This document shows positions 1 to 64,000 of a stretch of DNA of 64,000 nucleotides, in pieces (positions within the stretch are counted from its first letter, which is position 1; the number at the start of each line of letters is the position of its first letter). The notes beneath the pieces were generated by a model. That model was given only the letters and a program-made list of their open reading frames with translations. It was not told the origin of the DNA and made no database searches. The position numbers and the translations under genes are program-made. Where the stretch lies: NCBI GenBank assembly GCA_000091205.1, contig AP006493.2; one strand, written 5' to 3'. Source of the DNA: Cyanidioschyzon merolae. Taxonomy: Eukaryota.

Positions 1-1629
1 GGACAAGGGCAGACTAGTTGCGAGGCTTGCCCACCTGGTTTCTATACAAACCAAACAGGATCGACCTCGTGCAGTTCCTGCGCTCCAGGGCATTATCAGC
101 CCAGCACTGGCGCCGGCGGCTGCTTACCGTGTCCCGCTGGTACTCGGGCCGGCGCGTCCGGTGCTCCACGCTGCGATGCCTGCCCTTCGGGAACATTCTC
201 TAACGTGACAGGTGCTGCAGTCTGCATAGAATGCCCAGCAGGTTGGTACTCCCAGGGTAATAGTACAAAGTGTATCGCTTGCGACACAGGGAGTTACGCG
301 CAGTTCAATGCCAGCGGCTCATGCACAGAAGCGCCACCGGGGAGTTTTGTCAACAGTACTGGAGCGGCGTACTTCCAGTATTGTCCACCGGGAACATTTT
401 CAAACCGGAGCGGTGCATCCAAGTGCGAACCATGTGAAACAGGAACCTTCGTGACTTATCTGGGCGCGACATCGTGCACAGCGTGCCGTGCGGGCTACTC
501 CGCGCCTGCCAACGGCTCTGTGAACTGCACCGTTTGTCCGGCCGGTACATTTGCGTATACAGCCCCGGACGCTGCTGGGCTTGGGCGAGGGGCGTCCACA
601 TGCAAGCCCTGCCCAAAAGGGACTTTTAATCAATACGAGGCGCATACGAAGTGTGAGCCTGCTCCCAAGGGAGGCTACGTGAGCACTGACGGATCCACGA
701 AATATGAAGTGTGCTCGCCTGGGATGTATTCAGATTCCTCGGGTGCTTTTGTCTGCGAGCCGTGTCCGAACGGGTATATGAGCGCCAACAGCTCCGCAAC
801 TTCTTGCGTCAAATGCCCCGCAAACACGTATTCAGCGAACAGAACCGGTTCAACGGCGTGCAAACCGTGCCCAACTTTGGCGTACTTTGAGAGTGTCGTC
901 GTGCCTCAGTACCGCGTCTGCAGTCCGAATGCGGCATCCGTTTTCGCAATCATTGCCGTTATTCTTGCTGGAATCCTACTTGCCATGCTCGTTTGGTACC
1001 TTGCTCGCCGCTACAGAGCGTACAGAGGGACAAAGCCTAACAAACGGGAACAAGATGTTGCTTCATCTGCTCCGCGCTCCGCGGAGGTGACCCACCGCCG
1101 CAAGTCGCGATCAGTATTGCGCCGTGGTAGCGATGACGGAGAAGTGCACCCAATGGACACCGTTTCAACGTTTGCAGCAATTCCCGTGTCAAGAGACGAA
1201 TTGGAAAGCAAATTCAGGACGCATCGCTCCTTTTCCGAGGCGATAGAGCCGGTCACGCCGGATCAACCGCAGCGCCGAATATCAAGATACAGTCGCTCGG
1301 TTTCAGCTTCGAGATTCGGAATCCTTCTGGCATCCACTGCAGCATCTGGAGAGGGACGCTCCCAAAGTCTCACCCGGAAACGTCTATCATTCGCTACAGA
1401 GCAAGCGGCACGGGAGAGTGCCCACGGAGACGATGCAGCTTCCGACACGGACGATATTGTCCCGCTGCCGGGCAGCACACCCCAGCACCTGGCAGGAAAT
1501 ACTCCGCGAAAGCAGATTACGTTCGCAACTCCACAAAAAGAGCCAAAGTGGATTAGGGTCAGGACGGAGGAAGGTGCATATTACTTGCTGAATCGCCTGA
1601 ACGGAGAAATGTACGCGATCGGACCCTGA
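1..1629 (+). CDS. 5'-partial gene for a cysteine-rich repeat membrane protein (ephrin-receptor-like / TNFR-like Cys repeats, one TM helix, basic cytoplasmic tail)
   Basis: The frame is open from base 1, so the gene is truncated at the window edge. It contains >15 tandem repeats of the pattern C..C..G.[FY]....G...C..C ('CEACPPGFY', 'CIECPAGWY', 'CTVCPAGTF', 'CEPCPNGYM'). A hydrophobic stretch 'VFAIIAVILAGILLAMLVWYL' is followed by RRYRAYRG. Stop TGA at 1627-1629. Confidence 0.55.
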   Translation, partial: GQGQTSCEACPPGFYTNQTGSTSCSSCAPGHYQPSTGAGGCLPCPAGTRAGASGAPRCDACPSGTFSNVTGAAVCIECPAGWYSQGNSTKCIACDTGSYAQFNASGSCTEAPPGSFVNSTGAAYFQYCPPGTFSNRSGASKCEPCETGTFVTYLGATSCTACRAGYSAPANGSVNCTVCPAGTFAYTAPDAAGLGRGASTCKPCPKGTFNQYEAHTKCEPAPKGGYVSTDGSTKYEVCSPGMYSDSSGAFVCEPCPNGYMSANSSATSCVKCPANTYSANRTGSTACKPCPTLAYFESVVVPQYRVCSPNAASVFAIIAVILAGILLAMLVWYLARRYRAYRGTKPNKREQDVASSAPRSAEVTHRRKSRSVLRRGSDDGEVHPMDTVSTFAAIPVSRDELESKFRTHRSFSEAIEPVTPDQPQRRISRYSRSVSASRFGILLASTAASGEGRSQSLTRKRLSFATEQAARESAHGDDAASDTDDIVPLPGSTPQHLAGNTPRKQITFATPQKEPKWIRVRTEEGAYYLLNRLNGEMYAIGP

Positions 1630-1675
1630 TTCATGGAGCATGGCGCATCGCTTAAAGTCGGATGCCATTGGCAGA

Positions 1676-2869
1676 CTATCCCCCGGCAGGATTCGGGAAC
1701 GCCGCCCGCGGAGTGCCTTCATCTATGTCTGATTTCGGCGTGTACGCTTCTGTTGAGGCAGCACCGGAGCTCGTTCGCACGGCGTCGGCTGCAAAAGGGT
1801 GCATGCTCATGATGAGAAGGTCCAGCTCCGCCAAACCGTGTATCCTTTGAGCGTGGAATAGCAGATTAGCCTTTTGTGCGAAAGGACGGCCGCAATCCAA
1901 AACCGGGCAACGGAAGCGTATTTCCCTCAGATGCACGGCTCTGTAGTGCGTGTTTGCGTTTCCTTTCTGAGAGAATCTTCTACCACAGCCCGGATACGGG
2001 CAGCCGAATGGCTTTTCTCGCTCGTGAACTGTTCTTATGTGAACCTGCAAATTCCCACTCAGGGTAAAACGCCGCCCGCAGCCCGAAAAAGGACACACGT
2101 GCTTTCCAAACTGGCCCCGCTGCGCACCGGGTGGCAAATTCGAGCACCTTCGTTTGCGGCGAGGCTGCAGGGAAGTCCCCGAGTGATAACGCTGATCCAA
2201 TGTTATTAGACGTGCGGCTTCTGAATCGATCCTGCCGAGCCACGTTCCGGTCGGAGCTGACCGTGGCGTTGCCGGAAAGCGACTCAGTGGCGAGCTTTCG
2301 GAGATGCTTGACATTACATTTCCACTGGATTCATCGCACTCGAGAGCAAACAGCTCCGCTCCCGAGACGGCCAGCGCATCGGTCGTTCGACTTGTCGATG
2401 GCGCACTGTGGGGAATGCTATCTTGTGAAGGCGAGTCTAATGTCGATGCGCCAGGTGCGGTGCACACCGAACTGATGTCCTCTGACGCGCATCGACTTAG
2501 AGGTCGACTCGTTTCAAAGGAGGGCGACCACAAGTTCGCGACCGGAAAGGCTGGAGCCGAAAGCGGCGCGCACGGGATCCCCGTCTCGTGTAGCAGAGCT
2601 TGGGTCCCGCTGGTCACGGAGACCGACAGCTCTCTCCAGGGAGGCCTCCTAGTGCTCTTTCCGACATTCGCTTGCCTAACTGTACCTTTCGGGGGTACAT
2701 TCTGTTCATGATCCTCAAGGAGATCAGCTATGTGCACGCGTAGATCGTGTTCTGAGAAAGCCGCGCGAAAGGGTTCCGCTCCAATGCCGCTCGCACTCGG
2801 CTGTTCAGAAGACGTTCCTCGAGCGTCGCTGGGCGTCACCGCTTCCATCCCCTGAGCTGTGTCACTCAC
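1676..2869 (-). CDS. C2H2 zinc-finger protein (three tandem fingers in C-terminal half)
   Basis: Classical C-x2-4-C...H-x3-5-H spacing three times in a row: 'HVCPFSGCGRRFTLSGNLQVHIRTVH', 'FGCPYPGCGRRFSQKGNANTHYRAVH', 'FRCPVLDCGRPFAQKANLLFHAQRIH'. The true start may be an internal Met. Confidence 0.5.
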   Translation of the reverse strand: MSDTAQGMEAVTPSDARGTSSEQPSASGIGAEPFRAAFSEHDLRVHIADLLEDHEQNVPPKGTVRQANVGKSTRRPPWRELSVSVTSGTQALLHETGIPCAPLSAPAFPVANLWSPSFETSRPLSRCASEDISSVCTAPGASTLDSPSQDSIPHSAPSTSRTTDALAVSGAELFALECDESSGNVMSSISESSPLSRFPATPRSAPTGTWLGRIDSEAARLITLDQRYHSGTSLQPRRKRRCSNLPPGAQRGQFGKHVCPFSGCGRRFTLSGNLQVHIRTVHEREKPFGCPYPGCGRRFSQKGNANTHYRAVHLREIRFRCPVLDCGRPFAQKANLLFHAQRIHGLAELDLLIMSMHPFAADAVRTSSGAASTEAYTPKSDIDEGTPRAAFPNPAGG

Positions 2870-4417
2870 TGAACAGGTGGCCCACGAAACGTGGAAGCGT
2901 TAAAAAGCAAAGATATCAACTAAACCAATGATAAACACAGAAAAGTCAAAGAAGACGCTTACAGCCCCTTCAAGCGGGACTGCCTCCGCGATTCAGAGCA
3001 CAGCAAGTCTCAAACCTGCTACGTCCTTCGAACCTTCCTTCTCGGGGCACCTCGTGCTTCTACCAACCCTCAACGGTCTTTTAAGACGCACGAAGCGCAC
3101 CAGGAGCTCGAATCTCTAACGAACAGAGCCCGAAAATGGATCTTTATCGTGTGTCTCTTTCAGGCGCCGCCTGCATCTGTGCGGGTTGTCATGTCGACCA
3201 GGCCGATTTCATGGCGGATGGCAGGGGCGCGGCTGCGAATCGAACGGAGGGCTGTGCGAAGCGCAGGCCCCGACCTATTTCTACGGCTGCGCATATGGAC
3301 ACGTGTCAGGGAAAACGATCTCCGCGCGTGCACTCCAATTCTGGCAGGCTGGTGCGTCACGGTCACATTGCTGCTCCACGCTCATGTCGATCGCGCTGCG
3401 TTCGCTGCTGCTTGACGTGACGCGGTATCGGTCGTGAGGGACAGATGGAGACGCAGAAGTAGGCACTGTGCACGAGATGCTCCACAGGTGCGGGACACGT
3501 TTAGATGTAACTCGAGACCCTAATTGGGAAATATATCAAACAAGAGATTGTGTGTCCCAAGTGCAAAGGCGCCCAAGACTCTCACGTTCGAGTGCGAGAT
3601 TTTCTCGTCGCTGAGAAACACTAGGTTTGCACCCAGAGGAGACGAGTAAAACTGTGTGCTTTGAGACGTGTAGCTTGGTTCCTGTGGAAGCCTTGTCTAT
3701 AAGACTTTGACATACGCATGCGACCGCGCCATTTTTCCCGGTCGTTGACTGACGAAGCTCGACAGTTCGACTTCCTTACCTGTAGAAAATTAACGACTCA
3801 CTCTGCACCTGCGCACTGCTGTACGTCATGGTTGCGCAGGCTGTACCGCGCATGAATACCAATTAAGCAAATAGGTAAGCTCGCTTCAACTATTACTGTA
3901 GTTGGAGGATGGCAACGGTTTCGATGAAAAGCAGAGCACAGGCCTGTGGGCTATGCCCTCGGGAGCTGTAGGACTTCGATCTGCAGCCGTGGAAAAGTAA
4001 AGCGGGGCACTGTGCTGCATGCTTTTGTTCATGTCTACTGATATTCTTTCCGAATTGTTTTCAGAGTTACTGCGTCGACATTCAAAGTGCAGCCGCAAGA
4101 GCACACGGCTCTGTACGGAGGTTTGCGATGATCCGGCGTCGTTTCGAGTCGCTCATTCAACTCGCTGTCGTTGGAACTCGTTCCGCCACCGGAATCACGA
4201 TGCTTTGCGACGCTCTCGAACGAAGATTCGTAAAATAACCGATCTGGTTATCCTGTTTGTACGCACAAGCCGTATCTTCACAGTTCCTTAATTGGAGCAT
4301 GCTCATATTACACGTTCTTCAAATTTTCAATCTTTCTAGTTAAAGGCAACTCGTGGGCGCAGCAATGCGATCCTCTGAATATACGAGGAAAACTACCAAT
4401 CGTCTTTGACGACTTTT

Positions 4418-5003
4418 TTACAAACTCACGCCAAAATTGCACTGAACAGCACATGAGAGATAATCGATGCCGCTCGAAACGCAAGGCGTTCTCTCTTTGT
4501 GGATATCAAAGAAACGGGATTCTACAGCTGCATGATGTCCCGAAAGGGATGTGCTCCTAGAGGTTCCGGTCTCTTTTGTTTCCATACAAAATCGTTCTCG
4601 ACCCGGACTTGAGTCATCGCAGCGATCGCTTCCAGTGGAGAGGGCGTCATCGCTTTGCAACATGATAGTATAGACCGATCGAAATTTCTCGGTTTGCTCT
4701 CCAGCCCGAGGGCTCTTTCCGATGCTTGTTCGATCGTGGACGAAATCGCACCCCATAAATACCATTTTGAATGGAACAGCACGCGCTTGCGCGTGCCACA
4801 GACAGCGTACATGTCGAAGAAATTGCCCAGTGGGACCCCGTGGTCTTGAGAAACGGTACGGGGCGTTGAAACGGAGAATGGCACCAGTGATAGCGTCCTG
4901 TGCCCGTCAAGGGTATGTACTGAGTAACGCAGTAGGCGTTCACGCGGCACAAGTCAGCTCTGGTAGGCGGAGGTATGATTGACATGTAGTAACACACGAC
5001 CAC
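4418..5003 (+). pseudogene. degenerate fragment of a TnpB/Fanzor-like element (middle 'F.EWNS' block only)
   Basis: The + frame 4655..4849 gives 'KYHFEWNSTRLRVPQTAY', matching 'FIEWNSMHFRMLRTEY' of the 17.25-18.15 kb copy and 'AAWNSG...FRKFMEVRIAHWDALWEEY' of the 39.5-41.6 kb copy. The opposite-strand translations 'CCKAMTPSPLEAIAAMTQV' and 'LQSDDALSTGSDRC' match 'ACKAMTNSPTEANAAITQ' and 'LQSDDELSNGSERC' at 17651..18142. No intact RuvC-III follows. Confidence 0.3.
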
Positions 5004-5980
5004 AACCAGGTGTCACAGCCGCGAAGGACACACCTACGCTGTACATAAAGACGATGAACCTGGCAAGGGAAGTGTAGATCCTAGCCTCCCTCTGTGCATG
5101 AAATGCGGAGATAACAGCCGGCAGCAGCGAAATCAGGACTCTAACGCCGCCGTCAACATACCGTGACTGCTGACAACGGAACTGGACGGACAGGAGAGAC
5201 CGACTAATTTCAGGCCGGTGCTTTCAGAGAGCGAAAAAAATTTGTCAAAGAACAAGCCCACAAATGCTGGTGTTCTTAACTGTGGAAAAAGATCCAAACT
5301 TTAGCTTGTACGCTCGTGTTAGAGTAAATGTTCCATTTTATTCTGACGTAGGTGTCGATGATCGACGAGCATCCGCTGAAAGTTCCACGATAGTGCAGAG
5401 CCTCGATCCGGTTGTAGTCCAGGGCGAAAGCATGTGGGGGCTCGGAATCCAATCAAAGACTTTGTGTCGTTACCACTGATGCGTGTTCCCATGGTGCACT
5501 GTAGGTGCGTCTTATCGGACTCCCAGGGATAGCTACCAGCTGTCGATAAGCAGCGGTAATACCATCGTGTACCCACGCACGCTCTAGAGAATCCCGTGCG
5601 CCTCTGATCCACATGCCAACAAAATTGCGAGAAAAAAGTGAACAATTTTCTACTGGTGCCAATAGCACTCAGAGATACGCGTCCAGCCATTCACCAGGAT
5701 AAGGTGCACAACGCGTTGCAGGGCGCTGTCGCGTTCCAGTTCCACGCTTGGAGCAGCCTCGAAGCACTGCGCCGCATTTGATGGCGCTTCGCGCGCCGAC
5801 TGGACGGTGCCGTTCCAACGCGCAGACGTTAGGGAGGGTCGCTCTCCGCCTCGACAAGCCGTACCCAGTAAACCTCTCGGGAGAGTTCCTTGTGCGAGAC
5901 AAAAGCTTACCTTACTCGAGATCCTTCGATTCGTACGCGGTAACCCGAGACGCTTCATAAGTGAAGTCTTGCTTTTCTCC

Positions 5981-7360
5981 ATGAACGGGTCAGGACCTGG
6001 GGTGCTCTCGGCAGCAGCGCAGGGAGCACAAGGCATCCGTTCGAGCACTGTTCACGTCATCGCGGCAACTGTTGGCATTGCTCGACTTCGTGAGGATGTG
6101 GCTGCCTACCTCGCAACAGACGCTGAGTATCGGCTACGTGAAATTATCCAAGAAGCAGGCAAGTTTATGCGGCACTCCAAGCGCAGGCGTTTAAAAACGT
6201 CAGACATAGCAGCGGCGCTGCGACTGCGAAACCTAGAGCCTCTCTATGGATTCAGCTCCAACGAGTCTGCACCTTTCGTTGGTGTGACACTGCCAGGAGA
6301 AAGTTCCCTGGGTGGAAGCAACACAGTCTACTTTGTAGGTGACGAGGAAGTAGACTTGCGAGATATCCTTGACGGTGAACTGCCGCGTGTACCTCTCGAG
6401 ACCACACTAGCGCTTCACTGGCTCGCAATTGAGGGCATACAGCCTAGAATTCCACAAAACCCTGCAGATGTTTCGAGTACGGCGCGACAGTCTTTGACCT
6501 ATATCCTTCGAGACACCGTGCACGATGAGCCAGGTCGAAACGCGTCGGATACCCCAGACACCGACACTGGGATGGTATCTTTTCGACCCAAAGTAAGGCA
6601 CGTTGTGTCGCGTGAACTGCAGCTGTATTACGAACTGGCTATTGAAGCATTGACTAGGAGCGCGCAGGAAACAGATGAAACGCTGCGGAATGCTTGCCTT
6701 GCCTCCATCGCGAGGGATCCTGGCTTGCAACAACTCGTGCCCTATTTTGTTGCCTTCCTATTCCACCATGTCTCGAACCATTGTCGCGATTTGCCACAGC
6801 TGCAGGTTTCCATGAAGCTGGCTCGGGCGCTCCTTGAGAATCGCTATGTGGGACTGGAACCATATTTGCATCAGCTGATGCCCTCCATCATTACTTGTAT
6901 TGTGGGTCGTTATCTGTGTCGCACTGCGGACGAGGATCATTGGACCTTACGGGAGAATGCTGCCTCGCTTCTCGCAGATGTTCACAAAATGTACGGTGGT
7001 ACCTACGAGAATCTGTTGCCTCGTATTGCAGAGACGCTGCGTCTTGCGTTAGTGGGTGAAGACAAAGCTCTTACTACACAGTACGGTGCTATTGTAGCAT
7101 TTCAGGAACTAGGTCCAGCTCTGGTAGAGGCACACATTGTGCCGCTTGCACCTAACTTGCTCGAAAGATGGGAGCGCAAGATCGAGCACGAGCTCGGTGA
7201 AGCGCCAATAAAATCAGCTGAGCTAGAGCTGGCAACGTCACCCAAGTGGTCAGAATTACGTCGTGTATATGCTGCTCTGGCAAAAGCGTTAGGCGTCGGA
7301 GCAGAAACCCTTGAGGCGAAGTATGGCAGCAAATATGCGCACTTCGTCATCCCTTCGTGA
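5981..7360 (+). CDS. TAF6: TFIID subunit TAF6 (histone-fold N-terminus plus HEAT/ARM-like C-terminal domain)
   Basis: The 517-aa ORF starts at 5807; an ATG at 5981 is the likely start. The N-terminal histone-fold region 'VHVIAATVGIARLREDVAAYLATDAEYRLREIIQEAGKFMRHSKRRRLKTSDIAAALRLRNLEPLYGF' matches the TAF6 pattern, and the C-terminal region 'LHQLMPSIITCIVGRYLC...HWTLRENAASLLADV' matches the TAF6 conserved domain. Single exon. Confidence 0.65.
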   Translation: MNGSGPGVLSAAAQGAQGIRSSTVHVIAATVGIARLREDVAAYLATDAEYRLREIIQEAGKFMRHSKRRRLKTSDIAAALRLRNLEPLYGFSSNESAPFVGVTLPGESSLGGSNTVYFVGDEEVDLRDILDGELPRVPLETTLALHWLAIEGIQPRIPQNPADVSSTARQSLTYILRDTVHDEPGRNASDTPDTDTGMVSFRPKVRHVVSRELQLYYELAIEALTRSAQETDETLRNACLASIARDPGLQQLVPYFVAFLFHHVSNHCRDLPQLQVSMKLARALLENRYVGLEPYLHQLMPSIITCIVGRYLCRTADEDHWTLRENAASLLADVHKMYGGTYENLLPRIAETLRLALVGEDKALTTQYGAIVAFQELGPALVEAHIVPLAPNLLERWERKIEHELGEAPIKSAELELATSPKWSELRRVYAALAKALGVGAETLEAKYGSKYAHFVIPS

Positions 7361-8325
7361 GCACGCTCAGCGCTGGCATGAGTAGCCAGATACGCAACAT
7401 CGCCAATGCGGAACGCTCGCTCCGCAGCCGCTTGCCGACGCTAGTGCTCGCTGGGGCGTGCTGCGAACCATGCAGAACACGTCCAGAGCAGTTGATTAGA
7501 TTCGAAGAGCTCACACTCAGAGCCATCGGCGCGCGTCGACCCGAATGGATGGATACTTGCTCTCGAAGCGCACAGAGCATACGAACGACGGGAAAAAATG
7601 TCTCGCACACGCTAGAACGCGGAAACGAAAACATCCACATTGCTGCGAGGTGAAGTCATGATCGAGATGCCACACAGAGGTTTCGGGTTGATAGATCCTA
7701 GGCGACTGCCGACACTGAAGAGCACCAGATCATCGATGGAAGAATCGACATGGACCGATGTTGTTTTGTGAAAGAATCCTCGTGAACGCCATCTTGTCAG
7801 GTGAATCAGTTGATCATCGATGTTTACCAATCATGTACAGCTCGCAGCGCCACTGCCGTCATTTGCATCATTGCAGTGCCGCTTGTGCGGTCGAATTGCA
7901 CAGCTTCAAAGTGCTTCGTTGACGCTCACGGTACCGCAGCATCTACGCAGCTTGCAGCCTGCGTTCATCCACGAATCTTGTTTCCTTGTCATATTTTGAA
8001 TGGCGTCTCGCAAGGCATAAGGCTGACGCGAACGACATGCCCCAGCACTGCTTACATTGTCGAGCCGAGGGGTCTCCCTGCCACCCTAGTCAGCGGGCAA
8101 TTCATGGCCCTGGGCTGCCGTGCGGCGCCCGTGGAAATCTCTCAAAGCATGACGCTGTTGACGTTTGTGCCTAAGATGCTTGTTCTAGTGTCCGTCCACG
8201 GGGGCAGATTAATCCAACTGCCTGCAACCGGCAGCGTGCGGGCATCGCCTGCAGGCCTTCCACGCCGGGCACTCTGCGCCTGCAACCGCACGCAGAGTAA
8301 TCTTCAGGGCAGTACAAGCAGCTGC

Positions 8326-9015
8326 TCACGAATATTGGGGAGAATAAAGCAACCTGCGCCCTGTACGATCCTCAAACGCGTACAGCACTCGCTCTACCGG
8401 ATCGGATGCGTCATGACCGGAATCCATGAGCACCGGCTCCGAGTAACGTCCGCTATCGGCCCGGCTCTGGAGCGCCGCCTCCAATAGCTCACATAAATGC
8501 AGCGCGAGAACTGCACCCTCAGCAGCATCCGCGTACGTGTCCCGAACCTCCAGATTGATGACATGCATGAGCTCGAAGTCTACAGGCTCTCGCTGCTGGC
8601 AGTCTTCGAGAATCGCTTCGAAGACGCGCTCTTCGAAGGACACCACCACATCAAAGTGCTGCCTCGACGCTTCCCGGTCCTGCCAACGCTCGGGGGCCGG
8701 CTTGACCGCCATATTCCGCTCAAGCATGGGTAGTACGGAGGCATTTCGAAAGTATTCCTCGTTCTGCGCACGGAGTTCCTCATATATTTCACGATATGGG
8801 ACACGAAAGTTGTACACAATCGGTTTGTCCGGCGCTGTTCCGGGAAGCTTCACGTTTGCACCAGTGCCGAAAGACCAAACATTAAAACCTCGCTTTTGAA
8901 GCAAGGCATGTGATTCCATTGACCTATTCATATTTGATGCGCATACCATCGCAAAACGCAGCGAAGGCCGCACCTCTCGATCCATGTTACAGAAAGCGCT
9001 GTCTCGCCGCTCCAA
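8326..9015 (-). CDS. SSU72: RNA polymerase II CTD phosphatase SSU72
   Basis: 'PSLRFAMVCASNMNRSMESHALLQKRGFNVWSFGTG' contains the SSU72 active-site signature C-x-S-N-x-N-R-S-M-E-[AS]-H. The length is right (about 200 aa from the internal Met at about 8985). Confidence 0.65.
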   Translation of the reverse strand: MERRDSAFCNMDREVRPSLRFAMVCASNMNRSMESHALLQKRGFNVWSFGTGANVKLPGTAPDKPIVYNFRVPYREIYEELRAQNEEYFRNASVLPMLERNMAVKPAPERWQDREASRQHFDVVVSFEERVFEAILEDCQQREPVDFELMHVINLEVRDTYADAAEGAVLALHLCELLEAALQSRADSGRYSEPVLMDSGHDASDPVERVLYAFEDRTGRRLLYSPQYS

Positions 9016-9611
9016 GCGGCACTGTCATTGACTCGAAACCTCCTGCACCAAAGCCCTGTCTGAACCTCGACGCCAGTGACCGCTGCGTGCCCTCTCAGCG
9101 TTTCACCGTTGCAAGAAGGCACAGCGTTACGAACTCGCGGATCAGCGAACACAGACGCGCTGCCCTGTTCTGTCTTATAATATCGAGTCGATGCCCCACA
9201 AAGGAGCCTCCTTTCAATGGCGGCACAAAGAACTGATGACCACGAAGAGAGCACCGATTCCCTAGACACGCCCTGGACTTACGCGAGCTCAAGACAAGCC
9301 CTGTACGTTCTTTTGCGGTACCGGCGCTTCGTCGGCAGGCGCTAACCCCCAGCAACCTCGCCTTCGAATTCGCCTCACTGAACGCGTGCCCGCCGTGCCA
9401 CGCGTGCGACGGGCAACGCCCGGTGCAGCGTTTACTTGAACCTCGTGAGGCTCTTGAGAAGCGCTGCGAGTGCCATTTTGACGTTATTGTCGATTGCTGC
9501 TTAGCTGAGGATCGGGTCATACGTCAGGAGCAGCAAGGATTGGAGACCGTTGTCCCTACGACAGCATAGCGGCTGATAGTATCGAACAGCCACGGCAGAC
9601 AATCGTGAAGG

Positions 9612-11078
9612 GTGGCCTCAATTTGTGTGGAGCCCCGGGGTTACTCGGGGAAACGTTTGAACGACAAACGCGGGACGGTGAACCCGGGCCAACGCGAGGT
9701 CGTGCTCGCTTTCCGTATGCCAGAGGAAACGAAGCCGGTGGAGAACCAGGTAGCGCCGACCACCGGCGAGTCTAGTTTTGCAGCTTTAGGTGTCTGTGCT
9801 GTGCTATGCGATGCCTGCCGTTTGTTGAACTATCGAGAGCCGACGCCTATCCAGCGAGAAGCGATTCCAGCTGCGCTCGCCGGGAAGGATATTGTTGGCC
9901 TCGCGCAAACCGGCTCTGGAAAGACGGCAGCGTTCGCAATACCTATCCTGCAGTTTCTGCTCGAGGATCCCCGTCCATACTTCGCTCTTGTCCTTTCACC
10001 TACGCGCGAGTTGGCGTTCCAAATTAGCGAACAGTTCCTCGCGCTCGGCAGCGAGATAGGGGTCCGAGTTGCGACCCTGGTAGGCGGCATGGACATGGTT
10101 GGTCAAGCAGTCACGTTGGCGAAGCGGCCTCATGTGGTTGTCGGTACCCCGGGTCGGGTAGTTGATCACTTGACTGCAACGAAAGGTTTCACATTGAAAC
10201 ATGTTCGAATTTTGGTGCTCGATGAGGCGGATCGACTCTTGAACATGGACTTTGAAGAGGAACTGGATCAGATCCTCGCCGCTGTGCCCCGCAGCGATGC
10301 TGACCCCTCCAAAGGCGAAACTTTTGCGCGCAAGACGTACCTTTTCTCAGCAACGATGACATCCCAGGTAGCAAAGCTGCAGCGAGCTTCCTTGCGATCG
10401 AAGGAAACCGTGCGGATCGAGGTATCGGCAAAGTACTCCACGGTTGAGACGCTTGTGCAACATTATCTCTTTATACCAGAAAAATACAAAGATTGTTATT
10501 TGACGTACCTATTCGAAGAACTTGTCGCAAGGCATAGTTGCATTGTATTTACGGACACGCAGAGCAGTGCACAGCGCCTGGCGCTGATGCTACGGAATCT
10601 GGGATACGGTGCGGTCTGCATCCACGGTGGTATGAGTCAGCCTAACCGCTTGGGCGCTCTGAATCAGTTCAAGTCCGGCGAAAAGCACATTCTTGTCGCA
10701 ACTGATGTTGCGTCTCGTGGTCTAGACATTCCGCTGGTAGACTTTGTGATTAATTACGATATCCCGCCACACGGCAAGGACTATATTCATCGCGTGGGGC
10801 GCACCGCACGCGCCGGGCGAACCGGCCGAGCGATCAGCCTTGTTTCTCAGTACGATGTAGAATTGTTTCAAAAGGTTGAGAAGCTGCTCGGTCGCCAGCT
10901 GGAAGCGCTCGCCGGCGTTCAACAGGAGCATGTGCTGCTGCTTCTGGATCGAGTGAGTGAGGCAGCACGGCTCGCAGTGCAAGAGATACGGGAAGAGAAA
11001 CTTGTTTTGCACGCTGCTGCTCGAAAGCGACGAATCCCTGCAGGTGCATCGGTTTCTCGACGACGTAGGCGCAGCTAA
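9612..11078 (+). CDS. DEAD-box ATP-dependent RNA helicase (DDX47/Rrp3-like)
   Basis: Helicase motifs are present: Q 'TPIQREAIP', I '[11 protein letters not shown]', Ia 'PTRELA', II 'VLDEADRLL', III 'SATM', V '[14 protein letters not shown]' and VI '[13 protein letters not shown]'. The likely start is the ATG at about 9717 ('MPEETKP'). Confidence 0.75.
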
Positions 11079-14000
11079 AACATACCGACAGATATCGTTG
11101 GGCTTCAGCAAGCCCGCGGATTGGCGGCTCGATGGCACCGAACGCAGCCTCGTAAGAAATGTGCCAGGCTGATTGGCCACCAGGGCACTGATCGTGTTCT
11201 TGATTCCTGATCGTTGTCGAGGATAGATTATAGAGGAACTCCAGATGCTTTTTATGTTCATACAGCGGTCTTGAGTGCCCTTTCAGTCTAGTCCGTGCAA
11301 GCGGATACTTGAGCTTTCGAAGCACCGCCACAAGCGCTAACTGACACACGCGCTACCCGCGGCACATGCCTTACCTCTCGCGGAACTTGATACGATTACT
11401 CCAATGGACTGCTTTGGCAGTGTTCACGAGAACTTTGGATTGGCTTTGAATTGGGTTAGAGCACGGCAGCGTGGAGAGCGCACGCGGAATCCCCGAAACT
11501 CACGGATGTCAATGTCCTGGCTAGTCGTTTATATGTACGTCGCATTCGCCCCGAGATACGGATTCGCGCGCCACTGATGCTTGCTGGTCACGTCGTTCTT
11601 TCGACGGATATTAACCTTGTTCCAATGAAATGCGCCTGCGCGAATCGGCGAGATCCAGGTTGCCACCAACGATTACGGAACGCAATGTGCTGATATCCCA
11701 GCTCTGGAATGCCAGGCATGGTTCGGCTTGTATGTAGAATCTACGGGAGATTAAGAAAGTTTTGGTAAAGCCCACGAAAGTGCTGCTGGAATCAAGCTCG
11801 CTGTCGCTCCTCCTTCCGAAAGTCATTCGCACTGGGTCCCGTTCTACGCAGCCTCACTGCAGTAGCTTCAGGTACCTCCTCACCCTAGGATCATTTGCGA
11901 ACCTTCTGTATTTATCTAGTACACGCTCTGCGGGTGAGTCACCTGAATCCAGATGCATTTCTGCATGGGAGTCGCCGTAGTCTGGCGACGCAACGAAGCG
12001 ACATCAGAATCCGACAGTGCATCTTGAGGCCACACATGCTCCAGTTGTCTGCGCACTGCGGTTCGTTCAATCGCTCAATGCCTTCCAGGTGTTGATAATA
12101 AACCGTCCGGATGACGCAGAGGAGACCGCACACATATCACTGAACAAAAGACCCCAATGTCTGAGTCTTCGCGTTGTGCTGAGTTGACGTGAGTGGCATA
12201 CGTTTTCGTGGGGTGAGTCGTCCTTTCTCTTTGCGCATTGCGCGCGTTTCGCAAAAACAGGACTAGTTCGCCTCTGTGTACACGGATTCCTTCACTTAAA
12301 CCCTTTCCAATCCATACATATTGTGAGAAATACTGGTGAGGAAGCGATACATCGAAGAGGTTCCGAACAGCTGATAATGACGGCGATAGACCCGGATGAA
12401 CAAAGAAACAAGCACGTTTCTTCGAGAGATCGTCACTCGTTCAACAGAACACGTCCAATCTCGTACTGATATCCAAAACTTGTTGCGACACAGACTTGTG
12501 TTTTTGTCTCTTGATCAAATTTCGTTCCCATCAAACTGTATCCCTGTATATTGGCACTCGAACACAAAAACACTACTGTTCCTAAAGAAGAGACAAGGGA
12601 CCAAAACGACTGCAATTGCCCTGCAGGCCATTCAGTAGTGCGTTCGCCTACGATTTGCAATACGAACTAAATGTAAATATACATCGTGCTTCGTAGAAGC
12701 ACTTCGTGGCTTCTGATTTCCACATTCTTCTGACCTGCACGTAGACCGTGCCACTTTCCGTCACTCTCAAGCGGGCAAGGAGCGCGCTGCAGCGATTGGC
12801 GTTGAGCGGCTCTTGGTGCCAGGCTACTACCCCTGGTTCCGTCGACTCAAATGCGTCTTCTCGCGAGTGAAAGGAAACATCGAAGCGCATGGATCCATCG
12901 AAGGGTCGTTTGAATCCACGACACCCAAAGATGCACGACGCCATGAAGAATCGCGTAGCGTCTTTCTCATGGAAGGCGCATATGGCTTATCTCTCCCCAG
13001 CGTGCATCAGTATGCAACAGTTCGTTGGAGAGTTCCGGACGCTGGGATGCTATCTGTCTCAATTCGTCTGGAATTTTTCGACGAAGCATTTTTGCTAAAA
13101 TATGACGGGTGCTCGGGACGGAAGATACAATACGGGCCGAGCAGAGGATCAGATATTCGCTTCAAACGCTCACCAGGGGGTTGCGACGCGTCGCCGTGCC
13201 GTGTTGGCGATCGGGGTATCGAAAGCGCAGGCCCCGGAAACTCTCATACCAACATTTTTGACCAAAAGCATACGTGGGTCAATGCCGAGTGCTTCATGGA
13301 ACGTACCCATGGGCGTCCTTTGCGTATCCTGCTGAGCGTGATCAGGGAGAACTGATGACTGGGATTTCCGGCTGTCTCGATGGACGCAAATGACAAGCTG
13401 GTGGCGGCAGTGATCGATGCGGTAGCACGTGCGGAAGCGACATCGCAAAGACAGCAAGAGTCTCCCGAGGTATTCCATGCGTATTGTCTGGAGCTCGGCC
13501 TCGGACCGACGGACGTCGTATCCAGGGGATTGTTGGGAGGCCATGCTGCGTTCTTTACGCCTTGCGCCATTTTGTGTGCCTTGACGGAGACCGGCATAGC
13601 ATAGCAGACTCGTTGCTCGAACGCAAGCGCCCAAGCCTTGTCACGCGTCTATCGATATATAGTTCCCATGTATCAAACCGAGGCCCGTTGGATCATAGGA
13701 GGCATGTGTATGGTGTAGGTACTCCCCACTGAGGCTCGATTGGTCTTTGCGAGCGAGCACAAAGCTTTCGTGCAACATCGCGGAGACCATTAGCTGAGCT
13801 CATGCACAGTTTCTCGCTTCCGCGGACGAAATGGAAAGAACTTGACGAGGGCCATGGAGACCGACGGAATACGAGTCTGCGCGTACTTCGTGAGATTCGG
13901 TAAATCTAGTCCAGATGCGAGCAACGAGACTCGTCCTCAACTGCGCAATGTCGACGAAGAGAAGGACTTTATGTAGAGCGTGGATCCCATGCTCAGGGGG

Positions 14001-15394
14001 GTCGTGGCTCTCGCCATGACTGTTAAGCAAGCGGAGGATGCCGAATACCTGAAAGAAAAGGTAACGAAGCTGTTTTCGTTCCCCAGGGATCGATACGGTC
14101 TTGCGTCAACCCTGACAGACACCTGGATGCATACCAATACATGAAACGACGGAATCAAGAGCAATCTCGACGTTCCGGGCATCGTATCGAGCTGAAGCAG
14201 ACCCTCCGTGCGCTTCTTTCAGAGAGTACGCCATACCAAAAACGGCTCGCACGCATGTTCTTTTAGTAGAAGTACGTGAGACTCTGTTGGGGTTACTTAA
14301 CGTCTTGGTTGTACGAAGGCAAGAAGTGTATATTCGCAAACTTGCTCAAAGAGCTGGAAGAGGAAATGATCGGTTCATTGCGTTATCTGTTGGTCGCCTT
14401 TGGCGCTAGAGGTGCTGTAGCGTGCACGGGTCGGGTTCCTGCTTTTATAGAGAAGGTCGTCGAACGAGTGCAGGAATCGATTCTGTGCCATTCTCGTGGA
14501 TGCCTCTAGGACGATGTACGCGGATCACGAGCGGAAACTTGCGATGGAAATTGGTACAGGAGCAAGTGCGAAACAGAGACGGATGGACGAGACGGCGTGC
14601 GTGACGCTCTCCGTACGCCAGATGGCGATGCAATCCAATGGAGGCGGCTTGCTGTGACGTGACTCCACTAGCACTGACGCGCATGTGCACGCCTTGCATC
14701 GAGGCCTGACCGCAGTCATCGAATTCCCGGCAATAATTCGTGCCTCAGGAGCGTCCATCAGCTTTTTCTCTAGCAAACTTTCGAGATAATCGTTTAGCAC
14801 TTCGTGCGGGCAGTGAAATGAAACATTACAGGTTTTTGATGGAAAACCAGTGACCCTGAGAGAGCGATCTGATTCTTGCCTGGAGCAAAGCACTGGTATG
14901 GTACTGGTCAGCAATCTGGCAAGGCTGGAACGCAGTATACATACACAGAGAACTGTTTTTCTGTGCAAATGTCGATCGTTAACAGTTTCCCGTTATTCAA
15001 TATCACTAGGTATATTCGATAAAAAAGGGATCACCGTTCAAAAAAGCGAGGATTTCCCGCAAACATTCCTCGGCTGCAAATTGCATGGGCAGCACATGAA
15101 CTGCATCCGATACATGCAGACCGGCCATCTGAGCGATGTACACGTTGTCTATGCGGGCGTATCGAAGATCGAGCGCACGCATCAACCATTTGAGCAAGTT
15201 TACCACCAGGACGCCGTGATCTCGTTCATGCAAACAAGACGGACCAGACGCACGCCGACCGGCCTCCTCCGCGATCCCCTCGTTCATGCGTCTGCACGTC
15301 GCGGCTGAGAAGATCTCATAGACTACGACCGAGCAAAACCCCGTGTCACCTGAGATCAACAGTCGCGCGTCTGGACGTCCCGGTTGATGCGACC

Positions 15395-16741
15395 TCACCG
15401 GGTACGATCGAAAGAGTCCAAGAGGGTGCCGCGACGTGGGTCCAGCGCGTTGAGCGCGGCCTCGTGACAAACGTCACCGGTGCCTGCGCTCCGCGGCGGC
15501 GTGAAGGATGCCTCCGATTGATGCTTGCCGCCACCAAACTCCGATGCGGTACCGTTCGGCACCTCCGATCCTACATGCTTGCCATCAGATACAATTTCGT
15601 ACGTGAAGAGGGAACCCCACTCCATCCGACACGCATCGATCACCTCGCGTTGATCGCGGATGCGCACGCGACGTCCAGCGCGAGCAATGCGTGCGGCGAC
15701 GGCGAGTTTCTGGCTCTCCTCGATAATCGGGACAGCGCATGGATGCTTGTAGGTGACGCCTTCAAACGTATATTCTGGAAGGTTCTTCGCTAACAACGCC
15801 TCAGCCATATAGGTAGCATGCTTTTCATTGTAGGTATCTGTTGCACGACTCATCATGGGATCAATACCAACAGAAGCAGCGTAGCCGCCAAATGCTCGAT
15901 TATCGCGCGGGAAACAGGGTCCACCGAAGCCGTAGCCAGGCAGCAGGCACTTGGACCCGACACGTGAGTCCGCGCCGACGCTCGCCAAGATTGCGTATTT
16001 GTCTGCATTTGGTGTGCGATCCGCGACGTCGCCAATAAAATTCGCAAAGCTGATTTTCATGGTGATGAAACAGTTCAGAGCGAGCTTCGCAATTTCCGCG
16101 GATTCCGGTGACATCCTGTGCACGGTGATCTGGTCTGGGTTCCGCACAAAGGATCGCCAAAGACGCTCGAGCAGGTCTCCGCCATACGTACTGCTTTCAC
16201 CAATGAGAACCGTATCGGGCAGCTCGAGACCTTCGATGATGTTGCCTTGTTGAATAAACTCAGGATTGTATTGTAGTTGGACGTTTTCGCAGTCCCCTAA
16301 CAGTGCACGCCCAATATTTGCTATGTATCCCGGCATCACCGTGCAACATATGGTGATGATTTTATTGCGCGGCCGGCGAGTATTGATGTGCATCAAAACA
16401 CGCGAGAGCTGCGTGACGTCGTAGTGCCGGTCGCCGCCGGTGCTGGGCGTCGCAACCAGTACCAACAGATGATCGCTGAACTCTATCGCTTCATCCAACT
16501 CAGTCGTGGCTCGAAAGTTTCTAGCTGCCTTTAAGTACTCCATAACTTTGGGCTCGTTCGACTTGAGCGAACGCTCGTTGAGTGCCTCCACATACTGCGG
16601 CAAGACGTCGACCCCCAAGACGTGATAGCCGGCCCGTTCCGCGACAAGTGCCAAACAAAGACCAAGACGCCCGACTCCTATTAACGAAATATTCTTCTCT
16701 CGTGTGCTCGGACCGGACATATCTGCAGCAAACGGGTGCAC
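15395..16741 (-). CDS. nucleotide-sugar dehydrogenase, most likely UDP-glucose 6-dehydrogenase
   Basis: N-terminal Rossmann motif 'ISLIGVGRLGLCLALVAERAGYHVLGVDV' and catalytic Cys context 'GYGFGGPCFPRD' typical of the UDP-glucose/GDP-mannose dehydrogenase family. 448 aa, single exon. Confidence 0.7.
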   Translation of the reverse strand: MHPFAADMSGPSTREKNISLIGVGRLGLCLALVAERAGYHVLGVDVLPQYVEALNERSLKSNEPKVMEYLKAARNFRATTELDEAIEFSDHLLVLVATPSTGGDRHYDVTQLSRVLMHINTRRPRNKIITICCTVMPGYIANIGRALLGDCENVQLQYNPEFIQQGNIIEGLELPDTVLIGESSTYGGDLLERLWRSFVRNPDQITVHRMSPESAEIAKLALNCFITMKISFANFIGDVADRTPNADKYAILASVGADSRVGSKCLLPGYGFGGPCFPRDNRAFGGYAASVGIDPMMSRATDTYNEKHATYMAEALLAKNLPEYTFEGVTYKHPCAVPIIEESQKLAVAARIARAGRRVRIRDQREVIDACRMEWGSLFTYEIVSDGKHVGSEVPNGTASEFGGGKHQSEASFTPPRSAGTGDVCHEAALNALDPRRGTLLDSFDRTR

Positions 16742-17250
16742 CGCAAAACGTGCACGTTAAAATGATTAGTAGCGATTGCGACGTACAACCGTGGCCCATA
16801 CGAACTGTGAAAGCGCGCGCATCGATGCCTGCTACGCGCCGCGTTTGTTCACCGCATGGCCCTGGAGGCAAAGGTGTCATGCGGGCTGGATTGGATACCC
16901 GATGGCGAATTCGGCACCCGAACGTTCATAGGAACGATGCACTACCTCCAAAGGCAAGTCGGGGAGATGGATAATGAGACTCGCGGAATTTCCGCCATTC
17001 GTGGCGCCCTCATTAGATGCCAGACACAGTCGCACACGTTGAGGTCTCTGGATAGCCTCGACGATCCGACACGATGGAAAAAACGAGTCGCACATGGGGC
17101 GCTGGCGGCACCCTGGTGCCCTGGGCGGGAAACAGAGTGAAAGGGAGTCATGCTGGAGCGGCCCAGGTGAGAGGTATCAATGTGTCGTCCGCCATACCAC
17201 GGTATTTGTCGTGATTTTGACTTATTTACGCACAAGCACGTCACCATAAA

Positions 17251-18142
17251 TTAGAACAGGCCCACTAAACCAGGCGTGCGTGCTAACGTTTTTGTTCCTT
17301 TTGCGGGGTTATCAACAACGTGCTTTGTGGGAACGTTTTGCGACCGCTTCCTGTTCCCCCTCTCAAGGCCGGCTTTGTCTGCGGAAGCCGGTTTCTCCTT
17401 TCCCCCCAGTACCGTTGCTAGCAGTCTAATGATGTTGATTGGAGCGTTAAAGTCCCGATTTCGAGGGTTCCAGATCTTGCCTACGCGTCTGATGCACATG
17501 CGGAAGTTGCGATCTACACTTCGCTTGCCTTTTGCATCTGCTTTGAGCATGGACTCGGCGCGCACTGTGCAGCGCTGACGCTTGGCTGTGGTCCGGTGTT
17601 TTCATATATGCAATACACCATGTCCCTAGCCTCCTTCCTCAAGGGTCGCCTTGCAGCGCGTAAACCATTGCTTCATCCCTCGGTACATACCCTTGACTGG
17701 CACAGAAGGTTCGTGTGGATGCCTTGCACCGTTTCGTACCAGGCTCTGTTTCGTGTGTGATCACGCGCTTTCTCTGGGCGATATCTTCGGCGAGTACTCT
17801 GTCCGCAGCATGCGGAAGTGCATGCTGTTCCACTCGATAAAGGGCTTGAGGAAACCGATCTTGTCCATGACGAAACAAGGACCCGGAAAGAAAGTCCAGG
17901 CTCCAGAAAAAGTAGAGAAGATTCGATCCACCTTTACGCTCTTTGCTTGCAAAGCGATGACGAACTCTCCAACGGAAGCGAACGCTGCGATTACACAAGG
18001 CGGAGTCCAAGACCTTTCTGCACACAAACGGATGACACAGAAGCCACTGGAAGCATACCTGCGAGGCGCATCATGCTGCTGTCGGGTGCTGCTTTGTCGA
18101 TGCCTTGAAACAGGGAACGATTTGTCTTCCAAATGGCGTTGA
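17251..18142 (-). pseudogene. degenerate TnpB/Fanzor-like gene copy (F.EWNS block, RuvC-II-like and RuvC-III-like blocks in three different frames)
   Basis: Minus-strand ORFs, 5' to 3': 17761..18132 'FIEWNSMHFRMLRTEY'; 17639..18025 'ADRVLAEDIAQRKRVITHETEPG' (RuvC-II-like); 17251..17565 'CIRRVGKIWNPRNRDFNAPINIIRL' (RuvC-III RD.NA..NI). The frame changes between blocks indicate decay. Confidence 0.45.
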
Positions 18143-19059
18143 TTGTTTGACTTGCCAAATTAAGTGTGGTTGCGGCATGGGTTTGTGAACATCTCGTCAA
18201 GAGACGACGTCAATTTTATTTGCCCCGCCAATCCAGGGGCTCGAATTGCTGCGCCCGCGAGTTACAGTGAATTACAAACATGGGTAACTTGAAGAATGCG
18301 TTATTTGAGCGCGCGAGACGCGAGGAAAGGAGTAACGCGAAGGCTTGTACGTGTGAATCGGATACTGGTATTGGTCACCGTATGAAATCTTGTTCGAGGA
18401 CGTCGAAAATCGCCTCGATGCGGATGACGTACAGAATTCCATCGGGCGCGCGTCGAACGAACCGTTCCGAGCGGACGACCAAGCATCCGAACCCGACACG
18501 TGCATCCCTATGCACTCATTGCTTCAGTTGGCATGTAGAGGCTCCAAATTTATAAAAAAAAATTCCGAAAGATCGACTGCTAGGAACTGAGCGAGTAGCT
18601 GAGCGTTCCATTTGCGTCTCTCAGAAGACTGAAAGCATTGACAGCGCTCTGGATCCGTGGATAACCGTCATCGCCTGCGAGATGAAAGCAATGCATTCCT
18701 CCTTGCTGTGAGGTCGGACGCTCACAACGTCACTGGAGCGCCCCCTGAGCGGCCATGCGTGAGTTGCACGCATTTTTTCAGCTTTATTTGTGTCAGCGGA
18801 GTCGGCAGATACGCCCTCTGCAGGGACCTACACGGTTCGCCTTGTTTCCAGAGAAGAACTTTTACGATCTATACTGACTTGTAACGTTCGATAGCGCACA
18901 GAAAAGAGACTGGAATCATCGCGCAGCAGCTCCAGCGCAAACCTACGCTGTACCCGATGACGACCCAGGCAGATAGGCAAAGCACGTCACACACAAACGC
19001 AGCGGCAATCTAGAGCATGCCATCGCTGGCGCGCGTGTGGAGATTCTTCACGATCACTG

Positions 19060-19060
<1 letters not shown>

Positions 19061-19092
<32 letters not shown>
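19061..19092. repeat. (GGC)n trinucleotide microsatellite
   Basis: About 10 uninterrupted cggcgg units, visible directly, just upstream of the CCHC-protein gene. Confidence 0.9.
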
Positions 19093-19093
<1 letters not shown>

Positions 19094-19261
19094 AATTCCA
19101 GCGCAGGCGCAGCTGCAGCGCACCACGTTGCGACGCTAAATCATCCGTAGGATACCCGCGCCTACGGGGACACTGGCACCTCATCGAAGCGGATTCGCTC
19201 GATAATCTTCCTCTGTATAGGAGGGAGTTCTGATACGTGCAATGAGCTCAAACTCGCTTTT

Positions 19262-20641
19262 GTGTGGCGGCCTAAACCGCGATGTACAGAAGAAAGCCTC
19301 AACCAGCTGTTTGGCTCGTTCGGCGTTTGTCGGATCAACCTCTTTCCGACGTACGCGTTCATCGACTATGAAAGCCCGCAAGACGCGGAGGAGGCTTTTA
19401 ACCAAATAAATAGCGGTGGACCGCTTTCAAATTTAAACGGTTTACAGCTTCGTGTAGAATGGAGCAGACGCTCTCGCAAGGGATATGCCTCGACGGAGCA
19501 ACGCGCTGGTGAGGCGTCATCTGGCGCTGGCGCATCGGGTGGCTGCTTCGAGTGCGGATCTATGGACCATCGCGTGCGAGACTGCCCTGTACGTCAGGAG
19601 AAAGAGCGTTTGGGTGGTGGCGGTGCAGGCCGCGGAGCCGCTCGGTACGGCTCCGAAGGCAGGCGTCCACTAGAGGGCGGGCCCGGTCGGGCCGGCAGCG
19701 GTGGCGCTCGCGTTTGCTACAACTGTGGCGGCGTTGGACATACGTCGCGTGAGTGCCCCTCTGAGAGGGGTGTTCGCGGCAACATGGGAGATCGCGGGCC
19801 TGGCAGCTCTGGCCCGCGCGGGTATCCAAGTACTGGGCGCGGCGCGGAGACGCGCTCCTGCTTCAAGTGCGGTGAGAGCGGCCACCTTGCGCGCTTTTGC
19901 CCAACAACATCTGCTGCGGGGCCCGATGGAAACGCGTATGGCAGCAGAGGACGCCGTGAGAACTCGAGGCCTGATCGTCGCGATTGGGGCTCTGGTCATT
20001 ATCAAGAGCCGTACAGCCGTGACAGGGATTCTGACAGAGCGCAAAACGTGTCCGAGGGTGGCGCAGGCTTTGGAAACCGCAGAGGGCGCGAAGACGATCG
20101 TTACGACTTTGGCAATGAGCTAAATGAAGAGCAACAGACGTACGAGAATCGCAGGGAGCGACCGTTCCATTCCGAGGGCGTTGAAGAAGACGAGCACTAC
20201 AGTGAGCATTCGCATGACGAAGGCTACGGAGATTACGATGACGACAACGCGGGCTCGTCTGTAGGGCAAAAACGACGTCTCGCGGGCGATGCATATGACT
20301 CGGGACACCACGACGGAGGTTCTGATGCTTCGCATGGCGATGGTAACAGTGATGATGACGGCGATGATGGTTATCAGCGAGATAGTCCAGGCAGCTCTTA
20401 CGGTGCAGACGAAGACCATGACGGGCGCGCTCAAGTGAACGGCTCGTACAAGCGCTCTCGGCATGGAAACGAAGGGCGAGGCTCGGAGCGTCGTGAGGCG
20501 CCTTCTGACTATGCGCACAGCGACTGGAATTCGTTGACGCTGAAGGATCTCAAGGCAGAGGCCGAGAAACGGGGTATTGATACAACCGGAATGCGACTTA
20601 AAAAGGATTACGTAGAGGCGCTCGAAAACGCGGCAGCGTGA
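19262..20641 (+). CDS. RNA-binding protein with partial RRM, four CCHC zinc knuckles, acidic/RS-like low-complexity region and C-terminal SAP motif
   Basis: RNP1-like 'TYAFIDYE'. Knuckles 'CFECGSMDHRVRDC', 'CYNCGGVGHTSREC', 'CFKCGESGHLARFC'. C-terminal 'NSLTLKDLKAEAEKRGIDTTGMRLKKDYVEALE' fits SAP (LxxLKVxELRxELxxRGL). The RRM's N-terminal half (RNP2) is not in this ORF, so an upstream exon or alternative start is possible. Confidence 0.5.
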   Translation: MWRPKPRCTEESLNQLFGSFGVCRINLFPTYAFIDYESPQDAEEAFNQINSGGPLSNLNGLQLRVEWSRRSRKGYASTEQRAGEASSGAGASGGCFECGSMDHRVRDCPVRQEKERLGGGGAGRGAARYGSEGRRPLEGGPGRAGSGGARVCYNCGGVGHTSRECPSERGVRGNMGDRGPGSSGPRGYPSTGRGAETRSCFKCGESGHLARFCPTTSAAGPDGNAYGSRGRRENSRPDRRDWGSGHYQEPYSRDRDSDRAQNVSEGGAGFGNRRGREDDRYDFGNELNEEQQTYENRRERPFHSEGVEEDEHYSEHSHDEGYGDYDDDNAGSSVGQKRRLAGDAYDSGHHDGGSDASHGDGNSDDDGDDGYQRDSPGSSYGADEDHDGRAQVNGSYKRSRHGNEGRGSERREAPSDYAHSDWNSLTLKDLKAEAEKRGIDTTGMRLKKDYVEALENAAA

Positions 20642-20698
20642 TCGGGCTACGGAGCAGAGGCGTCTTACTTGACGAGTTCCTGCGAGAGATGGTAACCA

Positions 20699-20738
20699 GC
20701 TGCTGCTGCTGCTGCTGCTGCTGCTTCTGCTGCTGATG
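20699..20738. repeat. (GCT)n microsatellite in 3' flank of the CCHC gene
   Basis: gctgctgct... about 13 units, seen directly. Confidence 0.9.
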
Positions 20739-22675
20739 ATGGTAGCATTGTCCAATACGACAGTTGATATGCTCAGAATGTATGGACCGAATGGATGAAC
20801 CTTTATGATGAAGCGTTAGTGGCAAAGTTTAGAGTTTCTTTCAAGACTGCAAAGATTACTGAATGAGATTTCCGTGTTTCGCGACTTGCGTTTCAAACAA
20901 TATTCCATGTTCGTTCCAGCCTTGCGGTGGTGTCAGAGGCATTCACGTGCAATATAGAGTGAAAGCGGCACATTCCAGTCGGGGCGGCGATTTACGCGGC
21001 GGAGACTGTTAGGGCTCGGTACCGCAAAGAACGACCGCTTCACTGGCCTGTACGAAGACGCGACGTCTCTTGTGTTGTTCGCGGGAGCCGGGCATCGGCC
21101 CCGCACACGAATGGCCATCTGTCCAAGAGATCCCTCGGGAACCGTAACACGAACGCGTGCGACAGCGCAGAAACCTGGACCACGCTATCGAATGCTGCGT
21201 CTTGACGAAATGATCACTCAACCGAGCACACCGATCGATCCGTGGTTCTTCGTATGCAAAACCTTTGAATACTGCTCGATTTGCAATATGCCCCGCGGAA
21301 ACTGGTTGTGTTGAACGAATGATCTCAGCGATTTGGATGAGCATGCCCGCGGCCTCGGCTTCAATGGCGTGCCCGGTTCCCGATAAACTTAGCTTTACGG
21401 AATACCGTGACTGTTTCTTGGGAACTGGAAAAGATACATAGATGCACGGGGCGTTATCGTGTTGTGCTGGACGCTGACATGCATGCGAACTGGCGGTGGC
21501 ATCTCGCGGGCGCAGTGGATGGGTGGACCGACGGACGTCGGCCACACGATGCGGAACCGTTCATCAGCATCGATGCATCCGACGCACGGGACCTATCAAT
21601 GTGAGACGCCGTGTTTCATCCGTTTCGATTGGCGTTTCGTACGGAACAGAACTTTTACAGTTTCAGAAGTGAGAAGGCGCCGTATTCGCAGATCCGATGG
21701 ACTTGACGTGCGTTGCTCCAAGGTATCGGCGCGACTGCAGCTGCGCCTATACCTCATTTTTCATGCACAACAACCGAGCAACTGCAGCTCGCACGAGCGA
21801 TGGTCACGCTTTGCCCTTCGGAGGCAGTCGTCTGGAACGGCAACAGAGATTCGAGGTCTCCTGCCTTGACCATACTCTGTACTCGAACATGCCCCTGTCG
21901 ATGCCGTGTTCATCATGGCCCTGGGCGATCAGTTCGCGTTCCTGCGCTCGTGTCGATCAAGTTTTGTAAAGATTTGATCACGGTATTGACGGCGACATGG
22001 CGCCACACATCGAAACCAAACACTCTGTTTACACCAGCGCAAACACCATTCCCAAGCGTGATCGGATACGAACGTTCGAGGAGCTGCGAGACGACCTCCG
22101 CCCCATGTTAAGAATCATGAGCTTCTACTTCCTGGCACCTATACAACGAAATCCTCCGGCATTGAACTCAAGAAGCGTGCTCGGGTTTCCCGCGCATTTC
22201 GCACGCACGCTTGCAATCGAGCATACGTGTCCGATGCGTGTACGCGCATGCACGCATCGACCGGCGTTGCAGCGGGCGGAACGCATTGAGCGGTGCTCTA
22301 CCTGGCGTTATCCCGCTTCATCCGCAAATGACGGGGCTCGGATTCGCTTGCTCGGCATTCCAGCGGAGAGGATTCGATTTCGAACATGAATCGAGTTTCT
22401 TGGACGCCAATATGCATGCTCGCGGGACCAGGGTCGCCTGTTGACCACTCCATGCAACCATACGATGGAATGTATCGCCGCAGGACAAGCTGGAACGGCC
22501 TGCAAGCTCCGCATGCGCAACCTCGACAGCAACGGGGATCTGAACGGCACCAAGAGTTCGCTTGGATGTAGCTGAGCAGCTGTTCCATAGGCACTGAGCG
22601 TTCTGACGCGTGGTTTCACATAAAACCGGGCCTATAGGCTCGTAGAGGGATAATCAGCCACTGGTTCCATTGACG

Positions 22676-25024
22676 CTAGACTGGCATCGTCTCCTGCGAA
22701 TCCTGCGGCACCTTGGGCGCGTCGATCTGGTCGATTCGTTCTTCATGTGCCGCAACCCGTGATATGCCAAGGTCCGCTAACTGTCTCTCGTCGACGTCGC
22801 TCGGTGCCGCGGTCATCAATTCGCTGGCGCTCGTTGTTTTCGGAAAGGCAATCACATCGCGCAAACTCTTCGCCTGAGCGCACGTCATGAGAATACATCG
22901 ATCGAGTCCGAAAGCGAAGCCACCGTGCGGTGGTGCTCCGTACCGGAGCGCCTGCAACAAGAACCCAAACTTGGCCTGCTGCTCCTCATCGCTGATCGCT
23001 AACACGCTCAGAACAGCGCTTTGAATCGCCGGATCATAAATGCGGATGCTGCCTCCTCCGATTTCCGTCCCGTTGCATACCAGATCATAGGCCTCCGCTC
23101 GAAGCTTCAAAAGTTCCTGCGTCAGGGTAGCGTCTTTGGACAATGAATCGGGTTTTTCTCGTATACGTTGAACGAGCGTCAACAGCAGATCACGCTGGTC
23201 TTCCCGCGGCGAGGTGAATGGATGATGCACGCTAGTCAGTCGATTGTACTCATCGTCCCAGGCGAAGAGCGGAAAGCCGACTACCCAGCAAAATCGATAA
23301 TCTGTTTCATCCACGAATCCTCTTTCCTTGGCAATTTTGACACGAAGTCGACCCAAGGAGCCGAGAACGACGGGTCGCGAGCCAGCCGCCACCAGGAGGA
23401 GACTGTCAGGGCGCGCTCCCAGCTGCTCCACAAGCTGCCCTGCAACCGTTGGCTCCAGTTTGTTGAGCGGTCCGCTGTTTATAGTAGGCCGCCCGTCCGA
23501 TGATCCAATTTTGCCCCAGAGTAACCCAGATAAACCCAGTTGTTTCACAAACTGAGTATAATCGTCGATGACTTTTCTGGAGGTGTGTGGCGCGGCTCCC
23601 GGTACCACGAGAGCCCGAATGGTTTCTGCGCCTCGAAACGGCGCAACAGCGCAGAGGGCCTCAAAGAAATGCCAGTGTTGCGCTGTGTTGGATTCTCCCT
23701 GATTCGCAGACCAGATAGGCTGCAACTCGAGACCAAAACGCAAATCTGGCGCATCGGTTCCGTAACGCTCCATACAGTCATCATACGTCATCACCGGGAA
23801 CCGCAAACCTTGTCGTGCAGTGTTGCGAACCAACACTTCATCGTTCTTGAGCTCCTGCTCTGATAATACATTAGAAAAAAGCGCTTCGGCAACGCGCTCA
23901 ACAGTATGCATCACATCAGCTGCGCCCACAAAACTCATCTCCAAATCGACTTGCGTAAACTCCGGTTGACGATCCTGCCGCAGGTCTTCATCGCGAAAGC
24001 AGCGCGCAACTTGAAAATACCGATCCATACCACCAATCATGAGCAACTGTTTGTAAAGTTGCGGGGATTGTGGCAACGCATACCATTTTCCACGATGCAC
24101 GCGGCTAGGGACGAGGTAATCTCGCGCGCCCTCTGGAGTAGCTCGCGTCAGTATCGGTGTCTCTATTTCGACGAATCCGAGGCTATCGAGAACACGCCGC
24201 ACAGCCATGGTGGCCTCGTGACGGCGGATCAGAGCAGACTGCAGGGACGCTCGGCGCAAATCCAGGTACCGATATCGCAGTCGGGTTTCCTCCGAGGCAC
24301 CCGTGGTCGCCAGCTGACCAGAACCCGGACGGCCCGTTGTCGTATTGCCTGTCTCGGGGCGTTCCATGTCTAAAACTAGGGGCAAAGGGTCTGCCCTGTT
24401 CAGGACTTCGATGACATGGGCTGCAATCTCGACACTGCCGGTCGGCATCGAAGCGTTGACGTTCGCGGGATCTCGAGCACGTACCGTTCCACGAACGCGT
24501 ACCACAGACTCTCGTCGGATCGTTTTCACCTGAGTCCGAAGCGCTTCCGGGCTTGCAGCGTCAATCGTGACCTGGACGATGCCATGTCGGTCACGCAAAA
24601 GCAGAAAAGTGACGCCACCCCGGTCTCGTATGGTATGCGCCCAGCCGCAGACGGTGACGGTGCATCCAACGTGCTCGGAGCGGAGCGCACCGCACACATG
24701 TGTGCGGAGACTGGTTTGCGTCTCAGAAGCCGCAGAACAAGCGAGCAGTTTCACTGAGCGTGGTTGCTTTCGCTGTGGGCGACTCGCTCCGACCGGATGT
24801 GTGGCGACTTCGAAGCGCCGCGCGAGGAAACTTCGCTCACCCGAATTTCCCGTCAGAAAGTGCAACCAGCAACGCGAAAACGATAAACGCCCAAACGCCC
24901 ACGGCTGATATCGAAGCGGGCAGTTTCGCACGTCTCTCGCGACTCCTGACGCACCCAGCGGTTTCGCCAAGAAAGCAAAGCCGCACGTTGTTCGGAGAAG
25001 CTTCATCTTCCAGTTCCTAGGCAC
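22676..25024 (-). CDS. aspartyl-tRNA synthetase, bacterial/organellar type, with about 100-aa N-terminal presequence
   Basis: Anticodon-binding start 'LRTHVCGALRSEHVGCTVTVCGWAHTIRDRGGVTFLLLRDRHGIVQV'. Class II motif 2 'FQVARCFRDEDLRQDRQPEFTQVDLEMSF'. The bacterial-type insertion (GAD) domain is present. Motif 3 'GGFAFGLDRCILMTCAQAKSLRDVIAFPK'. Ends with TAG, so TAG is a genuine stop in this genome. Confidence 0.8.
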   Translation of the reverse strand: MPRNWKMKLLRTTCGFAFLAKPLGASGVARDVRNCPLRYQPWAFGRLSFSRCWLHFLTGNSGERSFLARRFEVATHPVGASRPQRKQPRSVKLLACSAASETQTSLRTHVCGALRSEHVGCTVTVCGWAHTIRDRGGVTFLLLRDRHGIVQVTIDAASPEALRTQVKTIRRESVVRVRGTVRARDPANVNASMPTGSVEIAAHVIEVLNRADPLPLVLDMERPETGNTTTGRPGSGQLATTGASEETRLRYRYLDLRRASLQSALIRRHEATMAVRRVLDSLGFVEIETPILTRATPEGARDYLVPSRVHRGKWYALPQSPQLYKQLLMIGGMDRYFQVARCFRDEDLRQDRQPEFTQVDLEMSFVGAADVMHTVERVAEALFSNVLSEQELKNDEVLVRNTARQGLRFPVMTYDDCMERYGTDAPDLRFGLELQPIWSANQGESNTAQHWHFFEALCAVAPFRGAETIRALVVPGAAPHTSRKVIDDYTQFVKQLGLSGLLWGKIGSSDGRPTINSGPLNKLEPTVAGQLVEQLGARPDSLLLVAAGSRPVVLGSLGRLRVKIAKERGFVDETDYRFCWVVGFPLFAWDDEYNRLTSVHHPFTSPREDQRDLLLTLVQRIREKPDSLSKDATLTQELLKLRAEAYDLVCNGTEIGGGSIRIYDPAIQSAVLSVLAISDEEQQAKFGFLLQALRYGAPPHGGFAFGLDRCILMTCAQAKSLRDVIAFPKTTSASELMTAAPSDVDERQLADLGISRVAAHEERIDQIDAPKVPQDSQETMPV

Positions 25025-25420
25025 ACTCCTGCTACGCGCAAGCGAACAGTAAGAGAACCGACGGAAACACCCGCTGTGTACTTGAACCTGCTGCGGTGCG
25101 CGCCCAGGGGCTACGCTCGCCCGCTAGCGGAGGGCAAGCACCCGTCGCTTCTCGCACCGCGCTGTTGCGTTGTGTGCAGGGCGCCAGAGCCAGCCTCTCC
25201 TGAGCTATAACTGCCAAAAATCGTCCAGTTCTAATGTGCAGGCCGCCACACACACACACACAAATGCGTCAGCCAGCACAAAATCCTCACAAAAAGGGTC
25301 AATGAACCCAAGAGAAACACCCAATGCTGCCCGTGCTACTTGTAGTTGCGCTTCGCAGCAGCGCTAGCGACCGCGGTAGCTATGAGCACGCCTCCCCCGC
25401 CGACGGATGCGTATTTGCCG

Positions 25421-25449
25421 CAGCCGCAGCAGCAGCAGCAGCAGCGCAG
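25421..25449. repeat. (CAG)n microsatellite
   Basis: gcagcagcagcagcagcagc seen directly. Confidence 0.85.
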
Positions 25450-25599
25450 GCGAGACTGCGCGGCTCGGGGCGATGCGCCGGCGATCGATCGTCCCTGCGA
25501 AAGCGATGCACTGTGGGTGAAAGGCCCCTCATTGCGTAGCGAGTAATCGATCTATAAATTCCTGGTTATTGTAGCTCGTGCTTCCGTCTTGTTCCACAG

Positions 25600-26298
25600 G
25601 TGCTTTTGGGGTTTATGGATACCCACAAGTGCAAGTTATGCTCGAGTTCAGCGAGGCTGGGGTTCATCCTGACGTTGCCCTGTTCGCAAACGTCGGCGTT
25701 CTGCATCAGTTACGTCACGAGCGTGGACGAGCACAGACCACCGGGGCTCCTGACGCGCCTTGCCGGCACTCGGCGGCGCCTACGTGCAGGGACACTGCGA
25801 GCTGAGGGTGGCTCAGAAGACTCGAGAACAGCAGAGGAGTCGAACTCAAAGGTCGATGGCTCTAGTCACAGCTCGGGCAGTGTGCACGGGTACGGGGAGC
25901 CGGTGCCGTCGATACCGACCCGGCCGTTTGACGCCTCAGTAGTGCATCCGTCCTGGTATATAAACATGCGGCCCGACAATCCTTGCGTGGTTTGTTTAGG
26001 AGAAGGCTACATACGTTGCATGCATTGCTACGGGGCAGGGTACGTGGTCGTGGGGCCCGAGCCCGAAGATTTTCCCGAACGAGACCGTGAAGTCTGCACT
26101 GTTTGTTACGGAGAAGGCCGGCATCAATGTCGCCGGTGTGAAGGCACGGGCAAGCGTCCCATGTGGATCATCGACCCGGCAACTCGAGAGCGACGTTCGA
26201 TATCGCTGGAGCGGGACCTGCCTTGGAAAAAAGCGCTGATGGATCTCGCAGAAACAGAGTTGCGACGACAGGAATCGGAAAAGTCGAAAGATGCATAG
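25600..26298 (+). CDS. DnaJ-type zinc-finger domain protein (four CxxCxGxG repeats), BSD2/HSP40-Zn-finger-like
   Basis: 'CVVCLGEGYIRCMHCYGAGYV' and 'CTVCYGEGRHQCRRCEGTGK' give four CxxCxGxG units. The N-terminal 100 aa of the ORF may be 5' region, and the true start is probably internal. Confidence 0.4.
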   Translation: MLLGFMDTHKCKLCSSSARLGFILTLPCSQTSAFCISYVTSVDEHRPPGLLTRLAGTRRRLRAGTLRAEGGSEDSRTAEESNSKVDGSSHSSGSVHGYGEPVPSIPTRPFDASVVHPSWYINMRPDNPCVVCLGEGYIRCMHCYGAGYVVVGPEPEDFPERDREVCTVCYGEGRHQCRRCEGTGKRPMWIIDPATRERRSISLERDLPWKKALMDLAETELRRQESEKSKDA

Positions 26299-27323
26299 TG
26301 TGAGCAGGGAGTATCGTGCGCTTTTATGGACTCAGGGGTGTTTGATTTTGTTCGAGAAGCAGGACCCGACTCTTGTGCTTCGTGGCAAGGGCTCTTGGCC
26401 GGCCGCGACCCTCTACAGAGCCAAAGCGTTGTGCACGAACGGCTTCATCCAGAACAAAGCTGGTGACCACGACACCGTGAATGTTCGCTTCGCCTCGGAA
26501 ATTCCTGCAAGAATTTCTGCGAGAGCACACGGATTGTGCGTTCGTCTACGTTGGTCGTGCCCGATACTGGAGACTCGAATCGCAGCCGCGCACGCCTTTA
26601 TCGTATGCGATTGCGAGACGCGGATCGCTCATCAGGGAAAAGCGCTCGCGACGCATCCCGCGAGTCGACCTGGAGCACGCTTTGTCAAAAATCCCCCATG
26701 TTCACGAACCACGAAACACAACTAGGCATGCGCGGCGAGATCTGGTGTTCGCAGAGCGCGGTGGCCTGGTTTCTAGTCACCAGAGTTTACCGGCTTTTTC
26801 AAATCGAACTGAATCGAAAGCATTGTGTTGGGAACTAGAGGTCTAGGTGGTGCTGGTGATTTCACTGGCGGTGCGATGGTGCGCAAGTACGATGTTTCCG
26901 AGACCGCGTCGGGGCGATCCCGTCGCGGTGCGCTAGCACTGCCACGTGATGACGCGGCATGAATGCTGCTGTTCACACGAATTGGGAATGATCCCTAACT
27001 ACCCTACACCGTTCGTACACAGCATTCAACGAATCATAAATTTGTTGCTTTTCAAAATCCGAACATAACTGTTGTGCGTTTAAAAACACGTGATCTCTGC
27101 ACGGACCAGAGTTCGCATAAGCGCAACGGGCATGATTGCGTGATGAGAGGTCATGCGGCATGCGTTCGCGGCACAGCGACATGCGAGGTGCCTATGAAGT
27201 ACCGCGCAGCGTATCTTGTTCTGTCTGTAACCAATACATGGGAATCGTGACGTGAGATGCAACGCAAACTCGTGCGCGTCAAAAGTATCGTTCTTTCATT
27301 GGGCGTGACGAAGTGAGCGGCAG

Positions 27324-28348
27324 TTATTTCATAAACAGCATATGCATGACAGTGGAGCGCAAAAATATCCGCGAACATGTAAGGTACTTATTTACCCGCG
27401 CACAGACGCCTCCCAGCCTCTTTTGACAGGCCAATTGCTGTCGTTTCAGCTCCTTTTTGTACAATTTGAGTCTGAGAAGCTGGTCGAAAAGGCTGGACCG
27501 CATCAGATCCGCGAGTCTCGGCATCAGCATCGCACATCGTCTGATATCGATGGCGGCGTTCAAGTCTCGGTTCAGAGACTCCATGATTTTATTGACGCTG
27601 GTTGAACTCACCAATGCAATGATTGCTGCGGCCTGTGCACTTTGCGAGACTGCAGTCACGTTATCGGCTCGTCGGGCAGATTCCTTTCCCAGACGATAGC
27701 CACTGTTCGATTGCATCCTCTTCGTCACTCGCGATTTATCGCTGGATGGTCGGCGACGAGAGAATTTTTTGTCGAAATCCGAGATACCGGGCCTCCAGGA
27801 CCCTCAACTTCGATGCCCATAGGCGTCCACTGGATTTTTTATTTCTTCAAAATGAACGCATTTGTTGATTCCCTCAGGTGCGGAGCTTCGCGGAGCAAGA
27901 AGGACCCTCTGAAGAGAGATGCAATGTGCCCTGGTCTGTCAAAGAGTGCTCAAAGCTTCAGCGATTCGCTCAGTTGAACGATCAGTATGTTTTACGATAG
28001 AAAACACTCTTTCGATACGGTTGAATCACGGTGGGCATGTAGGAATGAAAAGCAGCTCTATCCCTAGAGAATGAGCAAACGCACGAGCGCAATCGGACTG
28101 GTCGAGTGCCACATAGTCCAGTTGAAGGATGTCTCCAGATTTCACGTGAAAAGTTCTCAATGATTCGTCAAAGTGGTTTGTGCTGCTGTACGAGCGCTCT
28201 CTACGAGCGAAACTGAGTCCGTTACTTGAATCCAGTGCAGCTCGAACAGAGGACGATGTCGTCGTCCTTTTCGAGTTCGCTCATACACACAACGGGCGCC
28301 CAGCTCCGCGAGTGCCCATATGCGCTCCGACCGTTTCATCCGGAGCAT
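27324..28348 (-). pseudogene. degenerate TnpB/Fanzor-like copy (RuvC-II-like block at about 28.2 kb, RuvC-III block at about 27.5 kb)
   Basis: 28157..28348(-) 'ERIWALAELGARCVYERTRKG' aligns with 'ADRLLAEAINRTKTLVVEFGNG' and 'ADRVLAEDIAQRKRVITHETE' of other copies. 27324..27728(-) 'SVNKIMESLNRDLNAAIDIRRCAML' closely matches the RuvC-III 'HRDLHAAINIRKCAVL' of the 39.5-41.6 kb copy. Confidence 0.4.
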
Positions 28349-29049
28349 GTATCATCGAGTAGGACGAATGCGCTGTCGTCCTGCAAGAAGGATGTGCACT
28401 TCAGTGCGAAATCGACAGTGTGTTGTTCAGTGCGGGATTTTCTCTGTTAGAAGCGTGCTTTTTGTTTGTTCCTCCGTTTCTCTTCATTAACGGTCGTATC
28501 AACGGTACGCAATCTTCAGATCCTGTCGCATATTTGGTAATATTTTGTAGACAAGGCGTGGAGTGGAATGGATTGACAAGAAGAAAAATTTTTCGGCTGC
28601 GTCGAGTACATTCGGATTTGGTTGCGCGGCGTTCACGATTCGGCGTACGAGAAGCGTAAATCACTTGCCAGCTGACCGTCGCATATCCGTTTTGGACAAG
28701 TAAGACGATTTCCGCAAGGCAGCTGTGGTATCATAAAGTTTTTCTGTGACCTTTATCGAAGCTCTCGTCTACGTTGGGTTTGTTGAACGCCTGCTAGAGA
28801 AACGAAGGAAAATCGAGAATGGCTCGGTGATACATGTAGTCCAGAAATCACTTTTCTGTGTATTACTGCCCAGCATTGGCCATGCGTTGCCAAGGCGCTC
28901 CGTCGAAATCCTTTCGTATCAGCATGGAATTGAACGGGTTTACCTGGCGAACCCGGGCGAATACTCTAAAATGATGGTGACTTCCCAGAGTCACGAACGA
29001 CAGTCCTCACGCGCCTTTTCTACGATTGCTTCCTGTTCCTCTCGCTTAT

Positions 29050-29577
29050 TTACCGCTTGAAATACACCAGAATCTCTTTCCCCTCAGGTCCCGTGGTCAG
29101 CGGTAGAAGGATCTTGATAAGAGTATAAAAGTCCCGATTTCGCAGTTTCCGGCCTTTGACGACGCATGTCGTGCACTGGCAGAAGTCGCGGTCTAAGCCT
29201 CGCTCCAATTTCAATTTCTTTCCGGACAGCATTGGCGAGCCCTTCACAGCGATGGCACCTGAATCTAGTCAGGTATTCTCGTGTGCCGACCATGCATCTT
29301 CCGTCTGGCGCCGCCCTGAGACAAGTGAACGCTTGCTTCATCGCACCGTTCATGCGGTTTCGGGGTAAAGGGGGTTCCCCTCGATGCCGTATTCTCCGTG
29401 TCCGCTTCCGTTGCCAAACTCTACAACGAGGGTCTTGGTCCGGTTGATCGCTTCGGCGAGTAGCCTGTCCGCAGCACACACAAGCGCACGGCGTTCAATT
29501 TGATGGGGAATATGTGGAATTCGATAATTTTTCACGATGAAACATGTACCGGAAGGAGTGCCCAGGCTGGAGATCAA
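29050..29577 (-). pseudogene. degenerate TnpB/Fanzor-like copy (RuvC-II-like, CxxC, RuvC-III-like blocks; frameshifted, stop inside)
   Basis: 29350..29577(-) 'ADRLLAEAINRTKTLVVEFGNGSGHG'. 29084..29479(-) 'TREYLTRFRCHRCEG' (zinc-finger remnant). 29050..29247(-) 'CQCTTCVVKGRKLRNRDFYTLIKIL' (degenerate RD.NA..NI). Confidence 0.35.
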
Positions 29578-30754
29578 GTCGAGAGATTCGGATCCGTCGA
29601 CGCTGCTTCCGTGCTAGACTGTTACGCATTCTCGATGGGAACCAGTAGCCGAGGTGGCTCAAGTCCGACTCCAAGACCGTTTTTTATGGATGCAGAAGAG
29701 ACTGGAGTTTTTGGGAGCAGAACCCGGAAGACGTATCTTGCTGGTGTCGAATTCTGTTTCTTTGGCGCCCACAAAAATAAAAGGATCTGCGTTTCAAACG
29801 GGATCGATTATTTTGCGTGAGCTGTTCAGTGCAGTTTCGGCATGAGCTTCTAAACAATTCGTCGAAAGATAACGTCGTGTGGTTTGTCTCGCCAATGCAC
29901 CTGCGCGAATAGCGGTGCCTACGAGTTGCTTTGGAGCAGAAAGATCGAAAAATCGTCGAATGCGTTTTTCGAGCATGCTGTGCCTGAGGCATCGAGAAAA
30001 TTGCAGGCGCATACCTATGCATTGGATTCTGAAATCTGTTATTTTAAGAACCATTGTTCGATGGCGTCGTTAGTCAACTTGCTTCCGATGACCTATCGCT
30101 TTCCAGCTTCAACGAGAGGAACGAACCACTCCGAAGTGGCCACCCAGACTCCCGTGACCAGCTATGAATACGTAAGCCCTTATTGATTCACGTCAAATGT
30201 CAAGGCTGTATATCAAAAACAACTTCGGAAAACTACCAAGGCAGAAATAGTTCGAGCTCTGGTATGATCCATGTTCTTGGGACGCAGGTGTAGGTCACGG
30301 CACACCCGGTGCCGCGCAGGCGCCATGGATCCGAAAGCGATGCGGCTGCGTGCGTGCACGCGCGACTCGACAGGCGTTTCCCGCTTTGTAGATGCGCGAG
30401 GCGGCCGCGCATCGGATTTTCAACTGCCAGCCGCGGCGTCGAGCGATCAACGTTCGTATGAGCGCCTGCGTTTTCTTGCGACTGCATTTCCCAGCGTTCG
30501 GGTTCGGGGTATCCGCGCTGCACGATAGGCAGTTCGGTTTTATAGGAGGCGTTGAATGGAGCCGCAGCCTCGATCCTGAACCTGAGTTGCGGTAACGCCG
30601 GAATATTGGTTTGACGGTCCCGCTGTGCAACTGCTTTCCAGAGAACGTGGCTCTAAACGTGTACCCACAGGTTGCGGCTTGCGCGCCAGGCGTTTCCGGT
30701 GACAAGTCAGGCGGGTTCTTGAGTTGATAGCCTTCGGTTTTGGCAGCGGTAGCA

Positions 30755-30785
30755 GCAGCAGCAGCTGCTGCTGCAGTACTAGTCG
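30755..30785. repeat. (AGC)n/(GCT)n compound microsatellite
   Basis: agcagcagcagcagctgctgctgc seen directly. Confidence 0.85.
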
Positions 30786-30876
30786 TTGACTGGGACGACA
30801 CCAGCAAGCTGTTGGCAAAGTATCTGTTCCCTTGTATTGCAGGGCTGCTTTCAACATCACGATTTATTGGTGCCTC

Positions 30877-31377
30877 ATGCCAAGCTCGTCAACCTTTCTC
30901 GCAGTCCAGTGCAGTACGTGCGAGCAGATTCAAATTCAAGCATCGCGCCGTGATGGGCGTTTTCGTTGTAAGGTCTGCGGCGAGTGGCAGAGTACTCAGA
31001 AGGTCCTCGCCAAGTCAGCTCGTCCTCAAGAATTACGACCCTTTGTGCAAACTGCAAACCGTGCTCGAGGCGAGCAGTCCTGTCGTTCGTCTAGAACGAT
31101 ATCGGTGCCCTATGTGGAAACTCCGGAGCGGCACTTGCATGTGAGCGAGCGTCCGCAGGGCCGCCAGCACAATTGTACCTCGATTCGACGCTCGCACGGG
31201 CCCAACGAAGCCTTCGTGTCGTCATCCCGCAACTGCAATGCGTTCGGGATCCCGGGTGTCGCTGGTTCTAGCACGAACGATCATTACCTGGATGCGGAGA
31301 TTCTCGACGAGCTCAATGAGCAACGTCATGATTCTTTCGACGACGCAATAGAGGACGCCCTGGAAGAGGCCAGGTAA
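30877..31377 (+). CDS. MRN-complex-interacting protein (MRNIP)-like zinc-ribbon protein; ORF may continue past a candidate intron
   Basis: 'FLAVQCSTCEQIQIQASRRDGRFRCKVCGEWQSTQKVLAKS' follows the MRNIP N-terminal pattern (F.V.QC..C..FQ.......W.C..CG..QS). The ORF ends at ...EEAR directly at a canonical donor 'gccag|gtaagc' (about 31369), with a 'tttcgttgcag' acceptor at about 31463. Confidence 0.35.
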   Translation: MPSSSTFLAVQCSTCEQIQIQASRRDGRFRCKVCGEWQSTQKVLAKSARPQELRPFVQTANRARGEQSCRSSRTISVPYVETPERHLHVSERPQGRQHNCTSIRRSHGPNEAFVSSSRNCNAFGIPGVAGSSTNDHYLDAEILDELNEQRHDSFDDAIEDALEEAR

Positions 31378-33150
31378 GCGCCTGCTTCGGAACGACGTCA
31401 ACTTTCACTGGGCCCGGCTGTACTCTCTGTTCTCGCTGAACCTGAACCCTGCTTTCGTTGCAGCGCCGTCCTTCTGTATCGTTGCAAACCAAGACATCAA
31501 CAATAGTCACGAGGCAGGCGGCTCAGTTTCGGTTGTGCCTCTCCCGTTTCCTACAAAGTCCTGGAGGGACTGGCCACGGCGGCGGTAACGAAGTCTACCA
31601 GCTTCACAAGCAGGACACGGCCGATAGGCTTTGATTGGCCACCAGTGAAAGCCGCGCACGGCTGCGAGCCCACCCTGAAGACGTCCGCTGCCACCGCAGA
31701 GCTTACAGGGCGCAGCAGCGGAGGCAGAGGTTTCCGCTGCCTCCTCACGTGCTCGGAGAGCGCTCGAACCTCGCTTGGGTCGTCTCTCCGACCAGAGCGC
31801 ATGCTGACCACCCGGAGACGCTCCAGTTCGACTTGTAGAAAGCGGTGCAACGAAAAGTAACACCATGATCCGGAACAGTCTAAGAATTCAAAAAAGGATT
31901 TACCGTTTTCGTCGTGAACGGCTACCACGTAGCGCAAAGCACACCCTTGAACGCGTGCGCCGCGGCGCGCTGAAAACCCTGCATCTTTGAGGTCACGTTT
32001 CTTGCTGGTACTCCGACGACACCCCGCTCAGGCACCGGAGTTAATGCGTTGTTCTAGATTTTGGATACTGGCGAAAGATTTCCAGTTGGGCCTGTTTACT
32101 GCCACTAATGCACACATAGCTTGTAAAAGTGATATGTAAGCATGCAGGCAGGTATCCCGAGCCGGTCGTGTTGCAGTGGTTCCCGGATTTTCAGCACCAG
32201 GTTTTCCACGTTTACCATGAACGTCTGCGAGTTGACTTGCAGCGTGATGCCCCCAGAGAGATGGGCATGCCAAGAGACTTTTTTCTTGACCCTACGGGAG
32301 CTTTTCCCTGGGCTCGGCACAAGGGCCCGGCGTTATCGAGCATGAAATCGCGAAGGTACCTGCGGCGATTTCTGTCGAATGCGTCGATTGGGCGGGAGGC
32401 TTCGCGCTGCGCCTCTTTCCAGCGCGCACGCAGGAGAACTAGCGCAGCTGCTGTCACCGCAGCCTGAGATGATGATGACAGCAATACCCGTAATCACGAC
32501 GAAGCTGAGTCTGCTGGAGACAAAGCTGTTCCTCCGGTCGTTCGAGCGCTGGGTCCGTCCGCTTGATGCTGAAAGCGCAGGCATGCGAGCGATGAGGTAC
32601 GGCTCAGTGCATCATAACCCTTGATAAGTCTATTGTTTTTAAGAATCAACTGGTGCAAGCAAAGCCTCATTGCAAGTAGCGAGAGGTAAAAGATACAGTT
32701 ACTCGAACTGCCGCGACGGAACGAAGCACCATTGCGTGCGGTCTGTGCATTTTTCATGAAAACCAAGAACATCCTCTAGCGCAGTACTGACCCAAACTTG
32801 TCCTGACCACCCCAACAAGTCAAATGATTGGCGGCATCGCTCAGGGCCAAACTGCGTGGCCTGCAGGTGCACCCGCGTATCCGACGTCCATCGCTAGACT
32901 CGAGTCGATTAACGCCTAGGGCGCGTATCGTAGATGTGTCCAAGGCCCGCACAATGACTCGTGAACATGAACGCCACTAGGTCGACAAGGCGATATGCTC
33001 CAACTGAGACGAGAAAACTGCTGCCAAGGATAAGCTACGACTGGTTTTCTCGACCCGACACTAGTGACAGTCACAAACTGCGAGCGCGGGCCATCCAACG
33101 GTGTCGCCCAGAGGCTCCACGTCCGCGAAAGCGACACCTGACCTGTAAGC

Positions 33151-33190
33151 GCCATGCGATGCCATGCGATGCCATGCGATGCCATGCGAT
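33151..33190. repeat. 10-bp minisatellite (gccatgcgat)x4
   Basis: Four perfect tandem copies read directly. Confidence 0.9.
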
Positions 33191-34003
33191 GAAATTGCCA
33201 CGTCGCGCGCTGGGATATGACGATCGCCACGGAGCAGTGCCCCGGAGGCCAACTGAGAATTGAGACATTTCACCCTTCGATGGATGGGCGTCAGCCGCGC
33301 GCGCACCCGCCGTCGAGTCCAAATGGATCGCGCACCGGCAGCGTATCGATTCCGCATACGCTGGACGCGGTGATGCCCAGCAACTGGATTTCAAATCCAG
33401 GATCTTGCGACAAGGTGCTGTAGCCGCCGCCGCCTCCACTTTGTTTCAGGTTTGTGCTCGCCATTGCGGCGCGACAAGGTCTGTACGCACAGAGCAACGA
33501 CAGCGTCTCATCGGACACGCGCAACTGCTTTCGGGTGCTTGACACAGACAGAGACAGACTTTGGTTTGATCGAGCTGGTGAACTGCTCGATACGGGAGAG
33601 CCTGCCGGCACAAGACGCTTTCTTCTCGTCACGTGCTCGATAGGATAGCGCTCCTTCAAACAGGTTGAAGCGGTATAGACGCAGCAACAAGCGCGCCAAA
33701 GATCGAAAAGATCCGTTCCAGAAGAAAAGCCCTTGTGCACAAAACACTTACTGCACGTTCCTGAACGCGCCACAAAATTCACCGAACAACTCGCGTGTGA
33801 AATGAAAAAGGGCCCCAGTGCAATCTACACGGAAACTCGCAGGAGGTTGGTTGAGGAGCTTGAACAGGAGGTTTTCAGTACCGTCGATAACGCCAAACGC
33901 CTCCGACGAAGTCTCGAGGTCCTCGTCGAAATGCATGTTTCCTTGGTACAAGTCGCGCGTAGCTGTGCGTTGCTTGCTCGGCCGCAGTCGCCGCTGCCAC
34001 ATT

Positions 34004-34037
34004 CATCATCATCGTCGTCGTCGTCGTCATCGTCGTG
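34004..34037. repeat. (CAT)n(CGT)n microsatellite
   Basis: catcatcatcgtcgtcgtcgtcgtcatcgtcgtg, coding as poly-Ser in the + frame and poly-Asp in the - frame. Confidence 0.85.
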
Positions 34038-34124
34038 CAAGACGCCTTCCCCAGCTCGTGTCGCAGCGTCGGAAGCGAGCAGCCTATCAGCAACCCGCAG
34101 CATTTAAGCCGTGTACAACCTTCC

Positions 34125-34754
34125 TCAAAGCTCCCGCTCTGCGTCTTGTCGCATCATGTCTAGCGAAATTTCCAGGTTCCGAAGGAGATCCTCTCTTCGC
34201 ATACCAAACTGCGCAAGCCATGCATCCAACTGCTTCAGGTAAAGCTGTGCCTGAAAGTCAGTACTGAGTTCAAAACGTTTCAGAAATACTTTCCAGCGAT
34301 CGAAGACGGACTCCATCTGCGCGATATACGCCAGCTTCCCTTCCCGGTCAAAAAGCTTATATTTCTGTCCAAGCCGCAGTAGCTCTGCGTGGTCACGCAT
34401 GAGCCGGTTGCCTTCTTCGAGCACCACGGGTGAGCCGAAAATCCCGTCTCCACCGGGGCCCGCGCTGCGCCCACTCGCGAACGCATCGCCGCCTCTACCC
34501 AAAAAACCTCCGTCCGAGTCGTTACCGGAACCGTCATCGTCACGCTTACCACGCGAGCGCGGCGACCGGTACTGCCCACGAACGTGTGATAAAGCGGCCG
34601 GCAGGCGGTGCGAATTCTTACTTCGATGCCAGCAGTGGCGGCGGTGCCTGCGCAGCCAAGTCGTTGCTCCAGTACTCTCAGGTGCCACAGCAGCCCGAAC
34701 TGACGAGTTGGAAACAGGAAAAATCGACCAAGCCAGAGTCTCAGCCATAAGCAC
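34125..34754 (-). CDS. hypothetical protein (Gly/Asp-rich linker then a helical, conserved-looking C-terminal domain)
   Basis: 209-aa ORF. The C-terminal part 'LMRDHAELLRLGQKYKLFDREGKLAYIAQMESVFDRWKVFLKRFELSTDFQAQLYLKQLDAWLAQFGM' has non-repetitive, protein-like composition. No family recognised. Confidence 0.2.
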   Translation of the reverse strand: MLMAETLAWSIFPVSNSSVRAAVAPESTGATTWLRRHRRHCWHRSKNSHRLPAALSHVRGQYRSPRSRGKRDDDGSGNDSDGGFLGRGGDAFASGRSAGPGGDGIFGSPVVLEEGNRLMRDHAELLRLGQKYKLFDREGKLAYIAQMESVFDRWKVFLKRFELSTDFQAQLYLKQLDAWLAQFGMRREDLLRNLEISLDMMRQDAEREL

Positions 34755-35029
34755 TAGCCTGATACAATGCCTGACAAAAGCACACGGTGGCTACACTCCA
34801 AGTCGACAACGGTGAACGGACGGAGAACTCCGTCTCCAGCGTTCAGATGCATGATCCATGCACGATCCGACGACGGCGCTGACGGGATTGTGCGCTCGGC
34901 GTATCGCGCTGTACGGCGGCTGCGGAAGCGTCGCGCGCCTGACGCCGCCGCCAGCGCGATACGCCGATTGTTTTTCATTACGAGATGTTTACTTAGGCCA
35001 GCGTTCTCCGATTGAGCGCATTGTTCTTT

Positions 35030-38000
35030 TCTTACTTTTTTGTGTTATTTTTTCAGTGCGCGATAAGGCATCTATAAAACCCCCTCCCTCCAAGTTACAT
35101 ACCCTTTACTGATTCCAGGATATTCTGGTCGTTTCATACGTCCTATCGAGTGTGCCTAGTACCTGCAGTTCCGTATTCGCCTTTGCACCGTACATGCTAG
35201 AGCAGATAGTTCATCGAGCTAGAACGGCGTTGCAGTGCCACACAGAGGACGTCGGCTCGAGGTGTGCTTCACCCGGCGTAGAATCGGGTCTCATTGTCTG
35301 TCTGTGCTCGGACAGTCTGCGGATGCAGGCTTGCCTTCGCTGCCCGACACGCTGGAGAAACTTGGTTGTTAGGATAAATCCTGGGAGCCGCCTCTCTCCT
35401 TCGTGATCTTGCATGGAATGCGTTGTTGTCGGTCGGCAATGCGGGTTTGTGCTTGACACCCACCATAGTGGGTAGGCGCAGAGAGCGCACTGAGCCCGTG
35501 TGCGCATCCGATTCGTTGGACCTTACGCCTAGAAGGTAGCATGTGAGTTTGTTCGCCACTAATGAGCGCTGAGGCTCGGTTAGCGGACCACCAGTTGCCA
35601 GTGCTACACTCAGAGTGAGTGTCCGGCCTTGGACTATCACGGTGATGCCAAGCTGCTGCTGTCCTTCAAGGAGCTCGCTGCGCGGCTGTTTCCAGCGCGG
35701 GCACTGTAAGCCTAAATATGTCAGCGTCTCGGGGGTCTCGTCTCCACAGCAGGGACAGTGTGATTCCCAGTGCGATTCCAGTGTTCCTATACGGCTTAGA
35801 GCCGGTGATGGTCGCCAGAAGCCACCAACGCGGATTTTCGCGAGCCACTGGGTACCTCGAGCAAGTCCCGGGAACTCCAGCGCCTCCCACCAGTACTTGC
35901 GTGTGTATGCTAGGTTGTAGTTCCGATATAGAGTCAAGCTGGCGTTACGGGCCCGACTGGTTCCGTGTCTACGTTCCCATATTGTTGTTTGGACGGTTCG
36001 CTTGAGGCGGCGGGAGCCTTGTACATTCCTGGGGAACGACTGGAGCGTGTTGTCTCCTAAGAGGCGCTTCAGCCAAATCTGCGTCGATTTCATCCAAGTG
36101 TTCTTGCGGCGCGTTGGGGTCTGCATGAAACTCCGACTCAAAGAGGTGCGCATGGTGGGCCCTTTTGGCCCACACACGTGCCTGGCAGCCTGCTGCTATC
36201 GCCTCTATCGAGGGTATTTCGAGTTCAAGTCCGAGTGCCAGGCAGGTTGGTCGCTCTGCTTTGCATTGAGCATCCAACAACAACGAGTCGCATTGCCCTG
36301 TTGGCGGCTGTCTGCAGACGTGAGGCGTTTGTGTGCTTCATGCCGCACCATTCAGCACCACAGGTCGCAGGCTGGATGATACACATCCTTGGTGCGCTGG
36401 TACGGATTGCTAAGCGGATAGAGGGGTCGGATAGGACTGGGCGTGCGATCGCTGTACGTCTGTGCATCTTGGCGATCATCTCGTCGATGTGTGCCTTTTC
36501 GTCGAGCGTCGGCGTGCGACAGACCCTCCAGGTAGCGATATTTTTCCACGATCGGAACTTCCTGATTCTGCAACCGCGACGAGCGATTGCGAATGCTCTG
36601 CGAGTCTCCATGGATGACCGCGACGCCGCACTTCGATGCTGCAATGCTCATCTCCCAGCAATCGGCCCAGGCGCTGACTTGTTCCATGCTAGCCGCAAGC
36701 GTTTCCGGGGCGGGTGCCAACAGCACGACATCGTCCGCAACTAGACGGCCTGCGAGGCGGTTTCTATGTGAGGGCTCCTCATCGGGCATCTCCACAGTTT
36801 ATCCGCGGCACCTCAAGCCCGTATTGTCTGCAGTTGTTCAGCAGATCGTTGATGAAGATGTTGAAAAGGAGCGAGGATGCGCGGTCGCCCTGTCGCAGTC
36901 CACGGCGCATTCTTATCGAAGGGGTTCTTGAGCCGTCGCCCAGTCGGATGCGCATCCATGAGTCTGCATAGAGCGCACGGAAGAACGCCAAGCACTTTTC
37001 GGAGACTCCGCCGCGTTCCATCTTGAGAAATGGAGCCTCGTGCGGGACCGTATCAAAGGCCTTTTGAAAGTCGATGAAGCATACGTAAGTTGGTTGTTGG
37101 CCGCTAATGGAGCGACGTTGCACCACTTCAGTTAGGGTCAGGGCATGGCTCATGCACTCCTCGCGGCTCCGGAATCCATCCTGTTCTGGGGCGAAGAACT
37201 TGCGTTCCTCGAGGCCCCTCTGGATCCAGTTCGTGAGGCTGGCGCAAAGTAGCTTCATGATTGACGGGATGAGGCGCATAGTCCGGTAGTTGCTCACGTC
37301 TGTGTCTGTGGGTTTGGGAGTCCTTTTTTAGGATCGGTACGACCTCGACAGTCCTCGGTACATCCGGGATGTACGCCTCTTCGAACATGCGTTGGATGAG
37401 CTCCAGAAGGCGTTTGCTTAAGATTGTGTCAGGTTCATCTGGTATCGATATTGTCCCTGTTGTCCCGTCTTTTGGGGTCGCCAGTCTCATCCACTCCGCA
37501 GGGATACCGTCGATGCCAGGTGTTTTGCGGTTGCTTGAGCATAGCAGGGTCCGAACAGATTCAGGCCAGAAGATTGGGTCGTTCCATTCCGGTACCGGTT
37601 CGAGGCGCCGTAGTTCCGCAGCATATTGGTGCCGATAGATTCGGTTTTGGCAGTGCCCAGTTGCGTCTTCATGCAGCTCTGGCCCGTGGTCCGTCCAGGC
37701 CTCATTCACTGAGGCACGCTCCGTCCTCAGCGCTTCCTCATAAACGATTGGTGTGAGTCCCAGGCACTTTTTTGGTGGGTCAAGTCTCGATCGAATATAG
37801 CGCCATGTCTCATCTTCGTTGGTGCTCTCTAGCATAGATTTCGCCAGGGAGGCGATTCTGCGGTTTCGATCCTCTCGTTTGTCTTCTCTGGAAAGTTTCT
37901 TCTTTCTTTTGATAGCTTCTTCATGTTGCGCCTGTGGCGCCGGTAGCGCTGCCTTCGCTTCCATGTCTCCGGCGTTTGCGCGTATGGCGGTGCGGTTGAC

Positions 38001-38150
38001 GATCTTGTTAAGTCGGTGGCATTCATCAATTCGAGTTTTGGTACGTCGTTTCAGGTACTGAGGTTTGCAACTGTTGTGTTCTGGTGCAAGCAGTCCCAGC
38101 TCTCCGGCAATCTTCTGATTCCCATCTACAAAATTGCTTCCCAATGGGTT
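35030..38150 (-). mobile_element. non-LTR retrotransposon (LINE), 5'-truncated, no endonuclease domain seen, ORF2 broken by frameshifts; A-rich 3' end on the minus strand at about 35030-35060
   Basis: Minus-strand ORFs in order: 37128..38144 ('KTPGIDGIPAEWMRL', RT domain 0/1), 36779..37297 ('FIDFQKAFDTVPH', 'GLRQGDRASSLLFNIFINDL', RT 2-4), 36352..36795 ('LVADDVVLL', RT 5 / xADD box), 35269..36177 (C-terminal 'HCPCCGDETPETLTYLGLQCPRW', a CCHC-like motif typical of L1/CR1-type ORF2 tails). The plus strand at 35021-35060 is T-rich, i.e. a poly(A)-like tail on the element strand. Confidence 0.7.
36352..38144 (-). pseudogene. LINE reverse-transcriptase coding region, split into three overlapping frames
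   Basis: See the mobile-element entry. RT motifs 0-5 are distributed over ORFs 37128..38144, 36779..37297 and 36352..36795 in different frames. Confidence 0.6.
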
Positions 38151-39495
38151 TAAAGATTTGTATGCACGGCTTTTCGGATCTACAGCGCTGTGAGTAGGTG
38201 ACTGGGTTTGGTGGCAGCTTTCTTGAGTTCCCGCTGGGGGTGCCCTTTCGGGGGATGACTTGTGATGGGCTCGTTTGGGAGTTCTTCTTTCTATTCTTCT
38301 GTTATTTTTTCTTCTTCTTCTTCGGGCTCTTTCCTGAGCTACTTTCTCTGGTTACTCTTCTGGCATGTGGATCATGATGCCATTGTGTCTTTTCTTCTGT
38401 ATCCCGTTGGGCCTTTTTCGCTAATATAGATTCCTCGACTTGTATCAGTTTTTCATTACTGTACTGGTAATTCGATATCTCGTCGTCTAGTATCGAGGCT
38501 ATCCCACAAATATTCCATGATGCGAAACCTATCGAGTCGTAGCGCGTAAGGGAATAAGAATAGCGCTGCGGTACTCCAGAGATACGTTGTCGATTTAGAT
38601 GCACCCTCCACGGGGTGTGTGAACGCACATGCCACCAGCGCCTCCTGCATTCCAGTCGTTCACTGAGTGTCTGCTGCAGCGCTAGCGTAGAATCAGATGT
38701 ACATTAGTCAAGGTCGATTCAAATGCGACCTTTATCTTGCCGGACGTGTGAAGCTACCCGCAACCACAGGGGATACTCTATGAACCACCCTTTCAGCGGC
38801 TTCGTATCCGCTCCCCAAATACACAGGCGGGCAAGTCGCTTACTCCACTTTCGACAGCGAACATGCTGCCAGCCGTCTTCAAAAGTAGCCGCCGAAATTG
38901 TTTCCAAAGTTGAGGTAGCTACCCAAGGTAGGAGGTAAAACTGAGCCCGAGTTCGAGGATGGATCCAGGATTTGCGCCCGAACCTGCAGCGTTGTTTCGG
39001 GAGTGGCGGATGACTACCCAGAACTCTCGTCATCATTCTCTGCTGCTATTGCCGCCGCCATCCGTTCGATGCGGTCAAGGTCCCTGGAGAGGGCTTCCTT
39101 CCTCGTCGCCCGAGCACCCCGCGTTAACCCACTTTCAGAGTTTCTCCGCAAAAACCGGACTTCTTAGGCGCGCATACTGTATGGGGCTTTTAAGATAGTT
39201 GTTCTTTAATAAATAATTTGTTACTAGTTTGCATCACGCTCGGTGAGCGCACCTCGGAGATCCGGCAGGCATGAGACGCTACGCGTATGTCGCCGTTGAA
39301 GGGGAACGCGATCCTGATCTCTAGTATGTAGATCTAATGTAAAAGTTGTATTTTCGTTAACTTCATAGCCAAGTACAGTTTTTCAGTTCGTTTTTGTTTC
39401 AAACTTCATACAAGTCTAGTCAAGTGTTTTTTTGCAGTATATAACAGAAGCGTTCACAGAGCGTTGTTTTCCAAAAAAACTAAAAAAGGAAAGTT

Positions 39496-41570
39496 ATGAA
39501 AACGCAAGTCGACGATCCTGGAGGCCCAGGGTCGCCGGCTGCCAGAAAAAAACAAAAAACAGTACCGAGTCCAGAAGAAAAGAAAGAGAAGAAGAACCGA
39601 AACGGGGACCCAACGTCGAAGGCGACAAGAAAGACGACTTTACGACGAGATGGTGGTGAAAACCTTTCTTCTTGGACATATCAAGGATCCGTACAGGGAA
39701 AAGTTGCGAGACGTTATCGAAATACGTGTCGACTCGTACTCCAAGAGTATTGTCAAGGCGTCGTCAGGACTGATGCATTTGGCGAGGGAGATGTATCGCG
39801 ACGTGACGGACATGGAAACGGTCGAGATTCCAGGCGAGTTCTTCGACAAGGCCTTTATTCGTCACGTGATGCATGGCACAGAGGAAGCGCGGAAGGAAAA
39901 ATGAGCTAGTGCATGCCCACCACGAAAACTTCGCGGAATTCTGCTTCGAGAGTAATCGATACAGCGGTGACGGAAATATTTACACATACGGGGTAATGAA
40001 GTACATTACGAACCTGAAGAACCATTTGACAGAGAACCTCGAACGTTTTATGATACGCGCCGTAGTTGCACTCTACCCGGGCCTCTCTCGCAACGGAAAA
40101 TGGGCGATTATCAATGGCATCAAGAACGATCGATAGTATGAAGATGAGGTCGAATTCGTCGACAAGAAGGCGTCACGCAGGAGCACGAATGAGGATTCCG
40201 TCATCCGCGCGGTTATACAAGAGCACCGTGCGGTACTGGGGTTGGCAAATCCAACAGACAAGATATCAGAGTTGAAAAAAGATAAGGAAAAATACTATCG
40301 CCTCGTCCTGCGCTATTTCGTGTTTCTGGATCGAGAGCTCGAACGCAAGGCGGAAATGAAGCTGAATGTAGAGACAAATGAAGAGTGGGAGAGACGGAAG
40401 GCTTTCCTAATGAGTAAGTGCCTCAGCGTCGTTCCGTTATGCAATATCCAGTCACATTTCGTGATTATCGACTCCACAGTCCTTCATGGCATAATGAGGG
40501 ACATCAGTCCGGTGTTCAATGTTAGCAGGGAGGACTTCACCGGCGAAAATCGGGAGACGTACTAGATGAGTATCTTCGATTTCAAACGTATCAAAGTCAG
40601 CAGGCAAAAGTTGTTCACTAGGATGATCGAAACCGATGGAGTAGCCATGTGTGTACACGATCGGCGGTTGAAGAAAGATCGTCCAGTTCCGCCCTCGGCT
40701 GCGCCCATCACGAAGGATGAAGAAAAGGAACAGGCGGATCCTGTGACGCAGGAGGTGCAGGACAACGACTTTGTTGTTTGCGCGGACCCTGGGAATACGA
40801 ATATCATAACCATTGCAGCACCGAAGCGTGCAGAAGATGGTACTGACGGCAACTTGCGTCAGAAAGACATGCGTCTTTTGAGGTTCTCGAGAGCGAGATA
40901 CTATCGAGAATCCGGTATAATGAATGCGAGGAAGAGAATTGCTGCATGGAATTCAGGAATGAAGGATCACCTGGAAGCTTTGAGCGAGGTGACGAGCCGA
41001 GGAGCGGACTTTGAAGCTTTTCGGAAATTCATGGAAGTTCGCATTGCGCATTGGGATGCGCTATGGGAGGAGTATACCAAGCCCCGGTGGGCTCGTTTGC
41101 GAATGAATCTATACGGTGGGAAGCAGCGGGCGTTCGCGAATTTTTTCAATGAGTTGAGTGCCCTCAAGGAGGATGAAAGTCAGAGGCCCGTAGTAGCATA
41201 CGGAGCAGGGCGCTGGAAGACCCAAAAAGGGACTACTCCAGCTCCAAAGACGAGGGTGTACAAGGAGTGTGCACGGCGTTTTGTTACATTACCTGTAGAT
41301 GAGTTCCGAACGTCCCATACACACCACGAGCTGGATTGTACACTTCAGAGGGTCGAAATGGAAAAGTGCCAGAGGAGCACTGAGGAAATACCAAAGTACG
41401 GTGCGCTGACGGAGGAGCAAATGTAAAGGAGGGCGAAAGTTCGTGGACTACTCGCACTGGTGAGTACAACTCCCAACGGCACGAAACGTATGGAGTTTGT
41501 GCATCGTGACTTACATGCCGCTATCAATATCAGGAAATGTGCGGTGCTGGAGAAAAGACCTCCAGAGTAG
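39496..41570 (+). pseudogene. Fanzor-type (eukaryotic TnpB-like) RuvC nuclease gene, most complete copy; reading frame interrupted by 2 frameshifts and 3 in-frame stops (or unrecognised introns)
   Basis: 39496.. 'MKTQVDDPGGPGSPAARKKQKTVPSPEEKKEKKNRNG' (NLS-like). From 39650 the frame changes twice. The final frame then carries '[18 protein letters not shown]' (RuvC-I, GxDxG-like), 'QRPVVAYGAGRWKTQKG' (RuvC-II region), 'VDEFRTSHTHHELDC...EKCQR' (degenerate Zn finger) and 'MEFVHRDLHAAINIRKCAVL' (RuvC-III). In-frame stops lie at TAG 40134-40136, TAG 40563-40565 and TAA 41424-41426. The last is supported by the ORF track (40242..40565 and 40566..41426 are contiguous, same frame). Confidence 0.65.
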
Positions 41571-41781
41571 ACACGAGAGAGTTTTGTGGGACACCCTCTC
41601 AAAGTGGAACTATATGAGAAGAAGTTGAAACCAGTAGTAGGTGGCCGGTCCAAAACGACGGGGAGGCCTCTGCACGTCAATTGGAGACTTCTTGTCCAGG
41701 GCGCGGTTGCTGCCACTACTGGACACCGCTGGCGTCGTTCGACTTTCGATCGGTGCGCAATCGCGGCAGCGTCTCGACAGT

Positions 41782-41795
41782 CGCGATGCATCGCG
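41782..41795. repeat. 14-bp perfect palindrome (cgcgatgcatcgcg) within GC-rich structured tail downstream of the Fanzor ORF
   Basis: Self-complementary when read directly. Embedded in 'cgcaatcgcggcagcgtctcgacagtcgcgatgcatcgcgtgctttcgattcgagg'. Confidence 0.8.
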
Positions 41796-41925
41796 TGCTT
41801 TCGATTCGAGGATGCCCGGTACCTGACCGGAGAGCACCATAGCAAAACGTTTCGACTGTTTATTCACCTTCCAGGCGTCTGGGTTTGTTCGTGTTTGCGA
41901 TAAATCTAGTGCGAAAAAAATAAAC

Positions 41926-42729
41926 ATGTCACCACAGGATACTTGCTGTCCGCCTGATAGCTGGCCCGCGCTCAAGGTCGACTACAAACCAAAGGGTAAG
42001 CTAGAGGATATCGGGAAAGGCCTGAAGGCGTACGTCGTTGGCAACGGGCCGCGAGCGGTTATCGCACTGAACGATGTATTCGGGATTGAAAGTGGACATT
42101 CAAAGGAAATTTGTGATGCAATTGCGGACAAGGGTTTCACTGTGGTCTTCCCGGACGTATTTCGGGGGAAACCGCTGCAAGTCAGCGATATGAGCAAGCT
42201 ATTCGACGAGCTCCCTGGCTGGGCGAAGCAGTTCGACTACGAGCCGGCTTTGCGTAAGGATGTGGTCGAGGTTATCTTGCCTTATCTCCACGATAAGCTT
42301 GGGTTCAAGAGCAACGACCAGATCGCGCTCGCAGGGTTTTGCTGGGGCGCGTTCATGTTATTCCACCTGGCAGGCGATACGAAGCTTCCCGGTGGGCCGT
42401 TTGCCTGCGGTGTCTCGTTCCATCCCAGTGTCCAGATTGAGGGCGTCTTTCAGCGGGATCCGCTGCAATTGATCGATCGGGCAACTTGCCCGCAGCTTCT
42501 GCTTCCCTCTGCAGGCGAGCCAGATTATATGAAGGAGGAAGGGGACGCGATCAAGAAGCTTCGAGCGAAGCCTTTCGGAGCTAGCTGCGGGGTGAAGACT
42601 TTCCCGAGCATGCAGCACGGCTGGGTGAACCGTGGAGACCGGAATGATCCGCAGGTTGTGAAGGAGGCTCAGGAAGCCCTTCAACTTGCAGTTGATTTCA
42701 TGATGCGACACACGAAGCCGAAAGCATGA
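41926..42729 (+). CDS. dienelactone hydrolase family protein (carboxymethylenebutenolidase-like alpha/beta hydrolase)
   Basis: 'AVIALNDVFGIESGHSKEICDAIADKGFTVVFPDVFRG' and nucleophile elbow 'LAGFCWGAFM' (G-x-C-x-G, DLH-type Cys nucleophile), with a downstream His in 'MQHGW'. 267 aa. Confidence 0.65.
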   Translation: MSPQDTCCPPDSWPALKVDYKPKGKLEDIGKGLKAYVVGNGPRAVIALNDVFGIESGHSKEICDAIADKGFTVVFPDVFRGKPLQVSDMSKLFDELPGWAKQFDYEPALRKDVVEVILPYLHDKLGFKSNDQIALAGFCWGAFMLFHLAGDTKLPGGPFACGVSFHPSVQIEGVFQRDPLQLIDRATCPQLLLPSAGEPDYMKEEGDAIKKLRAKPFGASCGVKTFPSMQHGWVNRGDRNDPQVVKEAQEALQLAVDFMMRHTKPKA

Positions 42730-43456
42730 GCTAGAAACACACGACGTATGAGCGGCTTCGTCGTGGGCCAACTGCATGAGCTGGATGACGACTTTGCAGA
42801 TGCAAATTGAGTCTCTCTCTCTATAGGACCTGTATTTGCCACGGTGTAAAGGACAGTTGCATGAAATCTCGAGTCGCACCGATAAGCACATCGCAAATCC
42901 ATTCGGTTTCTTGGGATGTAGCGTTGTTCAGACGGTCCAGGGAGCCTCGGAAGCGCGACGGAACTCGCTATCCTGGCGAGCATCCATCATGCCGCATCGG
43001 ATTCTCCGAGTTCCACGAGGCCCAGCCCAGACTTCCCTTCGGAGATAATGGTCCGTTCATGCGATTCACAGGCTGCAGAGCCTGTCGTGAGCGCCCGAAA
43101 CGACGCCCGTTGCGTCAATATGATCGTTGTACGGATAGAGAGTGACTTTGCCGTACCCTGGTGGGCGTCGGCTCGATGAATCCACCTGTTGCGGATGCAC
43201 TGTCGATCGATAGGCACTTGGCCAGTCATTCGATCTGGAGCGTCCCGTAGGCGTTGCATACAGGCTTCGTACTCGCGTGCAGTGCACTTGATCCGCAACC
43301 GTCTCCATCCGAGTGCAGGGGCCTGCACATGTGGTCTGGTACCGAATTGCAGAGCGCCTTCAAGAACGCATATTATAAAAGGCGCTGGTAGAGGCGCAGG
43401 CTCTTCGCTTTCTGCGATAAAACATAAGCACTCTACTGGTCTACTAGAGACAGCGT

Positions 43457-44737
43457 TTGAACGTCTACGCACTCGGAAGAGGCGCAACGTTGCTGGATAC
43501 GAGCGTATACGTGATGGTCCACCTTTACAGTGTGGTGCGGGACACGCTGCCTTTGAAGGCGTTCGACGAAAGTAGCAAAGGTGTTGCCTTCGCTCTGGCT
43601 CTGCTGGGTTTCGCTATCGTCGCGTGCTCTTTGCTCTACTGGATCTGGTTTTGGCGGTTACAGCGGTACTATGAGGACGCTGCTCGTGCATACTTGATTC
43701 GAGCCAACGCCGAGGGCAAGCTGGGAGCAACGCACCTGCGCCGCCAGAGCCTGCGGCTCCTCAGCTACAACGTTTTCGTGCGACCCCCCGGCATATCGGC
43801 TCGAGGTAACGATTTCAAGGATGAGCGTCTCGCCCGCTTGCTTGCGCAGCTTGTTCGCCTCGACGTGGATGTCGTTGCGCTGCAGGAGCTCTTCCGCTTT
43901 GGTTCGCCTCGACAGCGAGCGTTCGTCTGGGCGGCGTGTCGTCTCGGCGGCTACCGGTACAGCGCAGCCCTGCCGTATCCACCACGAGGCTGGCACTGGC
44001 CTCCGCGAATACTGGACGGAGGCGTGACTGTCCTCAGCCGGCTGCCAGTGGAACGAGTCGCGTTCACGACGTATCGCTCGGCCCACTGGCATTATATCGA
44101 TTGTCTGGTAGCAAAGGGCGTGCTTTGTGTCCATCTTCGAATGCCGTTTCATGAACCTAGTACCGGGGCAGTGCATCCCGGAAAAGTAGCACTATTCGCG
44201 ACGCACGCACAAGCAGGAAACGCATCATATCCAGGCATCCGTGTGATTCGGCGGAAACAACTCCAACAACTCGCAAGGTTCGTTCAGGAGGAGGCCGGAG
44301 AAGGCATATTACCCGCGATCATCTGCGGTGATTTGAACCTGAACGGCATGGATGGTGATCTAGCGGATCGAGACTCGTCGGAGTACACCGAGATGATGTC
44401 CATCCTGAATGGCGATGCCGATGCGTCAGCGAAACCGGTACGTGTTTTTCGATTTCGCGACCTGGTAAAAGAGGCCAATGATCATCGCCATCCTGTGACT
44501 GTAGATGCGGTTACCGCAGAGGGAACACCTCGAGAGCCTCTTCTGATACCAGCAAAAGCGCGGAAACAGCCGAAACGACTTGATTATATTCTGTGTGACC
44601 CAGGGCCGAGAGTGAGCTGTCGCGTGCTGGCGGCCCGAGTCGAGCCGTTTATCCTGGATTCCTGGGATACAGCGCCGTTTCGACAATTGTCCGATCATGA
44701 TGCGATTTTCGTGGAAATGGAATTCACCGAATCGTAG
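43457..44737 (+). CDS. neutral (Mg2+-dependent) sphingomyelinase-like phosphodiesterase, EEP superfamily, with N-terminal transmembrane segment
   Basis: TM 'FALALLGFAIVACSLLYWIWFW'. Catalytic blocks 'LRLLSYNVFV', 'VDVVALQELF', 'ICGDLNLNGMD', 'LDYILCD', 'SDHDAIFVEMEF' match the nSMase/ISC1 arrangement of the endonuclease-exonuclease-phosphatase fold. Confidence 0.6.
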   Translation: MNVYALGRGATLLDTSVYVMVHLYSVVRDTLPLKAFDESSKGVAFALALLGFAIVACSLLYWIWFWRLQRYYEDAARAYLIRANAEGKLGATHLRRQSLRLLSYNVFVRPPGISARGNDFKDERLARLLAQLVRLDVDVVALQELFRFGSPRQRAFVWAACRLGGYRYSAALPYPPRGWHWPPRILDGGVTVLSRLPVERVAFTTYRSAHWHYIDCLVAKGVLCVHLRMPFHEPSTGAVHPGKVALFATHAQAGNASYPGIRVIRRKQLQQLARFVQEEAGEGILPAIICGDLNLNGMDGDLADRDSSEYTEMMSILNGDADASAKPVRVFRFRDLVKEANDHRHPVTVDAVTAEGTPREPLLIPAKARKQPKRLDYILCDPGPRVSCRVLAARVEPFILDSWDTAPFRQLSDHDAIFVEMEFTES

Positions 44738-47700
44738 AAGCGTCTGGTTGAAAGCAGCGCCTCTGTCGTGCGGCGTCTGGCCGGTCGGTACGAACTTGTT
44801 TCGTTACATGCCACCGGCCTCTGAAAGAAACGCTAATGCATGTCGTGAATGCTCCGAGCCCGACTATATTTGTTGCGTTTCGCATGAGGTTGCATGATTC
44901 TTCCCTGCGGGCCGGCTTCGGTGGCATCATTTCCTTTTGCGGAACGCAGACCTGCGGTGATCTGAACAGCAATCTCGGGACGAACTGTACCATTGCTTGC
45001 ATTCATTTTTTCTCACAGGTATTGGACGACTGGAGTATATCGTGTAGATAGGAGAAAGGTTGCAGAATGGATTTATGCTTGAAGCGCTAGCCCGCGAACA
45101 ACGGTCTACTTGACCACTTCAGGTTTTCTACAGTCCACAGTTAGATGGACTGTCATTCTCGAGGTCGGTATTCTGAACGTCGCGCTCCCGAAACACAACA
45201 TGACAAATGCTGTCTGCACCTACGACTGGCTCCTCGCTGATCACTTCCATGCCACATGTCCTCTAAGAAATACTGCCGAATAAGCTAAAGGATGTGTTGG
45301 GCGCGTGCCACTCTTACGAACAGTGATGAAGAGACGCGGATGGACAACTGAACAAGCATGCTTGTATGGCAGACTGTCGCGCATTGCGCAACACACTACC
45401 GAATCGAAGTGAAGCACGAAAGCGTATGATAGTTGGGGCAAAAGTTCGTCTCATTGTATGAGACTTGATTCGGTCAACATGCTCGCCCTGTATATATGTG
45501 CCCAAAGGGGCAAACCGCTGTTCTTACAGAAGAAACATGCGAGGATGACCACAACATCAGCGCTAGCGGCGATGCTGTCGATTAATCGCCTACTTACCGG
45601 CAAACGCACAGGATCGTTCAACATTTCATCCGTCACCGCAGCATACCTTGGTTTCTTTTTCGTGCTTTCCTGAATACTGCTCGTAGGAAACGCCGCTGTC
45701 CATCATGGAACACAAGTCAAGTCGTACGCGACTGAGATTATTGACGTTGTGCTACTCGTCGTGACAGTCTATTTTCGCTCGTTCAATCGCGTCGAAGTTG
45801 TATATTTGGTCGTCAAAAACCATTTTTTACCCTGTAAGTTCAAGAATAGAGTCGTTTCCATCCCCACGGCACCAAATTTCTGTGCCATATCCTCCACTGA
45901 CGTCTCGCTGCCTACCGTAACCAGCTCCGAACTGCGGTCGTGCTTCTCTGCTAGTGCGCTGGACAGATCAAAGACGCTCGCTTCGGTCTATGGGCGTGCT
46001 CGGGACGGAGCAGTTGAATACAAGGTCCCTGATGAGCAGTAGATACATTCATCGAGAATGCGAGCTTCCGAGCCACCGTCCACCCCATGCTTCTGAATCT
46101 CAAGAAAAAATTGTCTGTAGCGTGTAGCGACCAAACTTATGCCACGCTACCAAGAAAACGAGAATGGAAAGATTCCAACAGACAACGAAGTGCAATATGC
46201 TTTCGAAAAGGGACGGCAACGTACATGAAGAAAAGCCTGTTGGGGCGGAAGGATTTGCCGCAAGCAGTTGCCACGAAATTCGTTCTATCACACATCTGCC
46301 AGGAGAATCTACGAAAAATTGAGGCACGTGACACCATGAAGAATCGCCAGGCTGCTCACTCGTACAAAGCTCGTCTGGCTTTTCTAGCTCTAACGCACCA
46401 CGTAAAGCAAGTATACATAGGAGTTCTGGGCGCAAGGCTACTACTTAGCCGCATTTCTCCGGAATTATTTGAGAAAACGTTCATGCGATGATACAGCAGA
46501 TGCATGGAACAGAGGATGCAAGACAACCTGATCGTAAGATACGAAATGTGCACACCTAAGCTTCCCAGCATACCGTGACACGTTGCCAGGCAGCGTCGGC
46601 GATCGCTGCGATGCCTGCCATCCGAGTCCAGGACTCTATTCCGTGTAAAGAGCAGAGACGTGAGCGTCGAGCAGCATATCGTATGAGAAATATATCATGC
46701 TGCCGTCGAATGCCGTTTCGCTGATAGCCGGAGCGATCGGTGGTGGAAACGTCTTTCGAACGGAATCCATCATTGAATGGTAGAAGTTCTGGGAACTTTC
46801 CTAATGGGTTCGCGAGCAAGTCCTCAAGAGACGACGTTGGGCATTTTTCCTCGTCAGTCCAGCGGTCTGCGTCGCTTCGCCCACAACTTGCGACCGAAAG
46901 ACCGAAAAATGAAGCATGCGAGGTTTGAGCATGCTACCTGTAAGGGAACGAGAAGATTCCAGACTCGTGCGTATGCAGTGGATAATAGTATCGGTGCAAT
47001 GACCAACCCGTGTTCGAAGGCGTCGCGAATCATCTTGATGACGATGACGCAGCAAAGTCCAGCGGTACAGTGTCGAACGAGCCACTCCCTAGAGACTTCG
47101 GAGATTCCTGAAATCCGCATATACATTCGTAAGCTCTTGTTGCTGTGCTTCGCATACCCATGCCGCACAGCTATACAAGTTCGGAGACTATCGAAAAGCA
47201 GGAACATATCGGGTAATTGAGCGTTCCACTCTAATCCGACACACTTGCAGCGCACCTAGCTACAGGAACGCTTTTCCACCACAACAGCGGCGATGTTTGT
47301 ACGAAACCTGCACTCGTCTGCGATCCAGGAGCGACACCGAAATCGTGCGCTCGGAGCAAGGCCTCGGAGGAGAATCATCCCTGCCAGAGATCCGTGACGC
47401 TGCTCCCTACCGAACAAGACGTAGCAGTTCGCGTCATGTCCGGAATGCTGTAGCAAGTATCGCGATGATCGCTTCCTACGGTTTGTTGCAGTGCATTCAG
47501 GTTCAAGGAGGCTCAGCACGCATCCTCAAGGTTCACTTCAAGCGTGCATGTTCCATGTCATCGTATGTGAGGCAACGCTCAGTACGCAGCCGAAAGCTCA
47601 AGAACAGCCATCCAAGCAGGCATTGCTCAACGGGCGACAACAGACTCCAATGCATTTCACGGGGTTCCGTTCTTGGACGCTTCGGTGCAGGGATATGGAC

Positions 47701-48181
47701 GCAGTCAAGGCTAACGCAACACCTGTCATCTGTCGGACTCGATGCCGTCACCGTAGAGCTCACAGCCTCTGTTCTCATGGCGCAACCAATGAGCGCGACC
47801 GCTCTGGGCCAGTAGACGTGAAAACGCTCCTGAGAAGCGCAGGATCTGCGGATGAAGTCATTGATGAATCATACACGCCGTATCAACCATGGTTTGCGAT
47901 AGTGTCGTTTGCCGTGAGGTCACCATGACATGAAGTGTCTTCTCACTGCGTTTATGTGAGCGAACAAACTGTTCGAGTGCTTCATCCTTGCGGTAGTCGC
48001 AGCCGGCTCCAAGATACCTGCAGAGCGACCTCCATCCGTTACGTGCTTGTGCGCGCTGTGATTCTCAGCGCAAAAACACCATCGACAAGAAAGCCACCTC
48101 AGTCAGTTCGAAGGAAACGATACGGAACGCTCGGCGACGCAGAACTCGTTCCGTGCCCGGCATGCGGAACGCATCCGCTGA

Positions 48182-49822
48182 TCAACGTGTTGGCTGGGCT
48201 CCAGCCGGTTCTGTGATGCGGGATGGAGTGTGCCGTTCGGGCGGCACTTGAATGCGCTCCAATCCAGCGAGAAACGGTCGAAGCACTTGCGGAATCGTAA
48301 CCGAACCGTCTTTTTCCTGAAAGTTTTCCAGAATAGACACAATCATCCGAGGCACTGCGCAGGCAGTCGCGTTGAGTGTATGCACGAAGCGCAGTTTTTC
48401 CGAAACCTGCTCTCTGTATCGGATATTCAGACGCCGGGCCTGGTAGTCGGTGCAGTTGCTTGCACTGCTGATTTCGCCAAAGGCGTTGCGACCCGGCATC
48501 CAGGCCTCAATATCAAATTTGCGATAGGCCGGGTTTCCCAGTTCCCGAGTCGGCATGTCGAGCACCCGATAATGGAGACCAAGTGCATCGAAAAGCTCCT
48601 CCTCGATAGATCGAAGCTCCTGATGAACTCGATCGCTTTCCTCTGGTCTTGAAAGCACGAACATTTCCACTTTGGTGAATTGATGGACTCGATACAGACC
48701 GCGCGTCTCGGTGCCGGCAGCACCGGCTTCACGACGGAAACAGTGACTGACGGCTGCCATCTTGATCGGAAGCTGCGTCTCGTCGAGTATCTCGTTCGCA
48801 TAATATCCCCCAAGCGGTATTTCCGCTGTGCCCGCCAGGCATAACGAGGTATCTGCCACCGAATATACTTGAGACGCTTCGCCGCGGGGCTGGAATCCGC
48901 AACCCCAAACCGTTTCCTCGCGCACAAGGTCGGGTGCGATCAGAGGTATGAAACCGTGCTTACCGGTAAGGTGCTGCATTGCCCAGTTCACCAACGCCAG
49001 CTCGAGCATTGCCCCTGCATTGCGAAGAAAATAGAAGCGCGCCCCAGCTACTTTGGCGGCGGCCTCGAAATCCACTATATCAAGTCGCTGCGCCAACTCC
49101 ACATGGTCTTTCGGCGAAAAGTCTGTAAAATCACGAGGCTTGCCCGCCATTCTCAAGAGTCGGGCTTGATCCTCGCCGCCTACAGGAGCATCAGGATGGG
49201 TCCGGTTGGGTATCCGTACTGCTTCTGCATAGAGTTGTTGCTCGGTCTCGGCAAGTTCAGCCTCAAGCGCAGTCACTCGCTCTTTCAACTGCTTACCAAG
49301 TGCGATACACTCGGAGCGCTCCTCAGGCGAGAGCTTCTGCATATTCTTCATGCGGGCTGCCACCTCGTTGCGCTGTTTTCGGACTAGATCCACCTCCGCC
49401 GTAAGCGCGCAGAAACGCTCATACAGCTGCACTACAAGGGTGGCGTTGACGTCGACTCCGCGCCGCTGGATATTCTCCTGGACCTGCGCCAAGTGATCTC
49501 GTACGTACCGAAGGTCGACCGGTGGCGGCGTGCCAGACACTCGCGTCAGCATCATGTTTGTTGGAGTAGCGCAACGGCTATCAGAATGTCGACAACGAAA
49601 CGCACTGGGTCGGAAACTGGTGCCGTCACCGAGCCAGCCTCGCATTCGGTACGGACGCGTTGCCCGTGCCTCCGCAATGGACCCGGCAACTGCTGGATAG
49701 CCAGTACGAAGCACTCGCAACCAGTTCCCTGCTGATTGGATCCATCGCATTCTCTTTCTTAAACCTATCGAATGTACGAAGGAGGTGAGCGATCTTTCCT
49801 CGCCTCCACGAGCAGGTTCCAT
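48182..49822 (-). CDS. seryl-tRNA synthetase (class II); ORF carries about 90-aa N-terminal extension, probable true start at about 49555
   Basis: N-terminal coiled-coil arm 'VDLRYVRDHLAQVQENIQRRGVD...'. Class II motifs 'FRREAGAAGTETRGLYRVHQFTKVEMF' (motif 2) and 'GRNAFGEISSASNCTDYQARRL...TLNATACAVPRMIVSILEN' (motif 3). Confidence 0.8.
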   Translation of the reverse strand: MEPARGGEERSLTSFVHSIGLRKRMRWIQSAGNWLRVLRTGYPAVAGSIAEARATRPYRMRGWLGDGTSFRPSAFRCRHSDSRCATPTNMMLTRVSGTPPPVDLRYVRDHLAQVQENIQRRGVDVNATLVVQLYERFCALTAEVDLVRKQRNEVAARMKNMQKLSPEERSECIALGKQLKERVTALEAELAETEQQLYAEAVRIPNRTHPDAPVGGEDQARLLRMAGKPRDFTDFSPKDHVELAQRLDIVDFEAAAKVAGARFYFLRNAGAMLELALVNWAMQHLTGKHGFIPLIAPDLVREETVWGCGFQPRGEASQVYSVADTSLCLAGTAEIPLGGYYANEILDETQLPIKMAAVSHCFRREAGAAGTETRGLYRVHQFTKVEMFVLSRPEESDRVHQELRSIEEELFDALGLHYRVLDMPTRELGNPAYRKFDIEAWMPGRNAFGEISSASNCTDYQARRLNIRYREQVSEKLRFVHTLNATACAVPRMIVSILENFQEKDGSVTIPQVLRPFLAGLERIQVPPERHTPSRITEPAGAQPTR

Positions 49823-49825
49823 GGC

Positions 49826-51297
49826 TCACCACCCAGCGCTACAGCTTCTGGTGCACTGCAACAGCTTCTGGTGCACTGCAACAGCTTCTGGTGCACTGCA
49901 ACAGCTTCTGGTGCACTTCAACAGCTTCTGGTGCACTTCAACAGCTTCTGGTGCGAAGCGCAAGCACGAAGGGCGCTTGTACTGAGCGTTCGCCGGCGAT
50001 GATCCGGGGCGCCGGCACGCCGCATGAAGAGGTGCTCGGGTGGATCGCGGGATACTGCACCTATGGCTGGAGTGGGGATCTGACGCCCGTGAAAGAAATT
50101 GGACCTGCATAACCACCCAGACGTTATAGATGAGGACAACGATACATGTTTGATGGCCATGGAGGGTGAATATGTATGTATTTACGCGCAGAGGCCTCGC
50201 AGCCTTTTTTGACTGGCCGCCTTCGATCAGTTTCAGCTTCTCGTTGTATCCGATGAGCCTGAGAGGCTGCCCAACCAAGTCACATCGCGTCAGCTCTTGG
50301 GGTATCGTTTTCAGCACCGCACATAGCCTGATATTGAGTACAGCGTTAAAATCCCGGTTCACGAACATCTCGCGTTTATAGCCTCTGTTAGAACGCGCCA
50401 TTGCAAAGAAAGCTGGAACTCGTGCCCTCATTGCCATTTGGTGCTCAGTCAGCTCTCTGTCATTTTCTATCGCACAAGCGATCCACTGGCGTGTCTCTAT
50501 GCCGGCCGTCTGAAGTGCATATGCCCGCTCGTCCCAGAGATTTTTTAATCTTTGAAAGCGGCCGCACTTGTACACACCCATAGGTGAGGAACTTCTCGGA
50601 AAGACAAGGATTTACGCAGGATAGACGAAAGATGCTTCGGTGCTACCGTGGTGGAAGCTTTTGCGATTCGCCCATCGGAGCTATTATGATATGTGTCATG
50701 ATAGAAAACGCTCCTTCTATAGATATGGACCTCGGAGCCTAAGGAGGAATGAAAAGCAGCTCTGTCCCCGATAGAATCAGCAAAAGCTCGAAAGAGAATG
50801 TTGAAAGGCCACGGTGTCCAATAGATGCACGTCGCAAGAAGTCAGAGAACAATCTTCCATGATTCGACGAGTTGGGAGCTAATGTATACGCCCTCTCTAC
50901 GAGAGAAACTGAGGCCGACAAATGCATCTACCAAAGTTCGAACAGATGATGATGTCGGTGCTCTCTTCGAGTTCGTTGTACGTACAAAGAACTCCGTCTC
51001 TGCGAATACCCGTATACGCTTCGACCGTCTCATCCGAGGAAAGTATGATCGACTGAAAAAAAACAACCGACGTTCCTGTGCTTCATGCAGATCGCAACGT
51101 TCCAGGAACACTAGAGTTGCGATTTCGATGGACCATGACCGGGTGTGAACCAGGACTCTTTTTATGCGACTGTATCCGAGTGCTTTCAGGGCTGCACGAA
51201 CAAGATCTTGAGAATCAGAAATGCCACTGCTGGCTATGATCATCGCTTTCGCTTTTCTTACGATGATCAACGGGTCGTTTTCTACCATTGACCGCAA
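49826..51297 (-). pseudogene. degenerate TnpB/Fanzor-like copy (RuvC-II-like block at about 51.1 kb, zinc-finger remnant and RuvC-III block at about 50.3 kb)
   Basis: 50842..51297(-) 'VRAALKALGYSRIKRVLVHTRSWS' (RuvC-II-like). 49826..50581(-) 'GVYKCGRF...REMFVNRDFNAVLNIRLCAVLK' (RuvC-III). The antisense-frame signature 'STAHSLILSTALKSRFTNI' (50166..50381+) matches the antisense of the 39.5-41.6 kb copy ('STAHFLILIAACKSRCTN'). Confidence 0.4.
49841..49953. repeat. 20-bp minisatellite (acagcttctggtgcactgca) x about 5.5
   Basis: Units align exactly with the 10-base print groups, with the last copies c->t variants. Lies between the SerRS ORF and the TnpB-like remnant. Confidence 0.9.
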
Positions 51298-52283
51298 GCA
51301 CCTTCAAGAATATCAGAGTTTGTCCCAGAGAGCATATCCTTCCTTCTTTCAGTGTCCCTGTATCGTCAGAATACAATGGTATGCCTGACATGAAAGATGA
51401 ATGCAGTCCTGCGCTGCACTGCTCAGTAAAGAATATATATGTATCATACAGGCAATTCGACTAGGATCTAAACCGATACATCGCATTTTTTGTTTTCGAT
51501 CTCCTGCGACACACCAAATCGGGGATGAAACACTTTTGACTTGAAAGACGCTACGAGGCCTTGAGTTTTAAACTAGCGTGTTCTGCATACACATCAAAGA
51601 GCATTTCCCGATTTCTCATTTCTTGACGAAGGTTATCGCGCCATGCATTCGTAGTATTCGACCCGCACTTGAAGTACCTACCGGTCAGGTTTGAAGTCCA
51701 ACGGATGCGACATACTGCGTCCCGACTTTGCTCTAGGCAAGCCTGAATGGGACCGGACTCGCTTCAGCGGCTCCCTTAAACAGCCTCTCGCATTCCAAAG
51801 GCCGGACTTGTTCCTTCGCTGAGGCGCTGGAACACATCTCCCGTACCGTGCAAACTTTAAAATGGAAAAAATGCTACGCTCCACGTCTTGCGACCCGAAA
51901 CTGCGTCGTCTCCGCAGTGCGTTGGGCAGGCGTTGCGCCCAGAGAGATGCACTGACTTTCGTTAAACTCCAGCCGCATCTCGAAAATACAAGAATCGATA
52001 CTCGCTGTGTCTGTCACTTGGTGGCAGTTTATGCGCCCAAGTAACGAGGAACCGACAACGATGCGGTTCACTGAGGTCTAACCTGCAAGCACCAACGCAC
52101 AGATCGAAAGCCGCATGTGCGGCAGTGCAAGGCCGGAGGCGCTTCAACCCTGCCCCAGCTGATACTTTTTGACGCCTTCATCACAGCGCATGAAACGCTG
52201 AGCTTGCCTTTATCGCACCTGGACGCTAAGAATGTCCTATTCCTCGAACAACTTCAAACAGCGCAGCGCTGGACCAGGAACGC

Positions 52284-54665
52284 TCATGATAGGAAACTCT
52301 GGATGACGGCGTCGACAGCACTCGGGTCCGCAAGGGTGCTCAGGTCGCCGAGAACACTGCGGTCCAAGTCCCGACCCTGTTCGGAGATTTTTCGCAGAAT
52401 TCGCCTCATGATCTTTCCACTGCGAGTTTTGGGCAGTGCTGGCGTCCAGATGATGCGCTCTGGTGCGGCAAAGGCGCCAATCTCTTTGCGACACGTCTGC
52501 ACAAGTTCGTTGCGCAGTGTATCGCTCGGTGTATAGCCATCAGCCAAGATAACGAAGCACGCAATACATTCGCCCTTGATCTCGTGCGGCATACCAACAA
52601 CTGCTGCCTCAGCAACTGCGGGATGCCGTACCAGTGCGCTTTCCACCTCTGCGGTGCCGATTCGATGTCCGCTCACATTAATGACATCGTCGACTCGTCC
52701 AGTGATCCAGATATATCCATCACCGTCGCGGCGGCAGCCATCGCCAGTCATGTAATAGCCGGGGAACGGTTTGAAGTAGCCGTTCTCGAAGCGCGCTTGG
52801 GCTCCGAATATCGTGCGCAGGCACGAGGGCCACGGATCACGGATGCAGAGATATCCCTCACTTTCTTGGCCGGGTACAAAGGGGATCTCCTTGCCCCGGT
52901 CATCAAGCACCGCCAATCGAATACCGAAAAACGGTACACCTGCTGATCCAGGTTTTTGTTGAAAGCCACGAACTGGAGGCGAGATCACAACGTGTGCGCC
53001 AGTCTCTGTCTGCCAGTAGGTGTCGACAACATTGCAACGACTGTCGCCGACCACCTGATGGTACCACTCCCAGACCTGCGGGTTAATGGGTTCCCCAACG
53101 GTGGCCAGGATCTTGAGGGACGTCCGTTTGTATCTTTTGACGTACTCGTCGCCGGCCTTTTTCAGGGAACGTATCGCAGTTGGCGCCGTGTACAAGTGCG
53201 TCACCTGATATTTGTCGACAATGGCCCAGAGTCGCCCGGGATCCGGCCATGTCGGGACACCCTCGAAAAGCACCTGGGTCGCAGCATTGAGCATGGGTCC
53301 GTACACTACGTAACTGTGGCCCGTGATCCACCCGCAATCAGCGGTGCAAAAGTACACATCACCGGGCTGGTAATTGAACGAGTACTTGAATGTGAGCGCG
53401 GCATTAACCATGTAGCCGCCCGTGGTATGCAGGACACCCTTGGGTGTCCCAGTGCTGCCCGAGGTGTACAGAAGAAAGAGCGGATCTTCGGCTTTCATCC
53501 ACTCAATGGCATCATCAGGTCCAGAGACAGCCTCTTCCATGGCAACGCGAAGGTCAACATCGCGTCCGGCCTGCATCGTCAAGTTTGGTAGCATCGATTC
53601 ACCCAAACGCCGCAGCACCAACTGGCAAGAAACGTGGAAACTGGGATCCCTCGTTTGGCATATTTCGATCGCTTCATCGACCGTCGCTTTCAGTTCGATT
53701 CGTTTCGGGCCACGTCTGATGCCATCACAAGAGAGGATCACCGCCGATCTGGCATCGAGAAGCCGCCCTGCAAGCGCCTCAGCGGAGAAGCCCCCAAACA
53801 CTACATTGTGAACGGCTCCAATACGCGCACATGCCAACATCGCGGCTGGTAGCTCGGGCACCATTGGCATGTAGATCGTAACGGTATCCCCGCGCCGCAC
53901 ACCCTGTCGACGCAGCACTCGAGCGATCCGTTTCACCATATCTAGCAGCTCGGCATAGGTTATCGCACGATGTGTATCCATGTCGTCCATATCGTTTGCC
54001 TCACAGTAGAGCGCAACCCTATTGCCTAGCCCTTGTTCAACATGGCGGTCAAGCGCGTTGTAGCAGATATTAGTCTCTGCTCGGAAAAACCATTCGACTT
54101 GAATGGGTCCTTGGCGCACGTCAAAGTTATAGCGGTAGACGCTGTCTGGTGTGATTGCATTAGGGTCCCGCCAATAGAAGTTATTCCTCGCCATTTCTAA
54201 CCAAAACCCAGTAGGGTCACGTAAGGAACGCGTGTACATTTCGCAGTAAGTCTCATAGTCAGGAATATGGAACGCAGAATTGCGCAGGTACTCTGGCGAC
54301 GCCGAAACGCCGCTAGCACGCAGCGTCGACGCCAACGCAGCGTCAACTTCCTGGGGCGGCATCAGCGACGTTGTGGCTCGCGACCTCTCCACCCTGTGTG
54401 CACACGCCCGTAGTTCTCGAATTATGCCCCGCTGCCGATGCACAGTTCTGAATCTGAGCACTCGCTGGTTGCAGGGGAAGCAACGCCGCTGCTTCCCAGG
54501 AACGTCAAAGCCCCGAGCGCGAACTTGAACTGGGAGCTGGACAAGGCCAACGAATGCTGCCTGAATGAGTCCGGTACTAGGCATGCAGTTGCTCGCAGAG
54601 GGTATGCTCTCGGCACGGGTTGCTTTGAAAACCAGCGCTCGCTGTCGTGCGATAAGGGTACGCAC
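52284..54665 (-). CDS. acetyl-CoA synthetase (AMP-forming); about 100-aa N-terminal extension in ORF, likely start at about 54362
   Basis: 'FWLEMARNNFYWRDP' N-terminal ACS block, AMP-binding signature 'LLYTSGSTGTPKGVLHTTGGY', 'TYWQTETGAHVV', 'GYYMTGDGCRRDGDGYIWITGRVDDVINVSGHRIGTAEVESAL', C-terminal 'LPKTRSGKIMRRILRKI'. Confidence 0.8.
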   Translation of the reverse strand: MRTLIARQRALVFKATRAESIPSASNCMPSTGLIQAAFVGLVQLPVQVRARGFDVPGKQRRCFPCNQRVLRFRTVHRQRGIIRELRACAHRVERSRATTSLMPPQEVDAALASTLRASGVSASPEYLRNSAFHIPDYETYCEMYTRSLRDPTGFWLEMARNNFYWRDPNAITPDSVYRYNFDVRQGPIQVEWFFRAETNICYNALDRHVEQGLGNRVALYCEANDMDDMDTHRAITYAELLDMVKRIARVLRRQGVRRGDTVTIYMPMVPELPAAMLACARIGAVHNVVFGGFSAEALAGRLLDARSAVILSCDGIRRGPKRIELKATVDEAIEICQTRDPSFHVSCQLVLRRLGESMLPNLTMQAGRDVDLRVAMEEAVSGPDDAIEWMKAEDPLFLLYTSGSTGTPKGVLHTTGGYMVNAALTFKYSFNYQPGDVYFCTADCGWITGHSYVVYGPMLNAATQVLFEGVPTWPDPGRLWAIVDKYQVTHLYTAPTAIRSLKKAGDEYVKRYKRTSLKILATVGEPINPQVWEWYHQVVGDSRCNVVDTYWQTETGAHVVISPPVRGFQQKPGSAGVPFFGIRLAVLDDRGKEIPFVPGQESEGYLCIRDPWPSCLRTIFGAQARFENGYFKPFPGYYMTGDGCRRDGDGYIWITGRVDDVINVSGHRIGTAEVESALVRHPAVAEAAVVGMPHEIKGECIACFVILADGYTPSDTLRNELVQTCRKEIGAFAAPERIIWTPALPKTRSGKIMRRILRKISEQGRDLDRSVLGDLSTLADPSAVDAVIQSFLS

Positions 54666-55442
54666 CGGAGAGTAAACGCTTGGAATGGGTAAATTTAGAA
54701 TGGAGACGCTTTCGCGACGAAGGCGCAGGTGCGTTATCAGGTCGCCGGCGTATGCGCAGGGCTGCTACGGACAGCGCGTGGTCGCTTCGCGGCGTCGGGG
54801 TACCGAGATCGATGTCCTTAAAGTGCAGTTATGTACAGAAACATCCGTTGGGCTATAATTATACAACTATATCCTATTTGTTTCCGTTCGTGTTCGCACA
54901 GGCACTCAGTGCCCGGCACGCACCGCGAGCGACTGGAGCACTGTCGCGCACAGCTCTGATGCTGGCAAAGATAGCTCGCGATACGCCGCATTATTTCTAC
55001 AAAGCAGTCATTCTGTGGACACTACGACAATACACCGCCTGTATCGTTATCGGTATCCTGAACATCGTGCGCCCGCACCAAAACACGTTCAACAATCTCT
55101 ACGCAACTGCCTACTCGCCAAGCCATTCCAGCTTATGCCTTCTCGAAGGAATGCCGCGCAACAGGCGCCAGCATCTGAGGTTCGCGTACCGTTGCATCGC
55201 ACGACGACAACGAGACATTGAGGGTCAGCGCAGAAGGCAGGTTTCTGTGCGAGACCGTCGCGCTGCGCACATGACGCCGTCAATGGCGTCCCTCAAGGAG
55301 CATACATATCCCAGAAGCGACAGGAGTTCACCTCGCTCGATTCCAGTCCACGACGGGAGCACTGCTTGGCCTGTATGCAGGCAACCAAAACGTGGCAATC
55401 CGCTGTTCGCAAGGAAGCGACATGCGCGTACGACAAAAAGAA

Positions 55443-55480
55443 CAGCACCAACAACAACAGCGGCAGCAGCAGCAGCAGCC
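55443..55480. repeat. (CAA)n(CAG)n microsatellite inside repeat copy 1 (also present in copy 2 at about 61894-61931)
   Basis: caacaacaacagcggcagcagcagcagcagc. Confidence 0.85.
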
Positions 55481-56916
55481 CAGGAGCCGATGCTGGCGAG
55501 CGGTCGCCTACAAACCGCCACACAGACGGCGTCGTTCCTCACCTCATCCTGCGTTGAAACATTTCGAGGCTTCTCCATCGCGCTTGCTGATGCCCTGTCC
55601 TTGGACAGCGCCGCCTAGCACAGCACGGGAGAAGCACCGGCGTACGCATCTGGGATTCGTGTTCAGCTGCTCTTTGTAGCAGTTTGTTTTCCGCGGCCTC
55701 ATCCAGCGGCATGCGGCCTGTCTCTGCGTCGCCAACAACCGTTTCTACGCCCACGGACACGTTTCGAAAACACGACTCGCTCGCGTCCCCGGCACCGAGA
55801 CAAGCCGGACGCCGTGAGCGATAGCGTAGCACCGTCCCCGAGAGACTCTCGCCTCCTTGATGGACGTCGCGTCCGAATGGTCGCTGAACCGTGATGCCTG
55901 GCTTCCCGGCATCTCGCGCTACTCCGTTTCCGTAAATAGCGCTGGGCAGCGCATACCAGACTGCCTCCGGGAACGTGAGCGCCCCCCGCTCCCTCAACAG
56001 TCTAGTGGATATGGTCCATGGTTACGAGACCAGGACCCATGAGGGTACCCGCTGAGACACTCTTTGTCGCGTGTGGCCTTCCTGGTGCGCGATGCCCGGT
56101 CTATCTACGCAGCAACCAGGACACATTCGTACTGCTCCGCAGCGGGCATCGGCCGAGCTCGTCCAAGCTCTTTCGCCTACGCGCTCGGAGCCCAAAGACG
56201 TTTACAGCGACCACGGACACTGACCGAATATCACTTTGGATGTGCTCTGTGAGACCCAGGCCTGCGTCTCGAAACAGGACTCGATTTACGCCCATAGAGA
56301 TAGATGAAGAGCAAGTATTCAGGGCGGGCGTGGATCCCGAGTTCGAGTGCGTCACGACTGCCGCCGTGCCTCCAGCCCAGCGGGGCAGAACCGGCGATCA
56401 GCACCGCGAGCAGGTGTCGCTGCTCAGCCTGCTCCACGACTCGGTACCAGCGGGCGTCGTGCACCACACACACACCAGGAGGCGTACCAGCAGGTGCAGT
56501 GACTACCTCAGGGGCTATCTCGGCAATCAAAGCATCCTATCGAGCAGCGGCGGATGCTTCGTGCAGTGCACTCAGAGCGCCTATACGAGCGTCCGAATGC
56601 AGCACGCGGACGCTTTTCGACACAGGTACATGACACCGTGCTGCTGTCGCCAATGGCATCGATTGTGCGGAGCCAAGGAGCGTACATCCACACCGCCTAG
56701 TTCGGTGCGTCGGAAACGGGAATCATCGACGAGGCGCGCGGTATGCCTGAAACCTCTGGTACGGGGTGTGCTTTTGGAGCACACGGGCTGCACTCGTGCT
56801 CCTTCGATGCGAGCGTGCGACAGGCACAAGAATCGATTCCGTACAGATCCCGTCGACGAATGCACGACAACATACAAGTATCACGAACTGGGGTTCAGCC
56901 TAATCCAGTTCGAGAA

Positions 56917-57100
56917 GAAAAAGAGCATGAAACAGAGATCAATGCACGGGATGGTGTACGGGACGCCGAACGAACGTCAGATGGCGACAGCGTCAAAGTT
57001 CGGTGACCTCGTAGAGCCTGAAACAGAGACCAATGCACCAGGTGGTGTACGGGACGCCGAACGAACGTCAGATGGCGACAGCGTCAAAGTTCGGTGACCT
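56917..57100. repeat. 87-bp tandem duplication (2 units) inside repeat copy 1
   Basis: 'atgcac..ggtgtacgggacgccgaacgaacgtcagatggcgacagcgtcaaagttcggtgacctcgt' occurs twice consecutively, giving duplicated ORF text 'GVRDAERTSDGDSVKVR'. Confidence 0.8.
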
Positions 57101-58053
57101 CGTTTGGTGCGAATGTGCCAGCACCTAGGCGCCCAGGCTCTTTCCATACTACGACTTGAGCCGCTCGATCAACACGCGGAAGCGAGTCTTGGTTTGAGTC
57201 GAGCGAGCTTTCGACGCAGTCGTTCAGTACTCAGTATCGGTGCGCTGCTGAAACGCTGATGACGCTCGATGGAAAACTCAGTGGTCAGCAGAGAGGGAGT
57301 TGGATTCCAGACTGGAGCAAGGCACTGGTATGGTGCGGTTGGGAAATCCCGCAATGCGAGAGCGGCTTGGGTATGCTCTGAAGACGATGTTCTTTGCCAA
57401 CAAGCGAGCGATAATGATGCTCCGTTATTCGATGTTCGTTCGCATCAGTACACCATGATTCGCGAGACAGACTCGCACCACCAGCGCATCCAGTCCGCCC
57501 AGCACCTGACCATGGGCAGCAAGTTACGTCATGTGGACTCACATTCACAAGAAAAATGAGGATGCTGTCATGTCAACCGCGGGCGATCGCGTTGCCAGTG
57601 AACTTGGGCTAAACTCTCCCATTATGAAGATTGCGGTTCGAAGCAAGCGTTTCGGGGATGGGATACCGGCGTGATGCCACGCCTAGGCGCGATACGGTTG
57701 CGATGTGACGAACCGATGCTCGCATACACAGCAACGGCACCAGTCAAAGGCAATACCTTTTCGACAGCCTCCGTCCGATCGCTCGTCGCACAGAGAACCT
57801 AGACGCTCTGATGTACGCTAAAACGAATGCGCATATCTACAGCAATGCATGGTGTACGCTCCCAAAGCCTGTTGCAGCTCGGCAGGTATAGCCTGCCTGA
57901 CATGTATGTAGCGGAATCGATACTCCACGAGCTTGTCCACATGTCATGCTTGCCCGGACAGCTGGACGAGCTGAACAGGCGTGGAAATGAGCGCTTTATC
58001 CATGAACCTGCATCACTACCGTTCCAACTTCCGCATTAGATGATGCGCATGGA

Positions 58054-59367
58054 ATGCTCTTTCAACATATGCGTGGAGGAAAACGTGTGGAGTCACTGCT
58101 CCGCCGCCTCGCTCGCTATCTATCCAGGGGCGCTGCTATTGCTGGCTTGCTTCTCTGTTGCCTCTGGGTGACTTCGTACCTGGTGCGCTCGCCTAGCACC
58201 GGGCTGCGTGTTCCCGACGCGAATGACGGTCGCGCAGGTGCTGGAGCAGCTGCGCTCTCAGAGCCCCTGGTCAGCACAACAACAACAACAACTGGGGACA
58301 CGGCGCGACGCCAGGTCGCCGACGATGCTGTGACCTTTGCACTCGTTGTCATCAACCACGGCAGCGTACCTTTCTTTCTGAACTGGGTTTGTCACTACCG
58401 TTGCGTGCTTCAGTCGCAGTTCCTCGCGGGCACCGTGCGGCTTCCGGTGACCGTCCGGGCAAGAGCCACCGACGGTAAAGTCCTCGACTGGTTACGGCAG
58501 CGGAGCCTGGACACTCCATGGCTCCGGATACGAGCAGCCCGTGCCCCTCTTGCTAGGGCAGTCGCTTCCTATCAAGCTATGAAAGCGTCAAACAGTCTCT
58601 TTTATGAAATTGAAAGACAAAAATTCTCGGCAGTGCATGCAATGTTTGCGCGGACGACGCACCTTCCATCTCGATTCTATCTGCTCGTCTGCGATGTCGA
58701 TGTAGTGTTTCTGCACGAGCCAGTTAGAGCCATACTTAGATACGGCGACGCTGACCTCTACATGCAGTGCGATGGATGCAACACCGAGCTGTACGGGGCG
58801 CAGCAGGTGCAGTGCCCCTATGAGTACAACACAGGTTTCATGCTCTTTGCCGTTGATCAGCGAACCCGCAGCGGCAGATTACGATTTCAGGCGATACGAC
58901 AACTGATTGCAGAGGTTGTTCACGAGTCCATTAAGACAGAGCGCGCACGTCAACTACAACCTGAACGAAAGTCTGTACACGATCAATTCATTTTCAACAA
59001 GGTTCTGAAGAAATGGACTCATAACCATATGGTACAGTTACGTTCACCGTATGAGAACATGACGTCTATCGCAGGAATAGAGTATGTGCGCCCACGCATC
59101 ATGTATCTCCCGTATGAGGTGTTCCCGAACGGATGTGTGTTGTTTGGATACCGGCATCGCGAGCCGTCTCCAGCTGTTCGTGCCCTGCTCGAGAGAGGCC
59201 TCGTCGTGGCTGTACATGCAAACTATCGAAATGGCGCCTCTGAAAAATGGAGGGCGCTTCGCAGTGTGAATCTAACGATCGCATCGACACAGGAAGAGTC
59301 GCTCAACGCTCAGTTATGTCCTCCGTGCGATGAAATCCAAGCTACAGCATCAACGGGGCACATGTAG
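58054..59367 (+). CDS. type II membrane protein with nucleotide-diphospho-sugar transferase-like domain (putative DxD glycosyltransferase)
   Basis: N-terminal signal anchor 'AAIAGLLLCCLWVTSYLV'. 'FALVVINHGSVPFFLNWVCHY' and 'YLLVCDVDVVFLHEP' resemble GT-A fold nucleotide-sugar transferase blocks (DxD). The family assignment is tentative. Confidence 0.4.
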   Translation: MLFQHMRGGKRVESLLRRLARYLSRGAAIAGLLLCCLWVTSYLVRSPSTGLRVPDANDGRAGAGAAALSEPLVSTTTTTTGDTARRQVADDAVTFALVVINHGSVPFFLNWVCHYRCVLQSQFLAGTVRLPVTVRARATDGKVLDWLRQRSLDTPWLRIRAARAPLARAVASYQAMKASNSLFYEIERQKFSAVHAMFARTTHLPSRFYLLVCDVDVVFLHEPVRAILRYGDADLYMQCDGCNTELYGAQQVQCPYEYNTGFMLFAVDQRTRSGRLRFQAIRQLIAEVVHESIKTERARQLQPERKSVHDQFIFNKVLKKWTHNHMVQLRSPYENMTSIAGIEYVRPRIMYLPYEVFPNGCVLFGYRHREPSPAVRALLERGLVVAVHANYRNGASEKWRALRSVNLTIASTQEESLNAQLCPPCDEIQATASTGHM

Positions 59368-60186
59368 ATTCGCGAAAGCCACAGAACGCCGGGCAACGTG
59401 TCTACATGCTTGCTGCTAAGGCGCTCTATCCACTGGTGTCCGCAACGATGGTGCATTTCGCGCTCGTGGCATGCTTTTGCGCGTTCCTGACAACGCTAAC
59501 AGCTTGCCGGCTGTCGCTTGGGTAAAGTCGCTTCTGTGCCGGAAATCCCTGCACAATGTCCGTGACAATTTCCTAAAGCGTTCATGAAAGCTCTGATCGG
59601 GGATTAACAGTTGAGCGAATGGCATCGAGCGGCCAGCGTCGGTGTGCATCCTAGCTATCGCGTTTTGTCCACTTCATACGGGATTGGCATCTGCGGCTCC
59701 CTCCGCTGCGCTCTCCATTCATCCATGACCGATGCTTGAGCAACTTCATTTCGTGAAGTTTCAACGGAGTAAGCGCTAGCGCCGCAAATGCTCGCTCGTG
59801 CTCACCTACGTGGCAGATCTCAGAGAGGCACCACGCGATTGACTTCTCCTGACGTGACATTCTGCGCCAAGTCGGCAAGCGTGCCGCGCTCCAGCCTCCA
59901 TGACGGAAGTTGGGCGTCTTCCCGTCTCTGCTTTCTGCTATGCTTCCATACAGGTCGACAAGAGTCACTGAGAAAATGCGATTAGCACGGATCTACCCCC
60001 TGATGCGCCAGCAGCGGTGCTTGCTGCTTTCAGACATCTCTCGACGAGGCCACACAAATGCTGTCATCCGCTCCGTCTTGATGATTTCGGCACTAATAGG
60101 TGATCCTGCAAGGGTCCAACGCCCACTTATACAGCGTAGATGCTACCTATGAATGCCAGGTTCTCTAAGCTGTCACTTACAGACGC

Positions 60187-61176
60187 CTACACCGAATCGC
60201 GAAGAAGCTTACGGTCCTTAGCGGCAGCTTCGCGTTCTCGTCGCTCGAGATGCCGTTTCCAACCTCGATGCTTTTTCATTGACGCGTCGCGCTCCTTCTG
60301 CAACTGGTCTCGAATCATGCTGCGTTTCCAAAAGAAGGGACGCGTCTTCCTACCGGCAGCAAGCTGCTCAGTCTCTTCTCGTTTGTGGCGTCTAAGTAGC
60401 GCTTGGAAGCTCTCGGTAACTTCGTCTCGTCGAACTTGATTCTGACGTCGGTCGACTTCGGAGCGCAACTCCTTGTGCAGCGAGCGCAGCGTATCGCGTT
60501 CGGATTCATGGGCAATTTTCAACCGCTTCTCTAGAGCGGCTAGCTTAATTTTTGCTTCATCCAAAGCTTTTCGACGAAGGTCTCGGAGAAAACTGTATCG
60601 CTGCTCGAAGACGTTCTCATCGAATCGGCCGCAGAGCGGGTCAAACCGAGGATCAACCGGTTTCGCAACCCGCTGGCTTACAACTTGGCGCGCGTTTCGC
60701 GTAGAGAGCTTACCTCCTGCATCCATAACAGCTGGTGCGTTCTTATGAGGTCTGCGCAAGCCGTTGTCCGCCGAGCTTTCAGTGGTTCGCACGCTGCCTT
60801 CCTCCTGCTTCTTCTGGCGCAGTTGGCGCACGTGTTCGGCTAAAGTGCGTACTGCTTCACTGGACTGTTCCTCTGATTTGAAGGGTTTCGTAGGGCCCGC
60901 CCCCTCACGCGCTCCGCGCTGAAACTTTTGCGATACGAGTGCGGGAATGGCGCTCATCGCGCTCGAGACTTCTGCAGCGAGCGGGCCGGAGCTCGTGCTT
61001 CGACCAGTTCGCTGCAGCACCTGAGGTCGCGACTGTGCTGCCTTCTCGGACGGTTGCACAGTAGCTGGCGCACCACCGGTCCTTGAGCGCTTGTTCTCCA
61101 TCCAAGAGTTACAAGGGCGCACGTTGCTGCTTGACGTGCACCAGTACTTGACACCGTACGGTGGCTTGAATTGCAA
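60187..61176 (-). CDS. rRNA biogenesis protein RRP36-like
   Basis: C-terminal domain 'DPRFDPLCGRFDENVFEQRYSFLRDLRRKALDEAKIKLAALEKRLK...RPFFWKRSMIRDQLQKERDASMKKHRGWKRHLERRERE' follows the RRP36 pattern (DPRF...G.F....F...Y.FL; KPFYLKKSE...LKK). Basic/Ser-rich N-terminus. Confidence 0.5.
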   Translation of the reverse strand: MQFKPPYGVKYWCTSSSNVRPCNSWMENKRSRTGGAPATVQPSEKAAQSRPQVLQRTGRSTSSGPLAAEVSSAMSAIPALVSQKFQRGAREGAGPTKPFKSEEQSSEAVRTLAEHVRQLRQKKQEEGSVRTTESSADNGLRRPHKNAPAVMDAGGKLSTRNARQVVSQRVAKPVDPRFDPLCGRFDENVFEQRYSFLRDLRRKALDEAKIKLAALEKRLKIAHESERDTLRSLHKELRSEVDRRQNQVRRDEVTESFQALLRRHKREETEQLAAGRKTRPFFWKRSMIRDQLQKERDASMKKHRGWKRHLERREREAAAKDRKLLRDSV

Positions 61177-61289
61177 TAGTTTTCGGGTAGCTGCTCAGGC
61201 GCCATACTGGCAGCAGCACAGCAGTCGATGAGGAATATGCATATTTATACAGCGATGTCTAGTAATGTCGCGGACGCTTCCTTGCAAGG

Positions 61290-63895
61290 AGTTGTGCATC
61301 TGGATATAATTATACAACTATATCCTATTTGTTTCCGTTCGTGTTCGCACAGGCACTCAATGCCCGGCACGCACCGCGAACGACTGGAGCACTGTCGCGC
61401 ACAGCTCTGATGCTGGCAAAGATAGCTCGCGATACGCCGCATTATTTCTACAAAGCAGTCATTCTATGGTCACTACGACAATACACCGCCTGTATCGTTA
61501 TCGGTATCCTGAACATCGTGCGCCCGCACCAAAACACGTTCAACAATCTCTACGCAACTGCCTACTCGCCAAGCCATTCCAGCTTATGCCTTCTCGAAGG
61601 AATGCCGCGCAACAGGCGCCAGCATCTGAGGTTCGCGTACCGTTGCATCGCACGACGACAACGAGACATTGAGGGTCAGCGCAGAAGGCAGGTTTCTGTG
61701 CGAGACCGTCGCGCTGCGCACATGACGCCGTCAATGGCGTCCCTCAAGGAGCATACATATCCCAGAAGCGACAGGAGTTCACCTCGCTCGATTCCAGTCC
61801 ACGACGGGAGCACTGCTTGGCCTGTATGCAGGCAACCAAAACGTGGCAATCCGCTATTCGCAAGGAAGCGACATGCGCGTACGACAAAAAGAACAGCACC
61901 AACAACAACAGCGGCAGCAGCAGCAGCAGCCCAGGAGCCGATGCTGGCGAGCGGTCGCCTGCAAACCGCCACACAGACGGCGTCGTTCCTCACCTCATCC
62001 TGCGTTGAAACATTTCGAGGCTTCTCCATCGCGCTTGCTGATGCCCTGTCCTTGGACAGCGCCGCCTAGCATAGCACGGGAGAAGCACCGGCGTAGGCAT
62101 CTGGGATTCGTGTTCAGCTGCTCTTTGTAGCAGTTTGTTTTCCGCGGCCTCATCCAGCCGCATGCGGCCTGTCTCTGCGTCGCCAACAACCGTTTCTACG
62201 CCCACGGACACGTTTCGAAAACACGACTCGCTCGCGTCCCCGGCACCGAGACAAGCCGGACGCCGTGAGCCAGAGCGTAGCACCGTCCCCGAGAGACTCT
62301 CGCCTCCTTGATGGACGTCGCGTCCGAATGGTCGCTGAACCGTGATGCCTGGCTTCCCGGCATCTCGCGCTACTCCGTTTCCGTGAATAGCGCTGGGCAG
62401 CGCATACCAGACTGCCTCCGGGAACGTGAGCGCCCCCCGCTCCCTCAACAGTCTAGTGGATATGGTCCATGGTTACGAGACCAGGACCCATGAGGGTACC
62501 CGCTGAGACACTCTTTCTCGCGTGTGGCCTTCCTGGTGCGCGATGCCCGGTCTCTGTACGCAGCAACCAGGACACATTCGTACTGCTCCGCAGCGGGCAT
62601 CGGCCGAGCTCGTCCAAGCTCTTTCGCCTACGCGCTCGGAGCCCAAAGACGTTTACAGCGACCACGGACACTGACCGAATATCACTTTGGATGCGCTTTG
62701 TGAGACACAGGCCTGCGTCTCGAACCAGGACTCGATTTACGCCCATAGAGATAGATGAAGAGCAAGTATTCAGGGCGGGCGTGGATCCCGAGTTCGAGTG
62801 CGTCACGACCGCCGCCGTGCCTCCAGCCCAGTAGGGCAGAGCCAGCGATCAGCACCGCGAGCAGGTGTCGCTGCTCAGCTTGCTCCACGACTCGGTACCA
62901 GCGGGCGTCGTGCACCACACACACCAGGAGGCGTACCAGCAGGTGCAGTGACTACCTCAGGGGCTATCTCGGCAATCAAAGCATCCTATCGAGCAGCGGC
63001 GGATGCTTCGTGCAGTGCACTCAGAGCGCCTATACGAGCGTCCGAATGCAGCACGCGGACGCTTTTCGACACAGGTACATGACACCGTGCTGCTGTCGCC
63101 AATGGCATCGATTGTGCGGAGCCAAGGAGCGTACATCCACACCGCCTAGTTCGGTGCGTCGGAAAAGGGAATCATCGACGAGGCGCGCGGTATGCCTGAA
63201 ACCTCTGGTACGGGGTGTGCTTTTGGAGCACACGGGCTGCACTCGTGCTCCTTCGATGCGAGCGTGCGACAGGCACAAGAATCGATTCCGTACAGATCCC
63301 GTCGACGAATGCACGACAACATACAAGTATCACGAACTGGGGTTCAGCCTAATCTAGTTCGAGAAGAAAAAGAGCATGAAACAGAGATCAATGCACGGGA
63401 TGGTGTACGGGACGCCGAACGAACGTCAGATGGCGACAGCGTCAAAGTTCGGTGACCTCGTAGAGCCTGAAACAGAGACCAATGCACCAGGTGGTGTACG
63501 GGACGCCAAACGAACGTCAGATGGCGACAGCGTGTAAGGTCGGTGACCTCGTTTGGTGCGAATGTGCCAGCACCTAGGCGCCCAGGCTCTTTCCATACTG
63601 CGACTTGAGCCGCTCGATCAACACTCGAAAGCGAGTCTTGGTTTGAGTCGAGCGAGCTTTCGACGCAGTCGTTCAGTACTCAGTATCGGTGCGCTGCTGA
63701 AACGCTGATGACGCTCGATGGAAAACTCAGTGGTCAGCAGAGAGGGAGTTGGATTCCAGACTGGAGCAAGGCACTGGTATGGTGCGGTTGGGAAATCCCG
63801 CAATGCGAGAGCGGCTTGGGTATGCTCTGAAGACGATGTTCTTTGCCAACAAGCGAACGATAATGATGCTCCTTTATTTGATGTTCGGTTGTCTA
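61290..63895. repeat. 2.6-kb dispersed direct repeat, copy 2 (includes 87-bp tandem at about 63368-63550)
   Basis: Collinear with 54840..57450. Similarity begins at 'ataattatacaactatatcctatttgtttccg' and ends at 'taatgatgctcc(g/t)ttatt(c/t)gatgttcg', and flanks on both sides are unrelated. Confidence 0.85.
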
Positions 63896-64000
63896 GTTCG
63901 ACACAGCTTTCGTGCTCGTTCGCTTCGGATGCCGGTCGCGCTAGAGTCTCGAGTGCATACCTGCGCATGTAAATTGGTTCTGCATAGCTTGACGTGCTCT

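Follow-up and report, generated by a model that had tools for sequence, protein, structure and literature searches.

Ten Fanzor1-transposon remnants, nine of them composite mariner-type elements or their deletion derivatives, in a chromosome 11 region of Cyanidioschyzon merolae

Fanzor1 is an RNA-guided RuvC endonuclease and the eukaryotic descendant of TnpB; its cutting of matching DNA may help the transposon that carries it to persist or spread. A Fanzor1 family of the C. merolae genome was published already in 2013. This single family was given an unknown classification and no transposase was mentioned; its element CMe-1A has about 150 copies in the genome, most of them decayed, and lacks TIRs (Bao and Jurka, 2013, Mob DNA 4:12; PMC3627910). 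The same study described mariner/Tc1 elements with Fanzor1, namely PUl-1 and PUl-2 of Pythium and PGv-1 of a Phaeocystis virus, and a Fanzor1c-Mariner/Tc1 association was reported later (Jiang et al., 2023; PMC10530073). The mariner linkage in C. merolae described here is a modest addition to a genome whose Fanzor1 family was largely known.

The analyzed window is a 64 kb stretch of chromosome 11 of C. merolae 10D, with two host proteins identical to the entries BAM80483.1 and CMK101C of this strain. A total of ten Fanzor1-transposon remnants were detected in the window, spanning 4.1-63.9 kb and making up about 29% of it. One is a solo CMe-1A copy and nine are composite mariner-type transposons or their internal-deletion derivatives. 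The window as a whole is very probably to be read as ten DNA-transposon remnants with Fanzor1 cargo, nine Tc1/mariner-like and one CMe-1A.

Locus I (group B1), 4090..5300, + strand: internal-deletion derivative; transposase-derived part about 4142-4843, Fanzor1 C-terminal part about 4828-5230, RuvC-III 'RNQDSNAAVNI' 5119-5160.
Locus II, 12098..14925, + strand: composite, near full-length, heavily decayed; transposase remnant 12242-12923 (12098 is the transposase start by extrapolation), Fanzor1 of the P0057-like lineage 12916-14823, conserved 3' segment 14838-14925.
Locus III (group B2), 17290..18520, - strand: deletion derivative as in locus I; the transposase frame reads ...VMDKIGFLKPFIEWNSMHFRMLRTEYSPKISPRE at about 17870-17770, then Fanzor C-terminus with NRDFNAPINI 17422-17460.
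Locus IV (group C), 27403..28753, - strand: transposase remnant 27984-28753, CMe-1A-like 5'UTR piece 27783-27863, CMe-1-like Fanzor C-terminus and 3' end 27403-27650.
Locus V (group B3), 28970..30180, - strand: third copy of the group B deletion derivative; RNRDFYTLIKIL 29107-29142.
Locus VI, 39247..41749, + strand: CMe-1A copy (consensus 660-3145) without transposase; conceptual ORF 39496 to about 41700.
Locus VII, 45035..46606, + strand: transposase remnant 45035-45826, then Fanzor1 N-terminus 46141-46606.
Locus VIII (group C), 50180..51516, - strand: transposase remnant 50697-51516, including 'VRAALKALGYSRIKRVLVHT'; CMe-1-like Fanzor C-terminus and 3' end 50180-50536 (NRDFNAVLNIRLCAVLK).
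Locus IX, 54851..57438, + strand: composite; transposase remnant 54958-55747, Fanzor1 (P0057-like) 56111-57182.
Locus X, 61302..63887, + strand: a repeat of locus IX, whose left terminus recurs at 61305.

The remnants are scattered over unrelated positions among different host genes. The window is dense in transposable elements, and a retroelement is also present.

When the conceptual protein of the 39.5-41.6 kb copy was compared with the window by tblastn, matches were obtained at 27.5, 50.3, 13.7-14.4, 56.1-57.1 and 62.8-63.5 kb (E 2e-4 to 2e-12). Family HMMs found the same five places (E 4e-9 to 1e-17; best score over 10 shuffled windows, 8.9 bits). The dispersed, homologous TnpB/Fanzor-like family proposed in a preliminary description of this DNA is therefore real, tblastn, HMM and hhalign scores all exceeding those of shuffled controls. 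Its "at least six copies" become ten loci, and its list lacked those at 12.1-14.9, 45.0-46.6, 54.85-57.44 and 61.30-63.89 kb, the last two beyond the coordinates it covered. The repeats are a decayed, once-active transposon family dispersed among housekeeping genes, as had been suggested, but not a single Fanzor-only family, since CMe-1A and mariner composites are both represented. Stops and frameshifts run throughout every copy, and no element in the window is functional now.

By sequence profile and predicted fold the window family is Fanzor1. The profile of 67 family sequences matched PpFz1 (9CF0) at 1.2e-19, SpuFz1 (8GKH) at 2e-14 and GtFz1 (9CER) at 4e-4, with the match running through DEFRT and NRD.NA, and 12 of the 67 members matched the Pfam Cas12f1-like TNB domain. 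The AF2 model of an intact relative, P0058 (pLDDT 87.6), aligned over its full length with the same three structures in a fold search (E 5e-18 to 4e-16, TM 0.54-0.70), although sequence identity to them is only 11-15%. The canonical RuvC-II glutamate, typically missing in Fanzors, is absent from the family (VVAYGAG); as in the three structures it is replaced and an alternative glutamate lies nearby, the predicted acting residue being most likely that within DEFRT. Group B retains the zinc-finger cysteines as CxxC...CxxC; in the CMe-1 lineage they have degenerated to HH...C...C. At least two Fanzor1 lineages can be distinguished by sequence among the composite copies. Loci II, VII, IX and X represent the mariner-borne P0057/P0058 lineage, whose intact relatives share only some 40% identity with CMe-1, and loci IV and VIII carry CMe-1-like C-termini.

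The three "conserved blocks" of the preliminary description fared differently, although all peptides it quoted are present at or near the places given. Only the RuvC-III block (NRD.NA) was correctly assigned. The supposed upstream Fanzor block 'F.EWNS' lies in frame with a mariner-type transposase remnant, and 'ERIWALAELGARCVYE' (28.3 kb) and 'VRAALKALGYSRIKRVLVHT' (51.2 kb), taken as RuvC-II, also lie inside transposase remnants. Most of 'ADR[LV]LAE...' comes from reading the transposase motif YSPxxxPxE in the wrong frame; no more than its final residues, [LV][VI].[EH], coincide with the canonical RuvC-II strand. Apart from these residues, the upstream and RuvC-II-like blocks are thus transposase sequence or its out-of-frame readings, not RuvC-II.

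Locus VI showed 87% identity over 2.49 kb to the published 3,169-bp CMe-1A consensus (blastn) and lacks the 5' 659 bp of the latter (the TE-N2_CMe module). Conceptual translation gives a match to the 734-aa CMe-1 protein, with CADPGN as RuvC-I, VVAYGAG at the canonical RuvC-II position without the glutamate, VDEFRTS with the alternative glutamate, and HRDLHAAINI as RuvC-III. Even this best copy carries two frameshifting indels (-2 nt at 39603, +1 nt at 39893) and four in-frame stops (40134, 40563, 41424 and 41568), in agreement with the earlier statement that every copy is frameshifted or truncated. CMe-1A itself has neither a transposase nor TIRs.

In nine of the ten loci, a Tc1/mariner-type DDE transposase remnant lies directly upstream of the Fanzor fragment on the same strand, which distinguishes these loci from CMe-1A as published, as does the second Fanzor1 lineage in four of them. 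The tblastn E values of these remnants included 9e-21 (locus VII), 4e-19 (locus II), 1.5e-16 (locus IV), 1e-9 and 7e-9; the locus I remnant matched the L003 transposase with 28.5 bits (E 0.002; 0.73 for reversed queries). The locus IV transposase exceeded the Pfam DDE_3 gathering threshold (29.0 versus 28.6 bits, E 1e-6), and that of locus VIII, 68% identical to it, gave an independent HMM match (E 1.4e-8). The ancestral layout of the nine composites is left end, DDE_3 transposase, Fanzor1, 3' region and right end. Intact metagenomic elements (L002-L005; about 3.6 kb in total) show the same order between TIRs of about 30 nt, with ends compatible with a TA duplication. Gene order, strand and, in these intact relatives, TIRs of a few tens of nt agree with the known Fanzor1-bearing Mariner/Tc1 elements; here, however, the host belongs to the Cyanidiales red algae, and the copies are dead and mostly internally deleted. 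Paired TIRs or TSDs (TA) were not demonstrable at any of the ten loci, and a left terminus was recognisable only in loci IX and X. Since CMe-1A lacks a transposase and TIRs, its link to mariner depends on loci IV and VIII, members of a single deletion family, together with a few CMe-1-like metagenomic copies that have the transposase-Fanzor1 architecture (L053/54, L058/59).

The composites differ in state. The HMM and tblastn matches of the near full-length locus II are collinear with P0057 residues 152-675, and its 3' segment is 74% identical to 57268-57357 of locus IX. Locus VII retains the transposase and, being 3'-truncated, only about 110-165 N-terminal Fanzor codons (HMM positions 13-109, E 7.6e-5 and 2e-6; P0058 residues 11-165). 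Five loci (I, III, V; IV, VIII) arose by internal deletion, which left the transposase, only the last 100-130 Fanzor codons and the 3' end. The deletion of locus IV corresponds to CMe-1A consensus positions 944-2862; the locus is 70-74% identical to the consensus (blastn; Fanzor part HMM E 4e-9), and locus VIII is 68% identical to positions 2739-3088 (HMM E 5e-17). Group B (4.1-5.3, 17.3-18.5 and 29.0-30.2 kb) comprises the three most decayed loci, mutually about 65% identical in DNA. Their transposase-Fanzor junction is common to all three and to one copy in another genome, indicating joint movement of the transposase part and the Fanzor tail. Group B may have been amplified at least three times following its deletion, and derivatives that kept both ends would have been mobilised in trans.

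The Fanzor fragments could all be ordinary CMe-1A, adjacent to transposases by nested or neighbouring insertion. CMe-1A is indeed abundant and without a transposase, loci IV and VIII are similar to it in the DNA of their Fanzor parts, and the window is dense in transposable elements, the retroelement included. However, the regular transposase position in nine loci, the enclosure of both genes within one TIR pair in intact relatives, the non-CMe-1 lineage of loci II, VII, IX and X, and the shared group B junction largely refute this reading, which we regard as very improbable. The preliminary description had set a host multigene family without an RNase-H fold against its own proposal. The CMe-1A copy at locus VI has orthologous counterparts in sister Cyanidiales (L014, L026, L025), and a few long-ORF copies exist elsewhere; both would suit host genes rather than mobile DNA, but an ORF of at least 650 aa is intact in only two of 80 metagenomic copies, the window copies are riddled with lesions at unrelated sites, and fold and sequence match Fanzor1 with a transposase adjoining. 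A host family is thus extremely unlikely.

Group B might also be mariner remnants with a chance NRD.NA-like peptide. Its fragments singly scored 2.9-7.1 bits against the Fanzor HMM, non-significant and within shuffled-window noise (up to 8.9 bits), and its Fanzor frames had to be joined by hand. In profile-profile comparison (hhalign), however, the 3' half matched the Fanzor RuvC C-terminus (94.5%, E 8e-8, score 65; at most 24.6 in 60 column shuffles, 11.6 for the reversed alignment) over 104 collinear columns comprising the VVAYGAG strand, PAP.TR, DEFRTT, the zinc-finger region and NRDFNAAINI, and locus I holds this stretch in one frame. The 5' half matched the transposase alignment (96%, E 4e-9), with shuffled controls reaching no more than 17.4. 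A chance resemblance in the Fanzor part is very improbable, and group B is better read as Fanzor1-derived. Loci IX and X are 98.45% identical over 2588 bp (blastn), and both lack about 290 N-terminal Fanzor codons. Duplication of a host segment that held a dead element, instead of two transpositions, is the less probable but a serious explanation for this pair: all inactivating lesions are common to both, so that no encoded protein could have acted, and the right edge shows neither an inverted match to the left terminus nor a TA. Against this, the left edge lies exactly at a transposon-like terminus (TATAATTATACAACTATATCC at 54854 in locus IX; two occurrences in the window versus 0 expected), some 65 nt before the predicted transposase start compared with 52 nt in the intact element, and on either side the flanks are different from the very first base. 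Locus IX also carries an internal 91-bp tandem duplication (56922-57103).

From what is known of Tc1/mariner elements, the DDE transposase of an active element would cut and paste it at the inverted repeats. By analogy with TnpB and Fanzor, a guide RNA would be transcribed from the 3' end of the Fanzor1 gene and the adjoining transposon end, and the guide-loaded protein would cut matching DNA. Hairpins at the 3' end, with compensatory variants, recur among CMe-1A copies; as a candidate guide-RNA scaffold they are only suggestive. Mean z-scores were modest (-1.0 to -1.3, with one coding control segment also at -1.0), that of the window's own copy was about 0, and RNAalifold on the raw alignment gave no consensus structure.

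TnpB of IS200/IS605 and IS607 and Fanzor2 have in common with the window family a RuvC triad in split form and a guide RNA presumably specified by the 3' part of the gene, beside the right end of the element. The CMe-1A unit, with hairpin-forming ends and no TIRs, resembles the ends of IS200/605. In contrast, the fold search with P0058 placed Cas12f (4e-4) and Fanzor2 (1.5e-2) far below Fanzor1, the window protein is about 300 residues longer at the N-terminus, and it is paired with a DDE transposase instead of a Y1 or serine recombinase.

The recurring nucleotide block noted earlier was recovered as AARTCCCGRTT, three times in the window versus 0.11 expected. The antisense 'STAH...' peptide is, as had been stated, a spurious reverse reading of conserved C-terminal codons, although it occurs at two loci and not in every copy.

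The peptides quoted in the preliminary description of a TnpB/Fanzor-like family were all found in the window, and homology among the loci was supported by tblastn and family HMMs (E values down to 1e-17) against at most 8.9 bits in ten shuffled windows. The locus at 39.5-41.6 kb forms one long frame with few lesions, and tblastn with its conceptual protein detected the further loci. Where "at least six" copies had been proposed, ten decayed loci carrying Fanzor1 fragments (I-X) were identified, four of them beyond the original list. Together they occupy ~18 kb of the 64 kb.

Loci with Fanzor1 fragments in the window
Loci I, III and V (group B), 4.09-5.3, 17.29-18.52 and 28.97-30.18 kb: transposase plus the last ~125 Fanzor codons
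Locus II, 12.1-14.9 kb: composite, near full-length
Loci IV and VIII (group C), 27.4-28.75 and 50.18-51.5 kb: transposase plus a CMe-1-like tail
Locus VI, 39.2-41.7 kb: solo CMe-1A copy
Locus VII, 45.0-46.6 kb: transposase plus only the N-terminus of Fanzor
Loci IX and X, 54.85-57.44 and 61.30-63.89 kb: transposase plus Fanzor without ~290 N-terminal codons

Self-comparison at the DNA level grouped 4.1-5.2 kb (+), 17.4-18.5 kb (-) and 29.1-30.1 kb (-) at ~65% identity, paired 28.0-28.4 with 50.7-51.1 kb and 41.3-41.7 with 50.2-50.5 kb, and revealed a 2,588-bp pair (54,851-57,438 and 61,302-63,887) with 98.5% identity. According to protein scores, loci II, VII, IX and X were nearer to the mariner-borne Fanzor1 lineage of P0057 and P0058, while loci IV, VI and VIII were nearer to CMe-1. 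All copies in the window are inactive. An alternative genetic code as the source of their in-frame stops was rejected, since the adjoining host genes are long standard ORFs.

Database searches found numerous relatives in hot-spring metagenomes, with intact proteins of 676-752 aa whose precomputed domains were DUF8286 (PF26935) and in some cases also a Cas12f1-like TNB. The single ORF fragments and the conceptual protein had no match in Pfam without PF26935, and phmmer of the single conceptual protein against the PDB gave no match; Fanzor1 in the PDB was reached solely by a 67-sequence family profile, which matched PpFz1 (1.2e-19), SpuFz1 (2e-14) and GtFz1 (4e-4) in alignments spanning both DEFRT and NRD.NA. 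The fold comparison was run on the intact relative P0058 rather than on the decayed window copies. Its AlphaFold (AF2) model (pLDDT 87.6) matched SpuFz, PpFz and GtFz over the full length (E 5e-18 to 4e-16, TM 0.54-0.70), whereas matches to Cas12f (4e-4) and Fanzor2 (1.5e-2) were far weaker. The profile and the fold match confirm the suspected TnpB/Fanzor-like family as Fanzor1, with a predicted TnpB/Cas12-type fold (WED, REC, split RuvC, inserted zinc-finger/TNB) nearest to Fanzor1. Prokaryotic TnpB and Fanzor2 (IS607-type) are ~400-500 aa long and have a Y1 or serine-recombinase TnpA as partner. In contrast, the intact relatives of 676-752 aa have a long N-terminal REC-like region and a DDE_3 transposase as partner, and their modelled fold is nearest to Fanzor1.

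D421-P-G, E592 (DEFRT) and R658-D659 (NRD.NA) were almost invariant in the family alignment (A2), the canonical RuvC-II position was occupied by VVAYGAG, and locus VI keeps CADPGN, VDEFRTS and HRDLHAAINI. Fanzors have a rearranged catalytic site in which the canonical RuvC-II Glu is replaced by an alternative Glu (Jiang, 2023; PMC10530073). Judged from residue conservation, the family has a putative Fanzor-type RuvC triad with the alternative Glu.

One Fanzor1 family, CMe-1A, has been described in C. merolae, with ~150 copies ~80% identical to a 3,169-bp consensus and a 734-aa protein; it had no TIRs, its TSDs were undetermined, its class was given as unknown, and its 5' 635 bp corresponded to another repeat, TE-N2_CMe (Bao & Jurka, 2013; PMC3627910). 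Membership was defined against the consensus from the supplement of that study, as a nucleotide identity of at least ~80% along the greater part of the consensus. Only locus VI belonged to CMe-1A by this definition (39,247-41,734 against consensus 660-3145, 86.9%); loci IV and VIII showed 68-74% over short parts, and the remaining seven loci had no DNA match to the consensus and are thus not CMe-1A. The deletion in locus IV corresponds to consensus 944-2862. Relative to the consensus ORF, locus VI has lost 2 nt at 39,603, gained 1 nt at 39,893 and acquired stops at 40,134, 40,563, 41,424 and 41,568.

The related contigs L014, L026 and L025 were collinear with the window well past the CMe-1A copy, so this insertion is old and common to sister Cyanidiales. 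An upstream "module" common to the window, L014 and L026 was considered as part of the element and rejected, as it is orthologous flank. The left boundaries of 80 metagenomic CMe-1-like loci fell at consensus 1-3 or ~648-690, so the TE-N2_CMe part is a separable module; the copy in the window belongs to the short type. Among the 80 metagenomic copies, only 2 retained an ORF of 650 aa or more.

Several further observations concern this element. A segment at 34971-36242, especially 35083-35304, was 72% identical to consensus 84-298 within the TE-N2_CMe module, and it overlaps a 302-aa ORF (35269-36177, -) with no Pfam hit. This segment directly adjoins the Fanzor unit in L001 and is inverted beside another copy in L034. 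The CMe-1A core (start ~CGCGCTCGGTGAGCGCACCTGG) was joined to alternative upstream sequences, each in several metagenomic loci, one type in L015, L021, L027, L056, L058, L063 and L091 and a second in L024, L034, L035, L046 and L074. Possible explanations are orthologous flanks that differ between strains, 5' modules that replace one another, or favoured target sites. Within the Fanzor ORF, a ~75-nt unit at 40711-40785 varied in copy number among homologous positions (L001, L012, L013 and L015); it sits in an acidic/lysine-rich linker before RuvC-I, where the protein P0001 has several extra repeats (DNDF.VDA.KHEE...).

In P0058 and other intact relatives, a DDE_3 (Tc1/mariner-type) transposase gene immediately precedes Fanzor1, and the pair is enclosed by ~30-nt terminal inverted repeats. 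When the transposase of an intact relative was compared with the window by tblastn, matches were obtained at 45.0-45.8 kb (9e-21), 12.25-12.92 kb (4e-19), 28.73-27.99 kb (1.5e-16), 54.97-55.75 kb (1e-9) and 61.4-62.2 kb (7e-9), and also at 51.5-50.7 and 4.14-4.84 kb. In every case a Fanzor fragment followed directly 3' of the match, in the same orientation. The 28-kb remnant (locus IV) alone reached the gathering score of Pfam DDE_3, seven further loci were matched to the transposase by tblastn, HMM or hhalign, and a transposase HMM independently recovered 50.85-51.30 kb (1.4e-8). The partner transposase in L003 matched DDE_3 (1.3e-25) and, weakly, HTH_Tnp_Tc3_2, and the transposase motifs SLDET, LLDN..H.S and YSPWFNPIE aligned. 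The elements thus carry a DDE/D transposase of the DDE_3 type, as is characteristic of Tc1/mariner. A transposase was also located directly upstream in the CMe-1-like metagenomic copies L053/54 and L058/59.

Group B was the most decayed group. Its 5' part, stitched automatically in the transposase frame together with a fourth copy (L001), matched the transposase in hhalign (96%, E 4e-9) with a score of 68 over 175 columns, against at most 17.4 in shuffles, while the same half stitched in the wrong frame scored 16.9 and gave no match. The 3' part matched the Fanzor RuvC C-terminus (E 8e-8; shuffles at most 24.6). The group-B consensus matched only the RuvC-III motif of the Fanzor HMM, and the group-B profile had no match in the PDB. 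In group B, therefore, an internal deletion has fused a transposase to the final ~125 codons of Fanzor, and the junction common to all its copies indicates that the deleted element was amplified afterwards. Upstream parts of the group B and group C copies had been aligned by eye with the middle of Fanzor ("TDGV..CVH", "DPG", "KQRAFANFFNEL"); this was rejected, as these segments are transposase.

These frames also bear on the conserved blocks of the preliminary description. The NRD.NA blocks are genuine RuvC-III. The block "F.EWNS", assigned to Fanzor, belongs to the transposase, since the transposase frame of locus III (copy B2), ...VMDKIGFLKPFIEWNSMHFRMLRTEYSPKISPRE, aligns to ...LLDNVSFHHSKIV...LLYVPAYSPWFNPIE of that protein. 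"ADR[LV]LAE.I..", read as RuvC-II-like, is the same DNA in another frame, with no more than the final residues lying on the VVAYGAG strand; its supposed variants "ERIWALAELGARCVYE" and "VRAALKALGYSRIKRVLVHT" lie inside transposase remnants. The repeat family is thus real and the core interpretation was right, but of the three motifs two had been assigned wrongly.

The TIRs of the intact relatives L002-L005 were 30-31 nt long and 73-74% complementary. A transposon-like left terminus was seen in the window only at loci IX and X (TATAATTATACAAC..., ~65 nt before the predicted transposase start). No right arm matching the TIR was found at any window locus, the right edge of loci IX and X had no matching inverted repeat, and a TIR search around every window copy returned only short pairs, probably due to chance. 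The ends of L005 (T|TATAC...GTATA|A) and of loci IX and X (...GG[CA]|TATAAT) are both compatible with TA duplication. A non-coding 3' segment past the Fanzor ORF of locus II (14838-14925) was 74% identical to 57268-57357 and 63717-63806 in loci IX and X, and the coding parts of these loci were diverged (~25-30% protein identity to relatives). This segment may have a function at the 3' end that is conserved in the mariner-borne lineage.

The left end of the CMe-1A core and the 3' tail were rich in hairpins without TIRs. Among 40 distinct CMe-1A-like 3' ends, two stem-loops with compensatory variants (UUCGA/UCGAA versus UUUUUC/GAAAGA) were recognized, and post-stop stem-loops were present in most copies. 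In the first, the stop-codon region pairs with a conserved CACUA box, and both arms are lengthened in L078. The terminal hairpin occurs in two self-complementary versions, CGUUCGA/UCGAACG or CGUUUUUC/GAAAGACG, and homology stops just past it. Per-copy z-scores were modest, with 13/40 and 12/40 below -2, compared with 0/40 and 7/40 in two coding controls, the second of which adjoins the hairpins, and 2/39 in flank. RNAalifold, run on a MAFFT alignment of the 3' ends, returned almost no consensus structure, the helices being out of register, and Rfam had no match. A helix pairing the "AGTAGTAGGTGGC" codons with "GCCACTACT" over a long range was dropped, as inspection revealed no compensatory changes. 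The guide RNAs published for Fanzors (omegaRNA/fRNA) derive from a 3' region that borders the right end, and the hairpins fit this arrangement; on sequence grounds they are a candidate guide RNA, which we treat as a lead only. The first 10-20 nt past the terminal hairpin were often G/T-rich (TTGTTGGTG, GTGGTGGTG, TTTGTTTCCAGGGG), for example in L061, L065, L088, L091, L001 and L012, which could point to preferred targets or to a final stretch of the element that is less conserved.

Going by what is established for Tc1/mariner and TnpB/Fanzor systems, the DDE transposase would have moved the element by cut-and-paste, Fanzor1 with a guide RNA from the element's own 3' end would have cut matching DNA to the benefit of the element, and deletion derivatives keeping both ends would have been moved in trans. 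It is possible, though we consider it rather doubtful, that the CMe-1 family descends from Tc1/mariner cargo, that the retained tail acts in cis for spread, and that solo CMe-1A escaped dependence on the transposase. If so, the repeated survival of deletion derivatives that retain just the transposase, the final ~100-130 codons of Fanzor and a structured 3' tail would imply that the tail is needed for spread, as a candidate guide-RNA scaffold and right end, and solo CMe-1A, with hairpin-forming ends and no TIRs, would no longer depend on its own transposase.

The Fanzor1 family of C. merolae was already published in 2013, so that our results are mainly a correction and a small extension. Added here are the physical linkage of Fanzor1 remnants to a mariner-type transposase where the element class had stayed open, deletion derivatives of graded extent, all retaining the 3' end, and a 40-copy comparative set from sister Cyanidiales, with hairpins that are candidate guide RNAs. 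Genetic work is feasible in C. merolae, whose genome is tiny and nearly intron-free. Therefore, the few intact copies, there or in relatives, could test the role of Fanzor for the transposon in its native host; the window itself offers dead copies only.

The window has a G+C content of ~55% and long intron-free host ORFs on both strands, including TAF6, a DEAD-box helicase, UDP-glucose dehydrogenase, aspartyl- and seryl-tRNA synthetases, acetyl-CoA synthetase, RRP36 and others. Two host ORFs were identical to the C. merolae 10D proteins BAM80483.1 and CMK101C, which identifies the window as part of the nuclear genome of this red alga. Loci IX and X are direct repeats (98.5%, 2.6 kb; 54851-63887) flanking two host genes, the CMK101C nucleotide-sugar transferase (58054-59367) and RRP36 (60187-61176), and form a possible substrate for recombination-driven deletion or duplication. 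Both contain a 91-bp tandem duplication (2 copies, 90-94% matches; 56922-57103 and 63371-63552) in the decayed Fanzor C-terminal region.

A ~3-kb block directly upstream of the CMe-1A copy (36242-39231) had no counterpart in the related contig L001. The block includes a remnant of a reverse transcriptase (Pfam RVT_1, E 9e-16; ORF 36779-37297, -) and is probably a retroelement insertion; AT skew was strong (-0.21) across 36-38 kb. A 20-bp tandem repeat (5.7 copies, 98% matches) was located at 49841-49954, separating locus VIII from the gene for seryl-tRNA synthetase. Two trinucleotide runs, perfect or nearly so, closely flank a CCHC/RRM protein gene (19262-20641): (CGG)10.7 at 19061-19092 shortly before its start and (GCT)12.3 at 20699-20735 shortly after its 3' end.

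Follow-up and report, generated by a model that had tools for sequence, protein, structure and literature searches.

A decayed copy of a 1.4-kb non-autonomous DNA transposon with transposase- and Fanzor1-like remnants on chromosome 11 of Cyanidioschyzon merolae

Several peptides readable at positions 17251-18142 of a 64,000-nt window (the whole stretch of Cyanidioschyzon merolae DNA analysed here) resemble parts of the nuclease TnpB, which raises the question of what kind of element left them there. In the original prediction they were taken as the remains of a TnpB-like gene that had retained all three conserved blocks but was split across three reading frames, with a further module 5' of the nuclease, possibly on the opposite strand. 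The window belongs to C. merolae 10D, three of its proteins being identical to BAM80483, BAM80485 and BAM80487, and a CMK locus tag places it on chromosome 11. It is gene-dense and eukaryotic in content, with TAF6, aminoacyl-tRNA synthetases and an RRM/CCHC/SAP protein among its genes. The flagged stretch itself is found in a 2.5-kb intergenic spacer between two divergently oriented genes, encoding a UDP-glucose dehydrogenase (15395-16741, minus strand) and an RRM protein (19262-20641, plus strand). It is one decayed copy (c17) of a 1.4-kb non-autonomous DNA transposon and, as such, an ordinary genomic fossil.

The extent of the element was determined from nhmmer and MAFFT family alignments. 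Their end coordinates assign c17 to 17233-18631 on the minus strand, 1,399 bp bounded by two terminal inverted repeats (TIRs), considerably more than the stretch first flagged. The expectation that the locus would align at the nucleotide level both with 4300-5100 and with 39400-41900 was borne out for the former only: 17386-18310 matched the reverse complement of 4301-5205 (65.6% over 932 nt, E=2e-50), whereas nothing was found against 39400-41900. Another alignment of c17 was obtained with 29076-30134, on the same strand. A family HMM run on the window detected three full-length units and one 5' fragment. Besides c17, these are a copy on the plus strand at 3984-5354 (c4, 79% identical to the family consensus), a copy on the minus strand at 28911-30290 (c29, 74%) and, at 46579-47247 on the minus strand, a 5' fragment of a fourth copy (c47) that retains the left TIR, covers the initial ~490 nt of the family model and breaks off within the transposase part described below. 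The repeat is thus genuine, with defined ends and a length of about 1.4 kb. A multi-copy family common to the 4.4-5.0 kb locus, as originally proposed, was confirmed, and the 1.4-kb unit was located also at 28.9-30.3 kb and, as the fragment, at 46.6-47.2 kb. All four copies lie in intergenic spacers within 43 kb, with about 13, 12 and 17 kb from one to the next; such clustering is probably due to chance in a transposon-rich stretch.

A scan of metagenomes returned 26 loci matching the family, which correspond to the same three loci and to six further genomic copies. Where such a locus could be aligned with the window from one end to the other, the identity was 99.0-99.5%, and the contigs concerned are therefore from strains of C. 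merolae. The presence of three copies about 12 kb apart had also been considered as a set of orthologous loci in another species; this was ruled out, the contigs being assigned to C. merolae strains (99.3% identity).

No single copy offered an informative ORF. Searches of the raw c17 ORFs and of the ORFs of CMe-1A, a published Fanzor family of C. merolae, against Pfam gave no useful match, and a consensus was consequently built from eight copies (1,354 nt; each copy 73-79% identical to it, c17 76%). Only this multi-copy consensus yielded the family matches reported here. Two modules can be distinguished in it, both on one strand and enclosed by TIRs of ~25 bp: a 5' part derived from a DDE_3 transposase and a 3' part similar to Fanzor1. 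A first consensus of three copies had suggested one long TnpB-like frame, which was superseded by the two-module reading. Neither the consensus nor a profile built from intact relatives retrieved a solved relative in sequence searches of the PDB. Protein database searches with the consensus retrieved short proteins only, namely further decayed copies and some C-terminal pieces of Fanzor, with no full-length intact relative among them.

The 5' module occupies 17845-18500 (minus strand) in c17 and is the remnant of a DDE_3 transposase of the IS630/Tc1-mariner type, interrupted by several frameshifts and stops. Frame 0 of the consensus matched Pfam DDE_3 (PF13358; gathering cut-off 28.6 bits) with 35.8 bits up to the second Asp and 43.2 bits when extended (E=9e-9 to 5e-11). 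The same frame matched the NCBIfam IS630 transposase with E=3e-15, colinear with positions 20-236 of the 299 in the profile; the score of 56.5 is below the model's full-length cut-off of 100, as expected for a truncated, reconstructed sequence. An HTH_33 match in the N-terminal part of the frame is weak (E=0.03). The first and second catalytic Asp are represented in the consensus by FVDIDETAF and CFIVDKIAFHK. In c17 the corresponding landmarks, all on the minus strand, are the HTH-like N-terminal region around 18439-18489, the first Asp motif GIDKAAPDSS (18075-18104), the stretch VIAAFASVGEFVIALQ (17947-17994) and the second Asp motif CFVMDKIGF (17851-17877). The catalytic triad is incomplete: no profile match extends past the second Asp, and the third D/E is missing. 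Over the ~80 nt that follow the second Asp, frame 0 does resemble the transposase motif 'YSP..P.E' (+7.4 bits), but frame 2 of this DNA matches Fanzor far more strongly, and judged by this comparison the resemblance appears to be a coincidence. The peptide YSPKISPRE had been a candidate for the third catalytic motif and was overruled, the other frame of the same DNA being identical to the Fanzor of two metagenomic relatives (L030 and L032) at 17/25 residues. A premature stop within the transposase module (WTRT*VIAAIAS) is present in 6/8 copies and a second stop in 4/8.

The 3' module (17286-17839, minus strand) represents the last ~180 residues of a Fanzor1-like protein, with the RuvC-II Glu, a zinc ribbon and RuvC-III. 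In frame 2 the consensus reads ..YRMEQHALARAAD..KPVIVGYGTG..SVPVKGMY..DIWEHLTTSKCHRCEG..CMKC..RNRDFNAAINILRL, and this frame scored 36 bits against Pfam Cas12f1-like_TNB (PF07282; gathering score 26.3). The last 60 positions of the NCBIfam guided_TnpB profile were matched as well (E=3.6e-5). On the minus strand of c17, YRVEQHAL..AADRVLAEDIAQRK (17768-17839) lies in one frame and the other Fanzor motifs in another: VPVKGMY (17683-17703), the RuvC-II site with the first half of the zinc ribbon (17569-17601), the second half of the ribbon, MCIRR (17485-17499), and RuvC-III, RNRDFNAPINIIRL (17422-17463). The last of these, with its RD.NA..NI motif, falls within the TNB and guided_TnpB matches of the consensus. 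At the RuvC-II site c17 reads *KHRTTAKRQRC, where the consensus has WEHLTTSKCHRC; compared with WEHLTT in the consensus, the Glu has become Lys with a stop just before it, and the first Cys of the zinc ribbon has become Arg. Copy c29 still carries the RuvC-II Glu and the first CxxC as REYLTRFRCHRCEG. The C4 zinc ribbon of the consensus exceeds the Pfam threshold, whereas the ORFs of c17 alone, which keep 2/4 Cys, gave no match. The presence here of a decayed TnpB-family (Fanzor) relic in which RuvC-III can still be recognised was thus correctly noted from the outset.

Assignment to Fanzor1 is suggested by the eukaryotic host, the association with a mariner-type element and significant pairwise matches to the Fanzor1 proteins PUl-1 and CMe-1. 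The Fanzor part is colinear with residues 539-732 of the 734 of the published Fanzor1 protein CMe-1 (E=6e-7) and 27% identical to the C-terminus of PUl-1 (E=3e-8). A closer relative is L030, a eukaryotic metagenome contig (JGI 3300028372), with which the Fanzor part shares 47% identity over 204 aligned positions (E=3e-58). This contig harbors at 6013-7549 a near-full-length, solo Fanzor in two reading frames, beside genes for Skp1 and a peptidase M16. In L032 (ENA ERZ27301260), a 1,114-bp contig from an AT-rich relative, the Fanzor is differently deleted, its N-terminal ~20 residues being joined to the last 216. Directly upstream of this Fanzor, which is of the same lineage as that of C. merolae, and on the same strand, L032 encodes the C-terminus of a DDE_3 transposase (VLFVPPYSPWFNPIE; PPYSPWFNPIE; 33 bits in Pfam).

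Could the flagged stretch nevertheless be what it was first taken for, a stand-alone TnpB or Fanzor gene with three RuvC blocks, frameshifted into three frames and accompanied by an opposite-strand ORF or module? The three minus-strand ORFs on which this reading was built (17761-18132, 17639-18025 and 17251-17565) do exist, as do the quoted peptides: FIEWNS at 17824-17841, RNRDFNAPINIIRL at 17422-17463 and, on the plus strand, IPLTGT at 17687-17704, CKAMT..TQ at 17948-17998 and LQSDD..RC at 17947-17988. The RuvC-III motif among them is genuine, and the short opposite-strand peptides can be read in both c17 and c4. However, the blocks do not each occupy a frame of their own: the ORFs 17761-18132 and 17251-17565 share one frame (18132-17565 = 567 = 3x189), and only 17639-18025 differs, which makes two frames and not three. 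The supposed block F.EWNS is an off-frame reading of Fanzor DNA, FIEWNS being encoded by the same nucleotides as YRVEQHAL (17816-17839) in ORF 17639-18025. The latter is the true Fanzor frame, in which the family consensus and L030 are identical at 17/25 residues of this stretch. The upstream two thirds of ORF 17761-18132 are instead a genuine transposase frame (VIAAFASVGEFVIALQ and CFVMDKIGF). RuvC-II had been placed in ORF 17639-18025, but its true site (17569-17601) is located upstream of the ORF that contains RuvC-III and in the frame of that ORF. Finally, RuvC-I (G.D.G..N) and everything upstream of it is absent from every copy, so that not all three blocks were retained. With the 338-aa L030 Fanzor as tblastn query, matches start at residue 119 or later, namely at residues 119-135 in the full-length copies and further downstream in L016 and in the L025 fragment; in L030 itself, GLDPG of the RuvC-I motif GLDPGRVN is found near residue 27, and the match to the C. 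merolae copies sets in only about 105 residues after that motif.

The opposite-strand module fared no better. CKAMT.. and LQSDD.. are the same ~50 nt read in two plus-strand frames and are antisense to VIAAFASVGEFVIALQ (17947-17994), and IPLTGT is antisense to the Fanzor motif VPVKGMY (17683-17703). The opposite-strand peptides are therefore exact antisense images of conserved sense motifs, and opposite-strand translations of the consensus match no Pfam family, whereas the sense frame matches DDE_3. Coding constraint had been suggested as a check for this module: dN/dS across copies is 0.72-0.95 in all six frames, none of which stands out on either strand. What stood of the proposal is that the element extends 5' of the nuclease and carries a second coding module there; the module lies on the same strand and is a truncated IS630/mariner DDE_3 transposase. 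Taken together, these observations make a stand-alone nuclease gene with an opposite-strand partner extremely unlikely.

The anatomy of the preferred reading, a mariner-type transposon in which a transposase remnant is joined to a Fanzor remnant, was examined further at the junction and at the ends. In c17 the junction lies at approximately 17835-17850 (minus strand) and is common to every copy that spans it. The transposase match ends at the second Asp and the Fanzor match begins within ~15 nt, the tblastn match of c17 starting at 17839; the junction is not placeable to the nucleotide. Both TIRs of c17 are degraded. The left (5') TIR is located at 18605-18631 on the minus strand (CAGTCTTCTGAGAGACGCAAATGGAAC; family consensus CACCTGTGTCAGATTAAAATGGAAC), and the right (3') TIR at 17233-17257 on the minus strand, its plus strand being CAAGCACGTCACCATAAATTAGAAC. 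When 15 termini were aligned, the 5'-end consensus CACCTGTGTCAGATTAAAATGGAAC and the reverse-complemented 3'-end consensus CACCCATGTCAGAATAAAATGGAAC agreed at 22/25 positions, and the right TIR of c4 (5330-5354) has a single mismatch to the TIR consensus. The right TIR directly follows the Fanzor 3' end. A TA precedes both end consensuses and directly flanks only 4-5/15 individual termini, one example being the left TIR of c29; insertion may have duplicated a TA target.

No intact ORF remains in c17, where no ORF exceeds 163 aa. Relative to the consensus it has accumulated ~10 indels within the modules and seven in-frame stops. Codon-phase periodicity was not found across the family, in keeping with the dN/dS values above. 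Comparison of C. merolae strains gave 20 SNPs per kb within the element, compared with 11-14 per kb in the intergenic DNA on either side and 2-4 per kb in the neighbouring genes. Thus, c17 is a neutral relic of a family that has decayed to ~75% identity with the consensus, and it has no present function, encoding neither an active nuclease nor an active transposase.

The guide (omega) RNA of TnpB and Fanzor is encoded at the 3' end of the nuclease gene. This end is retained in the family, and c17 sits in intergenic DNA between divergently oriented genes, both of which would suit an exapted element whose copies are kept as host regulatory DNA in divergent promoters or as non-coding RNA (for example a retained omega RNA). 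A conserved function of this kind is hardly compatible with a strain SNP density that is no lower in the element than in the adjoining intergenic DNA, or with the ~35% divergence between copies, which have indels along their whole length. Moreover, the 3' region of the consensus, the expected place of the guide RNA, folds no more stably than shuffled sequences (z=-0.5), and a scan of Rfam gave no match. We consider the probability of exaptation next to nil. The retained 3' end also invites the speculation that the derivative spread because the omega RNA was kept beside the right TIR, allowing homing by Fanzor supplied in trans from a now-lost autonomous element. This would amount to a eukaryotic case of a MITE-like element parasitising an RNA-guided nuclease system; we regard it as very unlikely.

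How did a transposase without its C-terminus come to be fused to a Fanzor without its N-terminus? The original prediction saw a decay route in which an intact gene had been broken into three frames at this locus. The stop common to 6/8 copies and the same junction in every spanning copy contradict this, and they suggest that the progenitor of the copies was probably already non-coding when it spread and was mobilised in trans. Very probably, c17 is a dead copy of a ~1.4-kb non-autonomous transposon of the Tc1/mariner-IS630 type that arose from a composite 'mariner + Fanzor1' progenitor by one internal deletion and spread in trans. Between its TIRs, the progenitor would have carried two genes on one strand, the upstream one for a DDE_3 transposase and the downstream one for Fanzor1, the eukaryotic TnpB. 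A single internal deletion would have started just past the second catalytic Asp and taken out the remaining 3' part of the transposase gene as well as the 5' three quarters of the Fanzor gene, RuvC-I among them, leaving a TIR - transposase(deltaC) - Fanzor(deltaN) - TIR arrangement. This event would have occurred in the common ancestor of all copies examined. The non-coding derivative would then have been copied to at least ten loci, presumably by a TIR-recognising transposase acting in trans and inserting at TA, and the copies would have decayed neutrally to ~75% identity with the consensus.

A full-length autonomous parent was not found in C. merolae itself. The composite parent is consequently deduced from L032, with its transposase-Fanzor order, and from the published Fanzor1 genes borne by mariner/Tc1 elements. 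The missing parent would also suit a chimera formed without any composite ancestor, in which a Fanzor fragment was captured in a mariner-type element (by aberrant gap repair, template switching, or nested insertion and deletion) and subsequently amplified; other Fanzor1 families of C. merolae, namely CMe-1A and a family at 56 kb of the window, are possible donors. Yet the Fanzor part is unrelated to CMe-1A at the nucleotide level, and its closest relatives (L030 and L032) belong to a lineage that in L032 sits just downstream of a same-strand DDE_3 gene. Mariner-borne Fanzor1 genes are documented (PMC3627910; PMC10530073). Furthermore, the right TIR comes directly after the Fanzor 3' end, as expected if Fanzor had been the 3' gene of the parent. 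Capture is therefore an unlikely origin.

Further elements were identified in the window. A near-complete copy of CMe-1A at 39247-41734 (plus strand) is 87% identical to positions 660-3145 of the published consensus (supplement of Bao and Jurka 2013) and contains two in-frame stops and one frameshift. Older CMe-1A fragments are located at 27403-27863 and 50184-50530 (both minus strand) and at 35083-35304 and 43131-43181 (both plus strand). The fragment at 35.1 kb matches the 5' part of CMe-1A, a part shared with TE-N2_CMe (Bao and Jurka 2013, PMC3627910). A third Fanzor1-like family, with 25-29% protein identity to CMe-1, is present on the plus strand at 56066-57061, 62827-63462 and 13659-14443. 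The first of these is overlapped by an ATG ORF of 359 aa (56018-57097) that has no Pfam match and whose exact form is absent from the protein collection; a parallel frame of the 56-kb stretch contains GVDPE (RuvC-I-like) and PVDECTTT (RuvC-II-like). Each copy of this family is followed by 91-nt repeat units, arranged as tandem pairs at 56922-57103 and 63371-63552 and as a single, 62%-identical copy at 14563-14653, and these units may be the 3' terminal region of the third element. This family is included in a ~6.45-kb direct duplication (54851-57100 and 61302-63552, 98-100% identity), which brackets the genes at 58054-59367 and 60187-61176 (RRP36). At 49818-49974, a 20-nt tandem repeat (GCAACAGCTTCTGGTGCACT) of ~7 units lies where the ORFs 48182-49822 (seryl-tRNA synthetase) and 49826-50581 meet.

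If the composite origin is correct, the very compact genome of C. merolae was once host to a mariner-type transposon with a Fanzor1 gene, of a lineage distinct from the reported CMe-1A, and what remains of it is only an internally deleted, TIR-bounded derivative. For annotation, loci of the c17 family should be masked as DNA-transposon relics and not as TnpB/Fanzor pseudogenes with three RuvC blocks. There is also a methodological lesson: when a diverged repeat is read in several frames and on both strands, its short conserved peptides may pass for additional protein modules.

The family can be compared with four known types of element. Bacterial TnpB of IS200/IS605 and IS607 has in common with it the TNB zinc ribbon and RuvC-III, and the guided_TnpB profile is matched weakly; in contrast, the c17 family resides in a eukaryotic nuclear genome, is combined with a DDE transposase rather than TnpA, lacks hairpin ends and retains the C-terminal quarter of the protein only. 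CMe-1A, the single Fanzor family listed for C. merolae and stated to be without TIRs (Bao and Jurka 2013, PMC3627910), shares the host genome, the protein superfamily and the RuvC-III motif RDFNAAINI. The original prediction had grouped c17 with the 39.4-41.9 kb element, which belongs to CMe-1A. The two families are not related as copies: in blastn, their consensuses match over only a 29-nt patch at the RD motif (E=0.05), and their proteins are 23% identical. CMe-1A is ~3.2 kb long and was reported without TIRs and without a transposase module, whereas the c17 family measures 1.4 kb and has TIRs and a DDE_3 remnant. Given the 29-nt patch, the 23% protein identity and the reported lack of TIRs, the c17 family is assigned to a different, mariner-type lineage.

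The closest likeness in overall plan is to the documented Fanzor1 elements borne by mariner/Tc1 transposons, such as PUl-1 of Pythium ultimum (Bao and Jurka 2013, PMC3627910; Jiang et al. 2023, PMC10530073), which are TIR-bounded, target TA and carry a DDE transposase gene followed by a same-strand Fanzor1. Compared with these, the c17 family is a deletion derivative only. Its transposase is without the C-terminus and the third catalytic residue, its Fanzor is without the N-terminal three quarters including RuvC-I, and it has no intact ORF, all copies being ~25% diverged from the consensus. With IS630/Tc1-mariner (ITm) elements in general the family shares the order of HTH and DDE_3, TIRs of ~25 bp starting with CA and a likely TA target. 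The spread of internally deleted copies is common among mariner-like elements. Unlike other non-autonomous derivatives of this group, however, the c17 family has a nuclease-gene stub as its 3' half and the third catalytic residue deleted, and its length of 1.4 kb far exceeds that of a typical MITE.

Follow-up and report, generated by a model that had tools for sequence, protein, structure and literature searches.

Organization of the Locus

The window analyzed here is a 64,000-nucleotide stretch of the red alga Cyanidioschyzon merolae (contig AP006493.2, assembly GCA_000091205.1), and three neighboring proteins match C. merolae 10D chromosome 11 entries exactly. The features of interest occupy less than 8 kb (Table 1). 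From left to right these are a short terminal module, the body of a non-LTR retrotransposon on the minus strand, a core made up of a 5′ leader, a Fanzor1 pseudogene and a short non-coding right end, a stretch of intergenic host DNA, and a dienelactone-hydrolase gene. Five other remnants of the element, all diverged, are also found inside the window.

Table 1. Features of the CMe-1A locus. Positions are those of the window; basis gives the evidence for each assignment
Feature	Position	Strand	Basis
Left terminal module, resembling TE-N2_CMe	34971–35538	+	nhmmer profile of the ~650-bp 5′ module from eight copies, E 2.5e-38
Decayed non-LTR retrotransposon body, frameshifted, non-functional	35272–39230	−	Pfam RVT_1
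CMe-1A core common to all copies	39231–41757	+	blastn and end alignments
Fanzor1 pseudogene, ancestral ORF span	39496–41699	+	Three-frame translation, alignment to P0001–P0063, consensus stop from 36 aligned tails
K/R-rich, NLS-like, probably disordered N-terminus (MKTQVDDPGGPGSPAARKKQKTVPSPEEKKEKKNRNGD)	39496–39609	+	Translation; P0047 counterpart pLDDT <50
75-bp unit, acidic lysine-rich repeat	40711–40785	+	Repeated blastn pieces
RuvC-I catalytic Asp codon (ADPG)	40785–40787	+	Alignment column D74, nearly invariant in family
RuvC-II strand VVAYGAGRW, Gly (41202–41204) at canonical Glu position	41193–41219	+	Family alignment
Candidate relocated catalytic Glu (VDEFRT)	41301–41303	+	Motif position in alignment, not superposition
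RuvC-III catalytic Asp codon (HRDLHAAINI; family consensus NRDFNAAINI)	41508–41510	+	Translation, family alignment
Decayed ORF end	41571–41699	+	In-frame homology to other copies
Putative omega RNA scaffold remnant, damaged in window copy	41632–41757	+	Predicted folds
Scaffold long-range helix, CAGTAGTAGG with CCACTACTG	41632–41641 / 41713–41721		Predicted fold
Scaffold hairpin A	41663–41671 / 41685–41693		Predicted fold
Scaffold hairpin B	41700–41714		Predicted fold
Conserved non-coding element end with hairpins	41700–41757	+	Shared by copies
Scaffold terminal hairpin	41732–41742 / 41746–41756		Predicted fold
Single-copy host intergenic DNA, outside element	41758–41925		Sequence absent from other copies
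Dienelactone-hydrolase gene, downstream neighbor	41926–42729		Exact match to C. merolae BAM80483

The Element and Its Family

The core belongs to CMe-1A, the main dispersed repeat of C. merolae. Its Fanzor identity, family, host, and copy number have been known since 2013, when Bao and Jurka (Mob DNA 4:12) described ~150 copies of a ~3-kb unit with ~80% identity to the consensus. These authors equated the 5′ 635 bp with TE-N2_CMe, noted the lack of TIRs, and left the transposon class of both elements open. The assignment made here follows that published description (host, copy number, divergence, and unit length) rather than an alignment to the Repbase consensus itself. The likeness extends to ~80% identity among copies, a ~650-bp 5′ module that also exists alone, the absence of TIRs and of identifiable TSDs, and ORFs that are mostly truncated. 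Judging from size and abundance, CMe-1A is probably also the novel interspersed repetitive element of 3.2 kb with truncated ORFs of which Nozaki et al. (2007) found 253 copies in the finished genome.

The boundaries of the core are sharp. When the window is compared with 80 related loci by blastn, homology begins at 39231 (39231–39247) and stops at 41749–41753 in copy after copy, at 79–89% identity, and comparison of the consensus '...GAACGGCGTT' with the mutated sequence of the window copy refines the right end to 41757. Canonical units measure 3.2–3.3 kb. In metagenome contigs, 378 related stretches occur, placing the feature far beyond chance. TIRs were not found at the two ends, which resemble each other weakly (ACAAAACGTTT versus ACAAACGTCTTT) around a palindromic ACGT core, and inspection of 16 complete units revealed no TSDs. 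A sequence of ~1.5 kb shared upstream of the copies at L039 and L072 was rejected as part of the element, being host genes at an orthologous locus. The core is invariably preceded by (C)ATCG or AGCG, and right flanks often begin G(T/A)TGGTG.

Fold and Active Site

Searches with the pseudogene product returned 63 homologous proteins (P0001–P0063; E from 0 down to 2e-50), including intact relatives of 600–700 amino acids whose alignments cover 90–95% of the query. The profile search that a sequence-only reading of this DNA had proposed as a check gave a divided answer. The repaired window translation has no match in Pfam or NCBIfam, OrfB_IS605 and OrfB_Zn_ribbon included, and neither phmmer nor a family HMM finds a match among PDB sequences. 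Neither the window translation nor its close relatives match the Cas12f1-like_TNB profile (PF07282), which is found solely in the distant member P0056, above the Pfam threshold (29.0 versus 26.3 bits). With no profile match at the sequence level for the copy itself, membership in Fanzor1 rests on fold, motifs, and this one distant homologue.

The direct link to Fanzor1 comes solely from structure prediction and Foldseek. An AlphaFold model of P0047, an intact relative with 40% identity (pLDDT 81.7, pTM 0.73), has Fanzor1 structures as its seven best PDB matches (SpuFz, PpFz, and GtFz; E 3e-17 to 4e-16, TM 0.53–0.71), followed by Cas12f at E ~1e-4. A model of the window's own ORF at 40566–41423 (286 amino acids, pLDDT 68.9) likewise has SpuFz and GtFz as its top five matches, with SpuFz first (E ~2e-6, 21% identity). 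By these matches, the family has the overall REC/WED/RuvC/NUC fold of solved Fanzor1 proteins.

The motifs agree with the fold. The lysine-rich, NLS-like N-terminus noted from the letters alone is present, being K/R-rich from the ATG at 39496, and NLS acquisition by Fanzors has been described (Jiang et al. 2023). RuvC-I and RuvC-III (VHRDLHAAINIRKCAV) were also correctly recognized, and both Asp columns are conserved family-wide. Between RuvC-II and RuvC-III lies a degenerate His/Cys region, as claimed for a degenerate zinc finger; the Zn-ribbon cysteines are replaced by a mix of His and Cys. Just upstream of RuvC-I, the 75-bp unit is present once in the window and two to five or more times in other copies (blastn against 40710–40785), and the repeat is expanded in P0001, P0005, and P0009.

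The absence of Glu from RuvC-II had been read as either a rearranged catalytic site or a sign of inactivation, and the family alignment favors the former. Gly at this position is the normal state across the family. Jiang et al. (2023) report that Fanzors replace the RuvC-II Glu by Pro or Gly and that all have an alternative conserved Glu ~45 residues downstream, a relocation shared with TnpB2, a subset of TnpB. The candidate counterpart here is the Glu of VDEFRT, 33 residues past the RuvC-II Gly, and E246-F247-R248 is nearly invariant in the family alignment. By motif position, the window copy thus appears to have the rearranged site, with Gly for the RuvC-II Glu and a conserved Glu downstream.

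As a whole, the locus is best explained as a decayed CMe-1A copy of the Fanzor1 family on chromosome 11, whose ancestor was presumably an RNA-guided nuclease; we put the probability of this reading at about 0.88. The ancestral active element encoded a protein of ~735 amino acids with a K/R-rich, nuclear-localization-like N-terminus, the REC/WED/RuvC architecture of Fanzor1, and a rearranged RuvC site that combines the Asp residues of ADPG and NRDxNAA with the candidate relocated Glu of VDEFRT, the RuvC-II Glu having given way to Gly. By analogy with TnpB and characterized Fanzor1 proteins, this protein would have worked with a bound guide RNA.

The Left Module and Its Reverse Transcriptase

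In the window, the core forms the right-hand side of a composite of 6.8 kb (34971–41757) in which a dead reverse-transcriptase gene separates the left module from the Fanzor gene. RVT_1 matches the stitched minus-strand translation of the intervening segment at E 7.3e-21, and the segment is 83–93% identical to P0104, annotated in C. merolae as 'retroelement, alive' and, like P0103, an intact reverse-transcriptase gene of this alga. Canonical CMe-1A has the module and the core directly joined, whereas here they are 3.7 kb apart, so that the window copy is a structural variant of CMe-1A. The same composite, with different internal deletions, is found at L001 and L027, both of which share the left end of the window copy, and among the related loci compared the reverse-transcriptase sequence occurs only in the window and at L027. 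Read on the minus strand, the left module comprises the 3′ UTR of the reverse-transcriptase element and the final stretch of its coding sequence, with a short A-rich tail at its end; left ends carry T runs of 4–8 nucleotides, read as A runs on the minus strand. In a few copies the right end is missing from variable points onward, but these are too few to judge. That the left module is, in inverted orientation, the 3′ end of this genome's non-LTR retrotransposon may be a new observation.

Should the reverse-transcriptase segment have entered an older CMe-1A copy merely as an unrelated, nested LINE, it would be irrelevant to the spread of the Fanzor gene. Insertions of this kind are common in repeats, and the canonical unit, with its ~650-bp left module joined to the core, carries no reverse-transcriptase gene. 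However, the left module shows homology to the 3′ UTR and C-terminal coding end of the reverse-transcriptase element, whose last ORF (35272–36195, minus strand) runs unbroken across the module boundary. The composite also occurs at at least four loci with different right flanks and 86–88% identity, and at L001 and L027 the copies seem to have arisen by internal deletion, with both ends retained. On balance, a nested insertion falls somewhat short of an even chance.

A further proposal is that CMe-1 elements are chimeras, in which a Fanzor gene is joined to a non-LTR retrotransposon, and that they spread by target-primed reverse transcription via an antisense RNA. In a LINE-like unit with TE-N2_CMe as its 3′ end, the Fanzor gene would occupy the 5′ part in antisense orientation, and canonical CMe-1A copies would be deletion derivatives that lost the reverse transcriptase and were copied in the same way as the whole unit. 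This arrangement would account for the lack of TIRs and of detectable TSDs, and for an element that is A-rich at its left end and sharply bounded at its right. We nonetheless regard it as unlikely. The chimera, if real, would be the first RNA-guided nuclease carried by a retroelement, an association not found in the Fanzor literature searched. The finding on the left module offers a testable hypothesis for how a Fanzor without a transposase reached ~5% of a very compact genome.

The Right End and a Candidate Guide RNA

The sequence-only reading treated the GC-rich 355 bp at 41571–41925 as a single candidate guide-RNA tail, which does not hold. This tail has three parts: ~129 bp of decayed coding sequence, ~58 bp of element terminus, and ~168 bp of host DNA, so that about half of it is single-copy flank. 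The palindrome reported within it does exist, a perfect 14-nucleotide one (CGCGATGCATCGCG, 41782–41795), but it sits in the unique host flank rather than in the element. The tail was rightly said to run into the next host gene.

In Fanzor1 elements the guide RNA occupies the stretch from the stop codon to the right end or extends across the stop codon. That of SpuFz1 has a 75-nucleotide scaffold and a 15-nucleotide guide, and that of GtFz1 overlaps the ORF by 17 amino acids. At the equivalent position in CMe-1A, predicted folds make a family guide-RNA scaffold plausible at ~41632–41757. The same predicted architecture recurs in the window, L035, L031, and L010 and in part in L013 and L045, although the individual fold z-scores are modest, ranging between -1.1 (window) and -3.2. 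For most of 36 tails the minimum-energy fold is the terminal hairpin, and among 13 tails of the same type 79% of stem cells pair, compared with 37–51% in slid controls.

Other indicators are negative. Compensatory covariation was not found in the 13 same-type tails (score 0.101 versus a shuffle mean of 0.107), a test that is low in power because differences among copies are mostly post-insertion decay. The tail shows no excess 3′-end conservation of the kind expected from an overlapping RNA; mean pairwise identity is a little lower in the tail (0.70–0.81) than in the ORF (0.82–0.87). RNAalifold did not recover the hairpins from the 36-tail alignment, in which MAFFT places two hairpin versions out of register, and a column-wise helix scan of the tails was too noisy for use. 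Rfam gave no match, either for the whole window at the gathering threshold or for 41300–42000 at a permissive one, and no tRNAs were found. Folding the tails, as had been suggested, thus yields recurrent predicted stems in several copies with neither covariation nor an Rfam match.

In the ancestral element, the guide RNA would derive from the last 90–125 nucleotides, overlapping the final ~20 codons and bearing the terminal hairpin at its end; its start would be expected near the CAGTAGTGG motif. The guide itself would be the 15–20 nucleotides of flanking DNA past '...GGCGTT', and matching DNA would be cut. If an RNA was ever made from the window locus, its guide would be just the first 15–20 nucleotides of 41758–41925. 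The defined right end and the ~90–125-nucleotide candidate scaffold make the guide RNA of this abundant red-algal Fanzor testable with existing C. merolae RNA-seq.

Alternatively, the terminal hairpins may act in DNA or in a transposition intermediate as mobility signals, either as enzyme recognition sites or as the 5′-terminal part of a template for retrotransposition, rather than as a guide-RNA scaffold. Hairpins are found at both ends of the core, CGCTCGGTGAGCG at 39231 and the terminal hairpin at 41732–41756. The latter exists in two versions, GCGTCGTTCGA-CTT-TCGAACGGCGT and ACGTTTTTC-TTTT-GAAAGACGT, both of which hold a stem exactly at the element end. The covariation and excess conservation expected of a long structured RNA are absent, the element has no TIRs or detectable TSDs, and its left module is a retroelement 3′ end. 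On the other hand, this is precisely where characterized Fanzor1 and TnpB systems encode their guide RNAs. Furthermore, a stem-loop followed by ACUGUA is also present in the tails of Tc1/mariner-borne relatives, whose TIRs for transposition are separate. The two roles are compatible rather than exclusive, as the TnpB right end serves both. A role in mobility instead of guidance is less likely than not, and a putative guide-RNA scaffold is the reading kept here.

Decay of the Window Copy

The locus had been described as a near-complete Fanzor-type gene. Homologues and fold confirm a Fanzor-type RuvC nuclease gene in a eukaryotic genome, but the frame is not continuous and the window copy has no intact ORF. 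Frameshifts occur near 39610–39620 and near 39900, and premature in-frame stops are found at 40134 (TAG), 40563 (TAG), 41424 (TAA), and 41568 (TAG). Beyond the last of these, in-frame homology to other copies runs on to the family stop position, as read from 36 aligned tails, where the ancestral TAG has become CAG in the window copy (41697–41699). Given the two frameshifts and four premature stops, and with disrupting substitutions in the tail hairpins, this copy is a dead pseudogene member of Fanzor1 that cannot act as a nuclease or make a guide RNA.

That the gene is functional, its interruptions being introns, programmed frameshifts, or stops read as sense, is highly improbable: all three catalytic-motif residues are kept and TAG accounts for three of the four internal stops, but introns occur in only 0.5% of C. 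merolae genes (Nozaki et al. 2007, Table 2), other copies are gapless and uninterrupted across the broken positions, the ancestral stop codon is gone, the window copy is ~15–20% diverged from its relatives along its entire length, non-coding parts included, and nearly all 80 sampled copies are likewise broken, at differing places. An alternative genetic code or readthrough was rejected, as host genes in the window terminate with TGA, TAG, and TAA alike.

Relation to Other RNA-guided Nucleases

Among solved Fanzor1 proteins, SpuFz1 (8GKH, 9CEU–9CEZ), GtFz1 (9CER), and PpFz (9CF0/1) resemble the CMe-1A family over the whole length of the fold (E ~1e-17, TM up to 0.71 for the P0047 model) and share the rearranged RuvC site and a disordered basic N-terminus. 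Sequence identity is merely 12–21%, and the Zn-ribbon cysteines of the CMe-1A family are degenerate. The solved proteins use a guide RNA encoded at the right end of the element, where it adjoins the stop codon or overlaps it; the CMe-1A counterpart is putative. SpuFz1 elements have 30-nucleotide inverted repeats, whereas CMe-1A has none.

The TnpB proteins of IS200/IS605 and IS607 (OMEGA) are also RuvC nucleases, with a guide RNA from the gene 3′ end and the element right end, to which the putative CMe-1A RNA would correspond. Their elements are similar in having subterminal hairpins and no TIRs or TSDs. CMe-1A differs in its eukaryotic host, larger protein, and basic N-terminus, and no ORF for a TnpA, either Y1 HUH or serine recombinase, was found near the element.

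Fanzor1 relatives carried by Tc1/mariner elements in salt-pond and other metagenomes offer a further comparison (proteins P0046–P0049, P0052, and P0058; loci L002–L007 and L088–L094). They fall in the same protein clade, with 30–41% identity over 90–95% of the length and the same motifs, and have a comparable non-coding tail with the stem-loop and ACUGUA noted above. In contrast to CMe-1A, their ORFs are intact, a DDE_3 transposase gene precedes several of them on the same strand (L002–L005, L089, L091, and L094), and several have ~30-bp terminal repeats ending in TA. Their tail of 125–200 nucleotides lies wholly after the stop codon, whereas the CMe-1A ORF extends ~35 codons into the tail. 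The helix in the non-coding tails of these relatives shows some compensatory changes.

Identity and Decay of the Fanzor Gene

Every motif that the sequence-only reading named for this locus is seen in a three-frame translation of 39400-42000 (Table). That reading also took the gene to be near-complete, which it is not: its motifs are spread over more than one open frame, with two frameshifts (near 39610-39620 and again near 39900) and four in-frame stops in the nuclease-core frame (TAG 40134, TAG 40563, TAA 41424, and TAG 41568). The longest unbroken piece is 286 residues (40566-41426), and the window copy is a pseudogene. A variant genetic code gives no rescue of the frame, because TGA, TAG, and TAA all end host ORFs in the window, and was rejected. 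A 75-bp coding unit just 5' of RuvC-I (40711-40785), whose product is an acidic, lysine-rich repeat, differs in copy number among elements, from one in the window to at least five elsewhere (proteins P0001, P0005, and P0009; loci L001, L014, and L067).

Table. Features of the Fanzor locus and its surroundings (window coordinates)
Feature	Position	Strand	Size	Evidence or remark
Decayed non-LTR retrotransposon	34971-39230	-		RVT_1, E 7e-21; head-to-head with Fanzor core
K/R-rich N-terminus, CMe-1A gene	from ATG 39496	+		translation
RuvC-I motif, CMe-1A gene		+	15 residues	translation
VVAYGAGRW, then His/Cys-containing stretch, CMe-1A gene		+		translation
VHRDLHAAINIRKCAV motif, CMe-1A gene		+		translation
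Decayed coding sequence	41571-41699		129 bp
True non-coding terminus of element	41700-41757		58 bp
Single-copy host intergenic DNA	41758-41925		168 bp
Dienelactone hydrolase gene	41926			exact C. merolae 10D match
Seryl-tRNA synthetase gene	48182-49822			exact C. merolae 10D match
CMK101C	58054			exact C. merolae 10D match

The protein family is best recognized by fold. The window translation has no relevant match in Pfam, NCBIfam, or PDB (phmmer), nor does a family HMM find one among PDB sequences. A protein search recovered 63 homologues, of which ∼45 are fragments from hot-spring metagenomes (54-86% identical) and ∼18 are ∼410-710 residues long (29-41% identical), most of these being full-length with 90-95% of the query aligned. 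One distant member, P0056, scores above the Pfam threshold for the Cas12f1-like TNB (OrfB zinc-ribbon) domain; the others give only weak DUF8286 matches. Profile HMMs thus fail for the window copy and succeed only through a distant homologue. For the intact relative P0047, AlphaFold gave a confident model from the family alignment (pLDDT 81.7, pTM 0.73). Compared with solved structures, this model finds Fanzor1 complexes in all seven top places (S. punctatus, P. parasitica, and G. theta; E 3e-17 to 4e-16, TM up to 0.71 across the whole length), with Cas12f matching far more weakly. For the window's own 286-residue fragment (model pLDDT 68.9), SpuFz and GtFz rank first (E ∼2e-6, 21% identity). 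These matches clearly support a Fanzor RuvC domain, bear out the earlier Fanzor-type assignment, and place the window gene in Fanzor1.

The Y/G at the RuvC-II Glu position had been read as either a rearranged catalytic site or inactivation. In the family alignment the ADPG Asp, VDEFRT, and NRDxNAA are nearly invariant, and Gly occupies the canonical Glu position in all members. Fanzors generally have Pro or Gly here, with an alternative Glu ∼45 residues downstream (Jiang et al. 2023). Y/G is therefore the family norm, which upholds the rearranged site, and it is not the cause of the window copy's inactivation. The alternative Glu of CMe-1A is most likely, judging from the alignment, that of VDEFRT (41301-41303), 33 residues downstream.

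A single Fanzor1 family, CMe-1A, is listed for C. merolae, with ∼150 copies each ∼80% identical to a ∼3-kb consensus, some of them intact; it lacks TIRs, its TSDs were undetermined and its transposon class unknown, and its 5' 635 bp share 95% identity with another repeat, TE-N2_CMe (Bao and Jurka 2013). A 3.2-kb interspersed repeat, reported earlier in 253 copies whose ORFs are truncated and which amount to ∼5% of the genome (Nozaki et al. 2007), is very probably the same element, given its size and abundance. The present survey agrees with these descriptions: 378 related stretches in a handful of metagenomes, copies 79-89% identical to that of the window, canonical units of 3.2-3.3 kb, and hardly any intact ORFs among 80 loci. 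The element is a Fanzor1 family already published from a model alga and holds little discovery value. What it retains is twofold: a candidate guide-RNA scaffold that is now defined, and a connection of CMe-1A/TE-N2_CMe to a non-LTR retrotransposon that can be put to the test.

The Right End and a Candidate Guide RNA

All copies share the span from 39231 to 41749-41753. When the ends are aligned, the element closes on the right with the consensus '...GAACGGCGTT', whose mutated counterpart in the window ends at 41757; beyond it each copy has different DNA. The family ORF continues in frame past TAG 41568 (…TRENFVGQPLKVELYEKKLEAVVGGRSKKTGRRLHVSWRRLV) to a family stop TAG, mutated in the window to CAG at 41697-41699. 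The 355-bp stretch once read as a single non-coding guide-RNA tail therefore splits into three unlike parts, and decayed ORF and host DNA make up most of it.

Folding of the consensus right end predicts a structure that recurs in most of the tested copies that are better preserved. In it, two hairpins sit inside a long-range helix (CAGUAGUGG/CCACUACUG): hairpin A (GAGGCGUCU…AGACGUCUU), located in the final codons, and hairpin B (GGCGGG-UUU-CUCGCC), directly 3' of the stop codon; a linker and a terminal hairpin that stops at the element boundary follow. Minimum-energy folding yields this terminal hairpin in most of 36 non-redundant tails, and it exists in two sequence versions, each with a perfect stem. 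In size (90-125 nt), position, and overlap with the last ∼20 codons, the candidate matches the guide RNAs of SpuFz1, a 75-nt two-stem scaffold plus 15-nt guide, and GtFz1, which overlaps 17 codons of the ORF. Less favorably, tail conservation is slightly below that of the ORF, and Rfam gave no match to the tail. In a set of 13 tails of the same type, 79% of stem cells pair versus 37-51% in shifted controls; the score for covariation is no different from the shuffle mean, with most changes breaking pairs, the pattern that dead copies decaying neutrally would give, so that the test has little power. The odds that the family encodes a guide-RNA scaffold at 41632-41757 are put at about even. In the window copy the tail folds with z = -1.1, the terminal hairpin carries four substitutions, and the candidate scaffold is non-functional.

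Intact relatives borne on Tc1/mariner-like elements, several with a DDE_3 transposase gene and several ending in TA-flanked terminal repeats, have 125-200-nt tails 3' of the stop codon. These tails contain two helices, an outer one and CAG…CUGUA, plus an inner hairpin with a stem that varies in sequence among lineages; the outer helix is recovered by RNAalifold, some double changes included. Such tails speak for a scaffold. Several of these relatives (L003, L088-L095) also share a motif, (C)ATCTATATA / CTCTTATA(C/T), on the right side 25-35 nt before the terminal repeat, past the structured part of the tail.

The single-copy DNA that separates the element from the dienelactone-hydrolase start codon contains a perfect 14-nt palindrome, CGCGATGCATCGCG (41782-41795). 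Right after '...GGCGTT', many independent copies (L001, L032, L035, L040, L042, L067, L069, and L081) have G(T/A)TGGTG or TGGTGGTG before diverging, and another set (L010, L025, L027, L033, and L070) has TGTTTCCAGGGGT. These shared starts would mean either that the element extends slightly, by a few bases, beyond the end set here or that insertion sites are non-random.

The Left Side and a Possible Retroelement Link

The core starts sharply at 39231, and the DNA preceding it varies by copy group. In the canonical group a ∼650-bp left module directly abuts the core; in the window the left-module profile matches 34971-35538 (E 2.5e-38), away from the core, and the gap between the two holds a minus-strand, frameshifted reverse-transcriptase gene. 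This reverse transcriptase is 83-93% identical to a C. merolae protein annotated 'retroelement, alive'. The last retroelement ORF (35272-36195) extends into the left module, the ∼300-nt 3' UTR equals the first ∼270 module positions, and the 3' ∼570 bp of the retrotransposon are homologous to the ∼650-bp 5' module of canonical CMe-1A. Read on the minus strand, the unit terminates in a short run of A whose length varies. By sequence comparison, the TE-N2_CMe-like module thus seems to be the 3' end, in inverted orientation, of the genome's non-LTR retrotransposon; if so, these Fanzor elements may spread via retrotransposition of an antisense transcript.

The composite with the retroelement 5' part occurs at no fewer than four loci with differing right flanks. 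Two loci, L001 (window [34971-36242]+[39231-41749]; retroelement part at L001 8403-9668) and L027 (window [34972-35266]+[37440-end]; retroelement part at L027 2594-4669), look like internal-deletion forms with the same two ends as the window composite. No TSDs are visible in 16 complete units. A serious alternative to spread by retrotransposition is that the retroelement is a simple nested insertion.

Whatever the upstream context (left module in either orientation, retroelement 5' end, or other DNA), the bases just 5' of the core are (C)ATCG, ATCA, or AGCG, as compared at the 39230/39231 junction and its equivalents in L001, L014, L027, L039, L080, L082, and others. They may represent a target or TAM-like motif, or else the core may truly begin with them; as set here, the core opens with a small hairpin, CGCTCGGTGAGCG. 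A solitary TE-N2_CMe-like fragment lies just 3' of the dienelactone-hydrolase gene (42935-43182, plus strand; nhmmer E 1e-19, profile positions 32-273). Units with only the first ∼270 profile positions recur at L071 and L077-L080 and suggest a distinct short element that arose from the retroelement 3' UTR.

Neighboring Genes and Other Fanzor Remnants

Three neighboring proteins match entries from the 852,849-bp chromosome of the well-studied red alga Cyanidioschyzon merolae 10D exactly (BAM80483, BAM80485, and BAM80487), which identifies the host. The 64-kb window holds six Fanzor-derived pieces in total. A second, more diverged Fanzor1-like copy retains a C-terminal part (49826-50581, minus strand; REMFVNRDFNAVLNIRLCAV…GQPLRLIGYNEKLKLIEGGQSKKAARPLRVN) with 65% DNA identity to 41326-41681; its ORF is in frame with the seryl-tRNA synthetase start (49822), separated by one TGA and one codon. 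Strongly diverged remnants at 56066-57061 and 62827-63462 (plus strand; tblastn E 2e-12 and 2e-8) lie within a direct duplication (55500-about 57100 versus 61951-about 63500) with a spacing of about 6.45 kb and 99-100% identity in sampled 300-nt blocks. Weak Fanzor-like remnants are found at 13659-14443 (plus strand; tblastn E 5e-11) and 27507-27614 (minus strand; E 2e-4).

Follow-up and report, generated by a model that had tools for sequence, protein, structure and literature searches.

The interrupted reading frame between positions 39496 and 41570 of the window (the whole stretch of 64,000 nucleotides of Cyanidioschyzon merolae DNA that was analysed) is, with a probability of about 95 %, a pseudogenised copy of CMe-1A, a multi-copy Fanzor1 family encoding a TnpB-like RuvC nuclease, and it now evolves neutrally. 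The ancestor of this copy had an ORF of about 734 codons in a single exon, and the copy found in the 10D reference has since lost 2 nt, gained 1 nt in a run of A and acquired three or four single-base nonsense mutations. The feature is of an ordinary, already known kind, the family having been described in 2013. Of the explanations that the initial annotation had left side by side, i.e. a young pseudogene, short introns or assembly errors, the pseudogene is the right one: the stops fall on conserved sense codons, the lesions recur across haplotypes and the polymorphism is neutral.

Identity of the element

The host is C. merolae, since three flanking proteins of the window, SerRS, a dienelactone hydrolase (DLH) and CMK101C, match the GenBank entries of strain 10D exactly (BAM80485.1, BAM80483.1 and BAM80487.1, respectively). 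CMe-1A is the single Fanzor1 family described in this species (Bao and Jurka 2013, PMC3627910). It was reported to number about 150 copies, which individually have about 80 % identity to a ~3.2-kb consensus, without terminal inverted repeats and with target-site duplications left undetermined, and to carry a single-exon ORF of 734 aa that is intact in some copies only (PMC3627910). The published consensus of 3169 bp was taken from the supplement of the same paper. Window positions 39247-41734 aligned with consensus positions 660-3145 at 86.9 % identity over 2490 nt (BLAST), i.e. ~2.49 kb at 87 % identity in the same organism, and a global alignment from the ATG gave 87.4 %. The consensus ORF is collinear with the window copy, the 2-nt deletion and the 1-nt insertion being its only indels, and the N-terminus, the RuvC motifs and the 3' end are all shared. 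The window copy differs from the consensus in two ways. Its 5' module of ~645 bp is missing and an inverted, RT-encoding non-LTR retrotransposon is joined there instead, and its ORF carries two indels and four stops.

A scan of a metagenome collection confirmed 378 stretches encoding relatives of the query, and 80 loci were fetched. Homology to 78 paralogous loci defines the element body as 39231-41757 on the plus strand, with a sharp start at 39231-39238 and an end at 41749-41753 (+CGTT). The published family description (copy number, divergence, absence of terminal inverted repeats, only some copies intact; PMC3627910) agrees with the 80 related loci studied here.

When the conceptual translation was used in a protein search, 83 relatives were obtained, none with an informative name; many were fragments 60-87 % identical to the query and a few were full-length at about 40 % identity. 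None of the 83 came from the NCBI annotation of 10D, and CMe-1A elements therefore appear to be unannotated there. The genome paper of 2007 gave only 8 'transposase-related' class II elements, with transposons making up 0.7 % of the genome (PMC1955436), in contrast to the CMe-1A copies, about 150 in number and each about 3 kb long (PMC3627910), and also to the 378 related stretches confirmed here.

Lesions of the reading frame and their origin

All three in-frame stops listed in the initial annotation were found at their positions and in one frame (coordinate mod 3 = 0, frame 0): TAG at 40134-40136, TAG at 40563-40565, followed by ATG at 40566, and TAA at 41424-41426 within ATGTAAAGG. Frame 0 closes at TAG 41568-41570, in the same frame as the three inner stops. 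With 4 stops in 566 codons, as against about 30 predicted by base composition and 11-35 counted in the remaining five frames, it is clearly a former coding frame. Upstream, the reading path starts in frame 1 at ATG 39496 and passes through frame 2 into frame 0. The two early frameshifts that had been claimed do exist, but the position of the first had to be adjusted from ~39650 to ~39608 in a DNA alignment of 24 non-redundant paralogues and the consensus, according to which the new frame merely has its first ATG at ~39650.

The lesions were compared with the family and with five syntenic metagenome haplotypes (L001, L002, L003, L005 and L006), which have an identity of 99.1-99.7 % to the window, with differences at 21-58 sites, and are taken to be naturally occurring relatives of strain 10D. 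The N-terminal tail, rich in Lys and Arg, is encoded in frame 1 from the ATG to the first frameshift (39496-39610) and matches the consensus N-terminus MEKEVEDPGGPVSPAAGKKRKTVPSPEE. Frameshift 1 is a deletion of 2 nt in a G/A run at about 39605-39608 relative to the 24 paralogues and the consensus, and is common to the five covering haplotypes. Frameshift 2 (39897-39901), which leads from frame 2 to frame 0, is a run of five A where the family has four (+1 nt), as seen in alignments to paralogues and consensus; it is identical in L001, L002, L003 and L005.

The first premature stop (TAG, 40134-40136) stands at consensus codon 214 (MAG), where the large majority of the 24 paralogues have AAG for Lys, and it is fixed in the five covering haplotypes. 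The second (TAG, 40563-40565) stands at codon 357, a nearly invariant Trp (TGG in the consensus and in 20 of 24 paralogues), and the third (TAA, 41424-41426) at codon 644, a Glu (GAA in the consensus and in 23 of 24 paralogues), where it cuts off RuvC-III; both are polymorphic. The residues flanking these stops are conserved and without gaps (DR-K-REDEVEFV, ENRETY-W-K and TEEQM-E-RRAKVRGLL, respectively). The TAG at 41568-41570 had been taken as the natural end of the gene, but in the alignment to the 734-codon consensus it falls on codon 692 (TTG, Leu), 42 codons before the consensus terminator, and it is fixed in all six haplotypes. Most paralogues have TCG, TGG or TTG here and 4 of 24 have TAG, so that the site is ambiguous, and the protein tail beyond it is weakly conserved; this TAG is probably a fourth premature stop. 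Every stop is one base change away from a sense codon (K, W, E or L) and no residues are missing nearby.

It had been proposed that short unrecognised introns remove the stops and that the gene is intact after splicing. The TAA at 41424 indeed sits in GTAAAG, and C. merolae does splice a few of its genes (introns in 0.5 % of genes, PMC1955436). However, the copy follows the single-exon consensus of 734 codons and the uninterrupted ORF of the paralogous locus L004 codon for codon; there is therefore nothing available to splice out, and any segment removed would take conserved residues with it. The GT of the supposed donor comes from the same G>T change that made the stop (paralogues read ATGGAAAGG), haplotype L006 has GAA at this site, and the -2 and +1 frameshifts are not repairable by introns. 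Collinearity thus refutes the intron option, to which we attach practically no weight. Errors of sequencing or assembly in the reference are hardly any more credible as the source of the stops and frameshifts. A change from A4 to A5 in homopolymer length is a typical error type, but the reference genome is finished and free of gaps (PMC1955436), and the same lesions recur in metagenomes of at least 6 samples that were assembled independently, which refutes this option too. The exact fragment ORF of 286 aa was present in 8 JGI metagenome contigs from at least 6 samples, each with the same pattern of 84/87/107/286-aa ORFs, and these assemblies are distinct haplotypes with 21-58 other differences from the window.

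Recoding, whether by stop-codon reassignment, read-through or programmed frameshifting, could in principle yield a full protein; nothing was found in its favour, although the dN/dS of 0.29 would be compatible with a gene functional until recently. It would, however, have to overcome two types of stop together with a -2 and a +1 shift, in a sequence whose polymorphism is neutral (31 nonsynonymous to 8 synonymous changes) and in which further stops are segregating. Conserved host genes of the window terminate at TAG, TAA and TGA alike: the 11 stop codons comprise 7 TGA, 3 TAG and 1 TAA. That a reassignment of TAG was unlikely had already been noted, and the 3 of 11 host genes ending in TAG bear this out. 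The chance that the locus is recoded is, in our judgement, negligible.

The pseudogene reading is carried further by the haplotypes. Both frameshifts, TAG 40134 and TAG 41568 are present in every covering haplotype. The stops at 40563 and 41424 are polymorphic, L005 having TTG (Leu) at the former and L006 the ancestral GAA at the latter. Additional stops were found in L003 (AAA>TAA at 40863) and in L006 (TGG>TGA at 41090). The word 'young' is thus only partly apt for this pseudogene: two of its stops still being polymorphic speaks for it, the fixation of the core lesions in all haplotypes sampled against it. The 39 single-base differences between haplotypes in the ORF comprise 31 nonsynonymous and 8 synonymous changes (79 % nonsynonymous, compared to a neutral expectation of 78 %), whereas the adjacent DLH gene shows 0 nonsynonymous to 4 synonymous (Fisher p=0.004) and the older divergence of the copy from the family consensus 92 to 79 (p=0.004). 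The lesions are real, of mutational origin and neutral at present. The population data illustrate, cleanly though on a small scale, how a transposon remnant gathers segregating nonsense alleles beside a constrained host gene. The independently assembled JGI metagenome loci keep DLH downstream of the remnant. The right end of the element is only about 170 bp upstream of the DLH (BAM80483.1) start codon (41757-41926), and the remnant occupies the DLH upstream region in all haplotypes seen.

The older divergence of the copy bears a clear coding signature. It amounts to 0.085, 0.069 and 0.151 at codon positions 1, 2 and 3, respectively, and the dN/dS against the family consensus, 0.29, equals that of the uninterrupted copy L004. 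Being no worse than L004 in this respect, the lineage of the window copy was thus for the most part shaped by purifying selection and lost constraint comparatively late in its history. Lesions aside, the sequence of the copy is not heavily decayed in look. Neither dN/dS nor the number of replacements at conserved positions (10 each in the window copy and in P0001, the protein of the uninterrupted paralogue) showed an excess in the window copy, and these two measures are therefore unusable as evidence of decay. An attempt to date the inactivation by counting stops, which arise from about 4.1 % of random changes, was rejected, as it conflicts with the low dN/dS.

Fanzor1 motifs, fold and the nuclease question

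The codons of the RuvC-I Asp (ADPGNTN, 40785-40787) and of the RuvC-II Glu (DEFRTS, 41301-41303) are retained, both in columns that are invariant in alignment A1. The RuvC-III Asp codon (HRDLHAAINI, in the family NRDFNAAINI; 41508-41510) lies downstream of the third stop. Parts of the Fanzor1 signature, D-X(125,275)-[TS][TS]-X-X-Zn finger-X(5,50)-RD (Bao and Jurka 2013, PMC3627910), occur in the right order in the window, with D at 40785, E-F-R-T-S at 41301-41315 and R-D at 41505-41510, and with spacings of about 175 aa from D to TS and about 66 aa from TS to RD. The Zn-finger cysteines are replaced by H-x-HH...C...C across the whole family. With two frameshifts and 3-4 premature stops, there is no uninterrupted ORF holding all three RuvC motifs. 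The longest ORF, of 286 aa (40566-41426), still includes the RuvC-I Asp and the RuvC-II Glu but not RuvC-III. Judging from its reading frames, the locus cannot give rise to a full-length protein, and with RuvC-III absent from the 286-aa ORF no active nuclease would be possible from it.

No Pfam family was recovered for the conceptual protein or for P0001 at E<=0.001-1. PDB sequences searched with a profile HMM yielded no Fanzor match, and a search by fold was therefore needed. The AlphaFold model of P0001 (pLDDT 73.8, pTM 0.66) had SpuFz, PpFz and GtFz as its top seven matches when compared with the PDB by Foldseek (E=1.7e-16 to 1.2e-13), the next matches being Cas12 proteins at E>=7e-3. A Fanzor1-like fold is thereby predicted for the family, via the model of P0001 rather than via the window copy. 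Compared to the solved Fanzor1 structures of SpuFz (8GKH/9CEU), PpFz (9CF1) and GtFz (9CER), the family has a similar fold (P0001 with SpuFz, E=1.7e-16, TM 0.54/0.64) and the same order of RuvC motifs, D...E...RD, whereas the sequence identity is only 12-15 % and H-x-HH...C...C takes the place of the C4 Zn finger. This similarity of fold suggests that the ancestor was an omega-RNA-guided nuclease. The window copy itself differs from the solved enzymes in that it cannot make the protein, and its omega RNA is putative.

The family also shares features with bacterial TnpB (IS200/IS605, IS607) and Cas12f: PF07282 (Cas12f1-like TNB domain) was found in 3 of 21 homologues, these being distant ones, the fold search gave weak Cas12f matches, and, as in bacterial TnpB elements, there is a subterminal hairpin at the right end. 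Unlike these, the element is eukaryotic, and at about 734 aa its protein is far longer. None of the CMe-1A copies examined had a TnpA partner beside it. In the linker that precedes RuvC-I, a unit of about 22 aa (..TKHEExKxAxPATQxVQDNDxxV..) is repeated in tandem, and its copy number varies among paralogues: the window (about 40690-40780) has 1 unit and P0001 (L004 4001-6259) about 5, at columns 447-546 of A1. The P0001 model is disordered at the linker (pLDDT below 50 for residues 373-471).

The initial annotation had expected this copy to decide whether the genome encodes an active nuclease. That expectation is unsupported, the copy being one of about 150, some of which were reported intact (PMC3627910). 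Among about 40 full-length paralogous elements in the fetched loci, an uninterrupted body ORF was found only in L004, and L048, an allele 99 % identical to L004, is broken by a stop. The protein cluster of P0001 includes members of 631 aa besides 752 aa; L004, the sole uninterrupted paralogue, is polymorphic for shortened alleles. No in-frame ATG is present in L004 upstream of MVVKTF, and the Lys/Arg-rich N-terminal tail may have been lost there. Since nearly all of the sampled paralogues are broken too, the window copy does not decide the question: the locus is evidence neither for nor against an active Fanzor in C. merolae, and a survey of all copies is needed. That one of about 150 copies of CMe-1A is a pseudogene matters little, as the 2013 description leads one to expect it (PMC3627910). 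The locus should not, however, be annotated as an intron-bearing gene.

Element ends and neighbouring remnants

Conserved blocks and a terminal hairpin are present in the 3' region of the element and at its right end (41571-41757, plus strand), the expected place of a putative omega RNA scaffold. The right end is sharp. In the family consensus it consists of the hairpin CGTTCGA-CTT-TCGAACG followed by GCGTT; in the window both the hairpin and the end motif are mutated (...TCGATCGGTGCG). When 19 right ends were folded jointly with RNAalifold, the covariation term was +0.51 and compensatory changes were present in 3 of 29 pairs. This covariation is weak and an omega RNA is therefore not claimed here, its presence being only what the type of family would suggest. 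An Rfam search of 38500-42500 gave no match. It could be argued that, although the protein gene is dead, the locus is still of use through its non-coding part, its 3' end being transcribed into an omega-RNA-like guide that would serve an intact Fanzor of another copy in trans, or that it is mobilised in trans. The 3' region retains the conserved blocks of the family and most of the terminal hairpin, and according to Bao and Jurka some CMe-1A copies are intact (PMC3627910). Nevertheless, we regard this as improbable, since the covariation of the structure is weak, the window hairpin and end motif have changed, and the divergence of 41651-41735 (0.14-0.17) is no lower than that of third codon positions (0.15).

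At the other end, the left end of the Fanzor body is abutted by the 5' end of a degraded and frameshifted non-LTR retrotransposon on the minus strand (34971-39230; RVT_1, PF00078, at 36779-37297, E=9.3e-16). The 5' module of 635 bp related to TE-N2_CMe is absent at this junction, where homology begins at ~645-660 of the consensus. The window retrotransposon has a 3' tail that is only 72 % similar to module positions 84-298 and is located 4 kb from the junction. A target-site duplication was not found, nor was Fanzor-end sequence on the far side of the retrotransposon, where the flank is unique. Similarity that would let the consensus 5' module continue into the 5' end of the retrotransposon was within shuffled controls.

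The 5' junction of the Fanzor body lies at one fixed place (39231 in the window), and the partner joined there differs among copies, as recorded at the window (34971-39231), L004, L024, L057, L036, L075 and others. The partner is the canonical CMe-1A module of 645 bp at 18 loci, an unrelated 'class A' sequence of variable leftward extent at 10, an inverted RT-encoding non-LTR element at 5, with internal cut points that differ between window/L024/L057 and L004/L048, and an inverted retrotransposon tail at 3, these counts including redundant assemblies of the same locus. It is conceivable, but rather doubtful, that this pattern reflects a functional partnership, in which a site-specific retrotransposon would target the Fanzor left end or the Fanzor element would be mobilised via the retrotransposon tail. 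If true, either reading bears on the unresolved classification of CMe-1A.

Further Fanzor-related sequences were seen elsewhere in the window. An open ORF of 359 aa at 56018-57097 (plus strand) is a remnant that matched the family profile with 97.6 % probability at 23 % identity (hhalign); its motifs are degraded, with DECTTT for DEFRTS, and it has no Pfam match. Three short fragments, at 62827-63462 (plus), 50184-50530 (minus) and 27403-27863 (minus), are 26-51 % identical at the protein level or 68-74 % at the DNA level.

Follow-up and report, generated by a model that had tools for sequence, protein, structure and literature searches.

Between a decayed Fanzor1 gene and DLH in Cyanidioschyzon merolae: the end of a former coding sequence, a CMe-1A tail with two probable hairpins, and native DLH upstream DNA

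In the passages of Bao & Jurka that describe it (2013, Mobile DNA 4:12; PMC3627910; Repbase), CMe-1A appears as the single Fanzor1 family of Cyanidioschyzon merolae, with ∼150 copies that are ∼80% identical to a consensus of ∼3 kb. According to the same passages, the copies have no terminal inverted repeats and share their 5′ module (TE-N2_CMe), and target-site duplications are left undetermined. The element that we analyzed lies in the same genome, within a stretch of 64,000 nucleotides (here referred to as the window), and agrees with this description as far as it goes: it is multicopy and ∼3 kb long, its copies are ∼20% divergent at the DNA level, it lacks terminal inverted repeats, its 5′ module is variable and of the kind shared as TE-N2_CMe, and it encodes a Fanzor1 protein. 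Nothing essential differs between the two. The window copy is a pseudogene, in which one frameshift and two premature stops are found and the family stop codon is missing.

Two characterized Fanzor1 systems provide the closest models for the noncoding part of such an element. In the omegaRNAs of SpuFz1 and PpFz1, two stem-loops (SL1 and SL2) precede the guide (PMC11423790). The tail of CMe-1A has the same arrangement, with two predicted stem-loops and then a variable flank at the guide position, and its length of ∼60 nt compares with 75 nt in SpuFz1 from Spizellomyces punctatus; in addition, the structure of PpFz1 from Parasitella parasitica matches the CMe-1A protein family at an E value of 4e-18. 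Unlike in these two systems, the end of the CMe-1A element lacks an inverted repeat, the protein appears to have a degenerate C4 zinc finger in its TNB domain, and the covariation support for the tail is modest. CMe-1A also resembles the IS200/IS605 TnpB elements, given that the gene for the nuclease occupies the 3′ part of the element, that the 3′ end of its open reading frame (ORF) is overlapped or followed by a structured right end, and that the guide would come from the flank. It differs from them in being eukaryotic, in lacking TnpA, and in that no Rfam family was matched.

We focused on positions 41571 to 41925 of the window, which the initial annotation had described as a structured, GC-rich, noncoding tail downstream of a Fanzor stop codon. 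We are confident that this interval is instead composed of three pieces, namely, a decayed Fanzor1 coding end, the tail of a CMe-1A element, and native DNA upstream of the gene DLH. The features referred to below are as follows.

39231 to 41757, plus strand: core of the CMe-1A copy, common at the DNA level to most paralogs (blastn against 78 paralogous loci)
39560 to 41696, plus strand: Fanzor1 pseudogene frame (three-frame translation and alignment to relatives in which both stop positions are open)
41571 to 41696, plus strand: former coding sequence that corresponds to the final 42 codons in the Fanzor1 family (…TRESFVGHPLKVELYEKKLKPVVGGRSKTTGRPLHVNWRLLV; tblastn and protein alignment)
41697 to 41699, plus strand: position of the family stop codon; most paralogs have TAG, and strain 10D has CAG
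41697 to ∼41757, plus strand: noncoding 3′ tail of CMe-1A, common to ∼60 paralogous copies
41697 to 41718, plus strand: hairpin 1, which starts with the stop codon, consensus UAG-GGCGSG-NNN-SYCGCC-A-CUA, predicted in most copies
41731 to 41757, plus strand: hairpin 2, terminal, predicted with stems of 10 to 17 bp in paralogs
41756 to 41761, no strand: junction between transposon end and host DNA, with ∼5 nt of leeway; paralog homology stops here, and ortholog homology starts at 41762
∼41759 to 41925: single-copy native upstream region of DLH, without a match in the 78 paralogous loci
41762 to 41809, plus strand: ancestral DLH-upstream motif (CGCGGCAGCGTCTCGAC--AGTCGCGA…), from local alignments to the relatives L088 and L087
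41782 to 41795, no strand: palindrome cgcgatgcatcgcg, of which only the left half, within TCGCGA, is kept in relatives
41926 to 42729, plus strand: DLH gene, C. merolae BAM80483.1 / XP_005536519.1 (Pfam PF01738; exact-sequence look-up)

The interval does end, as had been noted, directly at the ATG of a 267-codon ORF (41926 to 42729; Pfam DLH, PF01738, E value of 2.8e-17), the product of which is identical to BAM80483.1 of C. merolae 10D by exact-sequence look-up. The two adjectives given to the interval as a whole did not hold. Its GC content is 53.0%, compared with 54.3% for the 64-kb window, and only the part from 41697 to 41831 is GC rich (63 to 66%); the RNA fold of 41571 to 41925 has a z-score of −1.31, which 12 of 100 shuffles equal or better. 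When 41000 to 42300 was scanned with Rfam at an E value of ≤10, the sole match was a spurious one to mir-1246 within the DLH gene.

The first of the three pieces is the end of a gene. Three-frame translation of the Fanzor1 frame revealed a frameshift near 39900 and two in-frame stops, TAA at 41424 to 41426 and TAG at 41568 to 41570. The latter is the codon that had been taken for the Fanzor stop, and it is indeed in the Fanzor frame, but it is premature, with relatives reading past it. Protein similarity to the in-window copies at 50180 to 50452 (minus strand) and 27444 to 27614 (minus strand) crosses this TAG and reaches 41681 (tblastn). Among 240 homologous proteins retrieved by database search, the members that span this region have no stop at either position, and the 10 homologues that we aligned extend to …WRLL/WRRFV, with the C terminus …RRLHVSWRLL corresponding to window position 41696. 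Given that homology crosses the TAG and continues to 41681 to 41696, the first 126 nt of the supposed noncoding tail (41571 to 41696) are former coding sequence of the pseudogene. At the family stop codon itself the window copy is mutated to CAG, which, together with the frameshift and the two premature stops, leaves it without an intact ORF.

This stop codon is polymorphic. Strain 10D has CAG, whereas four environmental variants of the same locus (L004 to L007) have a T at 41697 and therefore retain TAG. One of these variants (L004) has a 286-amino-acid ORF piece divided into pieces of 99 and 168 amino acids. Taken together, the stop codon polymorphism and this ORF split indicate that decay of the pseudogene is ongoing and takes a different course from strain to strain.

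The frame was placed in Fanzor1 by its motifs and by profile comparison. It contains ADPGNTN, DEFRTS, and HRDLHAAINIR, which are kept in relatives, and the family motifs align with DPGRRD, DEFRTSS, and NRDQAAVLNFR of PpFz1 (RuvC-I, TS, and RuvC-III); the glutamate of RuvC-II was not located in this motif check of the family. A Pfam search of the window frame and its close homologues returned no match. The narrow profile of close homologues matched PDB entries only weakly, reaching no better than an E value of 0.29 to SpuFz1 (8GKH), and for this reason a profile of distant relatives was needed. Built from 31 members, this wider profile matched the Fanzor1 structure of P. parasitica (9CF0) with an E value of 4.2e-18 in two collinear stretches and that of Guillardia theta (9CER) with an E value of 1.8e-5, so that similarity to characterized Fanzor1 proteins extends across the WED/REC-RuvC region. 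The Fanzor-like protein family is large, with 1,464 representatives at an E value of ≤0.001. The degenerate appearance of the C4 zinc finger in this clade comes from the zinc-finger region (…TSYTHHELGCTLQRVEMEKCQRS…), which has two cysteines and two histidines instead of CxxC…CxxC, and in distant relatives the Pfam model Cas12f1-like_TNB scores below the family threshold (E values of 0.002 to 0.09).

The linker upstream of RuvC-I contains tandem repeats of ∼20 amino acids, KHEEKKEAxPxTQKVQDNDxVV, in a number of family members (P0002, P0003, P0005, P0007, and P0009; L011, 976 to 3309). Their number varies from 1 to more than 5, and the final unit is continuous with the catalytic motif, …DNDFVVGADPG.

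The window copy is a decayed member of CMe-1A, and comparison with other copies defines how far the element extends. From more than 338 relatives found in metagenome contigs we took 80 loci, 2 of which represent the same locus and 78 of which are paralogous; the paralogous copies are 79 to 87% identical at the DNA level. On the right side, the homology break lies between 41733 and 41755, and in all 78 paralogs homology is lost no later than 41753 to 41755 (blastn). The DNA beyond, 41759 to 41925, produced nothing other than random 12- to 13-mers in 410 kb of paralogous loci and has no match elsewhere in the window. The loss of homology in every paralog and the absence of matches to this DNA place the palindrome segment in single-copy sequence outside the element. 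On the left side, ∼20 copies break at 39230/39231, while some copies have homology that extends upstream at least as far as 38292. A comparison of the left end with the right end detected no terminal inverted repeats.

Upstream of 39231 the copies belong to three or more sequence classes that are unrelated to one another, in agreement with the modular 5′ organization (TE-N2_CMe) reported for CMe-1A. Position 39231 marks a module boundary only and not the left end of the element. Two further arrangements were seen among the loci. In L010 and L012 (∼2558 to 3449), two CMe-1A 3′ regions abut in inverted orientation, one on the plus strand (3022 to 3449) and the other on the minus strand (2962 to 2558). 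In L050 (541 to 2808), a Fanzor frame without a stop runs through the tail into a carboxyltransferase-like gene, and the resulting open frame of 756 codons is probably a chance read-through.

What lies to the right of the junction can be recognized in relatives that have no element at this place. In Cyanidiococcus yangmingshanensis (L087) and two further relatives (L088 and L089), a divergent DUF1825 gene is found 0.8 to 1.1 kb before DLH, and no CMe-1A was detected between the two genes in any of the three, either by blastn with seven copies or with the tail model, which gave only chance-level matches. Local alignment of 41762 to 41809 to the DLH upstream DNA scored 33 for L088 and 28 for L087, both above all 300 shuffles. 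The aligned block has the shared core TCTCGAC(GG)A-TCGCGA, and its distance to the DLH ATG is 164/154 nt in the window versus 146/150 nt in the relatives. Orthology at a similar distance from the ATG means that the palindrome is part of the ancestral host sequence and that the DLH-proximal DNA is not derived from the element, which gives no support to the earlier suggestion that DLH obtained its promoter or 5′ untranslated region from the element end. Thus, ∼165 nt next to the DLH ATG are outside the element, and their distal part, 41762 to 41809, is demonstrably host DNA. The exact empty site was not found in the relatives, whose intergenic DNA is too diverged for blastn and can be aligned only over the 41762-to-41809 block. 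The transposon landed ∼165 nt upstream of the DLH ATG, just beside the conserved motif.

The C. merolae orthologue of DUF1825 is located at ∼34128 to 34600. The DUF1825-DLH interval is therefore ∼7.2 kb long and filled with repeats, compared with 0.8 to 1.1 kb in the relatives. The extra DNA includes an RVT_1 retroelement fragment at ∼36.2 to 37.2 kb and the CMe-1A copy with its upstream module.

The conserved block may be a cis-regulatory element. Dimeric transcription factors often favor palindromic sites, and either the 14-bp palindrome or the TCGCGA core with the upstream TCTCGAC could be a transcription factor site in the DLH promoter. This would agree with the retention of TCTCGAC…TCGCGA ∼150 nt before the DLH ATG in three Cyanidiales genomes, where the remaining intergenic DNA is not alignable, and with the fact that TCGCGA is itself a palindrome. 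On the other hand, the comparison concerns one locus in three genomes, the composite motif occurs once in the window, the 14-bp symmetry is not conserved in the relatives, and TCGCGA is not enriched (32 sites in the window, compared with 36 ± 7 expected). We therefore consider a transcription factor site conceivable but rather unlikely. The same lack of enrichment in the window led us to reject TCGCGA as a general promoter word.

Between the former coding sequence and the host DNA lies the tail of the element, a conserved noncoding stretch of ∼60 nt that extends from the family stop (41697) to the end of homology (∼41757) in ∼60 aligned copies. Single-sequence folds of 62 distinct tail copies recurrently contained the two hairpins, beyond the second of which the copies are unrelated and often G/T rich. 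The subfamilies differ in stem sequence while the pairing is kept, as in CGUUCGA/UCGAACG versus CGUUCUA/UAGAACG and in AACGUUUUUC/GAAAAACGUU versus AACGUCUUUC/GAAAGACGUU. The mean z-score of the tail folds was −1.05, with 42% of the copies below −1.5, whereas independent flanks averaged 0.00 and the antisense strand averaged −0.49; these values come from related, nonindependent copies, and a coding control segment also averages −0.87. In the window copy, hairpin 2 is degraded and mismatched (GGCGTCGTTCGA-CTT-TCGATCGGTGCG, compared with the consensus …TCGAACGGCGTT), and the fold of its tail has a z-score of +0.8.

Many copies have a G/T-rich tract within 0 to 25 nt after hairpin 2, examples of which are GTTGTTGGTGCGTG, GGTGATGGTGTGTG, and (GGTGGC)n. 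In one subfamily, TGTTTCCAGGGG is common to the copies after hairpin 2, and divergence follows. These tracts may belong to the element itself or may reflect a target preference or a processing signal.

To search for further tails and to align them, we used a covariance model built from 16 tails of subfamily A, which recovered 78 tails in the loci. In the alignment based on this model, 77.5% of the cells are paired, compared with 36 to 61% with slid partners; 12 pairs are changed on both sides, a value reached by 7 of 500 shuffles, and the covariation score is 0.124 versus 0.097, which none of 500 shuffles reach. This support is partly circular, because the significant values come from an alignment that was fitted to the model. 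Without such fitting, 77% of the cells of hairpin 1 are paired (37 to 62% when slid) and its covariation is not significant, nor is that of subfamily A alone, and RNAalifold on a MAFFT alignment of the 62 tails recovers no more than a stem of 3 bp, since hairpin 2 is misaligned by indels. Covariation across the copies, which had been proposed as a check on the structure, is therefore significant on the model-fitted alignment and not on the unfitted ones (RNAalifold, subfamily A, and hairpin 1). We consider the two-hairpin structure of the tail to be probable on this modeling, the covariation support for it to be modest, and selection on the structure to be plausible, not proven. A long-range helix between AGUAGU (41633 to 41638) and ACUACU (41716 to 41721), suggested by a single-sequence fold, was discarded, as 88% of its cells pair by conservation, with no covariation.

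Within the window, the covariance model finds only 41692 to 41766. No tails were detected, even with the model run unfiltered, at the Fanzor-like fragments 27444 to 27614 (minus strand), 50180 to 50452 (minus strand), 56066 to 57061 (plus strand), and 62827 to 63462 (plus strand). The copy at 50180 loses homology at the equivalent of 41681. The fragments at 56066 to 57061 and 62827 to 63462 are 26 to 29% identical in amino acid sequence to the copy at 39560 to 41696 and have near-identical translated alignments to each other, which points to either a segmental duplication in this region or two copies that belong to an older family.

With regard to its function, the tail lies 3′ of the ORF on the same strand, reaches the right end of the element, and is followed by variable flanks that are unrelated among the copies. 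By analogy, its most likely role is that of the omegaRNA scaffold of the family, because its position, strand, scale, two-hairpin layout, and sharp transition from conserved to variable sequence match those of known Fanzor1 systems. The expectation of a multistem omegaRNA at the right end of the Fanzor element thus finds a counterpart in the hairpin tail at 41697 to ∼41757, common to ∼60 copies, but not in the palindrome segment that had been cited as evidence for it. The omegaRNA of active copies would continue into the flank and would direct the nuclease to the matching site without an element. The full proposal, in which the tail is the omegaRNA scaffold, 15 to 20 nt of flank act as the guide, and intact copies elsewhere in the genome of this thermo-acidophilic red alga form an active, compact, heat- and acid-adapted RNA-guided nuclease system, is tentative, and we stop just short of calling it probable. 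The tail of the window copy itself is likely inert, because it is degraded, with mismatches in hairpin 2, and the protein is dead.

A second possible role of the tail, in addition to that of omegaRNA or in place of it, is as a cis signal at the end of the transposon. In this case, the hairpins at 41697 to 41757 would act as single-stranded DNA signals for transposition, comparable to the subterminal hairpins of IS200/IS605 and the 3′ hairpins of Helitrons. Hairpin 2 occupies the extreme end of the element, with a stem that persists from one subfamily to another; terminal inverted repeats are lacking in CMe-1A, as expected of hairpin-dependent elements, and hairpin ends matter in such families according to the parts of Bao & Jurka that treat them (PMC3627910). 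However, no Y1 transposase was seen in the examined copies and no RepHel in the paralogous loci, and on inspection the copies end in …GGCGTT or …CGTTTGTT rather than in the CTRR of Helitrons. Furthermore, G-U wobbles are frequent on the sense strand, which folds better than the antisense strand; this fits an RNA or same-strand single-stranded DNA and not duplex symmetry. As an explanation of the tail, a function of the terminal hairpin in transposition at the DNA level is thus less likely than not but a serious alternative, and it may coexist with a role as omegaRNA.

It is improbable that the tail is merely a 3′ untranslated region or 3′-end processing signal of the Fanzor mRNA in which the hairpins are incidental. 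Such a function would agree with a tail that immediately follows the stop codon and with the G/T-rich tracts past hairpin 2, but neither conservation that stops exactly at the element end nor stems that stay paired despite sequence change between subfamilies would be expected of a plain untranslated region.

The palindrome segment, 41755 to 41830, had been the centerpiece of the initial annotation. cgcgatgcatcgcg is, as stated there, a perfect 14-bp palindrome (41782 to 41795). Five perfect 14-bp palindromes occur in the window, however, compared with 5.5 ± 2.1 in first-order Markov simulations, so that the presence of one does not exceed chance. Nor does the segment appear structured: its fold, computed one base off as 41756 to 41831, has a z-score of −0.69, with 43 of 200 shuffles as good, and the minus strand has a z-score of +0.76. 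The homologous tail anticipated downstream of other copies is missing, as the segment is absent from the 78 paralogous loci and from the rest of the window and hence lacks the conservation among copies up to the right end that an omegaRNA scaffold should have. At the position of the palindrome the relatives carry TCGCGACGCATCATTCCG and TCGCGACCCGAATTTCCG, which keep only its left half, and the 14-bp symmetry is for this reason specific to C. merolae; the palindrome is a species-specific, chance-level extension of the conserved TCGCGA core.

That this segment is an element-derived omegaRNA scaffold, with the element end supplying the promoter or 5′ untranslated region of DLH, is therefore highly improbable: it does lie 3′ of a Fanzor-like ORF, where known Fanzor1 omegaRNAs sit between the ORF and the right end, and it does hold a perfect palindrome, but nothing beyond ∼41757 is common to any of the 78 paralogous loci, the tail model stops at 41766, 41762 to 41809 is orthologous to DLH upstream DNA of element-free genomes, and both the palindrome count and the fold are unremarkable.

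Our analysis removes a false lead, in that the palindrome is chance-level host DNA rather than an RNA gene and the DLH-proximal DNA has no transposon origin. The novelty of the remainder is low, since CMe-1A is a published family and Fanzor1 elements can be expected to have an omegaRNA. The only addition is that the two-hairpin tail of CMe-1A has been mapped as a candidate omegaRNA; this tail and the sharp element end do not figure in the passages of Bao & Jurka that describe the family. For C. merolae, the locus shows a transposon cluster that has expanded a divergent promoter region from ∼1 to ∼7 kb without disrupting a conserved promoter-proximal motif. For the family, the tail represents a concrete omegaRNA candidate that could be tested in a genetically tractable extremophile alga.
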